This document shows, in pieces, positions 1 to 64,000 of a DNA stretch of 64,000 nucleotides (its first letter is position 1; each line of letters starts with the position of its first letter). The DNA lies in assembly GCA_051362555.1 (NCBI GenBank), contig CM120647.1, positions 2,728,001 through 2,792,000 on the forward strand. The letters are read 5' to 3'. The position numbers and the translations under genes were made by a program. The notes under the pieces were generated by a model, which saw only the letters and a list, made by a program, of their open reading frames with translations, did not search any database and was not told the origin of the DNA. The stretch is from Lingula anatina. Lineage: Eukaryota; Animalia; Brachiopoda.

Positions 1-614
1 CTACAATCGACCGAAAAATCAGCGGGATCGACCGTCCAGACTTCTTGGCGCCAAATACCACGCGCTGTCAAAATCTGACAAACACATTTAGCTGTTCACC
101 TACATGGATAACTGATTTGTCAACAATAAAAATGGTGTATTCCTTATCTCCTTGGGAGCTTCCCAGAGAGTCCCACTGGGTATTTTCGTTACCTGTGAGT
201 CACTTTTTATTTCTCCAGATGCATGAAATGTTGATATTATTTAGCATAATCCATGAAGAACTCCATTCCTGTGACCTCCTCCCCCACAATGGGACCGTCT
301 TTATTAACATGTGGTTTGTGCTAGGTATGCTGGAGCAGACCAGATAAGACCAGTCTCTCATTTCTGTGTGTGCTCAATCCTCACGTCAAATTATAAATGC
401 ATTTGTTTTGTGAAAATTATGGCGATTAAATGCTTATTTTACGTTCAGGTTGTATCAGTGGGGTTTTCAATATGCACCGTTATTTTTGTGCACAGGGAGT
501 GTATATAAGTAAGAAAATCGGAAGAGTGCCAACAACATATGTCTATCGGCACAGGTAGACTCCATAGTTTGCCTTTTCTCAATATATTTCAATATGACAT
601 GCTTTTTAAATTAA

Positions 615-951
615 AGGGATAATAACTCTTCGTTTTGGCCAAAAAATGAATTTTCCAGGAGTAAACAACAATTTTTCCATACTTACCATTGGTTAATGAA
701 TCCATTTTTACATTCAAAGTTAGTCCCTGGTTTTTTTCTAAACAGTTTGGTTTTTTGTTAAAATCTCTTAAGAGATTATAACTGAGTACAGCCATTTATG
801 GAGGTCACGTGGTCTGAAGACAAGCTCAGATATCTGAATAATAGCTATAACTGCCGTTTTTGTGGTAAAACAGAATATGTTATATTTCTACGAGTTGTTC
901 ACAATGTTTTTATTGTGAAATATAGATATCATACAAAGAGTTATTATCCCT
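615..951. mobile_element. Kolobok-like MITE
   Basis: TIR AGGGATAATAACTCTT / AAGAGTTATTATCCCT with TTAA on both sides (611-614, 952-955); diverged inverted copy at about 58883-59133. Confidence 0.7.
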
Positions 952-1639
952 TTAAATACTTAAAAGTAATTTTAAGTTACACTGAATTCCGTTTGAGTAC
1001 CAGTTGGTATTCTTTGATAGGGGTGATTGAATTTTCTTCGGAAGTACATACGTCTACGCCTCGACGCCGAGGAAGCCTTGCGAGTTGAAAACAACTGATC
1101 TCAGACTGGTAAAAAAATTTCTATTCGGTTGATTTTAGTTGTCATATTAAAATTCAAATAGGGCATACGTAGATCACATAACTAGTTTAAGTCCACTAAA
1201 GCTGCCGGTTTCAAATATAAGTGACCGGGCATTGTTTACAACACCTGTCTCCGGGGAAATATTTGTCCCACTTGTGAAGCGCATCATGTAAATGATCGTA
1301 GAAGAGGGAAATAAATAGATAGAAATTATAACTGTCGTCTGTTTGAATGTTAAGTAATGTTAGCACATATTGTACACAGCAAAATAAGATTTCAAAAGGA
1401 TGATAAAACGTGCCTGAAAGACGTGTTAGGCGAAAATTGCAGCTTATCTTGTGTAACACTTTGGGTAAAATGTAATACTTCCGTAAGATGGACGTTTTGG
1501 CAGATGCCCCAAACAATCTGACGATATCAAAGGTTTCCATTGCTATATTTTAATCAATTCGACCAAAATGACATTTCCATGAAATTAATTAATCAATCTT
1601 GGTCGAATTGTTTGGCATATTACCGTATTGTGTTATCGG

Positions 1640-1710
1640 TAAAAGTGCACGGCGACAGCAGACACAGGTGACGGCTATATGTACAGACACATCTGTGTCT
1701 GTACATAAAA
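1640..1710 (-). mobile_element. 5' head of Helentron/HINE-like family A
   Basis: Palindrome TATGTACAGACAC-ATCT-GTGTCTGTACATA next to an A-run, same head as at 5240-5332, 5785-5865, 9775-9840 and 17915-17993. Confidence 0.6.
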
Positions 1711-2193
1711 ACTGCTTTGAAAGTTCAAAATCATCAGAAATTGCAGAGTAAGTGAAGGAGATGCTGGACTGAAAAGATAGGAAAAAAGTCTATCTGCAGC
1801 AGTACACTTAGATCCAGTAGAAATGAGAGAGATCATCATCAAAGTGGTGTAAACTTTCTGAACTTGAAGAATGTGACAACTGAATGAGTTATCTAGGTAC
1901 CCACAATCAAGTGAGCTTTCATGGATATTCTGACTGTGTGATCGCATCGCCACATCAAGCTGGAGATGAAAGCAGAGGTAAGCAAGAGCTGAAACCTGAC
2001 AGCGAAGAAAGTGTTTTTATCAAGTTCTGTAGTAAGCTGCAAATGGCTGATAGAATTTAAGTGTAGGAATATAATTTTAAATAACAATAACTTTCAGCTT
2101 AGCTTTGGGCCTGGATGGATCTACAGGACGACAATATGTGCACATACTACCATACCTGAACATATAAATGTTAAGACATTTCTGTTTACTCAC

Positions 2194-2327
2194 CTGATTA
2201 TGCATTTCTGCAGCTGGTGAATAAGATCTTAATGATAATGAAAACTTGAGAAGGCCCAGTTGTAATTTGGAAGGAATAAGTTTTTCTGCTATGGACAGAA
2301 TCATCTCATACACTTCCTTAGGTTCTT
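2194..2327 (-). pseudogene. UGGT: UGGT duplicate exon 4
   Basis: 134 nt, AG/GT intact, EPKEVYEMILSIAEKLIPSKLQLGLLKFSLSLRSYSPAAEMHNQ (V to A vs the intact copy). Confidence 0.88.
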
Positions 2328-4619
2328 CTGAAAGGAAAAAACATGCTCATTAAATAATGCTCATCACTTTTCAACCCCATAGAGACCGTCACCCCATACA
2401 TGCGGTTCAGTTCACTCTTACCCCAAAGACCCAGAACCACATATAGTATGTGTATCATGGAAATATTGTTTTGTTCCTTTTTGAACAGTAAATTTATGAT
2501 CATTACGTTCCTTCAGATATGATTGTTGGCTCTTATTTGAGCTATCTTAGGGAATGTTAAAATGTATGAGAGAAGTCAGAAAAACCCGATTTTATAGATG
2601 TTTCATAAACTAGTGGCAAAATGGGGCAGCTTCTCACCACCTCAAATATAATACTAAATTCCAGATAATTTAAAAAACGTAAATGCTGAATTTTTCTGAG
2701 TACATTGATAACTCACATCACTTCATTCTGGTGAATTCATGTACATCTGGACACCAAAATGACACTCACTCAATGGACCTCAAGGACATGCATGTAGAAT
2801 GCTAGATATCACTTTTCCCTGTACATCCATAAGTTCCATTTTTCATGTAATAATGAGAACAATTCCATTTAACTTATTCCTGCACTGTTGCATACATTTT
2901 GACAGCAGTTATTCAATTTTAAGTAGATTATTCTCTGTCTAAAGGTTAGAATGGTTTAAACAAGGCAGCAAAGCTGTCAAATGTACAGACAAAAAACAGA
3001 AAATAAAGATGCAAAAAAGGTCATTTTGTCAATTTTGATGCAATAATAACCAAACAGACTGCATTGCCTACTGAAGCTGTATTTTAGTTCCATGTTTCTA
3101 TCCTGTCAGTTTGAGAACAGTAAGTGACATGATTTTCCTTAAATGGTCATCATGGAAGCAGTGCCCAAAATGGGGGTTTCTTCAAATTTTGATGCAATAT
3201 TACATAATGTTTAACAGCTTAATGACCATCAATTTTTAATTATAAAATATTTGTATCACAGATATTCAGAAAATGTGACTAGCAAAGGTCTTCAGGCCCA
3301 TGGAACTTCAAAGTCACGCCTTGATAATGCCAAAATGTAAACAAGACAGCACTGTTCTGAAATGGGTTTATTTCCATTTTTAACACTTTTTTAACATAAA
3401 ACAAAATAAACATTTTACTGCCATTTTTATATGTCCAACTAAGAAAATTGATGAGATGGGAAAAGTATCAATAGAACAGTGTTAAATGTCCAATTTCCTC
3501 CATTCTGAGATTCTGAACATAGTGGATGATTGAATCTGACAAACTGCAATGATATGAGTTTATTTCCATTTTTGACACTTTATTACACAATACATGATAA
3601 CAAGTTTACCATGTTTTTTACATAATCAACTAACAATGTTGTAAAGATGCAGGAAATATCAAACAAACACTTTTAGGCATCTTATTAGTTAAATAATGAG
3701 ACTGTTAACATGCCTAATAATTGAATCTGAGGAAATGTGAAAAAACAGTATAACTTCTTAAGTAATGGCCCGATTATGCTTATTTTCGAACTCAACCTGA
3801 GTTTTAGTAAGATTGACCACTCCTGTGAGTATAATTACAATTGGCAAATCCGTTTTTCTTATATTGTGTTATCAGTGTTGCATTTATATTGAAAATAGTG
3901 AAAAAACAGCATAAATTACCTAAAAGTGACCCGATCATGCTGATTTTCAAACTTGACCTGCGTATTATGAATATTCATCAGTTCTGTAAGTTTCAAGTCA
4001 AAAGGTAAAATGGTTTTCCACTTATCGTGTTATCGGTGCTGCATATATGCTGAAAAAAGTGAAACAAGACAGCACTGTTCTGAAATGGGTTTATTTCCAT
4101 TTTTAACACTTTTTTAACATAAAACAAAATAAACATTTTACTGCCATTTTTATATGACCAACTAAGAAAATTGATGAGATGGGAAAACTATCAATAGAAC
4201 AGTGTTAAATGTCCAATTTCCTCCATTCTGAGATTCTGAACATAGTGGATGATTGAATCTGACAAACTGCAATGATATGAGTTTATTTCCATTTTTGACA
4301 CTTTATTACACAATACATGATAACAAGTTTACCATGTTTTTTACATAATCAACTAACAATGTTGTAAAGATGCAGGAAATATCAAACAAACACTTTTAGG
4401 CATCTTATTAGTTAAATAATGAGACTGTTAACATGCCTAATAATTGAATCTGAAGACATGTGAAAAAACAGTATAACTTCTAAAATAATGGCCCGATTAT
4501 GCTGATTTTCGAACTCATCCTGCTTTTTAGTAAGATTGACCACTCCTGTGAGTATAATTACAATTGGCCAATCCGTTTTTCTTATATTGTGTTATCAGTG
4601 TTGCATTTATATTGAAAAT

Positions 4620-5790
4620 AGTGAAAAAACAGCATAAATTCCCTAAAAATGGCCCAATCATGCTGATTTTCAAACTTGACCTGCGTATTATGAATATTCA
4701 TCAGTTCTGTAAGTTTCAAGTCAAAAGGTAAAATGGTTTTCTACTTATCGTGTTATCGGTGCTGCATATATGCTGAAAAAAGTGAAAAAACAGCATAAAT
4801 TCCCTAAAAGTGACCCAATCATGCTGATTTTCGAACTCGACCTGCGTATTTTGAATATTCATCAGTTCTGTAAGTTTCAAGTCAAAAGGTAAAATGGTTT
4901 TCCACTTATAGTGTTATCGGTACTGCATATATGCTGAAAAAAGTGAAAAAACAGCATAAATTCCCTAAAAGTGACCCGATCATGCTGATTTTCGAACTTG
5001 ACCTGCGTATTATGAATATTCATCAGTTCTGTAAGTTTCAAGTCAAAAGGTAAAATGGTTTTCCACTTATCGTGTTATCGGTGCTGCATATATGCTGAAA
5101 AAAGTGAAAAAACAGCATAAATTCCCTAAAAGTGACCCGATCATGCTGATTTTCGAACTTGACCTGCGTATTATGAATATTCATCAGTTCTGCAAGTTTC
5201 AAGTCAAAAGGTAAAATGGTTTTTCACTTATCGTGTTATCGGTAAAAGTGCACGGCGACGACGGCGACGACGGCGACGACAGACGCAGATGATGGCTATA
5301 TGTACAGACACATCTGTGTCTGTACATAAAAACAGCATAAATTCCCTAAAAGTGACCCGATCATGCTGATTTTCGAACTTGACCTGCGTATTATGAATAT
5401 TCATCAGTTCTGTAAGTTTCAAGTTAAAAGGTAAAATGGTTTTCCACTTATCGTGTTATCGGTGCTGCATACATGCTGAAAAAAGTGAAAAAACAGCATA
5501 AATTCCCTAAAAGTGACCCGATCATGCTGATTTTCGAACTTGACCTGCGTATTATGAATATTCATCAGTTCTGTAAGTTTCAAGTCAAAAGGTAAAATGG
5601 TTTTCCACTTATCGTGTTATCGGTGCTGCATATATGCTGAAAAAAGTGAAAAAACAGCATAAATTCCCTAAAAGTGACCCGATCATGCTGATTTTCGAAC
5701 TTGACCTGCGTATTATAAATATTCATCATTTCTGCAAGTTTCAAGTCAAAAGGTAAAATGGTTTTCCACTTATCGTGTTATCGGTAAAAG
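4620..5790. repeat. 161-bp tandem repeat array inside family A
   Basis: CAGCATAAATTCCCTAAAAG recurs at 4791, 4952, 5113 and at 5494, 5655 (period 161); related units at 9490-9760, 17480-17900 and 46620-46920. Confidence 0.9.
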
Positions 5791-5863
5791 TGCACGGCGA
5801 CGACGACGGCGACGACAGATGCAGATGATGGCTATATGTACAGACACATCTGTGTCTGTACAT

Positions 5864-6574
5864 AATAATGCTTATAATAGCACTATCAGTCAACACTGAA
5901 TTTTAATCATGCACAACAGGTAAAATGGTCAATAACATGAGCGGACCCAGAGATATTCTCTGACAGTATTCCAAAGTATCTATTTTGATCCATCCTCCAT
6001 TTTGATGGTCTTCCAACAGAAGAAAAAATAGATACCAGGCAATATAAACTTAATAACCTGACTGTCTTCCGGAAGTCCCAGAAGATGGTCTCAATCTACC
6101 CTTTCAATAAGATTACAGTTTCAGGACCATGAGAGTTCAAATTCACATGATGAAAGTCTCAATATTTGAAAAATGATGACAGTGCATAAAATAATATTAC
6201 ATAAGTAACATAATTTTTAAAGACATAAAAAACAATACAACTGCTTATGTGGAAATACAGAAATGTCAGAGCCTCAGGCGGATGAGAGTTAAAAGTCACA
6301 AATGCAAGTGTTTGAGAAAAAATTATAAAGGAAAACATAACAAAACCAGAAAAGCACTCCGAGAGTGCAGACCTCTGCCAAGGTAGCAATTGTTGATTAT
6401 TATTGATTTTTGTTCTCTTTGGGCCACTTCTGACAGTTCCTGAAAATTTCAGCAAAATCGGTCCATAACTTTTTGAGTTATGTTGATGACAAACAGGGGT
6501 GAAAATATAACCTCCTTGGCAGAGGTAAATATAATTCCAATGAAGCTGCTATTCAAACTTTTAATCTTTCAGTT

Positions 6575-6621
<47 letters not shown>

Positions 6622-7530
6622 TTGTTTGCAATATTAAACAAAATTTACCTGCATAATTATCACTGCTTCCTTATTATTAATCTAGCAGAGAGCTTAACCT
6701 ATGGGAGTTTACAGGGAAATATCAACAAGTGTGCTTTATGTAGCCTATCAATTAGGCAAATTACATTTTATATCTGAAATTAGCGAAGTGATACCCAAGG
6801 GAAATTTATAGACTGACCCTCTCAAAGGTCTTTCAGGCCCATAAGTCACAACTCAAGAAGAGCACAAAACAATAATGCACAAAATAGGAGACTACCACTT
6901 CTGATGCAATAATACATTATGTTTAACTGCACAGTCAACATCAAATTTTAATTTTGCACAACAGGTAACACCAACGAAAGTAAAAGCATAAGGCTTCAGG
7001 CCCATCAGAGTTCAAGTTTATACTTAGAAAGTGCCAGAATGAGAAAAATGAAATTTCACACAAAATTGCATTAAATTCAATAATAAATGATAACCCAATT
7101 GACCTGGCTTTCTAATTTGAACTGCATGCCAATCCTAAAAATCATACTCTTAAGTTAAATATAATAATAAATAACACAGTTTTCTTTTCATAATGTTTGC
7201 AGTAGCAGTGCAAAAAGATTATTGTCAATTTTGATGTAACATTACATAATAAATTATAGAATAATTATCACCAATTTTTGATTATTGACTATAAATAGCA
7301 TGAACATGTAGAAAATTTGATTACCATCCGGCTTCATGTCCATGGGAGCTCCGAGTCCCACAGTGAATATGCCAAAAAGATAATGAATATTTCACTCAAA
7401 TGTATAACTTCCAGAAAAAGAAGCCCATTAGACTGCTTATTCATCTCGGGCTGCATTTTAGTCCTGTGTTTCTTTTTTGAAAGCTTGACAATAATAAGTA
7501 ACACGGTTTTCCCATCATGGTCATCATGGC
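5864..7530. repeat. About 1.65 kb direct repeat of 12445-14100 (family A internal region)
   Basis: Near-identical sequence; duplicated spurious ORFs 6159/12738 and 7317/13887. Confidence 0.85.
6344..6530 (-). mobile_element. Short HINE-like element (family C) nested in family A; second copy at 12923-13109
   Basis: Minus strand reads TTACCTCTGCCAAGGAGG ... CCTTGGCAGAGGT (subTIR), hairpin GCACTC..GAGTGC, then TTTTCT(A/G)GTT. Confidence 0.6.
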
Positions 7531-10500
7531 AGATGTGGATGATTGAATCTGACAAACTGCAATGATAAGAGTTTATTTCCGTTTTGGACACTTGATTACA
7601 CAATACATGATAACAAGCTTACCATCATTTTTACATAATCAACTAACAATGTTGTAAAGATGCAGGAAATATCAAACAAACACTTTTACGTATCTTATTA
7701 GTTCAATAATGAGACTGTTAACATGCCTAAGAATTGAATCTGAGGAAATTTGAAAAAACAGTACAACTTCTAAAATAATGGCCCGATAACGCTGATTTTC
7801 GAAACTCAACCTGCATTTTTGTAAGATTGACCACTCCTGTGAGTATAATGACAATTGGCTAAGCTGTTTTTCTTATATTGTGTTATTAATGTTGCATATA
7901 TGTTGAAAAAAGTGAAAAAACAGCATAAAAAATAAAAGAAAATGTAAAATAAAACATAACAAAAAATACCAATAAAGCTGCTATTCAAACTTTTAATCTA
8001 GCTGTACAATTACTAACATGATATGAATAACCCTATTGAGTTTGAGAATAATAAGGCACTGTTATCCATCTTTAGCATTAATGTAAGCGTTACACAAAAT
8101 TTTTTTTGTAAACTTATTTTCCATATTAAATAACATTTACCTGCATAATAATCATCGATTCCTAATTATGTGACACAGTTAAGAAAGCTAAACCGATGGG
8201 ACTTTACAATGAAATCTCAATGTGTGTTTATGTAATCTCATTAATGCCCACTTGAAAATTAATTAAGCAAATTATTTTATAACCCTGAAATAACTTGAAA
8301 ATCAATTAAGCAAATTATTTTATAACCCTGAATTAACTGCCTACTATCCATATACATTTATTGCACCAAATAGCACTGTACTGCATTGCTTTCAAAACAG
8401 ATAACAATTACGATGGTTTTCCAACACAAGCTGCACTTCAGTCTTTTCAGTAAGGTTGATTATCATAAGTAACATGGTTTTCCCTTAATCGCTATCCTGG
8501 CAGCAGTGTCCAAAATAGGGTTTTCATGCAATATAACATAATACTTAACAACATAATGACCATCAATTTTTTTATAAAAAAATAAAAGTATCATGGATAT
8601 TCAGAAAATGTGATATGGAAAGGTCTCCAAGGACATGGAAGTTAGGGTCACACTTTCAAAATGCCAAAATGTTAACAAGAGATAACTGTACTGAAATGAT
8701 TTTCTTTCCATTTTCAACACCTTTTTTACAAAAACCATAATCAATTAACTGTCATTTTTAAATGATCAACTAGGAAAATTGTTGACATAGGAAAAATATC
8801 AATAGAACAATTTATAATGTCCAATTAGCTCCATTTGGAGATTCTGAACATAGTGAATGATTGAATCTGACGAACTGCCTTTCCATTTTTGATACTTTAT
8901 TACACAATGCACGATAATAGCTTTACCGTCATTTTTATATAATCAACTAAAAATATTGTTAAGAAGCAGAAAATGTTAAAACAACACTTTTACATATCCA
9001 ATTAGTGCCGTAATGAGACTGTTAACATGCTTAAGAATTAAATCTGAAGGAAAACCACTTATATACAAAAAGGCTAATAACTTCATCAAAACTTAACTGA
9101 TCAAGCTTATTTTCAAACTTGATCTGTATACTGGTCAGATTGATCACTCCTGTGAGTTGCAAGACAAAAGGCTGATGGGTTTTCCTTAAAATGCGTTATC
9201 AGTGTTGCATGTATGCTGAATAAAGGGAAAAAAAAAGCATTACTTTTGTAAAAATAGTCCAATCATGCCAATTTTCAAACTTTACCTGCGTATTATAAAT
9301 ATTCACCAGTTCTGTAAATTTCAATCCAAAAGGAAAAACATTTTTACACTTATCATGTTATCGGTGTTATAAAAATGCTGAAAAAATTGAAAAAAAAAAA
9401 AAAAAAAAACAAACAAACAAACAAACAAAAAAAAACAGGATAAGGTAGAATGGTTTTCCACTTATCGTGTTATCGGGGTTGCATATATGCTGAAAAAAGT
9501 GAAAAAACAGCATAAATTCCCTAAAAATGACCCGATCATGCCGATTTTCGAACTTGACCTGCGTATTATGAATATTCATCAGTTCTGTAACTTTCAAGCC
9601 AAAAGGTAAAATGGTTTTTCACTTATCGTGTTATCGGTGCTGCATATATGCTGAAAAAAGTGAAAAAACAGCATAAATTCCCTAAAATTGACCCGATCAT
9701 GCTGATTTTCGAACTTGACCTGCGTATTATGAATATTCATCAGTTCTGTAGGTTTCATACCAGTTTTCCATTTATCGACGGCGACGACAGACGCAGATGA
9801 TGGCTATATGTACAGACACATCTGTGTCTGTACATAAAAACAATAAAAATAAAATTGCTAAGAGAGTTACTTGCAGAATTGCAAAATTAGACTGATTTTC
9901 AAATTCAAGTTGTATTTTTGTCCTATGTTTCTTTTCTGTTAGTTGAGAAAAGTTAATGACATGGTTTTCATTAAATGGTTTAAAGTTTAAAGCCAAAAGG
10001 TGAACCGGTTTTCCACTTATGGGGCTGCCAAAATGAAAAATTCCCACGCAGGTGACTTCGTCTGTACATAAATACAGGGCGCTTTTTAAAATTTCCCACC
10101 TTTAATAATTATGTAGAGGATGTATTACAGACATCTCGCTGTGTACAGATTTCTCTTTCAGAACTTATCATGGAGCAGTTGGGCCCCTGGGCCCATGGTA
10201 TGTAGGTACACATTTCACAATCTGTTACGCTCCGCTCTTTTACTCCTTTTCATAAAATTGTTAGGGTGACTCCCGTTAACGCCCAACATAAATACATAAT
10301 TATTAAACATAGCAAATAATTTTACTTTTCAAATATATTGAATTTATAAAAAGGTCAAACAGCATTCCAGTGACTGGGAATATCATGCAATGCAGATAGC
10401 AACTGCTGATTGATCACTGATGAGGGTCACTCACTGATCCTTAAACTGAAGTATATTCTTGGCAATTCATAAAACAATCTTTTTAATAGCATGTAGTTCA

Positions 10501-10615
10501 TTCTTTGAAGTATATGTAGTTCATTAAAATAGGCAATTAAACCAGTAGACACCACCGCGTATAAAAGATTAGATGCAAAATGAAATCACATCATTCAGAT
10601 AAACTGTATACTTAC

Positions 10616-10701
10616 TATCTTGCATGTCAGCAGTGTTGGCCTCTGCCACAGTATCCACAAAAGCCCACAGCATGGCATTACTCTCCTTGGCCAGAAACTC
10701 G
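10616..10701 (-). pseudogene. UGGT: UGGT duplicate exon 3
   Basis: 86 nt, AG/GT intact, EFLAKESNAMLWAFVDTVAEANTADMQD (F to L vs the intact copy). Confidence 0.88.
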
Positions 10702-10789
10702 CTGAAATGATATAGTCATTTTCATTTAGCTTATGCAGGTTGTGAAAATTTAGTAGATAATAAAAGCCTCATGTTCAGATTTTAATTGT

Positions 10790-10791
<2 letters not shown>

Positions 10792-10844
<53 letters not shown>
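10792..10844. repeat. (AT)n microsatellite
   Basis: About 26 units, against about 6 at the paralogous site near 37396; other AT tracts at about 6577, 36028, 48704 and 61467. Confidence 0.95.
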
Positions 10845-10845
<1 letters not shown>

Positions 10846-11968
10846 CTTCATAGTAAAACTAAGTCAACCCAAAACCTTCAGACTATCTTTCACTATGAGC
10901 TAACTTTAAGTGACTGTCTTTGCTTATAAGACCTCAGGCACATGCTCACAGGACCCATACCAAAATAAGATCATCTGTTTAAGGCCCCACTATGCTATGC
11001 AGTTACCAAGGGCCAATTTTCAATATTCCTTAAAACTTATATAAATAAACAAGTTATTGAGACATACTTTAGTGATAAAGGTAGGGGTTGCTATGTAAAG
11101 TCAACATTGATGATGTGATGCAATTATCTTTTTCATAATCTCAGATGTTAGTTGGGGTTATATAAAGAAACATTTGCTTTTTTTAAACAAAGTGCTTTCA
11201 CATATAAAATCCTTTTTTTTTTGAAAGCTTTGCTTTTGTATCCCTTCAATACACACATCGACTTTCAGAGACCATTCTTAAGTCCTCAACTTCCGGTGTT
11301 AACATCGATCCCGTTCTCACTAGGAAATTTTATATCGCGATTTAAGTTTACATCGATAGAATCCACCTCTCGAGTAGGATTAATTTGAATCGCGATTTGG
11401 CGTCTCTACTGCGTTCACACTAGAAACTTTACATCAATAGAATCGCGATTTGGCACTAATCGCGATTGAAAGTGTCTCGTTTGAATGGGGTTATAAAATA
11501 CTTGGGTAAAGTCAGGAAAGCTTTGTGGTCTATGACTCTGTTCATGTTGCTGTGTGAGGGGGCATGCCAGACAAATTAAGCTGATTAAATTGACTGTACC
11601 TAAGCAAAATTCCCACTGAGATAGATCAATCCAGCTAGTATGATAACTTCAATTCTGAACAAGGCCTATGACAGAAATATATTAGAACTAGCAAGTGTTC
11701 TATATCTAACAAATATTCAGACATAGGAAAAATTTTGAGAACTGAAGGTCCAGATGACCTGTGCTACAAAAGATCTGCAGTTGCTCCCAATTCTGTGCTG
11801 GTCAAACTAAGTATCTTATTTCTGTTAGACTATGTTTAGCCTCTGGCATATCTGCAAGTGGGGATGACCTGTCAGACAATGATTTTCCCCATGTCTTTAT
11901 AATTTATTATTGGTTCTTATAAATGCAGTCCATGAACTCATTGCCAAGCATGGTCATTCAGGCTATAC

Positions 11969-12095
11969 CTAGTTTCTAGCATCAGTGGTGTCGACTCCCA
12001 TTTGGCATCTAGTGACACAGAGACAAATTTGGACTTGACAAATCTACTTCACTGCAGGCATGCAGCACCAAGATAACTAACAAAACAAGCCCTGC
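11969..12095 (-). pseudogene. UGGT: UGGT duplicate exon 2 with +2 frameshift
   Basis: 127 nt vs 125 nt; GTAGATTTGTCAAGTCC vs GTAGATGCCAAGTCC gives ...SEVDLSSPNLSLCH* with stop at 12011-12009. Confidence 0.88.
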
Positions 12096-15000
12096 CTGCA
12101 AAAAAATGAAATGGGAATTAATTTTTATTACTTTAATTTCTAATTCTACACCATGACAGATAAAAACATTTAAATGTACAGACCTGTATTTAAATCTGTA
12201 TACAGACTGCATCAATAGTATAATAAAGTAAATGACAAGTAAATGCTTAAATGAAAAGCACCCCCTCCCATTGAAAAGAAAATCATTTTCAAAACATGGG
12301 GCACCAAAATGAATGATGATTACCTCCGAAAAGTATGTGACATTTTTCAAAAATTTTGTCCCTGCAAAGCTGTCAAATGTACAGACAAAAAACAGAAAAT
12401 AAAGATGCAAAATAGGTCATTTTGTCAATTTTGATGCAATAATAAATAATGCTTATAATAGCACTGTCAGTCAACACTGAATTTTAATCATGCACAACAG
12501 GTAAAATGGTCAATAACATGAGCGGACCCAGAGATATTTTCTGACAGTATTCCAAAGTATCTATTTTGATCCATCCTCCATTTTGTTGGTCTTCCAACAG
12601 AAGAAAAAATAGATACCAGGCAATATAAACTTAATAACCTGACTGTCTTCCGGAAGACCCAGAAGATGGTCTCAATCTACCCTTTCAATAAGATTACAGT
12701 TTCAGGACCATGAGTTTAAATTCACATGATGAAAGTCTCAATATTTGAAAAATGATGACAGTGCATAAAATAATATTACATAAGTAACATAATTTTTAAA
12801 GACATAAAAAACAATACAACTGCTTATGTGGAAATACAGAAATGTCAGAGCCTCAGGCGGATGAGAGTTAAAAGTCACAAATGCAAGTGTTTGAGAAAAA
12901 ATTATAAAGGAAAACATAACAAAACTAGAAAAGTGCTCCGAGAGTGCAGACCTCTGCCAAGGTAGCAATTGTTAATTATTATTGATTATTGTCCTCTTTG
13001 GCCCACTTCTGACAGTTCCTGAAAATTTCAGCAAAATCGGTCCATAACTTTTTGAGTTATGTTGATGACAAACAGGGGTGAAAATATAACCTCCTTGGCA
13101 GAGGTAAATATAATTCCAATGAAGCTGCTATTCAAACTTTTAATCTTTGAGTTTGATATATATATATTAAAAACTTATTTGCAATATTAAACAAAATTCA
13201 CCTGCATAATTATCACTGCTTCCTTATTATTAATCTAGCAGAGAGCTTAACCTATGGGAGTTTACAGGGAAATATCAACAAGTGTGCTTTATGTAATCTC
13301 ATTTAATGGCCGATTAATTAGGCAAATTATTTTTTAATACTGAAATTAGCTAAGTGATACCCAAGGGAAATTTACAGACTGACCCTCTCAAAGGTCTTTC
13401 AGGCCCATAAGTCACAACTTAAGAAAAGCACAAAACAATAATGCACAAAAAAGGAGACTACCAATTCCGATGCAATAATACATAATGTTTAACTGCACAG
13501 TCAACATCAAATTTTAATTTTGCACAACAGGTAACACCAACGAAAGTAAAAGCATAAGGCTTCAGGCCCATCAGAGTTCAAGTTTATACTTAGAAAGTGC
13601 CAGAATGAGAAAAATGAAATTTCACACAAAATTGCATAAAATTCAATAATAAATGATACGTAACCCAATTGACCTGGCTTTCTAATTTGAACTGCATGCC
13701 AATCCTAAAAATCATACTCATAAGTTAAATATAATAATAAATAACACAGTTTTCTTTTCATAATGTTTGCAGTAGCAGTGCAAAAAGATTATTGTCAATT
13801 TTGATGTAACATTACATAATAAATTATAGAATAATTATCACCAATGTTTGATTATTGACTATAAATAGCATGAACATGTAGAAAATTTGATTACCATCCG
13901 GCTTCATGTCCATGGGAGCTCAGAGTCCCACAATGAATATGCCAAAAAGATAATGAATATTTCACTAAAATGTAAAACTTCCAGAAAAAGAAGCCAATTA
14001 GACTGCTTTTCCAACTCGGGCTGCATTTTAGTCCTGTGTTTCTTTTTTGAAAGTTTGACAATCATAAGTAACACGGTTTTCCCATAATGGTCATCATGGC
14101 AGAAGCACCAAATATTGTGTTTTCTTCTATTTTGATGCAACATTACATAATGCTTAACAGCATAATACATCAATTTTTAATAATAAAATATATGTGTCAT
14201 GGATTTTCAGAAAATGTGACTAGCATGGGTCTTCAAGCCCGTGGAGGTTCTAAGTCGCACCTTGAAAATGCTAAGAAGTGAAAAATTAAATTTTCACAAA
14301 AAACTGTTAAATTGCCAGAAAAATTTACCAAACAGACTGCATTGCCTACTGAAGCTGTATGTTAGACCCATGTTTCTTTCCTGTAAGTTTGAGAACAGTA
14401 AGTGACATGATTTCCCTTCAATGATCATCATAGGAGCAGTGCCCAAAACAGGTTTTTTTTTTCAAATTTTGATGCAACATTACATAATGTTTAACAGCAT
14501 AATGACCATCAAATGTTATTAATAAAATATTAGTAACATGGACATTCAGAAAACATGACAAGCAAAGGTCTTCACGATCATGGAACTTCAAAGTCACACC
14601 TTAAAAATGCCAACATGTGAAAAAATAAATTTTCACAAAAAACTGTTTAACTGCCAAAAAAAGTTACCAAACAGACTGCATTGCCTACTGAAGCTGTATT
14701 TTAGTCCCATGTTTCTTTCCTGTAAGTTTGAGAACAGTAAGTGACATGATTTTCCTTAAATGGTTATCATGGGAGCAGTGCCCAAAATAGGGGTTTCTTC
14801 ACATTTTGATGCAATATCACATAATGTTTAACAGCATAATGACCATCAATTTTTAATTATAAAATATTAGTATCACAGATATTCAGAAAATGTGACTAGC
14901 AAAGGTCTTCAGGCCCATGGAACTTCAAAGTCACATCTTGAAAATGCCAAAATGTAAACAAGACAGCACTGTTCTGAAATGGGTTTATTTTCGTTTTTAA

Positions 15001-15387
15001 CACTTTTTTAACATAAAACAAAATAAACATTTTACTGCCATTTTTTTATGACCAACTAAGAAAATTGATGAGATGAGAAAAGTATCAATAGAACAGTGTT
15101 AAATGTCCAATTTCCTCCATTCTGAGATTCTGAACATAGTGGATGATTGAATCTGACAAACTGCAATGATACGAGTTATTTCCGTTTTTGACACTTGATT
15201 ACACAATACATGATAACAAGTTTACCATCATGTTTACATAATCAACTAACAATGTTGTAAAGATGCAGGAAATGTCAAACAAACACTTTTACGTATCTTA
15301 TTACTTAAATAATAAGGCTATTAACATGCCTAAGAATTAAATCTGAGGAAATTTGAGGAAATGTGAAAAAACAGCATAACTTATAAA

Positions 15388-17481
15388 ACTAGAGGATCAG
15401 AGAGGCGATACCGCCTCTGGATATTGTACCACCAGCTGGAGTAAGCGCATTCGTATGCCCCCCCCCCCCCACCAAAAAAAAAAAAAAAAAAATTGGACAC
15501 CACCACCAGTCTTGTGCTTGACAAGCTCTATAAAATGCAATAAACAAGAGTTCTCAAAATATGCCAAAAAAAAAAAAAAAAAAAAAAAAATCAAAAAAAC
15601 ATAACAGTTAAAATGGTCCAATCAAGGAGATGTTCAAATTGACCTGTATTTTCCTAACACTGATCACTCCTGTGATTTTCTAGACAATAGGCCTATTGGT
15701 TTTCCTTGAAATGCATTATCAGTATTGCATATACCGGTATGCTGACAAAAGAGAAAACCTAGGGACAACACTGGGCAGATCTCTGCTAGTTTTGAAGATA
15801 TGAAGGGCAAGAAAATATGCAGAGTTCAGTTTGTGATAAAAAGTAGGTCAAAGGTAAATTTGAAGGTCACAGTATATGACTTCCTATATAAGTTCAATAG
15901 TAGCTATGGGCATTTCTTTGCCAATGTTGGAGATATGAAGGCCAGGAAACAAGCAAAGTGCAGTTCATCATAAATAGTAGGTCAAAGGTCAATTTCAAGG
16001 TCACAGTAAGATTGCCAGTATATGACTTCCTATTCAAGTTCAATAGTAACTTTGGACCTATCTCTGCCAGTTTTCGAGATATAAGGGATAAAAAAATTTG
16101 CAAAGTTCAGCTTATGTTGAAAAGTAGGTCAAATGTCAATTTCAAGGTCACAATAAGAATGCCAGTATATGACTTCCTATTCAAGTTTAAAAGTAACTAT
16201 GGGTGTATCTCTGCCAGTTTTGGAGATATAAGGGATGTAAAATTTGCAAAGTTCAGTTCATGGTGAAAAGTAGGTCAAAGGTCAATTTAAAGGTCACAGT
16301 TAGATTATCAGTATATAACTTCCTATTAAAGTTCAATAGTAACTATGGGTGTATCTCTGCCAGTTTTGGAGATATAAGGGCTAGAAAATTTGCAAAGTTC
16401 AGTTCATGGTGAAAAGTAGGTCAAAGGTCAATTTAAAGGTCATGTGAAAAGTAGGTCAAAGGTCAATTTAAAGGTCACAGTTAGATTACTTGTATATAAC
16501 TTCCTATTCAAGTTCAATAGTAACTATGGGCGTATCTTTGCCAGTTTTGGAGATATAAAGATCAGAAAACTTCAAAGTGCAGTTCATCATGAAAAGTAGG
16601 TCAAAGGTCAATTTCAAGGTCACAGTTAGATTACCAGTATATAACTTCCTATTCAAGTTCAATAGTAACTATGGGCATATCTCTGGTAATTTTGGAATAT
16701 TAACATTTTCCCCACTGAATATTGCGATGTTGTAATTTTTGATATAGCGCAATGCCTAAACCATATCTAAAACAAAAAAATGGACACCACCTCCAGTATT
16801 GCACTTGACAAGTTTTACAAAATGCAAGGAACAAAAGGTCTCTGGCATTTACCATTCCAGAATAAAAGCAAGTTTTCAGTTTCGGTATCTAATGGCTGCT
16901 TCTCCCGTGAAAAAGCACCGATTGACCCCAAACTCCCAAAGATGAAAGGAGTCCCCAATTGTAACCCCTCACTATAACAGGAGAGCTTAGATCTGTGTAG
17001 TTTCCAAAAAATAGCACAAACAAATATTTTTTGCAGAAAATTCCCATTTTTAGAAAATTTTGGCTTGTTTGACCTTGAAAAAAAGGTCAAAAGTCAAATC
17101 CAAGGGCATTGGAATCTCCAGATATGACTTTCGGTCAGGCTTCTGTGGTAATTTTTCCCATAATTCCTTTGGTTTGGGAGATATTTAGCCTTGAATTTTC
17201 AAAAATTTTGACAAGGGTGCATTTAAACAAGTGTCACGCCCAGGCCAATGCACCGACAGAGACAAAAAAACCAGGGTGTTCAAGTTGAGATCATATGTGA
17301 CCTAAATCCAAGAGATGGGGACACAGGTCCTGGCGGTCTAGGAGGAGAAGCGGTAACGGTGACTTGTTTCCGGCGCCCGACTGCGGAGCCGCAGGAGCCG
17401 GCGGGGGCGCAGGAGCTGTACGAGACGGGTCAGGACTAAAACCATGAGTACCGCCAGCGTATACGCTAGTGGTACTAATAA
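15388..17481 (-). mobile_element. Helentron/HINE-like family B element
   Basis: 5' TTATTAGTACCACTAG..CTGGCGGTAC; 3' subTIR CTGGTGGTACAAT, hairpin AGAGGCG-GTAT-CGCCTCT, then CTAGT; splits a 161-bp unit in a T-rich site. Confidence 0.72.
15830..16690. repeat. About 146-bp tandem repeats within family B
   Basis: AGGTCAAAGGTCA-type motif at 15979, 16126, 16272, 16418, 16453 and 16598. Confidence 0.85.
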
Positions 17482-18162
17482 CGGCCTGATTATGCTGATT
17501 TTCGAACTTGACCTGTGTTTTAGTAAGATTGATTACTCCTGTGAGTTTCATGAAAACAAGTCTATTGGTTTTCCTTGAAATGTGTTTACAGTGTTGCATA
17601 TATGCTAAAAAGTGAAAAAAACAGCATAACAACTAAAATAGTGGCCCGATCATGCCGATTTTCGAACTTGATCTGTGTTTTAGTAAGATTGATTACTCCT
17701 GTGAGTTTCATGACAACAGGCCTATCGGTTTTCCTTGAAATGTGTTAACAGTGTTGCATATATGCTGAAAAATGAAAAAACAGCATAACTTCTACAATAA
17801 TGGCCCGATCATGCTGATTTTCGAACTTGACCTGCGTTTTATGAATATTCATCAGCTCTGTAAATATAAAGCCAAAAAGTAAAACTGCCCTCCACTTATC
17901 GTGTTAACAAGGAAAGTGCACGGCGCCGACATCGGCGAGGACAGACGCAGATGATGGCAATATGTACAGACACATCTGTGTCTGTACATAAAAATGAATG
18001 TTACAATAAGGCAAATCCATCCTCTTTTGCAAGAAAGTGCTCCCATTGTTATCAAACACATTGGAATGTTTTGAAAGACATTCAAAGATGATAACCCATT
18101 GTTGTTATCCAGTATCATGGATGTGCTGTTATATACATATATATATATACATATATATATAT

Positions 18163-18193
<31 letters not shown>

Positions 18194-18231
18194 ATTAAAA
18201 TAAATAAATAAATAAACAAAAGATATGCAAT

Positions 18232-18290
18232 AACCCCGACTCTGAGTTTCACGGGCATACCCAGAAGGTGTGCCCAATCGTCAGGAGGTT
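18232..18290 (-). ncRNA. Hammerhead ribozyme motif (Penelope-type, minimal stem III)
   Basis: AACCTC CTGACGA [TTGGGCACACC TTCTG GGTATGCCCGT] GAAA CTC A GAG TC GGGGTT. Confidence 0.68.
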
Positions 18291-19366
18291 TATTTGAAAA
18301 TGGTTTTATTAGCCGTTTTACATACACAGCGTGACGACACTTAAGTCGCACGCCGTGTTAGTTACGTCACTTTATGCCCACACATGGTAATTATTTCAGT
18401 TTTTTTATTCAGAGTATCTGGTGTTATCATTATCAACAGTTAACCTAGACTTAGAATCCGGGAAACACAGGCCGTTTGTAAAACCGAACGCCCAGCCGAT
18501 CTATGTTCACAAAAACTCAAATCACCCCCCCACCCCCCCCCCCCAATAATAAGGAACATTCCTAAAACCATCGGCAAAAGATTGCAACCCCTTTCGTCTG
18601 AAGGAGTGGTAGCAGAAGAATCAGATAACGTATACACGACGGCCCTTCAAACCGCGGGCTATACCGTAATGTCGTTGGGTAATAACTCTAAAGCAAGCAG
18701 CTCTCGTCACAGTGAAAAGACAAAACAGGAAACTTATTTGGTTCAACCCACCATACTCGAAAAATGTAAGAACGAAAATTGGGCATATATTCCTCCAGTT
18801 GCTAGACAAACATTTCCCTCGCGGAAGCAAGCTTTACCGATTATTCAACAGATCGAAAAAAAAAAATTCTCAAAAACATGTCAGTTAACACTCAAGATAA
18901 GAAATGTAATTGTAGAGCTCCAAGTAAGTGTCCTTTGAGAGGGGAATGTTTGTCTAGCAACATTGTGTACCAAGCATCAGTTACTACTAAGGACAAATGC
19001 ATGAAATATATAGGTCTTTGTGGTGGGCAATTTAAGATACAATAATCACACCAAGTCATTTAGAGACAAGAAATATGCTGCAGATACTGAATTATCCAAA
19101 TACATTTGGAAATTAACAGAAAATAAAACCCAGTATGACATTAGATGGGACATCATAAAGAAATCAACACCGCAAAGGAGAAATCAGCACCTATGCAATC
19201 TTTGCTTAGACGAAAAACTGTTGATAATGATAACACCAGATACTCTGAATAAAAGAACTGAAATAATTACCATGTGTCGGCATAAAGTGACGTAACTAAC
19301 ACGGCGTGCTACGTAAGTGTTGTCACGCTGTGTATGCAAAACTGCTAATTAAACCATTTTCAAATA

Positions 19367-19425
19367 AACCTCCTGACGATCGGGCATACCTTCTGGGTAT
19401 GCCCGTGAAACTCGGAGTCAGGGTT
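19367..19425 (+). ncRNA. Hammerhead ribozyme motif (Penelope-type, minimal stem III)
   Basis: AACCTC CTGACGA [TCGGGCATACC TTCTG GGTATGCCCGT] GAAA CTC G GAG TC AGGGTT. Confidence 0.65.
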
Positions 19426-19943
19426 ATTGCATGTCTTTTGATTATTTATTTATTTATTTATTTTAATTGTGTACAAATGCTCCGTATTGTTGAGCACTCT
19501 GTTCCACACTTACGCTTGTTATATATACTCACATCCATAATTATAAGTTCCAACAACAATGGGACATGGCCATAAAAAATTCTAACTTGGCACTAATCTT
19601 ATGAGCACACTTACCACTTAGAATATGCATCATATTTTGCTATATATTCATTTAAACCACAGGTAGTGCGTAGAACAAGACAGGCATGTAATGCACCAGT
19701 GCAATTCACAGTCTGTTGCACTCCCGTTACTCACTAGCTAATAAGGGCCCAGTATCTGTATATCACCACCACGGATCAGACATCAATGAAAACAAATCGT
19801 TTCTCAAACTTTTGATATCATGAAACAGCATTTATCCAAAAACTGATAATTAGAGTTTTGGATCTACTTGGCTATGATTGATCATAACAAACCCGTGTTC
19901 ATCACACATACATGTACAGTTAACAGAGTACTACTAGTACATG

Positions 19944-20304
19944 CAGACATGCTGAAACTGTTGGTCCGATCAGTCATGACAGGGAAAATTTGTCCAGACC
20001 GGTAAAAAATTGGACTTGGTCGGTACAAAGGACCGATAACTGTTTTAAGAACCACAATTTTGAATTTACAGTCATCATTCGACATACTTCACTATTAAAA
20101 TTATATAAAACCCAAAGCGTTTTTCCCCTCCATTTTAAACCTATCACATTCACAAACAAAGTTAGCTTCCCAATCTTACTGACAGTATCTGTCTCAAACG
20201 AATAGGGTGTTTTTCGGTCCAACAAAAATCCATTTGGTCCAGCAAATTTTTCATTACTGCCGGTCCAAATGTCCGACCATTCTGAAAAGTTTTCAGCATG
20301 TCTG
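19944..20304. mobile_element. hAT-like MITE, left-arm specific
   Basis: TIR CAGACATGCTGAAA / TTTCAGCATGTCTG, flanks ACATG / ACGTG (5-bp TSD); empty site in the right arm at about 35195-35205. Confidence 0.78.
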
Positions 20305-20583
20305 ACGTGGTCAACAATCACTGTTTTTGAGTCATTCACGCAACCTCCACCACAAACTTAAATAATTTTCACATCTTCAGGAATTTTGTAACGAAAAAAT
20401 CACTAAACAAGATTATGAAGAAAATCAGTTCATTTTAACTATTATCTATATCTACAAATTGAAAATTGTGGCCTCTATCACCGGACGACCACGAACTCAC
20501 ACACAATCGCACAATCAGGCAAATAAGCTGAGCAGTAGACTTACAAACATCTTTCGCAAATAATAAACAGGTATGCTGCTTAC

Positions 20584-20990
20584 CATTTTAGCCGGAATCT
20601 TCGTGTCGTCTGAGAATTGGAAATGCACCGGAAACGCATCTGCGCAGACTCGGACTCCTTCATGAGGAGAGTTGAGATAAACAAACAGTCGGGTTTACAA
20701 ACAGAAATGCCCCACCCCATTAATGCTAGAAATTTTAATTCCCATTGATTTGTAAAGGTCAGCCCCGTCCTAGATTTTGAACCAATTGGCCACGCTTACA
20801 CCATTTATCTGCACCAATATATTGACACCGCCACCAACTTGGCAATTAAAGAATAAATTTTACACTATTGCCGCAGATCGACGACGATACCGGTTATACA
20901 ATCATCTTACTTAAATGACCTGGGACCAATCGCAACGCTTTACACACACCGAAATTGCGACAAATTCCAGTAATGAGAGCGATGGGGGGG
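20584..20990 (-). promoter_or_regulatory. Duplicated UGGT promoter and exon 1
   Basis: Reverse complement of 34480-34890, with ATG|GTAAGC at 20586-20578. Confidence 0.65.
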
Positions 20991-21002
20991 GGGGGGGGGG
21001 GG

Positions 21003-24000
21003 ATGCTGTCGAAATCGGCTCTAGTCCCTTTGTAGTACTTTAAAAATACTAAAATTGGCCAGGAATAGCGCAATCGTGTGTCGCGATTGGTCAGGCTCAA
21101 CTATCACAATCGGAATTTCGATGCTGTCAAAATCGGCTCTAGCCCCTGTAACAGCTGCTGGATTTTGACTTTGGCTCGGTAGCTCAGTTGGTAGAGCAGT
21201 GGCTTGGTGTGCAAGAGTCCCAGGTATGAATCCCAGAGGGAGCCTGGAGTTTTTCTCCCAGCCTATCGATTGGTCCAGCTCAACTACCACAATCGGAGTG
21301 TAGATGCTGTCGAAATTGGCTCTAGTCCCTATGTAGTACTTTAAAAATGCTGGAATTGGTCAGGACTAGCGCAATCTGTTTGTCGCAATTGGTTCAGCTC
21401 AACTACCACAATCGGAAGGTCGATGCTGTCGATATCGGCTCTAGTCCCTTTGTAGTACTTTTAAAATGCTGGAATTGGTACGTAAAAGCGCAATCGGTGT
21501 GTTGCGATTGGTCAGGCTTAACAATCACTATCGGAATGTCGATGATGTCGAAATCGGCTCTAGCCCCTGTAGCAGCTGCCGGATTTTGACTCTGGCTAGG
21601 TAGTTCAGTTGGTAGAGCAGTGGCTTGGTGTGCAAGAGTCCCAGGTTCGAATCCCAGAGGGAGCCTGGGGTTTTTCTCCCAGTCTATCCATTGGTCCAGC
21701 TCAACTACCACAATTGGAGTGTCGATGCTGTCGAAATCGGCTTTAGTACCTATATAATACTTTAAAAATACTAGAATTGGTCAGGACTCGCGAAATCTGT
21801 TTGGCGCAATTGGTTCTGCTCAACTACCACAATCGGAATGTCGATGATGTCGGAATCGGCTCTAGCCCCTGTAGCGGCTGCCGGATTTTGACTCTGGCTA
21901 GGTAGCTCAGTTGGTAGAGCAGTGGCTTGGTGTGCAAGAGTCCCAGGTTCGAATCCCAGAGGGAGCCTGGAGTTTTTCTATCAGTCTATCCATTGGTCCA
22001 GCTCAACTACCACAATCGCAGTGTCGATGCTGTCAAAATTGGCTCTAGTCCCTTTGTGGAACTTAAAATTGGTCAGGACTCGCGAAATCTGTTTGTTGCG
22101 ATTGGTTCAGCTCAACTACCACAATCAGAATGTTGATGCTGTCGAAATCAGCTCTAATCCCTTTGTAGTACTTTAAAAATGCTGGAATTGGTCAGGACTA
22201 GCGCACTCGGTGTGTCGCGATTGGTCAGGCTCAACAATCACTATCGGAATGTCGATGATGTCGAAATCGGCTGTAGTCCCTTTAAAAATGCTGGAATTGG
22301 TCAGGACTCACGAAATCTGTTAGTCGCCATTGGTTCTACTCAACTACCACAATCGGAATGTCGATGATGTCGAAATCAGCTCTAGCCCCTGTAGCAACTG
22401 CCGGATTTTGACTCTAGCTAGGTAGCTCAGTTGGTAGAGCAGTGGCTTGGTGTGCAAGAGTACCAGGTTCGAATCCCAGAGGGTGCCTGGGGTTTTTCTA
22501 TCAGTCTATCCATTGGTCCAGCTCAACTACCACAATCGCAGTGTCGATGCTGTCAAAATTGGCTCTAGTCCCTTTGTGGTACTTAAAATTGGTCAGGACT
22601 CGCGAAATCTGTTTGTTGCGATTGGTTCAGCTCAACTACCACAATCAGAATGTTGATGCTGTCAAAATCCGCTCTAATCCCTTTGTAGTACTTTAAAAAT
22701 ACTAGAATTGGTCAGAACTCGCGAAATCTGTTTGTCGCGATTGGTTCGGCTCAACTACCACAATCGGAATGTCGATGCTGTCGAAATCGGCTGTAGTCCC
22801 TTTAAAAATGCTGGAATTGGTCAGGACTCGCGAAATCTGTTTGGCGCAATTGGTTCTGCTCAACTACCACAATCGGAATGTCGATGATGTCGGAATCGGC
22901 TCTAGCCCCTGTAGCGGCTGCCGGATTTTGACTCTGGCTAGGTAGCTCAGTTGGTAGAGCAGTGGCTTGGTGTGCAAGAGTCCCAGGTTCGAATCCCAGA
23001 GGGAGCTTGGGGTTTTTCTATCAGTCTATCCATTGGTCCAGCTCAACTACCACAATCGCAGTGTCGATGCTGTCGAAATTGGCTCTAGTCCCTTTGTGGA
23101 ACTTAAAATTGGTCAGGACTCGCGAAATCTGTTTGTTGCGATTGGTTCAGCTCAACTACCACAATCAGAATGTTGATGCTGTCGAAATCAGCTCTAATCC
23201 CTTTGTAGTACTTTAAAAATGCTGGAATTGGTCAGGACTAGCGCACTCGGTGTGTCGCGATTGGTCAGGCTCAACAATCACTATCGGAATGTCGATGATG
23301 TCGAAATCGGCTGTAGTCCCTTTAAAAATGCTGGAATTGGTCAGGACTCACGAAATCTGTTAGTCGCCATTGGTTCTACTCAACTACCACAATCGGAATG
23401 TCGATGATGTCGGAATCGGCTCTAGCCCCTGTAGCGGCTGCCGGATTTTGACTCTGGCTAGGTAGCTCAGTTGGTAGAGCAGTGGCTTGGTGTGCAAGAG
23501 TACCAGGTTCGAATCCCAGAGGGTGCCTGGGGTTTTTCTATCAGTCTATCCATTGGTCCAGCTCAACTACCACAATCGCAGTGTCGATGCTGTCGAAATT
23601 GGCTCTAGTCCCTTTGTGGTACTTAAAATTGGTCAGGACTCGCGAAATCTGTTTGTTGCGATTGGTTCAGCTCAACTACCACAATCAGAATGTTGATGCT
23701 GTCAAAATCAGCTCTAATCCCTTTGTAGTACTTTAAAAATGCTGGAATTGGTCAGGACTAGAGCACTCGGTGTGTCGCGATTGGTCAGGCTCAACAATCA
23801 CTATCGGAATGTCGATGATGTCGAAATCAGCTCTAGCCCCTGTAGCAACTGCCGGATTTTGACTCTGGCTAGGTAGCTCAGTTGGTAGAGCAGTGGCTTG
23901 GTGTGCAAGAGTCCCAGGTTCGAATCCCAGAGGGAGCCTGGGGTTTTTCTCCCAACCTATCGATTGGTCCAGCCCAACGACCACAATCGGAGTGTCGATT

Positions 24001-24660
24001 CTGTCGAAATTGGCTCTAGTCCCTATGTAATACTTTAAAAATGCTGGAATTGGTCAAGACTAGTGCATGCTGTTTGTCGCGATTGGTTTGGTTCAACTAC
24101 CACAATCGGAATGTTGATGCTGTCGAAATCAGCTCTAATCCCTTTGTAGTACTTTAAAAATGCTGGAATTGGTCAGGACTAGCGCACTCGGTGTGTCGCG
24201 ATTGGTCAGGCTCAACAATCACTATCGGAATGTCGATGATGTCGAAATCGGCTGTAGTCCCTTTAAAAATGCTGGAATTGGTCAGGATTCGCGAAATCTG
24301 TTAGTCGCGATTGGTTCTGCTCAACTACCACAATCGGAATGTCGATGATGTCGAAATCGGCTCTAGCCCCTGTAGCAACTGCCGGATTTTGACTCTGGCT
24401 AGGTAGCTCAGTTGGTAGAGCAGTGGCTTGGTGTGCAAGAGTCCCAGGTTCGAATCTCAGAAGGAGACTGGGGTTTTTCTCCCAGTCTATCGATTGGTCC
24501 AGCTCAACTACCATAAACGGAGTGTCGATGCTGTCGAAATCGGCTCTAGTCCCATGTAGTACTTTAAAAATGCTGGAATTGGTCAGGACTCGCGAAATCT
24601 GTTTGTCGCGATTGGTCAGGCTCAACTACCACATTTGGAAAATAGAAGATGTCAAATTGG
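21003..24660 (+). repeat. Tandem array of about 110-120 bp monomers with 8 tRNA-derived units (left arm)
   Basis: 72-nt units start at 21173, 21594, 21896, 22416, 22936, 23456, 23867 and 24397; 520-bp period with a 1040-bp higher-order repeat. Confidence 0.92.
21896..21967 (+). ncRNA. tRNA-derived (pseudo-tRNA / SINE-head-like) unit, representative of 15 copies
   Basis: GGCTAGGTAGCTCAGTTGGTAGAGC...GGTTCGAATCC...GAGCC followed by TTTTT. D arm is perfect; acceptor, anticodon and T stems are mispaired; nominal anticodon GGT. Confidence 0.7.
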
Positions 24661-27600
24661 AATAAGAAAGCAAAAAAAAGGGCTTCAGAGAACAAAAAAA
24701 GAAAGGAAAAGAATGGTTTAACAGCGACTTTAGAGACACAAAAAGAAGGCTTTAGAGGGCCTTAGAGAAACGAAAAGACGGGTTTTAGAGAGCAAAAAAG
24801 AAAGAAAAAGAATGGCTTTAGAAGGGCTTTAGAGACACGCAAAGAAGGCTTTAGAGACACGAAAAGAAGGCTTTACAGAGCAAAAAAGAAAGGAAAAGAA
24901 GTGCTTAAGAAGGGCTTTGAAGACACGAAAAGAAGGCTTTAGAGACACGAAAAGAAAGAAAAAGAAGGGCTTTAGAAGAGCTTTAGAGACACGCAAAGAA
25001 GGCTTTAGAGACACTAAAAGAAAGAAAAAGAAGGGCTTTAGAAGAGCTTTAGAGACACGCAAAGAAGGCTTTAGAGACACGAAAAGAAAGAAAAAGAAGG
25101 ACTTTAGAAGGGCTTTAGAGACACGCAAAGATGGCTTTAGAGACACGAAAAGAAAGGAAAAAAAGGGCTTTAGAAGGGCATTAGAGACACGAAAGGAAGG
25201 AAAAGAAGGGCTTTAGAAGGGCTGTAGAGACACGAAAAGAAGGCTTTACAGACAAGAAAAGAAAGGAAAAGAAAGGCTTTCGAAGGGCTTTAAAGACACG
25301 AAAGGAAGGAAAAGAAGGGCTTTACAGAGCTAAAAAGAATGGAAAAGAAGGGCTTTAGAAGGGCTGTAGAGACACGAAAGGAAGGAAAAGAAGGGCTTTA
25401 CAGAGCAAAAAAGAATGGAAAAGAAGGGCTTTAGAAGGGCTGTAGAGACTCGAAAGGAAAGAAAGAAAGGCTTTACAGAGCAAAAAAGAAAGGAAAAGAA
25501 GGGCTTTTGAAGGGCTGTAAAGAAAGGCTTCAGAGACACGAAAAGAAAGGGTTTTGAAGGGCTTTAGAAGGGGTTTAGAGACACGAAAAGAAGGCTTTAG
25601 AGACGCGAAAAGAAAGGAAAAGAAAGGGTTTTGAAGGGCTTTAGAGACACGAAAGGAAGGAAAAGAAGGGCTTTAGAAGGGGGTTTAGAGACACGAAAAG
25701 AAGGCTTGAGAGACGCGAAAAGAAAGAAAAAGAAGGGCTTTAGAAGGGCTGTAGAGACACGAAAAGAAGGCTTTAGAGACAAGAAAAGAAAGGAAAAGAA
25801 AGGCTTTTGAAGGGCTTTAGTGACACGAAAGGAAGGAAAAGAAGGGCTTTACAGAGCAAAAAAGAAGGGAAAAGAAGGGCTTTAGAAGGGCTGTAGAGAC
25901 ACGAAAGGAAGGAAAAGAAGGGCTTTACAGAGCAAAAAAGAATGGAAAAGAAGGGCTTTAGAAGGGCTGTAGAGACACAAAAAGAAAGGCTTCAGAGACA
26001 CGAAAAGAAGGCTTTAGAGACGCGAAAAGAAAGGAAAAGAAGGGCTTTAGAAGGGGTTTAGAGACACGAAAAGAAGGCTTTAGAGACAAGTAAAGAAAGG
26101 GTTTTGAAGGGCTTTAGAAGACACGAAAGGAAGGCTTTAGAGACAAGAAAAGAAAGAAAAAGAAGGGCTTTAGAAGGGCTGTAGAGACACGAAAAGAAGG
26201 CTTTAGAAACGCGAAAAGAAAGAAAAAGAAGGGCTGTAGAGACACGAAAAGAAGGCTTTAGAGACGCGAAAAGAAAGGAAAAGAAAGGGTTTTGAAGGGC
26301 TTTAGAGACACGAAAGGAAGGAAAAGAAGGGGTTTTGAAGGGCTTTAGAGACACGAAAGGAAGGCTTTAGAGACAAGAAAAGAAAGAAAAAGAAGGGCTT
26401 TAGAAGGGCTGTAGAGATACGAAAAGAAGGAAAAGAAGGGCTTTACAGAGCAAAAAAGAAGGGAAAAGAAGGGCTTTAGAAGGGCTGTAGAGACAAGAAA
26501 AGAAAGGAAAAGAAGGGCTTTAGAAGGGCTTTACAGAGCAAAAAAAGATTGGAAAAGAAGGGCTTTAGAAAGGCTGTAGAGACACGAAAGGAAAGAAAGA
26601 AGGGCTTTACAGAGCAAAAAAGAAAGGAAAAGAAGGGCTTTAGAAGGGCTTTAGAGACACAAAAAGAAGGCTTTACAGAGCAAAAAAGAAAGGAAAAGAA
26701 GGGCTTTGAAGACACGAAAAGAAGGCTTTAGAGACGCGAAAAGAAAGAAAAAGAAGGGCTTAAGAAGGGCTGTAGAGACACGAAAAGAATGCTTCAGAGA
26801 TACGAAAAGTAGGCTCTAGAGACACGAAAAGAAAGGAAAAGAAGGGCTTTAGAAGGGCTTTACAGAGCAAAAAAAGATTGGAAAAGAAGGGCTTTAGAAA
26901 GGCTGTAGAGACACGAAAGGAAAGAAAGAAGGGCTTTACAGAGCAAAAAAGAAAGGAAAAGAAGGGCTTTAGAAGGGCTTTTGAGACACAAAAAGAAGGC
27001 TTTACAGAGCAAAAAAGAAAGGAAAAGAAGGGCTTTGAAGACACGAAAAGAAGGCTTTAGAGACGCGAAAAGAAAGAAAAAGAAGGGCTTAAGAAGGGCT
27101 GTAGAGACACGAAAAGAATGCTTCAGAGATACGAAAAGTAGGCTCTAGAGACACGAAAAGAAAGGAAAAGAAGGGCTTTAGAAGGGCTTTACAGAGCAAA
27201 AAAGATTGGAAAAGAAGAGCTTTAGAAGGGCTTTAAAGACACGAAAAGAAAGAAAAAAAGGGCTTAAGAAGGGCTGTAGAGAGCCAAAAAAGAAAGGAAA
27301 AGAAGAGCTTTTGAACGGCTTTAGAGACACGAAAAGAAGGCTTTAGAGACAAGTAAAGAAAGGAAAAGAAAGGGTTTTGAAGGGCTTTAGAAGACACGAA
27401 AGGAAGGCTTTAGAGACAAGAAAAGAAAGAAAAAGAAGGGCTTTAGAAGGGCTGTAGAGACACGAAAAGAAGGCTTTAGAAACGCGAAAAGAAAGAAAAA
27501 GAAGGGCTGTAGAGACACGAAAAGAAGGCTTTAGAGACGCGAAAAGAAAGGAAAAGAAAGGGTTTTGAAGGGCTTTAGAGACATGAAAGGAAGGAAAAGA

Positions 27601-28755
27601 AGGGGTTTTGAAGGGCTTTAGAGACACGAAAGGAAGGCTTTAGAGACAAGAAAAGAAAGAAAAAGAAGGGCTTTAGAAGGGCTGTAGAGACACGAAAAGA
27701 AGGAAAAGAAGGGCTTTACAGAGCAAAAAAGAAGGGAAAAGAAGGGCTTTAGAAGGGGTTTAGAGACACGAAAAGAAGGCTTTAGAGACAAGTAAAGAAA
27801 GGAAAAGAAAGGGTTTTGAAGGGCTTTAGAGACACGAAAGGAAGGCTTTAGAGACAAGAAAAGAAAGAAAAAGAAGGGCTTTAGAAGGGCTGTAGAGACA
27901 CGAAAAGAAGGAAAAGAAGGGCTTTACAGAGCAAAAAAGAAGGGAAAAGAAGGGCTTTAGAAGGGGTTTAGAGACACGAAAAGAAGGCTTTAGAGACAAG
28001 TAAAGAAAGGAAAAGAAGGGCTTTAGAAGGGCTGTAGAGACACGAAAAGAAGGAAAAGAAGGGCTTTACAGAGCAAAAAAGAAGGGAAAAGAAGGGCTTT
28101 AGAAGGGCTGTAGAGACAAGAAAAGAAAGGAAAAGAAGGGCTTTAGAAGGGCTTTACAGAGCAAAAAAGATTGGAAAAGAAGGGCTTTAGAAAGGCTGTA
28201 GAGACACGAAAGGAAAGAAAGAAGGGCTTTACAGAGCAAAAAAGAAAGGAAAAGAAGGGCTTTAGAAAGGCTTTAGAGACACAAAAAGAAGGCTTTACAG
28301 AGCAAAAAAGAAAGGAAAAGAAGGGCTTTGAAGACACGAAAAGAAGGCTTTAGAGACGCGAAAAGAAAGAAAAAGAAGGGCTTAAGAAGGGCTGTAGAGA
28401 CACGAAAAGAATGCTTCAGAGATACGAAAAGTAGGCTCTAGAGACACGAAAAGAAAGGAAAAGAAGGGCTTTAGAAGGGCTTTACAGAGCAAAAAAGATT
28501 GGAAAAGAAGAGCTTTAGAAGGGCTTTAAAGACACGAAAAGAAAGAAAAAAAGGGCTTAAGAAGGGCTGTAGAGAGCAAAAAAAGAAAGGAAAAGAAGAG
28601 CTTTTGAACGGCTTTAGAGACACGAAAAGAAGGCTTTAGAGACACAAAAAGAAAGAAAAAGAAGGGCTTTAGAAGGGCTTTACAGAGCAAAAAAAGAAAG
28701 GAAATGAAGAGCTTTTGAACGGCTTTAGAGACACGAAAAGAAGGAAAAGTAGGGC
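24660..28755 (+). repeat. Purine-rich complex satellite
   Basis: Shuffled modules AGAGACACGAAAAGAA, AAGGGCTTTAG and ACAGAGCAAAAAAG; internal duplications such as the 329-bp offset 26549/26878. Confidence 0.93.
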
Positions 28756-31350
28756 CTTTTCTTTCTTCTCTAAAACCCTTCTTTTCCTTTCTTTTCGTGT
28801 CACTGAAGCCCTTCAAAAGCCCTTCTCTTCCTTTCTATTTTGCTCTGTAAAGCCCTTCTAAAGCTCTTCTTTTCCTTTCTTTTTTGCTCTGTAAAGCCCT
28901 TCTTAAGCCATTTTTTTACTTTCTTTTTGAGTCTTTAAAGCCCTTCTAAAGCCTTTCTTTTTCTTTCTTTTCGTGTTTCTAAAGACTTCTTTTCGTGTCT
29001 CTAAAGCCCTTCTAAAGTCCTTCTTGTCCTTTCTTTTCGTGTCTCTAAATCCTTCTTTTCGTGTCTCTAAAGCCCTTCTAAAGCCCTTCTTTTCCTTTCT
29101 TTTTTGCTCTGTAAAGCCCTTCTAATGCCCTTTTTTTGCTTTCTTTTCGTGTCTCTAAAGCCATCTTTGCGTGTCTCTAAAGCCCTTCTAAAGTCCTTCT
29201 TTTTCTTTCTTTTCGTGTCTCTAAAGCCTTCTTTGCGTGTCTCTAAAGCTCTTCTTAAGCCATTCTTTTTCTTTCTTTTCGTGTCTCTAAAGCCTTCTTT
29301 TCGTGTCTTCAAAGCCCTTCTTAAGCCCTTCTTTTCCTTTCTTTTTTGCTCTGTAAAGCCTACTTTTCATGTCTCTAAAGCCCTTCTAAAGCCCTTCTTT
29401 TTCTTTCTTTTTCGTGTCTTCAAAGCCCTTCTTTTCCTTTCTTTTTTGCTCTGTAAAGCCCTTCTAATGCCCTTTTTTGCTTTCTTTTCGTGTCTCTAAA
29501 GCCATCTTTGCGTGTCTCTAAAGCCCTTCTAAAGTCCTCCTTTTTCTTTCTTTTCGTGTCTCTAAAGCCTTCTTTTCGTGTCTTCAAAGCCCTTCTTAAG
29601 CCCTTCTTTTCCTTTCTTTTTTGCTCTGTAAAGCCTACATTTCATGTCTCTAAAGCCCTTCTAAAGCCCTTCTTTTTCTTTCTTTTTCGTGTCTTCAAAG
29701 CCCTTCTTTTCCTTTCTTTTTTGCTCTGTAAAGCCCTTCTAATGCCCTTTTTTGCTTTCTTTTCGTGTCTCTAAAGCCATCTTTGCGTGTCTCTAAAGCC
29801 CTTCTAAAGTCCTTCTTTTTCTTTCTTTTCGTGTCTCTAAAGCCTTCTTTTCGTGTCTTCAAAGCCCTTCTTAAGCACCTTCTTTTCCTTTCTTTTTTGC
29901 TCTGTAAAGCCTTCTTTTCGTGTCTCTAAAGCCATCTTTGCGTGTCTCTAAAGCCCTTCTAAAGCCCTTCTTTTCCTTTCTTTTTTGCTCTGTAAAGCCT
30001 TCTTTTCGTGTCTCTAAAGCCCTTCTAAAGCCCTTCTTTTCCTTTCTTTTTTTGCTCTGTAAAGCCCTTCTAATGCCCTTTATTTGCTTTCTTTTCGTGT
30101 CTCTAAAGCCATCTTTGCGTGTCTCTAAAGCCCTTCTAAAGTCCTTCTTTTTCTTTCTTTTCGTGTCTCTAAAGCCTTCTTTGCGTGTCTCTAAAGCTCT
30201 TCTAAAGCCCTTCTTTTTCTTTCTTTTCGTGTCTCTAAAGCCTTCTTTTCGTGTCTTTAAAGCCCTTCTAAAGCCCTTCTTTTCCTTTCTTTTTTGCTCT
30301 GTAAAGCCCTTCTAATGCCCTTTTTTTTCTTTCTTTGCGTGTCTCTAAAGCCCTTCTAAAGCCCTTCTTTTCCTTTCTTTTTTGCTCTGTAAAGCCTTCT
30401 TTTCGTGTCTCTAAAGCCCTTCTAAAGCCCTTCTTTTCCTTTCTTTTTTTGCTCTGTAAAGCCCTTCTAAAGCCCTTTTTTTGCTTTCTTTTCGTGTCTC
30501 TAAAGCCATCTTTGCGTGTCTCTAAAGCTCTTCTAAAGCCCTTCTTTTTCTTTCTTTTCGTGTCTCTAAAGCCTTCTTTTCGTGTATTCAAAGCCCTTCT
30601 TAAGCCCTTCTTTTACTTTCTTTTTATGTCTTTAAAGCCCTTCTAAAGCCCTTCTTTTTCTTTCTTTTTGTGTCTCTAAAGCCTTCTTTTCGTGTCTCTA
30701 AAGCCCTTCTAAAGCCCTTCTTCTCTTTCTTTTCGTGTCTCTAAAGCCATCTTTGCGTGTCTCTAAAGCCCTTCTAAAGTCCTTCTTTTCCTTTCTTTTT
30801 TGCTCTGTAAAGCCTTCTTTTCGTGTCTCTAAAGCCCTTCTAAAGCCCTTCTTTTCTTTCTTTTCATGTCTCTTAAGCCATCTTTGCGTGTCTCTAAAGC
30901 CCTTCTTAAGTCCTTCTTTTTCTTTCTTTTCGTGTCTCTAAAGCCTTCTTTGCGTGTCTCTAAAGCCCTTCTAAAGTCCTTCTTTTCCTTTCTTTTTTGC
31001 TCTGTAAAGCCTTCTTTTCGTGTCTCTAAAGCCCTTCTAAAGCCCTTCTTTTCTTTCTTTTCGTGTCTCTAAAGCCATCTTTGCGTGTCTCTAAAGCCCT
31101 TCTAAAGCCCTTCTTTTTCTTTCTTTTCGTGTCTCTAAAGCCATCTTTGCGTGTCTCTAAAGCCCTTCTAAAGTCCTTCTTTTTCTTTCTTTTCGTGTCT
31201 CTTAAGCACTTCTTTTCCTTTCTTTTTTGCTCTGTAAAGCCTTCTTTTCGTGTCTCTAAAGCCTTCTTTGCGTGTCTCTAAAGCCCTTCTAAAGCCATTC
31301 TTTTCCTTTCTTTTTTTGTTCTCTGAAGCCCTTTCTTTTGCTTTCTAATG
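28756..31350 (-). repeat. Same satellite, inverted
   Basis: CTAAAGCCCTT and TTCTTTTCGTGTCTCT modules; outer junction 31320-31400 mirrors 24620-24700. Confidence 0.93.
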
Positions 31351-34270
31351 CCAATTTGACATCTTCTTTTTTCCAATTGTGGTAGTTGAGCCTGACCAAT
31401 CGCAAGAAACAGTTTTCGCAAGTCCTGACCAATTCCAGCATTTTCAAAGTACTGCATAGGGTCTAGAGCCGATTTAGTAGTAGTTGTGGTAGTTGAGCTG
31501 GACCAATCGATAGACTGGGAGAAAAACCCCAGGCTCCCTCTGGGATTCGAACTTGGGACGCTTGCACTCCAAGCCACTGCTCTACCAACTGAGCTACCTA
31601 GCCAGAGTCAAAATCCGGCAGCTGCTACAGGGGCTAGAGCCGATTTCGACAGCATCGACATTCCGATAGTGATTGTTGAGCCTGACCTATTGCGACACAC
31701 CGATTGTGCTAGTCCTGACCAATTCCAGCATTTTTAAAGTACTACAAAGGGACTACAGCCGATTTCGACAGCATCGACATTTCGATTGTGGTAGTTGAGC
31801 AGAACCAATTGCGACAAACAGATTTCGCGAGTCCTGACCAATTCCAGCATTTTTAAAGTACTACATAGGGACTAGAGCCGATTTCGACAGCATCAACACT
31901 CCGATTATGGAAGTTGAGTTGGACCAATCGATAGAATGGAAGAAAAACCCCAGGCTCCCTCTGGGATTCGAACCTGGGACTCTTGCACACCAAGCCACTG
32001 CTCTACCAACTGAGCTACCTAGCCAGAGTCAAAATCCGGCAGCTGCTACAGGGGCTAGAACCGATTTCGACATCATCGACATTCCGATTGTGGTAGTTGA
32101 GCCGAACCAATCGCACCAAACAGATTTCGTGAGTCCTGACCAATTTAAAGTACCACAAAGGGACTAGAGCCAATTTCGACAGCATCAACACTGCAATTGT
32201 GGTAGTTGAGCTGGACCAATGGATAAACTGATAGAAAAACCCCAGGCTCCCTCTGGGATTCGAACCTGGAACTCTTGCACACCAAGCCACTGCTCTACCA
32301 ACTGAGCTACCTAGCCAGAGTCAAAATCCGACAGTTGCTACAGGTGCTAGAGCCGATTTCGACATCATCGACATTCCGATTGTGGTAGTTGAGCAGAACC
32401 AATCGCGACAAACAGATTTCGCGAGTCTTGACCAATTCCAGCATTTTTAAAGGGACTTCAGCCGATTTCGACAGCATCGACATTCCGATTGTGGTAGTTG
32501 CGCCAAACCAATCGCGACAAACAGATTGCGCTAGTCCTGATCAATTCCAGCATTTTTAAAGTACTACATAGGGACTAGAGCCAATTTCGACAGCATCAAC
32601 ACTCCGATTGTGGTAGTAGAGCTGGACCAATTGATAGGCTGGGAGAAAAAACCCAGGCTCCCTCTGGGATTCGAACCTGGGACTCTTGCACACCAAGCCA
32701 TTGCTCTACCAACTGAGCTACCTAGCCAGAGTCAAAATCCGACAGTTGCTACAGGGGCTAGAGCCGATTTCGACATCATCGATATTCCGATAGTGATTGT
32801 TGAACCTGACCAATCGCGACACACCGATTTCGCTAGTCCTGACCAATTCCAGCATTTTTAAAGTACTACAAAGGGACTAGCGCTGATTTCGACAGCATCG
32901 ACATTCTGATTGTGGTAGTTGAGCTGAACCAATCGCAACAAACAGATTTTGCGAGTCCTGACCAATTTAAAGTACCACAAAAGGACTAGAGCCAATTTCG
33001 ACAGCATCGACACTGCGATTGTGGTAGTTGAGCTGGACCAATGGATAGACTGATAGAAAAACCCCAGGCTCCCTCTGGGATTCGAACCTGGGACTCTTGC
33101 ACACCAAGCCACTGCTCTACCAACTGAGCTACCTAGCCAGAGTCAAAATCCGGCAGCTGCTACAGGGGCTAGAGCCGATTTCGACATCATCGACATTCCG
33201 ATTGTGGTAGTTGAGCGGAACCAATCGCGCCAAACAGATTTCGCGAGTCCTGACCAATTCCAGCATTTTTAAAGGGACTACAGCCGATTTCGACAGCATC
33301 GACATTCCGATTGTGGTAGTTGAGCCGAACCAATCGCGACAAACAGATTTCGCGAGTCCTGACCAATTCCAGCATTTTTAAAGTATTACATAGGGACTAG
33401 AGCCAATTTCGACAGCATCGACACTCTGATTGTGGTGGTTGAGCTGGACCAATGGATAGGTCTGGGAGAAAAACCCCAGGCTCCCTCTGGGATTCGAACC
33501 TGGGACTCTTGCACACCAAGCCACTGCTCTACCAACTGAGCTACCTAGCCAGAGTCAAAATCCGGCAGCTGCTACAGGGGCTAGAGCCGATTTCGACATC
33601 ATCGACATTCCGATTGTGGTAGTTGAGCGGAACCAATCGCGCCAAACAGATTTCGCAAGTCCTGACCAATTCCAGCATTTTTAAAGGGACTAGAGCCGAT
33701 TTCGACAGCATCGACATTCCGATTGTGGTAGTTGAGCCAAACCAATCGCGACAAAAAGATTTCGCGAGTCCTGACCAATTCCAGCATTTTTAAAGTATTA
33801 CATAGGGACTAGAGCCAATTTCGACAGCATCGACACTCTGATTGTGGTAGTTGAGCCGAACCAATCGCGACACACAGATTGCGCTAGTCTTGGCCAATTT
33901 GCAGTATTTTTTAAAGTACTACAAAGGGACTAGAGCTGATTTCGACAGCATCGACACTCTGATTGTGGTAGTTGAGCTGGACCAATCGATAGGCTGGGAG
34001 AAAAACCCCAGGCTCCCTGTGGGATTCGAACCTGGGACTCTTTCACACCAAGCCACTGCTCTACCAACTGAGCTACCTAGCCAGAGTCAAAATCCAGCAG
34101 CTGCTACAGGGGCTAGAGCCTAATTTAACATCTTCGATTTTCCAATTGTGGTAGTTGAGCCTGAACTATTGCGACACATAGATTGGGCTGGTCCTGACCA
34201 ATTCCAGCATTTTTAAAGTACTACAAAGGGACTAAACCAATTTCGACAGCATCGATATTCCGATTGTGGC
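31350..34270 (-). repeat. Inverted tandem array with 7 tRNA-derived units (right arm)
   Basis: Units at 31532-31603, 31953-32024, 32245-32316, 32656-32727, 33067-33138, 33479-33550 and 34011-34082; spacing mostly about 411 bp. Confidence 0.92.
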
Positions 34271-34479
34271 AGCTCAACTACCACAATCTGAATGTAGATG
34301 CTGTGGAAATCGGCTCTAGTCACTTTAATTTGAAAGTCAAAGATGTTATAATTGGATCTAGCCCCTGTAGTGGCTGGCAAGTGTTAGCCCTTGCTGGGTA
34401 GCTCAGTTGATAGAGCAGTCGCACCGTTCGTTTGCATTAGTTTGGGGTTCGTCTTCTGGTCGGGCCCGGTCTCCCCCCC

Positions 34480-34887
34480 CCCCCCCCCCCCCCATCGCTC
34501 TCATTACTGTAATTGTCGCAATTTCGGTGTGTGTAAAGCGTTGCGATTGGTCCCAGGTCATTTAATAAGATGATTGCATAACCGGTATCGTCGTCGATCT
34601 GCGGCAATAGTGTAAACATTATTCTTTAATGTCAGGTTGGTGGCGGTGGCAATATATTGGTGCAGATAAATGGTGTAAGCGTGGCCAATTGGTTCAAAAT
34701 CTAGGACGGGGCTGATCTTTACAAATCAATGGGAATTAGAATTTCTAGTATTAATGGGGTGGGGTATTTCTGTTTGTAAACCCGACTGTTTGTTTATCTC
34801 AACTCTCCTCAAGAAGGAGTCCGAGTCTGCGCAGATGCGTTTCCGGTGCATTTCCAATTCTCAGACGACACGAAGATTCCGGCTAAA
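34480..34887 (+). promoter_or_regulatory. Putative UGGT promoter / 5' UTR
   Basis: CpG-richer segment upstream of ATG|GTAAG with CCAAT boxes, ETS-like TTCCGG, and NRF1-like TGCGCAGATGCG. Confidence 0.55.
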
Positions 34888-34890
34888 ATG
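34888..34890 (+). CDS. UGGT: UGGT exon 1 coding part (ATG only)
   Basis: AAAATG|GTAAGC; phase 0 join to AGLVLLV.. gives a signal peptide. Confidence 0.7.
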
Positions 34891-36026
34891 GTAAGCAGCA
34901 TACGTGTTTATTATTTGTGAAAGATTTTTGTAAGTCTACTGCTCAGCTTATTTGCCTGATTGTGCGATTGTGTGTGAGTTCGTGGTCGAGTTTCCGTCCG
35001 GTGCTAGAGGCCACAATTTAAGAGATTTTTGCTTCAAAAATTTTCAGTTTGCAGATAGAATAATTGTTAGAATGAAGTGATTTTCTTCATAATCTTGTTT
35101 AGTGTTTTTTCGTTACAAAATTCCCGAAGATATGAAATTTATTGAAGTTTGCGATGGAGGCTGTGTGAATGACTCAAAGACAGTGATTGTTGACCACGCA
35201 CTAGTAGTACTCTGTTAACTGTACATGTATGTGTGATGAACACGGGTTTGTTATGATCAATTAAAGCCAAGTAGATCCAAGACGGTAACCTTTATTGCCT
35301 TATGCTTTTCTCTTCTGACCCTTGAGCTTATTTGGCCTTCTTATATACAGTTTGCTCTCCAAAACATCAAACATTGGACCCTTGAGCAGGCCCCAAACCC
35401 CACACCAAGGGGCGATGAGCAGCTTCACAACTGAGGCCTGTCATTTTGGACCCCCCCCCCACCCCCTTCAAATAATCCTGGATCCACCCGTGCCCATTAT
35501 GTAATGATGATGATGATACCTTGATACTTCACGTGCCTTCACAGATTAAGAAAATTGTCATTGTCAAAGAAGGCAGGACATTTACTTTGGAAGTGTAGAT
35601 TTTTAAACTTGTTTTCACATTCTGTATTTTGAGCAACTTGTCATTCAAATTCAAGAACGCTAACTATCAGTTTTTGGATAAATGCTGTTTCATGATATCA
35701 AAAGTTTGAGAAATGACTTGTTTTCATTGATGTCTGATCCGTGGTAGGCACTAGGACCCGATATACAGATACTGGGCCCTTATTAGCTAGTGAGTAACGG
35801 GAGTGCAACAGACCTGTCACCATGAAACGCACTAGTATGTGATATGCCTGTATATGGAATACAGCACGGCCGAGTCTTTTGTTCTGCTGCTAGCTGTGGT
35901 TTAAATGAACATATAGCAAAATATGATGCATATTCTAAGTGGAAAGTGTGCTCATAAGATTGGCGCCAAGTTGAAATATTGATGTCCGTGTCTCATTGTT
36001 GTTGGAACTTATAATTTTGGATGTGA

Positions 36027-36084
<58 letters not shown>

Positions 36085-39000
36085 CTTTTCATTAATATTC
36101 CTTATTTCAACATGTGGTGACTTTGATCAGTGTTTCTGCCTTCCAGATAAATTGCATTGGGAATTTTATTACTATTAATATTCTAATTTTAATTTTCATT
36201 TTTATTTTCCTATTAATTAATAGATCATAACCCAAATCTTAAATTTTGTTCTTTTGTCCATTTGTTCATTTAATTTTCATTTAAGCATTTGCTTGTCATT
36301 TACTTTATTATATATTGATGCAGTCTGTATACAGATTTAAATACAGATCTGTACATTTGAATGTTCTTATCTGTCATGGTGTAGAATTAGAAATTAAAGT
36401 AATAAAAATTAATTCCCATTTCATTTTTTTGCAGGCAGGGCTTGTTTTGTTAGTTATCTTGGTGCTGCATGCCTGCAGTGAAGTAGATGCCAAGTCCAAA
36501 TTTGTCTCTGTGTCACTAGATGCCAAATGGGAGTCGACACCACTGATGCTAGAAACTAGGTATAGCCTGCTTGGCAATGAGTTCATGTACTGCATTTATA
36601 AGAACCAATTACAAAATATTCAGACATGGGGAAACTCATTGTCTGATAGGTCATCGTCGCTTGCAGATATGTCAGAGGCTAAACATAGACTAACACAAAT
36701 AAGATACTTAGTTTGACCAGCACAGAATTGGGAGCAACTGCATATCTTTTGTAGTACAGATCCTCTGGACCTTCAGTTCTCAAAATTTTTCCTATGTCTG
36801 AATATTTGTTAGATATAGAACACTTGCTAGTTCTAACATATTTCTGTCATAGGCCTTGTTCAGAATTGAAGTTATCGCACTAGCTGGATTGATCTATCTC
36901 AGTGGGAATTTTGCTTAGGTACAGTCAATTTAATCAGCTTAATTTGTCTGGCACACCCCCTCACACAGCAACATGAACAGAGTCATAGACCACAAAGCTT
37001 TCCTGACTTTACCCAAGTATTTTTTGTTAGGATGGGACGTGCCCGACAAGTGAGCTTATTACATTGACTGCACCTTGGTGAGAATCCATCCTCACTGAGA
37101 CAGATTGATCCTGCTAATTTTTTTTTTTTTTTGTGTACAGACACAAATGTGTCTGTACATATAGCCGTCACCTGCGTCTGTCGTCGTGTCTTTTTTTATA
37201 TAAGTTTTAAGGAATATGGAAAATTGGCCCTTGAGAACTGCATAGCATAGTGGGGCCTTAAACAGATGATCTTATTTTGGTATGGGTCCTGTGAGCATGT
37301 GCCTGAGGTCTTATAAGCAAAGACAGTCACTTAGAATTAGCTCATAGTGAAAGATAGTCTGAAGGTTTTGGGTTGACTTAGTTTTACTATGAAGCTATAT
37401 ATATATATGTGGACAATTAAAATCTGAACATGAGGCTTTTATTATCAACTAAATTTTCACAACCTGCATAAGCTAAATGAAAATGACTATATCATTTCAG
37501 CGAGTTTCTGGCCAAAGAGAGTAATGCCATGTTCTGGGCTTTTGTGGATACTGTGGCAGAGGCCAACACTGCTGACATGCAAGATAGTAAGTATACAGTT
37601 TATCTGAATGATGTGATTTCATTTTGCATGTAATCTTTTATACGCAGTGGTTTCTACTGGTTTAACTGAATGAATGCAGTGGTTTCTACTGGTTAAACTG
37701 AATGAACTACATGCTATTAAAAAGATTGTTTTATGAATTGCCAAGAATATACTTCAGCTTAAGGATCAGTGACACTGAGTGACCCTCATCAGTGATCAAT
37801 CGGCAGTTTCTATCTGCATTGCATGATATTCCCAGTCACTGGAATGCTGTTAGAAGTCACCTGCGTTCGTCATCATGGGCATTTTTGGCAGCATTGCCAA
37901 TGCACTTTCAGTGATAACCCCTAAGTGGAAAACCGTTTCACCTTTTGGCTTAAAACTTACAGAACTGATGCATATTCAGAAAATGTAGATGTGGTTTTAA
38001 AATCAGCATGATTGGTTCAAGGAAAACCGAGAGGCCTTTTGTTTTGAAACTCACAGGAGTGATCAATCTTACTGAAATACAGGTTGAGTTTGAAAATCAT
38101 ATCAGACCATAATTGATGATTATGCTGTTAAGCATTATGTTTTATTGTATGAAAATTGAAGAAAACCTATTTTGGACATTGCCATTATGGTGACCATTTC
38201 AGGAAAACTTGCTGCTTATGATTCTCAAACTTACATTGAATTTTGATGGGCCTGAAGACCTATGCTAATCACATCTAACATGTATGTTACCTGCAGTGCA
38301 TAGTTAAAAATTGTTGGCTCTAAAGCATTATGTAATAATTAAAGGAAACCCTGTTTTGGGCACTGCCACCATAGTGACCATTTAATTAGTACCACCAGTG
38401 TGTATGCTGGCTGTACTTGTGGTTTTAGTCCAGACCTGTCTCGTAAAGCTCCCTGGCTCCGCAGTTGGGTACCGGAAACAAGTCACCGTTACCGCTTCTC
38501 CTCCTAGACCACAAGGACCTGTGTCCCCATATCTTGGATTTAGGTCACATATAATCTCAACTTAAGCACCCTGGGTTTTTTGCCTCAGACTGTGCATTGG
38601 CCTGGGCGTGACGCTTTTTTAAATGCACCCTTGACAAAATTTTTGAAAATTCAATGCTAAATATCTCCCAAACCAAAGGAATTATGGGAAAAAGTACTTC
38701 AGAAGTCTGACCGAAAGTCATATGTGGAGATTCCAAATATGCCCTTGGATTTGACTTTTGATCTGCTTTTCACCATGAACTGAATTTTGCATATTTTCTG
38801 ACCTTTATATCTCCAAAATTGGCAAAGAAATGCACAAAGTTACTATTGAACTTGTATAGGAAGTCATATACTGTGACCTTGAAATTGACCTTTGACCTAC
38901 TTTTTCCCCACGGACTGAAATTTGCATATTTCTTGCCCCTCATATCTTCAAAACTAGCAGAGATATGCCCAGTGTTGTCCCTAGGTTTTCTCTTTTGTCA

Positions 39001-42000
39001 GCAAGAGAAACTGATGCAACACAGATAACACATTTCAAGGAAAACCAATAGGCCTCTTGTCTAGAAAATCACAGGAGTGATCAATGTTAGGAAAATGCAA
39101 GTCAATTTGAACATCTGCTTGATTGGACCATTTTTACAGTTATGTTTTTTCACATCTTTTTCTTTTTGAATATTTTGAGAACTCTTGATTATTGCATTTT
39201 ATAGAGCTTGGCAAGCAAAAGAATGGTGATGGTGTCCCTTTTTTATTTGTTTTCCATGCAAGTGCGCTTACTCCAGCTGGTGGTACAATTTCCAGAGGCG
39301 GTATCACCCTTCTGATCCTCTAGTGAAAACCATGTCATTAACACTTCTCAACTTACAGAAAAGAAACATGGGACAAAAATACAGCTTGAATTTGAAAATC
39401 AGTCTAATTTTGCAATTCTGCAAGTAATTCTCTGAGCAATTTTATTTTTATGGTATAGATAAAGAACGAGGCGCTGAGCTTTACGAGAAATAGAGCTGAT
39501 AATTGGCGAGGCGAAGCCGAGACAATTATCTGCTCTATTTCTTGTAAAGCTCAGCGCCGAGTGCTTTATCTGGCTTAAAGCAAGATTAATTAACCCTGTG
39601 CACTGGTGCGTGGAACGCATTCGTGAATGCTGTGACTTTACACAAAGTAAAGCATGGCCCAACCTATTGTCTTTTGACAGGAGAGTGCTTTAAGGTTTTT
39701 TAAACCATTCTTACCTTTAGACAGAGAATAATCTACTTAAAATTGAATAACTGCTGTCAAAATGTATGCAACAGTGCAGGAATAAGTTAAATTAAATGGA
39801 ATTGTTCTCATTATTACATGAAAAATGGAACTTATGGATGTACAGGGAAAAGTGATATCTAGCATTCTACATGCATGTCCTTGAGGTCCATTGAGTGAGT
39901 GTCATTTTGGTGTCCAGATGTACATGAATTCACCAGAATGAAGTGATGTGAGTTATCAATGTACTCAGAAAAATTCAGCGAGACCGTTCTTTATGTTTTT
40001 AAATTATCTGGAATTTAGTATTATATTTGAGGTGGTGAGAAGCTGCCCCATTTTACCACTAGTTTATGAAACATCTATAAAATCAGGGTTTTCTGACTTC
40101 TCTCATACATTTTAACATTCCCTAAGATAGCTCAAATAAGAGCCAACAATCATATCTGAAGGAACGTAATGATCATGAATTTACTGTTCAAAAAGGAACA
40201 AAACAATATTTCCATGATACACATACTATATGTGGTTCTGGGTCTTTGGGGTAAGAGTGAACTGAACCGCATGTATGGGGTGACGGTCTCTATGGGGTTG
40301 AAAAGTGATGAGCATTATTTAATGAGCATGTTTTTTCCTTTCAGAAGAACCTAAGGAAGTGTATGAGATGATTCTGTCCATAGCAGAAAAACTTATTCCT
40401 TCCAAATTACAACTGGGCCTTCTCAAGTTTTCATTATCATTAAGATCTTATTCACCAGCTGTAGAAATGCATAATCAGGTGAGTAAACAGAAATGTCTTA
40501 ACATTTATATGTTCAGGTATGGTAGTACGTGCACATATTGTCGTCCTGTAGATCCATCCAGGCCTAATTGAGGAAAGAACTTCTGAATTTTCTTTCAAAC
40601 AAACATAATTTTAAAACATCTAACAACCATTATCAGTCAAACTTAAACTTATTAACTAACATCCAGTTATTTTTGTGATTTACTGGGTGTGGTATGCCCC
40701 CCCCCCCTCCAGAACCTAAAGCGTTCTCCAATCCCCCAGAATGTAAAATGTTAGACTGCCACATTAAGGATTTCTTTGAACCTACATCACAGTTCTACCA
40801 ATGAGTTTTAACAGGGTTGTTCAGCCAATTTATAACTTGTTTTCCATCAAACTTGGTTGTTGAATAACTGTTATAGCTTGATCTTTTCAAAGGGGGGAAT
40901 TTCAGGTACTGTGTTTTACAGTTACTGTATTGCTTAAAATTTGAATCTTCCGATTCAGTGGTAGGAACAGAACTGAAAAGCAGTCCACCTTATAATTCTT
41001 TTGTACACAGAATGTTGTTTACCACAAATGCTGGTGATTCCAAAATTATGTATCTGAAGTCTTGATAATTTTTTCCCTATTGAAAAGGTCAAGTTATTAC
41101 TAAATTGTATGTGCAGTAAATTGTTAACTTTAAAACTCAGCTTTGTAAAGTAATAAATGAAAAATATTATATCCATGCCATTTTGGTGGTAAAACTGCCT
41201 TAAAATGGAATCTCATTTGAAGAATTTTTATCCTGTTAAAGGGTTATGTTGGTTTTGTTCTTAGGATCCAGGTATAGGTATATACATATTTTATAAACTT
41301 TACTGCTGTATACTTTTTAATTGAATTTTCTGTGTTCAGGTGGCCAAGGATAATAACCCTCCCCGTGATTGTGATACATTTGTCGACGTCCAGGGCAAGG
41401 TCACGTGTGATAGCAAGGAAATGAAACGACTCATTAACAGTGCCACTCAAAGGTACTTGCAAATTGGTAGACAATAAGATGTTGTGAAGTTGTGGCATGA
41501 ACCATTTTAAAACAAAATAGACAAGAGACACTATGTCTGAAAAGAGGGTAAGCCTTATAAGGTATTTTATTTCCTCATCCACCTGTTTAGCTTCACAATG
41601 TGTAAAATAATGCAGCATATTGACCCTTTTCATCTTTTCCATGTTGGAAATTGCATTGTGGGAAAGTGAGTCCTATGCTATGTGGAAACACTTACAGCAG
41701 TGCTGAAAAACATGCCTGGGTTTACGTGCTGTGTGTCCCGTGGCTACAATAACAGTAAGAGAGATCGACACATGGTTTTTATAAGTTCCCAACAAACTCG
41801 TTAAAATGAAAAATATGGGTAGACAACATCGGTAGAAAGAAAAGAAAATTTAGCAGGTTTGGATCAAGAGCAGGAGACCGTGTTTGTGCCGAACATTTCG
41901 AAGGTTGGAAGAAAACCTATAATATAAGAAGATCAATGGTGTTTAAATAAAAACCATTAAAGTTTAGTTAATCAACGGATCGAGCGAAGACTCGACAAAT

Positions 42001-45000
42001 AGAACTCGGGGGGAAAACAATGCGTGAAAAAAAAACACCTAAATATTTGAAGAAAAAATTGAAGAATAAAAAGAAAGAAAAGACTTTAAACATGAAGTTA
42101 CGGGAAAAGAAACTGAAATGGAAAACACTTTATTTGAATGATTTTATTTGATTGAAAACGATAAAAATATGCATAAAAACATTTTAATAAATCAAATAAT
42201 AATATTGCTATAATTTTGTTTTGGTCTGACGGTTTTGTTTCAGTTTGACAGAATTTTCACGCTTGTCAGACCAAAAGTCTGACATTTTTTACCTGTCGTA
42301 AATTTTGTACATATACTAGTGTAAGACACAGTAAACAGTGTAATTATAATCTGGGAAGGAGTCAAAAATTCCTGTCTCACCTATTTAACACACAAAATTA
42401 GAAGGTTTTAATTACAGAGGAAAGACCATAGTTGTGGCCGCCCCTCTTACCAAACAATTGAACAATTAACACTTGATGCCTTATCAGGTACCAAATGAGT
42501 TAATTAGTTAACCGATGAACAATCTGCGTGTCAGTTTTACCTGTATACATAGTAGGTACAGTATGAGTCAAGCAACGCAGGGAATCTTTTCATTTTATTA
42601 TTTGAAAAATCTCTTAAGACATCCTTCAAACAAGACACAAAAATCGTAATGAATTGATACTACTGGTACATGCACACATGATAGTAAATAAAGTGATATC
42701 GCCACAGTTGGCATATATACATGTAACATTATGAAGACGTACATACCTGTCCATACACTAGAAAGCTGTGTACGAGTCTACTGGCTATTTTGATTTAATA
42801 AAAAAGTATAACGCGTTTCTTTCGCATACCTTTATTGTTGGAAACATTTAAAAGAACTCTGAAGCTTAAGTTCGTCATCACTAAAGAAAGTGCAGCCAAG
42901 GCTCGGATGCTTAGGTTAAAGTCTACTTGTACAGTGCATCGTATTTAAACTGAGAATAAAAACATTTAATTGCTCAATTCTCCGTCCAAATAGCTGTTTT
43001 CTTGCCTACAGTTGATGCATTTCTGTGCTTCAGCCATCTTTTAAGTTTGACACAAAGCAGTGCACGCTTCAAACGGCCTTTTTGTATGCGCACCCTGTAC
43101 ATCATCTACACCTAGCAGTGCCTGGCTGGAAACAGAAGAGGACTACAATGACCCCTGTGGTGCGCGGTTCTTGTCACGTGCACTTCTTATTTCTGCAAAA
43201 GATGAAAAGGGTCAATACAGCTTCATTTTATGCCTGTAACAATGCAACTTCTTTGAATAGCACTGTAATGTGCCATACATTTCTACACCAGCTTGGGCAG
43301 ACTTTTACTAAGTGGAGGGATGGATAAGTAGGTTAGTTTATAATCAGAAATTTGAAAAGGGTGCAGCTTCAAAGCTCTTTTATGGCCAGTTGAGTGATTA
43401 ATATAGTATTTGTTGTGGCAAGTGTACTTTTTATCTGAGTGGCATACAAAACTAGTAGAAGTTGTTTTTATGCATTGTAGGGAATCTGCACCTTTTGTTT
43501 GCTGACCAGATCATGAAGAACATACATATTCACAAGGAAATATACAGTTCTAATTAAGAGGGCATATTTGTTTCACATATAAAGTACCAGGGTTGTAGGT
43601 ATTTGTTTAACTTCGAATTTGAGATGGTGAAATTTTATATTTAAGCAATCTGTTATTACTCTCAATGTAGGGATTCAGCAATACACTAAACATCATAATC
43701 AGAAACCTACATACCGCTCTACCAAAGTGATAATATAATATAAAATCAACAATAAGCACAAGAAGTTGAAGTTTTCTTGTGGTGTTATGTGTAGTTGGAT
43801 AGGAAGTGAAGATAAAAGTGGAGAGCTGAAGGCTGAAGGAGGGGGGCTGATTGACCTTTATAAAGGCTCACCTTACTCTTTTTCTACCGGAAGGCTCTTG
43901 CTTTGCCTACAGGATTAGAACTATAGATTGGCTATTTAGATTGAAGATCATACTGTTGCCCCCTTCCAAAGAATTTTTCTCAACCTACAGCACTTGAGTT
44001 TTTTTTTGAGGGTTTAATTTGTGAATCTTATTGCTATCATGTTTGTAGGTTAAGTGTTCACTTTGGAGTATTGAAACTAGTCCAAATGCAAGCTGATACA
44101 AGTCTTAAAATGATGTTGTTCATGTGACAAAAGTAGCTCTTATAATGCTGACTATTAAAAGATTCACCATGATGAGAAAATTGCAAAATCATAGTTACCA
44201 GACACCATTTATTCTGTCACTGGAATTTCTTTATTTACAATTTGTACATGTGCCATTTGATGTCTAGTCTTTTGACTTTCAGCTAAGGTCATAACCATGT
44301 CCTTTGTGGTATACACCTCACCTTACACCATCATTGATTGTATACAACACAAAGATCTTTCATCAATGCCTTTCCATCATTTCAGAGCTATGCCAGAACT
44401 CTATCCATTTGACCACCATTTCTTGACCACTAAGAAATCTGGACCAGTGGTTATACTGTATACGGAGCTTGGGACCAGCTCATTCAATTTGTTTCATGGG
44501 GAGTTGAAAAAACTTGCCAAGAGAGGGATGGTGGACTATGTCCTCAGGCATTTTGTCAAAGTGAGCATTTATTTTATATTTAGAAGTAGAGCCCCACTCT
44601 GAAAGGACTTAACATAACAAAGGAATACATTTATAATGATGATCACAGAAAAAATATACAGCCAATTCTGGTTTCATAACTTATACCACAGCCCTTTCAA
44701 AGTCAGCAATGAATAATAAGTCAATGTTTTAGTTTTTTAATCCTGTGAAAAGTAAACACTTATATACTATTATTTTTCATAATTATTTCACAATACATGT
44801 ATATGTGCTTATCTTGTTTGATTTTGAAGTTAAGTATCTTACAGTCATGGTCCTTTATATATTTCTTGGTATCACATACTTCTTAATGTAAAAGGGTGAA
44901 AGTAAATTATTGTACCACCAGTATGGGCACTGGCGGTACACATGGTTTTAGTCCCAACCCGTCTGGAGGTGGTGTCTGTTATTTTTTTCTTTTCCATACT

Positions 45001-48000
45001 GTTTACGAGTTGTGCTATGTCAAAAAGTACAATGTGGTGAAAATAAAATATGAAATACGGTAATATGCCATAAAAGAACACCAGGAAAAGATAACAGAAG
45101 GCTTTGCCAGGGACAGACAACCTACTCTCAAAAATGACAGAATTTCATGAAATTTGAACATTTGGAATTTCTGAGCACCTCCCATTTCATGAATTTGGCC
45201 AAAACAATATTTTAGTTATTTCAATTAATTTCTTCTGTAAGGATTTTATGGCAAATTGCTGTAACCCCAAAATATATCTCCAAAACTGGTAGAGATATGC
45301 CCATAATTACTATTGAACTTAAATAGGAAATCATATACTGGCAGCCTTACTGTGACCTTGAAATTGACCTCTGACCTTTCATCATGAAATAAACTTTGTA
45401 ACATTTTAGTCCCTTACATCTCTAAAACAGAGATAAGGCTTATGGTTACTATTGAAATTGAATAGGAAGCTGTATCTTGCAATCTAACAGTGACCTTGAA
45501 ATTGATCCTTGACCTTCTTTTCACCATGAACTGAACTTTGCCAATTTTTTTGTCCCTTATATCTTCAAAACTGGCCCATAGTTACTATTGAACTTGAACA
45601 GGAACTTGTATATTGAGTCTTCCTGTGACCTTGAATTTGACCGTCGACCTACTTATCACCATTAATCGCACTTCACAAATTTGGATTTTACCTTTTACTT
45701 CTCCCCATGATTTAGTTATAAATAGTGATTTTCAACAAAAAACTGTTTACTGCATTTTATAGAGCTTGTCAAGCACAACACTGGAGTTGGTGCCACCTTT
45801 TTTTTTTTTTTTTTCCATACAGATGTGCTTACTCCAGCTGGTGGTACAATACCCAGAGGTGGTATAGCCTCTCTGATCCTCTGGTTTTAATATTATAATT
45901 GTGCATTGGTTGTCAACTTGAGAATTTTATGCAGCAAATTATGTTTTGGACACATTTTTCAAATGCAGATTCCTATGAAGTTCATTTTCATCAGTTATTT
46001 TGAATCCATGTATAATTTTGTGAGCATATCTGAAAACTACAATCAAATAGTTATTTACTTCTCATTTAGGATATTAGTGTGTAATTTTAGGAACCATCTG
46101 AAGAGAAGGTGAGACTGGCTGGGTATGGTGTGGAGTTGGCAATAAAGAGCACAGAATACAAAGCAAAGGACGATACAAAAATGCAAGGTTAGGAGTCAAA
46201 CAAACATGCATGTGACACCTTATATTTCTGTCAAGTCGCCATCAGGGAGGGAGGTTGCAGATGTTGACAATGTCTGCACTAAGGGAGGAGGGGGACTGCT
46301 CAGCTTGGGTACAGATTAAAGCAACAATTTATATCCTCGTTCATTGACAAACAGGACATGAATGAATTGAAGATATTGGAGAAGAATTACTTTAATGACA
46401 AAATTTCTACATTGTAACTTCAGCTAGCTCCTCCTAGATCATTAGGGTGAGGAAGTTCAAACTTTTGGTATTGATAGACCTACCAGTATCATCAAGAAGA
46501 TGCCCCAGTGTATGTGTGGGAACTGCATTAAGCATATTTTCATGGATACTTTTTTATGTACAGACACAGATGTGTCTATACATATAGCCATCACCTGCGT
46601 CTGTTATAACCGTGCACTCTCACCGATAAGTGGAAAACTATTTTACCTTTTTGCTTGAAACTTACAGAACTGATAAATATTCATAATACACAGGTCAATT
46701 CTGAAAATCGGCATTTTCTCAAAAGATATGCTGTTTTTATGTACAGACACAGATGTGTCTGTATATATAGCCATCACCTGTGTCTATCGTCACCTTCATC
46801 GTCGCTGTGCACTTTCACCGATAAAACGATAAGTGGAAAACCGTTTTACCATTTGGCTTGAAACTTACAGAACTGATGAATATTCATAATGGGCAGGTCT
46901 AGGTCGAAAATCAGCATGATCAGGCCATTTTCTTAAAAGCTTTTCTAGAAGGATCAAACCAAAATGTAGACTTGTAACAAGCAGATATAATGTATGGATA
47001 GGCAGGGAAAATGCAGTAAAACTTAATAATCAATAGGAACTGACCGATTGTGCACATTTCTACCTTTTTGGTGAAACGTGTAGACTCGTATAGGCCTACG
47101 GTACACAATGGTGGTGTCACAGCACCTATTGTATAGACAGTGGATAACATCGCCAATACTTTAATTCAGCCAGGCCGAATGCAAAGGATAAAGACAGACC
47201 TTGTAAGCTGCCAAGTGGCTAGAGATCTCACAGCCAATTATCAAGCACCAGAGAAGAGGAATTCATTCAGTCTACAAAATGAGATACAGAATGAATTAGA
47301 AGAGATAAAAAATGAATTGAAACACTGTTAAAACTGACCATCTCAGGCAGATAGTCCAGCAATCACTGCTTGACGTTATGAACGAAATAAAAAAAGAGTT
47401 CAATGAGCGTGTTATGGAAAAAGAGGAAAGGCATACCAGCATGATAACCGAGATGAGAGACAGAATGGACGATGTAAATATGGACAATCCAGAGCTGGGG
47501 AAATACTGGCTGAGAGGGAAAGGGAGCCAAGGGAACTTGGGAAGAGAGTAAAAGACAATAAACAAATGGCCGTGGAAGCAAGCTGTTGTTCAAATAGGAA
47601 TGAATAATACTCCAGAAAACAATGTTAAAGTTTATGGAGTGAGTAAATCTCATGAAAAAGTGAAAGAAAAAGTGATAAAAACACTGAGAGAGGCCGCAAA
47701 TGTCGAACTGCAGGAGAGCGAAATCAATGCCACATATAGAATCCCAGGAAAAGCGGGCAGACCAAGACCAATAATTATTAAAGCGAGAAATGCCAAAGTG
47801 AAAACAAAAATTATGAAAAAAAGAAAAGCAATCAAACTGGCCGTCAGAGGGGTACATGTGGCTGACAACATTACGTACTTGAATATAAAACCTATACAGA
47901 GTCTCAGCCAACATTAACATATAGATAGTGCATGGTATTTTAATTGCGACATCTACGGACAGGTCAGTCAAACTAAAATAAAGTTTGACATTAACGATGA

Positions 48001-48699
48001 CATTGGGGAGAAAATAAAAAAAGACACTGACTGAATTATAGGCCTGAATATAAAGTAAAAGATTAGTTTCTCTCTTTTGTCCTGATATCAATGTAGGAAA
48101 AATAAAAGTTGTAGCATCGTATATATTGCAGGGCATTGTTTATTACTAGTAAAGCGTAAAATAACCTACGGCACTTGTGTGACAAACTGGTTTTCAACAA
48201 TCACATATTAGATACCGATTATGTGATAGATACAATACGAGTCGCCGAGCTGTGCGTGAAATATTACGAGTGTATTGGCGAGCCGCAGTTGTATCTGGCT
48301 TAAACCATGGCCTCTGATTGGCTTCCACACTACTAATGCAACAGACTGTGGAACGCACTCGTACATGACGTGCTTGTATGTCGCATACAGCACAGCCGAG
48401 TCTTTTGTTCTACGCGCTAGCCGTGGTTTAAGTTATAGCACAAGTAGTGGGCTCTTACAGTCAGTGCCCAGGTGAATGCAAATAAAGGGACGTCTCACAA
48501 CAGGTATGATCACATCTCCATTCTATACTAGATGTACATAGTGGAGAAAACAGCAACCGTTCGCCTTATCTCAACAAAAAGCATTCATTGTGACCTTTAT
48601 GCTATATTGTGCTATATTTCTATGTGTGAATGTATGTGGGTGAGTATGTATGTGCATGAAAGCGCAAAAAAGACATTATTTGTAGAAAGCAAGAAACAC

Positions 48700-48749
<50 letters not shown>

Positions 48750-51700
48750 TAGTAATATACAGACTATTCAAGCTGTCGTTATCCACTTCATGTATGTTGA
48801 CAGCACCTCTTCTCTTTTAAAGTAGTTGTTGATACTTGTCTTTAAAAGTAACTGTGAGCTATATAAAGACCATTAGTTTAAATTGCAAGTTTTTATCATC
48901 AGACTCCATGTAGAGGAGGTCATATTTATTGTACCACCAGCATAGGCTCTGGCAGTACACATAGTTTTAGTCCCAACCTGTCTGTTCCGCTGCCACATCA
49001 TCATATTGCCAGTGTTCCCGAAAAACTTTGGGCACCAGTCTGACATTTTCTGATCATGTCAGACATTTGAAAAGCATATCAATTTTCATGTTTTAATTAT
49101 AAAGACAAGTCCAATAACAACAGCAGCACACTGAGAAATAGTGGCCTTATTTTTCAGCATGTTACAGTCTGTGACTTAAACTTTTCAGCTTTCTGGCCAT
49201 TCGAATCACCAATTTCTTAAAATCTACTGGTCTGACTAAAAATTTACTGGTCAAAAAAAAAAAAAAAAAAACAGCCAACTGGACATTTATCTCTATTACA
49301 TCAATACTAGTTATAGCAAGACCTTGATTTAATTGTCAAATCTTTCTGGATTTAGAATTACATTGTACATATAAAATTTTGGAATTCAAAAAAATATCAA
49401 TCAAATTGAAAATATCTTCTGAAAACAATAATATTTTGGTAGAATAAATGTACTGCCTGAAAAATCTTCTAAAAGTAAATAATTGTACTGGATATTTATG
49501 TAATACATACATTAAACTCTTCCATGTGTACACGCAAAATACTGGTAGTAAGAAAATGCAAAATGCTTATCTACAATTGTTTATGTTTTTAAAATCCTTA
49601 TTTATTTTAAAAATTGCAAGAGAAAGCCATGTAATGGTGCTCAGATGTTGCTTTAATTATATCATATTTATTATTAATAATAACTAACCTTAAATTTTAA
49701 TCACTATGTAAATATTTGAAATTTATTTTAAATTAAACTTTTATCACATAAATTACCAATTGAAAATATCAAATATGATAAATACACATGAACATAATGA
49801 TCCAATATGCATGTTGGATTGAAAAAAAAAAGCTATTTATATCATCTCACATTTATTTTTAAAATCCACTATTCGCTTTAAAAAAAAAAAAAGTTTACAC
49901 CGTTTTAATCACTGTACTTTATGGCAGCTGAGCAGGAATCAAAACGATATCTGCCTTGGTCAGCTACAGGTAGGAAGACAGGGATCTTCACCACTGTATC
50001 TGCACTGTCGACATGTGTTCACCCCTCAACTCGGTGGCTTGTATTAACTGGCCTGAACCGGTTCAGCAGTGGTAGGCCAAAAGTGTAGTAGTGGGGAATA
50101 CACATCGGTGTCATTTTTTTTTTTTTTTACTATACGTTTGAGTTATTTGGGAGAATCCGATTAAGAGTCCAAGCATGGATATTCAATTTGGGATCAAAAC
50201 AATAAAGTAAGTTCCAGTAGACTATGCATTTGCTTTAAGTTAATAAAAAGTTGTACAAACAATGCATGAAACCCCAGAATTTCGCAGGTAGGCTAAAAAA
50301 TGCTCATTAGGGCAAAAGTTATTTTAAAAGTATGAATTCATGACCTACTTTTTTGTGCTGGAGCTTCAGTTCATGCAGTGGCAAAAAGCACTGACAAGTG
50401 GGCCAGGACTTAGTATTTTAAATGCTCTGCTTTTTGATAATACAGACATTGTGACTGATATGTTGACGTTACAAGTCGGACATTTTCTATTTGTGCCAGA
50501 TTTGTCCGGCTGTCCGATGGTTTTTCTGGAACACTGTACTGCTTCTCCTCCTAGACTACGGGCCTTGGATTTAGGTCACTTTTAATCTCAACTCGATCCG
50601 CGTAAAATTTGGGCTTCATCAGTGCTGGGGTCTAGGTGTGGTACTCATTACAGTGCACCCTTGTCCAAAGTTTGCAAAATTAAATGCTCAATATCTCCTA
50701 AACCAAAGGAATTATAGGAAAATTTTCTACAGATGGCTGACCAAAAGTTATATGTGGAGATTTCAAATATGCCCATCGATTTGACCTTTATTTCAAGGTG
50801 AAACAGGCCAAAATTTTCTAAAAATGGGAATTTTTTACAAAAAAAAAAAAATTTTTTTTGTGCAGATATTCAGAAACAACACAGACCTCACCTATAATAT
50901 TATTGGCAGGTGTTACCATTAGGGTCCTCTTTCATCTCCTTGAGTTTGGGGTCAATCGGTGCATGTTCACGGAAGCAGCTGCCATTGGATGCCGAAACTG
51001 AAAACTCTCTCTAATTCTGGAACTGTTAATGCTAGAGACCTCTTTTTTGCATTAGATAGAGCATGTCAGGCTCAACACTGGAAGTGGCATGGTTTTTTTT
51101 CCCCCCATACGATTTACAAGTCAAACTTACTAAATAGATTCTTAGGCTAGAAGCGCAGCTTGTGTTGGAAAATCAGCGTGATTGCTTTCTGTTTCACAAA
51201 GTTTGAACAGCAGCTTTATTGGAATTTTTTTTTCTTTTTTAATTTATTATTATTATTCAAACACTGGCATTTTCAAGATGTGATTTTAACTCCTATCCAC
51301 CTGAAGCTCTGTACATTTTCTGCATTTCTACATAAGTAATAGTATTGGTGTTTGTCTTCAAATATTATGTAGAAGTATTTAATGCCCTGTCATCATTTTT
51401 CACATATTGGGATTTTCATTATGTGAATTTGAACTCTCATGGTCCTGAAACTGTTATCTTATTGACCATATTTACCTGTTGTGCATGATTTAAATTCAGT
51501 GTTGATTGGCTGTGCTGTTATTCCATAATTATTTATTATTGCATCAAAATTGACAAAATTACATATTTTCTGCATGTGTATTTTTCTGCTTTTTGTCTGT
51601 ACATTTGACAGCTTTGTTGCCTTGTATTCTGTTGTCATCAAGTTTATTTGCAATAATTTTACATATAAAACCCAGGCACTATCATAGATGTCATGGGTTC

Positions 51701-54700
51701 ATGAGGGTGAGCTACTCTTAAGAATATGAGGAAGTGAGAAGATTTGCGGTGGCTACCCATTGACAAGATCTAGTTTTAGATGTAGATCAAATGAACTGTT
51801 AAAGAAACTGAGTGATTGATACTACTAATATTTCTACTGAGTATATTCATTGCTTTGATTTTTGTTTCTCATTATCAAGTAAATATGATTTTCTATAGTA
51901 AACAGTAATATCACATGTAAAGAGAATGTAATTGAGCAGTAAGGACCTTAGAATGTGTGCATGTAAATAGAATTTAAAATGACATTAAATGATGTTTTGT
52001 GAATAGGTGAATTAGTAAAATTTGCAACATTTTGTTATTATTTGTTCCTCTGCGAACACAAAGAAATTGCATTCTATCTGTTTCATGCATACATATATGT
52101 TTTAGTTGTTTTGAATCTCTGTAAAAAGTTTTATCTGCTTACTAGCAGATGACTTGAAGCTTTAAGCAAACTTATGGTTAAGTCCTCTTCTGATGTGTTT
52201 GTTTGTAATTACAGCTGGTGAAGATGAGGAAGATGACTTGGAAGATGATGAAGGAAAGGATGTTCAGGGCATTGTGTTCTCATCACTACGGTAAAAGTGA
52301 CAGTCACATAGTGCTTTTTTTTCTGAAAACTATAGATTTTCTTAAATGTGAAACTCAGGGATATAAAACGGGATACAAAGCATTTTTAGTTGGAAATTAT
52401 TCACAAAAACAGCACTTTCACAGCATCAAACACGGCAAATAAACAAGATCTATTTCAAATTTAACCTCTAACAAGTGCCCAGTGCGTAAAAATAAAGAAC
52501 TAGAAATTGCATTTACATCCCGCGATTGTAACATACCCGCGTGTCACGTGACTTAGATACTAGCATATGAATGAATGGACAGGAAGAAGTGTGGAAAAAT
52601 TGCTCAGTTATTTGGCAGAGTGAGCAGGCGTACCACATGACTGCCCTGATTTAACAAGTCGGTGCAGTGGACGATGCAAAGAAAAAAACATTTTAGCACA
52701 TAAAAGGGATAAAAAGCAGAAGGAAGTACAACACAAAAGTTGCACAAATAAAAGTAGGATTATAATAGAGAGGGTAATACCATGTCAGCAGAGATAAATA
52801 AGAAGTTTAATGTTTGGAAACCTTGCACTGTGGCAGCGTCAAATGATGCAATTGCCACACTGGTTGGGAAGCCCTGATAGTATTAGTAGTTTTCAAAGAC
52901 AGCAGAGTGTAAAACTGAATGCAAATAGGGGACAAAAAAGGAAGTTAAAATTTTGTTTAAATGAATAATAAATACATCTAATGCTGATGATTATATAAGA
53001 TAATTTTAGACACCACTCTTATGTCATCTGAACAATTATGATAGCACCCTCCTTCGGTTTGTATGCCCCTTTAAAATTCTCAATATATTAATGTGTAAAG
53101 GTAAACAGTAATGATTGCCAGTTTGTAGGATGTGCCGTAGGGCCTGAATCCATAGATGCTTTAGTTGGTAGTGTAGGCCACTGTGCTTGGTGAGGGTGGG
53201 ATGTTCATTTGGCTCATCATTCCTCTTTCATTCTTCATCAAAACCCTGCAGTCCCGTTTGTGGAGGATCATAATGTTTTTTTTTGGGTGAAAAATATGGG
53301 AGGAGTTGTGTAGCTGGGTGAGTCATCTGGCACAGTAGTATGTGTCTTCCTGCACAGACTCATCATATGGCAAAGATGTCAACTCAAAATTAGTTCACCT
53401 GAAGACCTGAATTGTGATAATGTCAAATCTCTGTTCTGCATTTCATCCAGTATTAGAATCAATTTTTATTATCTTAGTATAATATAACTGAGTAAATCAA
53501 AACTGTTGAGCTTATTATTTTTCATTATAAAAAGAATACTGTGCAAAAGAGGCTACTGTTGAAAAATGTTGTTGGGGTATTATAGATCATTTCAGTATAA
53601 TATTTTGTTATTTTTTGTATTCAGAATGAAGCATCCTGATTTGAAGGAGAAATTGAAAGAATTCAAGAAACATCTTATGATGAGTAGCAATGAGCTATCC
53701 CCTCTGAAAGTTTGGCAGTTACAGGGTATGTACAAAAGTTTTTCATATAGGTGTCATTATTAGATTGGTGGATGAATTTTCAAAGTGAGTTTTGTAATCT
53801 TTTTGGCTAGAGGGTGGGGCAATGCAATCAGACAGTGGGTTTAGAAATATGGAGTTATAAAAAAAGTAATACTACATTATACAGCTTGCAATTAACTCCT
53901 TATAGTGTGTAATCATTATATATATATATAATGATAGTAATATTATGTGCCAGCATATGCTGGCAAAAATATACACATATATTAGGATATGACAGTAGGC
54001 TACAATACCTAGCACTAAAATATAATTATATAAAATATAATTTAGATGAGTAGTTAAACTACACGAAACTTTCCATTTATGATTAATAAGTGATCAGAAT
54101 AATGATTTTAGTAATAATAGAAACTGGGTGCAATTCAGTTGAGATATATCTCTTAATTAACATATATTAAATAAAAACAGTTCCAAATGGTTTGTCAAAT
54201 AACTTTTCTTTTTCCTGAGAAATCCCTCTAAAATTATTTAACTGGTTTTTTAAGCATTATGATAAACTGGTTTGGTAGCCTTAGATCATTTTCTATGGTT
54301 TTTAGGTGTATTGAATAGGTTCATTATCCAGTCAGGGTGACAAACACACATGCCTGTCATGCAAAACATGCAAAACACTGTTTTTTTTTTTCTAAGGGTA
54401 TTTCTTCAGAACGTATATTATGTTCACACATGGTGACTTTGTATCTTAATCCCATCCTGCCAGTCATTCTGATGCTCAAGATCATTTCCCCATATAAGAA
54501 AGTTGGCCCACGACACAGTGGTGCTGTTGTCCGACAGGGCTGCACTGAACCAAATAACACTCTTTTGCAGGAAAAAAGGGTTGATTGACAAATGTCAACA
54601 TGTAATTTCCATTTATTTTATCAAAGATTTCCTTTGCAATATTGCTTTGACTTACTACTCTATGCCTACCACAGATTTCTGTGTAGTCTTGGTAACAAAT

Positions 54701-57700
54701 AGCACTAAAACAAGAATTAGTTTCAGCAAATGTGCACTGCTTGAAATTGTATGTCTGTTTGGTTTAGATTTCACGTCATTGGATTCTTTCTTTGAAGCAG
54801 GTAAAATGTCACTTAATATCTTAACAACAACTGTACAAAGATATAGAGTTGTAAATTTGTGACAGTCCTGTCAGTTTCTAATAAAGAGTATTATGTATAT
54901 GAGTATATTGTTGTCAGAGTACAGAAGTGTTGTGAACATGGTTTTGTAAGCACAACATAAAAGTATTGATTAATATATTACATAATTGGGCCCCGTAACT
55001 CGAAAGTATCACGCATTGCGACCAAGGGCAAGCGTCTTGATTCCATAACTTGCCCATGCTCGGCCCCATATAATACATTGTAGCCTCTATGTGATATCGC
55101 TATTGGCAATACGTGATGCTTTCGAGTTACGGGGTCCTTGTATGAAGTCTAGTGAATTGTAAAAAAAAAAAAGATGATTGTTCTATCTAGTGACCATGAG
55201 CTATTTAGCATGCTATCACTGCACAAAAGCCTTTTTCTTTCCCTCAGGTGATTTGACTTGAATCCATTGATTTGTTCTGCTCTGTCATCCAACACTTATT
55301 ACTGATATGCAAAGCAGACATGTTTCAGTGTCTCACTTCAAAATTTATGTTCACATTTGTCTCTTGCAGAATAGTTTCAAAGTTAAGGCCTCAGATATAT
55401 TTTCAGGATGATCAGTTTTTTCAACTTTCACCCATGTAACCAAAATGTTCATACAAGTTTTCCCCAAAGCTTGGTCTTTTTTTTTTTTTTTTACAGACCT
55501 GAGTTTTCAGACAGCTGAGAAAGTGCTGAGCTCAGCAGATGAAGATATGTTGGAAACATTACAAGATCTCAGTCAAAATTTTCCATCTCGAGCCATGTAA
55601 GGGTCTCTCTCTCTCTCTCTCTCTCCCTCATTAACTCTTACTTTTCTAATTGGCATTATTGCTATACATTCTGGACAGGGTTGGAACTATCTGAAAGAAT
55701 ATCATTGAACATTTGCATGCCTTGCCTATCAGTATATTTATAGATGTGTTAAGAGGGGCATTTGCTGTATAGCAGTAAAGGTCACAGCAAAGACTGCACA
55801 CTTCTGTCAGTGAGAACATGACTTAATATGTTGCCTGTCTCAAGGAGGATGATTTTGATTGTTTGTCTGTTAGCAATAATATAATGCAAAATGTTATAGA
55901 TGGATTTTGATGAAATTTTCAAGATAAGCCAGGAAACGGACTAATCATTTTATGTTAACTTATTGATTAATTTAATTGTTTGAATCAATGATAATCATGA
56001 GGAGTGAGTTGTCTTGGCATACTCTCTGAGATTAATTTTCTAGGTCTCTGGCTAAAGTCAGTGTCAAAGATGACATGCGTAAGGAGGTAAAGCAAAACCA
56101 AAAGGTGGGTCCATTATCTGCAAAATGGTGTCATATTATAGATATTCACTCATGTATGTCTGATAGATAAATGGAACGTAGGAGTACATTTCCAGACTTA
56201 CATATCATTGTAATTTTTCTAAAAACTACTTTTTTATAAATGGTGTATATTATTGTAATTTTACTAAAATCTACTCTTTCATAAATGGTATATATCATTG
56301 TAAATTTTTTAAATACTACTCTTTCATTAATGACATATATCATTGTAAATTATTTAAAAAATACTCTTTCATCGATGGTAATCCAGTTTAAGTCTTTAAG
56401 GATTAAGATCGGGTGGCAGGAACATGGCTTTCTTCTTAACCAACCAAGATTTACAATAAAAAGCTAATTTCAACAGCTATATTCATTTTACATCATTATT
56501 TCATTATGTAATTGTTACGTATAACACTAAGTAGGTTTTCTCAAAGAAAGATTTAGACAAGTGTCAAAACTAATTAGAACCTACAACCAATGAAAGATTG
56601 CATTTATATGCAAGATCTAAGATTTGTCTTACACAATGTGCCTGGGACTTAATTATACCAGCTCTGTTTTTTACGGGTGTATCATTGAAGTGGTCATTTT
56701 ATAAATTGGGATATGTTTGGTAATTAAACATGTATCAAGAATATGAGACACATTTCTGTTAAAGCCAAAGGGGCTAAAAAAGTATGCTGTGTAAATGTAA
56801 TTGTAGCACACTCAAGTTTTCAAGGTATATCTCCTTATGTTACCATTATGTAATTAAATAATAATATGAAATATGCCATATGATTAGTGCTGCATTCTTA
56901 GCCAGTCCATTCTTAATTAATTGCAGTATTTTGAGCAGTATTTGAACATTCTCCCTGGGGAATCAGCTCTATTCTTCAATGGCCTACAATATGACCTTGA
57001 TATCAGTGATGTGTTCACTTTGCTGGATACATTACGAGCTGATGCCAAGATTATGGAAGGCTTATACAGTATGGGTATTAAGGTAAGTAGTTTGTGCTTC
57101 GATTCTATACCAAAAAGAAAAATGGAACATGGTAGTCAAGCCTGTCTTAAAAAGTTGCCAAAGTAGGTAGATAATGGTTAAGTTGATTTGAATTAAGAAT
57201 GATATGTGCTAAATATTTGAATCTGAGATTAACTTTTGGCAAAAAGCTGTGGTTTTATTAAATTTCAGTTTCTTGTAAATATAAAATAACTCCGTGGCCA
57301 AAGTTACTTGGCACTACCTATCTCTCTACACTAGTGCTGACCAGGATTTGCCTTACTGACAGCTGGGAGACCAGCTTCAGTTGACATCATGCATGTGTTG
57401 ATCATAATCAGGAAGCCTGCTGAGAGGAGGTGCAGCAAAATAGGTCAAAACAGTTTTTCTTTAGGTGTTCAAATAGTGTTTTGCTTGCTATCCTATATCC
57501 TGTAATACTTATATGCTGTTTGATGTATTAGGGTGAAAGCCTAAGTAGCCTCCTTAAGCTTGACTTGAAAGAAACAGGTACCAGTTATGCTGTAGATATC
57601 CGGAATGGGCCCATACAGGTAAGCCAGAGAAAGTTTTTACCCAGAAAGTTGAAGGGGCAAAAAATCAAACAATCAATTTATGGATAAATAAACATCAGTA

Positions 57701-60700
57701 GTTGGTAGACAGATGAAAGGAATGATATATGGACAGTCAGGGAAGGGGTGAAGAGATGACAGGCCTTATTAATGGATTAGGAGTTTACTAACACTACCTG
57801 CAGATCTTTCAGCACTAACACCTATATTAACCACATAAACTGCAAATTAACCACCACTACCAGAGCGGATGAATATTAGTGCTTGGAATCGCGTTGGTGT
57901 GCTGGTTGATTCACTGGTTATTTGGTTAATATGGTGTTAGTGCTAAAAGAACTTTGGGTAGTGTTAGTAAACACGTAATCCATTTTTAAGGCCTGGATGG
58001 AGAAGCTAATAATATCTGGGCAGACAGGGAACAAAGGGTATGAATAATTCCAGATGGGTTACTCTCTAACTGGAATGATTGGATTTGTTATAAGGTCGAC
58101 ATAAGGTTGTGCATATAGAGATAGAGCTTTATGTTGGGTGACTCCTGTTTTGACCTAAAATATAATTTTGTAAAAGAACAAAGTCATTAAAATGAATAGA
58201 TTATTTATTCACCTAGATAGACTCAGATAATACCTGTATTTCAGTATATCAATGATCTTGAGAAGGACAGAAGATACCAGCAATGGCCCAGCAGTGTTCA
58301 GGACATGCTCAGACCCACCTTCCCTGGGATGCTAAGACATGTCGCCAAAAACTTTTTTACAATGGTCAGTGTTTTCTTAAATACCAATTCTTTAGTAATG
58401 TTTTCTTCAAATTTTGATATAATCTCTTCAGTACAATTTTTATGGTTTTAACAACTAGAAAAGCATTTAATATGAAACATTATTTCATATGTTGTACAGA
58501 AAATAAATAGGAATGGTGACCTAAGTAATCTTCATTTCAGTTTATCTTAATGCCTAAAACTACTTTTACTTGTTTAATATATACAAACTATTCGTATTCA
58601 GATTATGTGTCTGTGTCATCTCCGTAGCTGTTATCTTTGCTTATGCTGTCTGACATTTGTTCAAACCACATTTGCCAGACCATATTTCCAGCCCCCATTC
58701 TTCCCAGGAAAGAATATAGCTGCTTTTCATTTATCTATTTGAGGCATTTATACATTTCTTGAATATTTTACTGATAATAAGAAAGAAGACAAAAAGCATA
58801 ATAAAAACAAAGGTATTGGCTAATTATTACATGATTCAGGAAGCTCACTTACCAGCATAAACAGCCATGAGAGGTTACCTGAAAGGGATAGCAACTGTTT
58901 GTATGAGATCATTTCACAATGAATACATTGTAAACAAGTCGGAGAATATATAATAAATTCCATTTTACCACCAAAACACTGATTATCACAATTTTTCTGG
59001 AATCTGTTCTTGCCATAAGACCACTTGGACTATCTTCGAATGTCCCAATAGATTCATTAACCTTTGGTAAGAATGTATCTTCTTTATTATCAGTGTCTTC
59101 TTTTTTGGCCAAAACATACAGTTGCTATTGCTTAAAATCATAAAATTGAAAAGATGCAAGTTTTGTAAATTTGCCATTGCATATCATTTTTAAGTAAACA
59201 AATAGCACCATTTTATTAGTTTTACATCATTTGATCTAAGTGAGTTTTTGAATAACAGGTCAAGTAAATAATAATAATGAAACTGAAAAAAAAGAAAATA
59301 ATTTTCCAAGGGGTAGTGGGGAAACAATTTAAAATGACAATAAGTTCATCAAAAGGACACCTGTATGAGTGAGATTATCTGTTTACCCCACCCTGTGATG
59401 CACCTTAATTATTGGGGGAGAGAGGGGTACCAGGGGGAGAGAGGGGTACAAGGGGGAAAGAGTGGGTACCAGGGGGAGAGAGGGGTACCGGGGGGAGAGA
59501 GGGGCACCAGGGGGAGAGAGGGGTACCTGGGGGAGGTAGGGGTACCAGAGGGAGGGAGGGGTACCAGGGGGAGGCAGGGGTACCAGGGTGAGAGAGGGGT
59601 ACCAGGGGAGGGAGGGGTACCAGGGGGAGAGAGGGGTACCTGGGGGAGGGAGGGGTACCTGGGGGAGGGAGGGGTAAAACAATAACAAGAGTCAGTTCAT
59701 GAAAGGGATACCTGGATAAGTAAGATTATCTGTTTACCCACCTCTGCCTGGAGATACATTTTGATTAAAGGCAGGCGCTTTAATTTTTCTCAGTTTCACA
59801 TTGTTCATTCCTATAGTAGTATTCATTACAGGGGTGCATTGTCCTGATACTCTTTAGATTGGTGTTCATTTTCTGTTTATCATTATGTAATAACACATAG
59901 AATTAACAAAAAGCTTATTTTGTGCAGTGCTGCCATAAACAATATTAAATGAAAATTGTGTTACTTATTATTCTTCAACTTACATGAATGATTCTAGGGA
60001 CTGAAAGATGTATCAAATTGTGGCACAAATATTGGTGATGATTATGCTTAAAATGCACTTAAAACTATAATAAACACTTGCATCAATTATTTCCGCTCTG
60101 CTTGGTGTTTGTACATTTGGCACCTTTGCTGCCTTGTTTTATGAAAATTATTGGACTACTTATTTCATTGGACCTATTAGGCTTTGGAATATTTTTGACT
60201 TGAAAATGTCCCAAATTTTGTTTTAGATAACTGGCAGTATCTTTTTTCCATCTTTCTTACCTTTTTTTGTGACTTATTTAGATATTGTTGTTGAATCATA
60301 ATTTATTAATTGCAATGTGAAATGAAGTGTGCATGGTATATAGAATGAGAACTTGTGTAAAAAAAGGCATGGTTTGAGGGGCAGATAATCCACTGTTCAT
60401 AAACTTTTTCCATGTTTAGTGCAATGTGCCAGTTTATTTAAATGGAACAATAGTAACGAATATGTTTATAAAGTGAATGCATATTTGATAGCTTTTACCT
60501 ACTAGTATTGCATGTATTAATGACAAAAACATTTATTAACTTCTGATATGTCCTCACAAGGTATTTATGGTGGATCCTTCCCAGCCAGATGCCAGAGATT
60601 TGCTGAAGATGGCAGAATCATTCTATGTGCACAATGCCCCAATCAGGTAAAACATTCAATGTCACATTGTACTCTTTTAGTCATCTGGGCCCGGTTGCAC

Positions 60701-61462
60701 CAACAGGGCGTAAATTTACTTGGCTACGACTGTCGTAAACTGCAATGCCTGGCGTCCGTGCGCCAGGTTTACTCTCCCTGCTTACGCCCGTTGCACCAAG
60801 ACAAAAACTGATCGTCGCAACTACGCCCAAGTAACGCTCCGTTGCATCACTGGCCAACAATACGTGGATGGTATAATTGGGCAAATGAGGAGTTCTCAGC
60901 TGCAGTCACAATGGAATGATGACATAAATAAACACAAAAGGAGTATTTCAGTGACGGAGAAATTATTCCATTTTGATTTAGAAATAAGAACGTTAAAATA
61001 CGTTAACTTTGCTGTTTGCCATGGATATATAGCAATAAAATCGTAAATATATTCTGAATCAAAATATTATTATAGTGTGCTATGTATGCTATTATAGTAT
61101 GCTGTTGTAAATGAGAAAAACGCGTTGGAGGCAGTACATATTTCTATTAATGGATTTGAACACCTTCACATTTGTAATCGAAACTATTGAGTCTGAAAAT
61201 AATGCAAAAAAGCCAGCATTGCTTTCTTTTTAAAATTTTACAACAGTGCCGACGATTTCATGACGCTGAGGGTTGCCAATTCTTGAAGAAGGCATCGACC
61301 TTCGATTTTTTTCATGGTTAGTTATGGTTTGTCAAAAATTGTGAAAAGAATTAAAGAAACCGTACTGCTGAGAGCCAAGGCGTGTAGACATGAGTGGTAA
61401 GATTTAATTTGAACACATGCATATACATGTACATGGCTACACACATAATGCATTTAATAATC

Positions 61463-61502
<40 letters not shown>

Positions 61503-63748
61503 TTAGTTTTTTAAAAACCAAGCTATGCAGACGGAAGTTTTGTGTAAGAAACAAACAAATAACAACCCACATATGTACATTAACTACGATAATTGTCACC
61601 AAACTTTCCCTGTGCCAGCCTAGCCATAGTGCAAAACGACTTACTCCACCTAGCTAGCAGGCGTAAATTTACGACAAAGTTAAGACCGACGTAAACACTA
61701 TTCCAGTTTGGTGCAACTGGCTTTTCTCGGGCGTAGCATTTTGCGCCCGGTTTACGCCGGCGCAACTGCTACGCCTCACTTACGACCGGTTGGTGCAACC
61801 GGGCCCTGACCTCTACTTTGATCCCTACTGTACTATTACTTTCACACATCTGTGCGCTCAGTGCTTTCAATAGATGTGCTGTTAGCCAATCAAATCAAAC
61901 TTTGTGGCTGAGATGTCTTATAGTTTAGTGGTCATTTAGCAAGCCCTTTAAAGCACACGGAAATTGTGAGCAACTTTTAGCTCAACACCTAGGCCTTGGT
62001 GGGTATGTTTGGGGCAAAGAAAGCAAGGGAGTGTAGTTACTTTTTACACTTATCATTTTGTACTGTGTGTTTGAAGTACCAAGTTGAACCTTCTCAACAT
62101 TAATATTTTTTGGCTTAGGAGTTCAACCCTTTTGTAATTATTAGAAAATGGCTTACTAATACTGAAGGTTGGTGGTTTGTTTTAAATAGCTTCTGTCACA
62201 CACACACACACACACACACATGCACACGCACAGGCACACAATCCAGTGACATCTGTTAACATGCTGTTCTGTTTCCAGACTAGGCTTACTGTTTGTAGTG
62301 AACAATGAGAAGGAAGTGGATGGAGAACAGGATGCAGGTGTCGCCCTCTACAGGGCTTTCAACTTTGTGAAAACAGCCAACACTGTGTCTGCTGCTCTTT
62401 CTTTTCTTACTGATGTAAGTGACTGATACTTATAAAACTGCTAGTTCCAGGAACTAAGCTTTTTCATACCTTGATTGAATTCTTTTCAAGTGCTCTGGTA
62501 GCTGTACAACTGATGAAGATAAGGGGCAATCTAAGGGATAGTCACTGCAACATATAGCATGTTACTGGGGTAAAACTTACGTTTACATTTGTGTCACTAG
62601 ATACTTGATCAATCAGATCTTGATACTGACAGAGATGTGTTGATTTTTATGCATATTGTGGTAGCATACTGAAAATGTAGCTCAATTTTATGTAGTTGCA
62701 TTTGGCATTTCAATTCAGTGGACATTACAGAGCTCTTTGAAATAAATTGATGAAATTGACAAAGCCTGCCGGTGTTACCATCTGATTGATTTGATTTAAT
62801 TTACTTTCTGGTGTCGTTTTGAGAAAGTATATTGGAAATGTTCTGTTGATTGTATGTATTTAAAGGTAAATCCATCAGACTTTCCTTTGAATAACATTTA
62901 TTTTGCTTTTATTATAAGGGGATTCCCTAAGTATTTATAGTGTTATATGTGGCCTCAAAGGAATTTCTGCCCCTCCCCTATTTTGATAAGGAACACACTC
63001 TTCTTGGCTAATGTCAGTGTTACTACAGAATGCATTTGAAAACGTAGGAAGGTTTATTTCAGATAATTCATATCAGAAAATCCGTGTTCACATGCGAAAT
63101 TAACCAACATAAGGTGATAGATTTGCACTGCCGGTGTATGACCGACAGATTTAATATCTCGAAAGGGAGGTGCCTCATAAAAATGAGAAGTTTTGTTATA
63201 AAATCTCCAATCAGCGAAATCAAAATATATCTTAGTTATTGTTGTAATCTTATGTTATAATAAATACAATCTCATCATAAAAAAACCTGATGTTCTTGGA
63301 CTATTTATTAGCTAAATTGATATTTTTAGAATTTGGAGGCTAAAAACACCAGAGTTGTCTGGTTCTCATATTGAGGCACTACATATTGTTCATGTGCTTA
63401 GCAACATAGAAATGTGGAACCTGGCATGGTACTTGATATTGACAACAGAAATCTCTATTTTATAACTCTATACGTTATAGTATCAATGTAATTATACATT
63501 GTCATCAGTATGAGTTTTTCTTTCCTTTACAAATCATTTGTTGGACTATATGAGCATGAACTGATAGCCCTGGGTGGTCTAAAGGGTAGTGAAGATGTTC
63601 CTATATTATCTGTTGTCAGGTGTTTGATAAGGTCCAGGCTGGAGATTTGACAGCAGACCAAGTGGTTGCAGAATTCAGGTCACAGTATCAAGATGAGGAT
63701 GTCAACATGGTGTTTTCTTCAGACTCAGATTATGATGATGGTAGAATA
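34888..63748 (+). CDS. UGGT: UDP-glucose:glycoprotein glucosyltransferase, N-terminal about 595 aa in 17 exons; continues beyond the window
   Basis: All exons are GT-AG and phase-compatible (1785 nt). Signal peptide plus family motifs LDAKW..TPL.LETSEFLA, GYGVELAIKSTEYKAKDD, PLKVWQLQDLSFQ, SQNFP, INDLEKD.RY..W, LRPTFPGMLR. Confidence 0.95.
36435..36559 (+). CDS. UGGT: UGGT exon 2
   Basis: AGLVLLVILVLHACSEVDAKSKFVSVSLDAKWESTPLMLET. Confidence 0.92.
37501..37586 (+). CDS. UGGT: UGGT exon 3
   Basis: EFLAKESNAMFWAFVDTVAEANTADMQD. Confidence 0.92.
38382..39324 (+). mobile_element. Family B element, right-arm specific
   Basis: Same termini as 15388-17481; empty site CCATTTAAT^GAAAACCAT in the left arm near 9960-9980, with no TSD. 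Confidence 0.7.
39457..39571. repeat. Long hairpin (fold-back) repeat
   Basis: About 49-bp arms AGATAAAG..GATAATTG / CAATTATC..CTTTATCT around GCGAGGCGAAGCCGAGA. Confidence 0.75.
40345..40478 (+). CDS. UGGT: UGGT exon 4
   Basis: EPKEVYEMILSIAEKLIPSKLQLGLLKFSLSLRSYSPAVEMHNQ. Confidence 0.93.
41340..41452 (+). CDS. UGGT: UGGT exon 5
   Basis: VAKDNNPPRDCDTFVDVQGKVTCDSKEMKRLINSATQ, with the conserved Cys pair. Confidence 0.9.
41618..43217 (+). mobile_element. Non-autonomous TIR DNA transposon with a degenerate THAP domain
   Basis: 21-bp TIR TATTGACCCTTTTCATCTTTT; 41712-41925 translates with frameshifts to MPGFTCCV..YNNSKRD..YKFP..W..NIGRK..RVCAEHF. Confidence 0.75.
44386..44560 (+). CDS. UGGT: UGGT exon 6
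   Basis: AMPELYPFDHHF..PVVILYTELGT..FHGELKKLAKRGMVDYVLRHFVK. Confidence 0.94.
44907..45885 (+). mobile_element. Family B element
   Basis: 5' TTATTGTACCACCAG..CTGGCGGTAC; 3' CTGGTGGTACAAT, hairpin, CTGGT; internal TGACCTTGA repeats. Confidence 0.7.
46091..46187 (+). CDS. UGGT: UGGT exon 7
   Basis: EPSEEKVRLAGYGVELAIKSTEYKAKDDTKMQ. Confidence 0.96.
46551..46945 (+). mobile_element. Two tandem family A heads with partial 161-bp units
   Basis: TTTTTATGTACAGACACAGATGTGTCT at about 46553 and 46734. Confidence 0.65.
47140..48030 (+). pseudogene. Degenerate LINE ORF1p-like (coiled coil plus RRM-like) coding remnant
   Basis: Coiled-coil fragments followed by NNVKVYGV..E..INATYRIPG..RPRPIIIK..K..IMKKRK..VHVADNIT..N; several stops and frameshifts; no RT seen nearby. 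Confidence 0.62.
48926..51100 (+). mobile_element. Family B element interrupted by a TIR element
   Basis: Family B head at 48926-48985; family B body resumes at 50537 (CTTCTCCTCCTAGAC...). Confidence 0.6.
49010..50536. mobile_element. hAT-like non-autonomous element
   Basis: TIR CAGTGTTCCCGAAAAA / TTTTTCTGGAACACTG, flanks TATTGC / TACTGC. Confidence 0.68.
51140..51625 (+). mobile_element. Family A 3' fragment
   Basis: Ends TGTCTGTACATTTGACAGCTTTGTTGCCTTGT, the reverse complement of 2960-2995. Confidence 0.62.
52215..52290 (+). CDS. UGGT: UGGT exon 8
   Basis: GEDEEDDLEDDEGKDVQGIVFSSL. Confidence 0.9.
53625..53725 (+). CDS. UGGT: UGGT exon 9
   Basis: MKHPDLKEKLKEFKKHLMMSSNELSPLKVWQLQ. Confidence 0.95.
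54989..55137. mobile_element. PIF/Harbinger-like MITE
   Basis: About 30-bp TIR GGCCCCGTAACTCGAAAG.ATCACG.ATTGC with TTG on both sides. Confidence 0.68.
55497..55596 (+). CDS. UGGT: UGGT exon 10
   Basis: LSFQTAEKVLSSADEDMLETLQDLSQNFPSRA. Confidence 0.94.
56044..56104 (+). CDS. UGGT: UGGT exon 11
   Basis: SLAKVSVKDDMRKEVKQNQK. Confidence 0.9.
56927..57082 (+). CDS. UGGT: UGGT exon 12
   Basis: YFEQYLNILPGESALFFNGLQYDLDISDVFTLLDTLRADAKIMEGLYSMGIK. Confidence 0.95.
57532..57618 (+). CDS. UGGT: UGGT exon 13
   Basis: GESLSSLLKLDLKETGTSYAVDIRNGPIQ. Confidence 0.92.
57760..57995. mobile_element. Fold-back MITE, hAT-like termini
   Basis: CAGGCCTTA..ATGGATTA / TAATCCAT..TAAGGCCTG with long imperfect arms; flanks GATGA / GATGG. 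Confidence 0.68.
58245..58364 (+). CDS. UGGT: UGGT exon 14
   Basis: YINDLEKDRRYQQWPSSVQDMLRPTFPGMLRHVAKNFFTM. Confidence 0.96.
59415..59675 (+). repeat. G-rich 19-bp minisatellite
   Basis: About 13 units of GGGGTACCAGGGGGAGAGA and variants. Confidence 0.9.
60561..60646 (+). CDS. UGGT: UGGT exon 15
   Basis: VFMVDPSQPDARDLLKMAESFYVHNAPI. Confidence 0.93.
60688..61805. mobile_element. PIF/Harbinger-like non-autonomous element
   Basis: TIR GGCCCGGTTGCACCAAC, CTG TSD at 60685-60687 and 61806-61808, subterminal TTGCACCA and TTACG repeats. Confidence 0.8.
62279..62414 (+). CDS. UGGT: UGGT exon 16
   Basis: LGLLFVVNNEKEVDGEQDAGVALYRAFNFVKTANTVSAALSFLTD. Confidence 0.94.
63620..63748 (+). CDS. UGGT: UGGT exon 17
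   Basis: VFDKVQAGDLTADQVVAEFRSQYQDEDVNMVFSSDSDYDDGRI. Confidence 0.92.
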
Positions 63749-64000
63749 GTAAGTAGAGTGCTGTATATGCTCACACCTTATACCTAGATAGTCAGTATGA
63801 CATCAACATATTGTGACAGTCAAAATTATGACATAGAACAAACAAATATTAGGTAGCACATCGCTGTGCACAGAGAAACTGTAGGAAATTGACTGCTCAC
63901 TACTTTTGCATTCTTAGCCCATTACCTGAAAGTGATAATGGGAGAAAGGAATGCAAGCAAGTGCATTAGAAACTGTTATGTTTTCTGTGAATTGTTTATG

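Follow-up and report, generated by a model that had tools for sequence, protein, structure and literature searches.

Unprocessed pseudogenes that arise by partial gene duplication carry the promoter and the 5' exons with their introns, lack the 3' part of the gene, accumulate lesions and transposons, and occasionally gain a cryptic terminal exon. The truncated UGGT copy of Lingula anatina described here resembles them in all of these features, and only its inverted, satellite-centred geometry is less usual. Fold-back inverted duplications of the human germline (Hermetz et al. 2014, PMC3907307) and of yeast (Al-Zain et al. 2023, PMC10622511) share with the Lingula locus the head-to-head copy and a second junction to other DNA; their small unpaired spacer between short inverted stretches may have a counterpart at the Lingula axis. 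In contrast to them, the fold point in Lingula lies in a satellite, the copies are about 4% diverged, and the extra copy occurs in several animals. The satellite macro-dyads of the beetle Tribolium (PMC13081366) likewise extend over kilobases, reverse their orientation and have a degenerate unit where they do so. They are numerous, with conserved sites by the thousand in putative (peri)centromeres, whereas in Lingula the symmetry was seen at one site and reaches a housekeeping gene. At the Lingula axis, the satellite turns round and is degenerate at the turning point, as is required of a macro-dyad.

Gene-bearing palindromes of mammalian sex chromosomes have arm identities above 99%. The Lingula arms are 96% alike where they can be aligned, are of unequal length, and contain one truncated gene copy. 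Common to both are inverted arms with gene copies and possible arm-to-arm conversion, for which the distal block in Lingula (1.3% divergence) may be considered; PMC6790999 deals with the mammalian palindromes. A second UGGT-derived locus per genome also exists in vertebrates and Caenorhabditis; these UGGT1/UGGT2 duplicates, as described in PMC9907099, are functional and have kept the C-terminal catalytic domain, whereas the Lingula copy has none. In the features that can be tested, the locus works like an inverted partial duplication of a gene on its way to becoming a pseudogene, and it is to be grouped with such duplications. A literature search, with most subscription journals outside its coverage, revealed no paper naming both Lingula and UGGT, and none on Lingula anatina among the matches listed for satellite or palindrome.

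The window, i.e. the whole stretch of 64,000 nucleotides of Lingula anatina DNA that was analysed, has a mirror axis at positions 28755-28775: on either side of it follow a GA-rich satellite, an array of tRNA-like units, and the promoter of UGGT with exons 1-4. With a probability of roughly three in four, the locus consists of an intact UGGT gene and, head to head with it on the far side of a strand switch in the satellite, a second promoter with exons 1-4. This copy, which other animals have too, lacks everything downstream of intron 4 and is likely a decaying pseudogene that originated from fold-back or template switching in the satellite. Self-BLAST of the window yielded six mirrored single-copy blocks in inverted collinear order (2105-21002 versus 34475-40567), the lowest bit score among them being 139:

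2105-2963 and 40567-39696, inverted: mirrored block 1
10355-11049 and 37854-37191, inverted: mirrored block 2
11495-12257 and 37023-36274, inverted: mirrored block 3
19520-19857 and 36035-35656, inverted: mirrored block 4
19855-19938 and 35283-35200, inverted: mirrored block 5
20306-21002 and 35198-34475, inverted: mirrored block 6

All eight splice and start motifs of exons 1-4 occurred once per strand and two motifs of exon 5 on the right side only; GC and AT skew change their sign at approx. 28.75 kb, and the array and the satellite mirror as well. Blocks, motifs and skew thus agree with the initial annotation, in which promoter, exons 1-4, arrays and satellite had been placed around an axis near 28755. 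Its term "38-kb imperfect palindrome" describes a real mirror but overstates the symmetry, which is patchy: the left arm comprises 26.6 kb and the right arm 11.8 kb, mirrored single-copy DNA accounts for 6910 of 38463 bases (the remainder being repeats and private insertions), and perfect symmetry at the centre extends over 2 bp. The difference in arm length is mostly due to two insertions:

2964-10354, unstranded: 7.4-kb mosaic of repeats in intron 3, private to the left arm
12258-19519, unstranded: 7.3-kb mosaic of repeats in intron 1, private to the left arm

As assembled, the extra UGGT 5' copy has the opposite orientation to the original and lies head to head with it; both promoters point away from the axis, with 14,302 bp (14.3 kb) between the ATGs.

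The right arm contains the intact gene, whose parts are located as follows:

34475-35198, plus strand: promoter region and exon 1 of the intact UGGT gene (ATG at 34888-34890)
36435-36559, plus strand: exon 2 (match to P0001)
37501-37586, plus strand: exon 3 (joined to exon 4 by 16 RNA reads)
40345-40478, plus strand: exon 4 (match to P0001)
40565-63754, plus strand: single-copy remainder with exons 5-17 (to residue 597 of P0001)

Exons 1-4 of this arm correspond to residues 1-116 of the Lingula anatina protein P0001 (1526 amino acids), with 116 of 116 residues identical, and exon 6 matched the same protein by 100% (one of two matches among five candidates). Altogether 17 exons lie within the window, as had been implied before. 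P0001 showed PF18400-18404 and PF06427 above the cut-off, which represent the thioredoxin-like, UDP-g_GGTase and GT24 families; by these domains the right copy is a UGGT (GT24), its catalytic exons being located beyond the window. The gene is unaffected by the neighbouring copy, and with the working gene intact, UGGT biology is unchanged.

The copy in the left arm comprises the following parts:

20306-21002, minus strand: promoter region and exon 1 of the truncated copy (ATG at 20586-20584)
11969-12095, minus strand: exon 2 with a +2 frameshift (stop after 29 codons)
10616-10701, minus strand: exon 3 (F54L and one synonymous change)
2194-2327, minus strand: exon 4 (V111A; Pfam Thioredoxin_12, E 1.3e-9)

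Every splice site of exons 1-4 is kept, and F54L and V111A are the replacements in comparison to the intact copy. The left copy is no UGGT (GT24): its frame is broken, the catalytic domain and 92% of the UGGT protein are missing, the TRXL1 domain (Pfam 35-218) is retained to less than one half, and its annotated counterpart comprises 116 amino acids. Non-identity of the arms had been noted before and is evident from this frameshift, the private insertions and 3.7% substitutions.

Beyond exon 4, the mirrored sequence of the left arm ends at a junction with a low-copy flank:

2108-2111, unstranded: outer junction at GGCC, where homology ceases within intron 4, 86 bp past the donor of exon 4
1783-2107, unstranded: low-copy flank joined to the duplicated block (contig depth 33-136)
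1896-2036, minus strand: cryptic terminal exon in this flank (last letter of the AG acceptor at 2037; end coordinate approximate)

The sharp end of homology in intron 4 (GGCC at 2108 versus 40564 on the right arm) was confirmed. Most of the region 1-1782 had contig depths in the thousands, compared to 33-136 in 1783-2107, and a tblastn search (E<=1) found no UGGT coding remnant in 1-2107. The occurrence of GGCC at both junctions was set aside as a signal, the window having 100 GGCC sites; at the axis it arises from AGGGC joined to CTTTT of the satellite.

Five of 21 listed sequencing runs were used, namely the DNA runs X1, X2, X4 and X6 (four samples from three studies, one of which may be the source sample of the window) and the RNA run X12. 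Contigs leading from the low-copy flank across 2108 into intron 4 were present in all four DNA runs, and the junction, which the initial annotation had wanted to see spanned, is thereby supported. In each of these runs, the junction contigs stop at 2137, where the graph branches; they thereby include 30 letters of the shared block, one fewer than the 31-letter bridging rule demands, and a separate shared-block contig starts at 2108 alongside them. The contigs of the right-arm branch begin at 40535 (three of three DNA runs), and letters of the left flank recur as a loose end behind 40564 in X1 and X2, among the rows listed. In X2, a single unbroken contig with a depth of 34.7 spans 40535-41615 through exon 5 (left path 33.3); hence, the left path has not led back into the gene by the time exon 5 is reached. 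Continuation of the left arm into exon 5 had been named among the marks of a haplotig artefact, and this contig argues against it.

Contig depth, which is a rough measure and not a copy number, was higher in the shared block than in the exon-5 region in all three runs compared (ratio 1.20 in X1, 1.44-1.63 in X2, and 1.12-1.34 in X4, the weakest case). The ratio of the left junction to the exon-5 region was 0.37 (X1), 0.47 (X4), 0.96 (X2) and 0.88 (X6, for which a high-copy repeat served to scale the baseline). These values might reflect a single copy in part of the samples and two copies in the rest; diverged alleles or pooled samples could mimic this.

These data also bear on the alternative that a single UGGT locus appears twice through a mis-join of its two haplotypes, the left arm being an allele with an insertion, an inversion breakpoint or a deletion in intron 4. 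Only 2.1 kb are visible past the junction, and the two 7-kb intron insertions make a third one plausible. In X4, the left and right paths (78 + 85) add up to approximately the exon-5 depth (167), a sum that, taken by itself, would agree with one allele per path, and the distal block of the arms is at allelic divergence. On the other hand, an insertion or inversion would be expected to produce a re-entry branch through exon 5, and X2 has none; both paths exist in four of four DNA runs, and X2 contains three versions of the shared block (depths 43.2, 14.2 and 15.6) that overlap at 39797-39877. A null allele of UGGT in every sampled animal is furthermore unlikely, because loss of Uggt1 is embryonic lethal in the mouse, as stated in PMC9907099. 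Together with a separately annotated partial locus, these observations contradict a haplotype mis-join, for which we see hardly any probability.

This locus was found by a search with the left exon 4, which retrieved two proteins among nine candidates, P0001 and P0003. P0003 (XP_013397541.1, "UGGT 1-like, partial", 116 amino acids) corresponds to exons 1-4, and in a separately annotated Lingula assembly it lies on a different contig from the full-length P0001 (118,607 vs 707,382). It differs from P0001 by A2T, E44V, M69R, P109Q and V111A and has no frameshift. Only V111A is shared with the left copy of the window, and the other changes differ; P0003 is therefore another allele, and the window is not derived from that sequence. 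The C-terminal tail of its cluster mate P0005 maps beyond the junction to 2036-1950 on the minus strand, and residues 148-179 of P0005 match window positions 2045-1950 (minus strand) in 31 of 32 cases. Exons 1-4 connected to this flank thus exist in another assembled animal beside the full-length gene. The evidence from the annotated assembly is stronger than that from contig depths and paths. The truncated copy is a real extra copy and not a haplotig; the real and persistent inverted partial duplication that the initial annotation had suggested is supported by the junction contigs (four of four runs), the excess depth (three of three) and the second annotated UGGT locus. The stray RefSeq model XP_013397541.1 is explained as the truncated copy, and mirrored segments of this kind should not be purged as haplotigs by default.

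Of the 3368 positions aligned between the arms in the six blocks, 125 (3.7%) are substituted, and the alignments have 26 gaps. Five of them diverge by 3.4-8.9%, the distal block by only 1.3%. Haplotigs would be expected at allelic divergence, for which the window and an intron-4 contig of X1 gave 11 substitutions in 919 bp (~1.2%); a heterozygosity of 1.6% is stated for Lingula anatina in PMC4595640. The five blocks exceed the divergence between window and X1 in intron 4 (Fisher p 5e-7), whereas the distal block is at that level (p 1.0) and differs from the other five (p 3e-6). Its low divergence would fit arm-to-arm conversion as well as an origin in two steps. V111A lies inside this block and was not converted. 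The duplication is likely about as old as the allelic variation of the species or somewhat older; one shared versus several private changes indicate, on few sites, that it arose shortly before the two alleles split. In this respect, the independent alleles allow the age and the decay of the duplication to be read.

Over the 116 residues, the truncated alleles have five and two replacements plus one frameshift, whereas the intact protein is invariant in two sources. Residues E44, F54, P109 and V111 are also kept in the rodent UGGT protein P0002. From this sequence pattern we infer relaxed selection, and the truncated copy is likely a decaying pseudogene fragment. The allele of the window would encode a peptide of 29 residues whose transcript is a probable target of NMD; the product predicted for the other known allele has about 145 residues, which would include a portion of one thioredoxin-like domain but lack the catalytic domain. 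At the V111A site, all four contig sets contained only the right-arm letter, contigs dropping variants. In the RNA run X12, of which about 6% was read, 39 reads covered 39696-41615 with a depth of ~13-15 on exon 4; at a minimum of three reads, the left-copy letter was not found in this portion, which says nothing firm on expression, and no loose end from exon 4 to the flank occurred among the rows listed for these 39 reads.

A young chimeric gene, in which exons 1-4 and the cryptic exon would encode a secreted peptide of ~145 residues with a present or emerging function, the window's allele being null, might be deduced from the intact promoter region and splice sites, from the in-phase acceptor that leaves an intron of 157 nt after exon 4, and from the open frame in the annotated model P0005. 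This is very improbable considering the five and two replacements and the frameshift, compared to none in the intact copy, four replacements at residues kept in rodent UGGT, the small part of the TRXL1 domain that remains, and a cryptic reading frame which stops after 29 codons in P0005 and after 47 in the window. About as improbable is a satellite-born palindrome that still segregates and is giving rise to a chimeric gene: where the open allele is present, the UGGT promoter and exons 1-4, spliced to the cryptic exon, might supply a secreted client-binding fragment, and the fragment, the array with its Pol III boxes and the satellite dyad would vary in copy number between animals. The preferred reading of the left copy is that of a pseudogene.

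The centre of the mirrored locus is built up as follows:

21002-24659, plus strand: left tandem array of eight tRNA-like units (A box, B box, T run)
24660-28754, plus strand: left GA-rich satellite (77% purine on the plus strand)
28755-28775, unstranded: axis and strand switch (21-nt unpaired spacer closed by 13/14 pairs)
28776-31350, minus strand: right satellite, inverted, most degenerate beside the axis
31351-34272, minus strand: right tandem array of seven tRNA-like units
34270-34475, plus strand: right-private small inverted piece (one degenerate tRNA-like unit at 34399)

The "tRNA-like arrays" of the initial annotation are mirrored in both arms, but their units are not tRNA genes: ARAGORN detected 0 genes, and no Rfam tRNA match occurred in 20000-35200. 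Five Rfam miRNA matches in the same region were all located at the axis, far below the gathering scores, and reflect the hairpin only. The boundary between array and satellite and the end units are orthologous between the arms.

At the axis, the best stem has 13/14 pairs and a 21-nt loop, and equal or better matches exist elsewhere in the satellite. The two satellite sides align in register over ~120 bp there, a match tied second of eight windows listed and no better than those found in other parts of the satellite. Fold-back priming at the axis would be compatible with both observations, which do not single it out. The longest exact match between the arms, for the lengths tested, comprised 120 bp and was located away from the axis. 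Of the satellite 31-mers, a fraction of 0.71 on the left recurred on the same side and 0.16 on the other, compared to 0.63 and 0.48 on the right, and in the last bin of the right satellite at the axis 8% of the 21-mers were shared. A fold-back chimeric read or a join by repeat overlap would, in our estimation, leave a nearly identical centre.

The head-to-head adjacency is accordingly very probable as assembled, and it rests on this assembly. A truncated copy located elsewhere, with the assembler joining two loci through their satellites and the palindrome being an artefact of adjacency, is unlikely, albeit the most serious of the rival readings. The axis is situated within 6.7 kb of satellite, where joins are error-prone, and the two copies are on different contigs of the annotated assembly; the latter neither confirms nor denies adjacency, and in a short-read assembly a break at a repeat tract of 13 kb would be expected anyway. 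Against an artefact speak the lack of any exact overlap or perfect palindrome beyond the central 2 bp, the degeneration of the right satellite, which is strongest at the axis, as it would be where an inversion occurred long ago, and the complete absence of N letters in the window, which suggests a long-read origin. A HiFi assembly of Lingula anatina is described in PMC13121700; three text supplements of this paper make no mention of heterozygosity, UGGT, contig N50 or satellite. With the adjacency as assembled, the locus is a checked case of an inverted duplication in the germline of a wild marine invertebrate, which is centred on the strand switch of a satellite and has persisted.

If the palindrome is real, fold-back or template switching in the satellite with a second switch in intron 4 is the somewhat favoured mechanism. 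Two junctions exist, and both reverse direction relative to the intact gene. Polypurine tracts stall replication forks. A fork may have stalled, or the DNA may have broken, in the satellite with its 77% purine; the fork or broken end would then have turned back on itself and copied satellite, array and exons 1-4 in reverse, until a second switch in intron 4 led onto the flank at 2107.

Alternatively, a break in a subtelomeric satellite might have folded back, and the resulting dicentric chromosome might have broken in intron 4 and captured a segment of another chromosome. On the left the strand is G-rich up to the axis, and beyond it C-rich, which is the polarity of an end-to-end fusion, and resolution of fold-back dicentrics by translocation is reported in the human (PMC3907307) and yeast (PMC10622511) studies. 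Such a breakage-fusion-bridge relic is nevertheless very improbable, for telomeric repeats are lacking (no TTAGGG dimer in the whole window, and neither TTAGGG nor CCCTAA in 10.3-37.9 kb), the event is young (~4% divergence), and the karyotype would have been upset by passing through a dicentric chromosome. A telomere-telomere fusion site was rejected, since head-to-head TTAGGG/CCCTAA arrays are missing.

Following fold-back or template switching in the satellite, the asymmetric centre, the arm divergence of ~4% and the 7-kb insertions would prevent long hairpins, which may have allowed the duplication to persist. Since the promoters point apart, no antisense overlap is expected.

The mirrored single-copy blocks that the two arms share differ in their degree of divergence. 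The distal block, which is the outermost of the six and ends at the junction in UGGT intron 4, showed a divergence of 1.3% (2105-2963 vs 39696-40567), whereas the other five blocks showed 4.5% when pooled (p 3e-6). Beside these blocks, the following features were detected in the window:

611-955 and 1626-1711: short elements of very high copy number (contig depths sum to as much as ~1e6)
18189-19472: element with terminal inverted repeats of 253 bp, 93% alike
19939-20305: MITE-like, left-private insertion in intron 1, 14-bp terminal inverted repeats
21002-24659 (left) and 31351-34272 (right): tandem tRNA-derived units, 15 in total, with A box, B box and T run
41603-43230: element in UGGT intron 5, 39-bp terminal inverted repeats (85%)
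47552-47917: decayed ORF, weak Baculo_FP match (E 0.0044, below the cut-off)
59414-59676: G-rich minisatellite in a UGGT intron, 19-bp unit, 13.8 copies

In the flank beyond the junction, the very high-copy elements are nested in a longer mid-copy repeat, which covers most of 1-1600. Two public DNA runs of the species (X1 and X2) contained additional versions of the part of the flank nearer the junction. In X1, a second contig over 1783-1881 (depth ~64) stops short of the junction, and in X2 a variant of 1708-1879 with 10 differences was present. These versions could stem from the flank as it was before the duplication, or from a second allele.

The two repeat mosaics inserted only in the left arm, in introns 3 and 1, share direct copies (5864-7533 and 12445-14103, 94.7% over 1.7 kb; 3049-3756 and 14666-15382, 93.7% over 0.7 kb). 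These long copies point to a duplication inside the left arm itself. The element at 18189-19472 encloses a decayed ORF (19014-19295), which we take to resemble a Penelope-type endonuclease tail; a Pfam search of this ORF gave no match.

The B box was found with at most one mismatch in 13 of the 15 tRNA-derived units. Their 82-nt core (0.036) is conserved about threefold better than the sequence on either side of it (0.10-0.11), a figure slightly biased by the use of the A box in finding the units. TFIIIC sites can act as chromatin barriers, and since the arrays are placed between the satellite and the housekeeping promoter of UGGT, they may form either a Pol III RNA cluster or a TFIIIC barrier. 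Where the right array meets the promoter, a second, small local inversion (34270-34475) comprises one degenerate tRNA-like unit in the orientation opposite to the array; the left arm has no counterpart.

The intron 5 element may include a THAP-like remnant near 41715. The ORF at 47552-47917 is probably the remnant of a retroelement ORF1.
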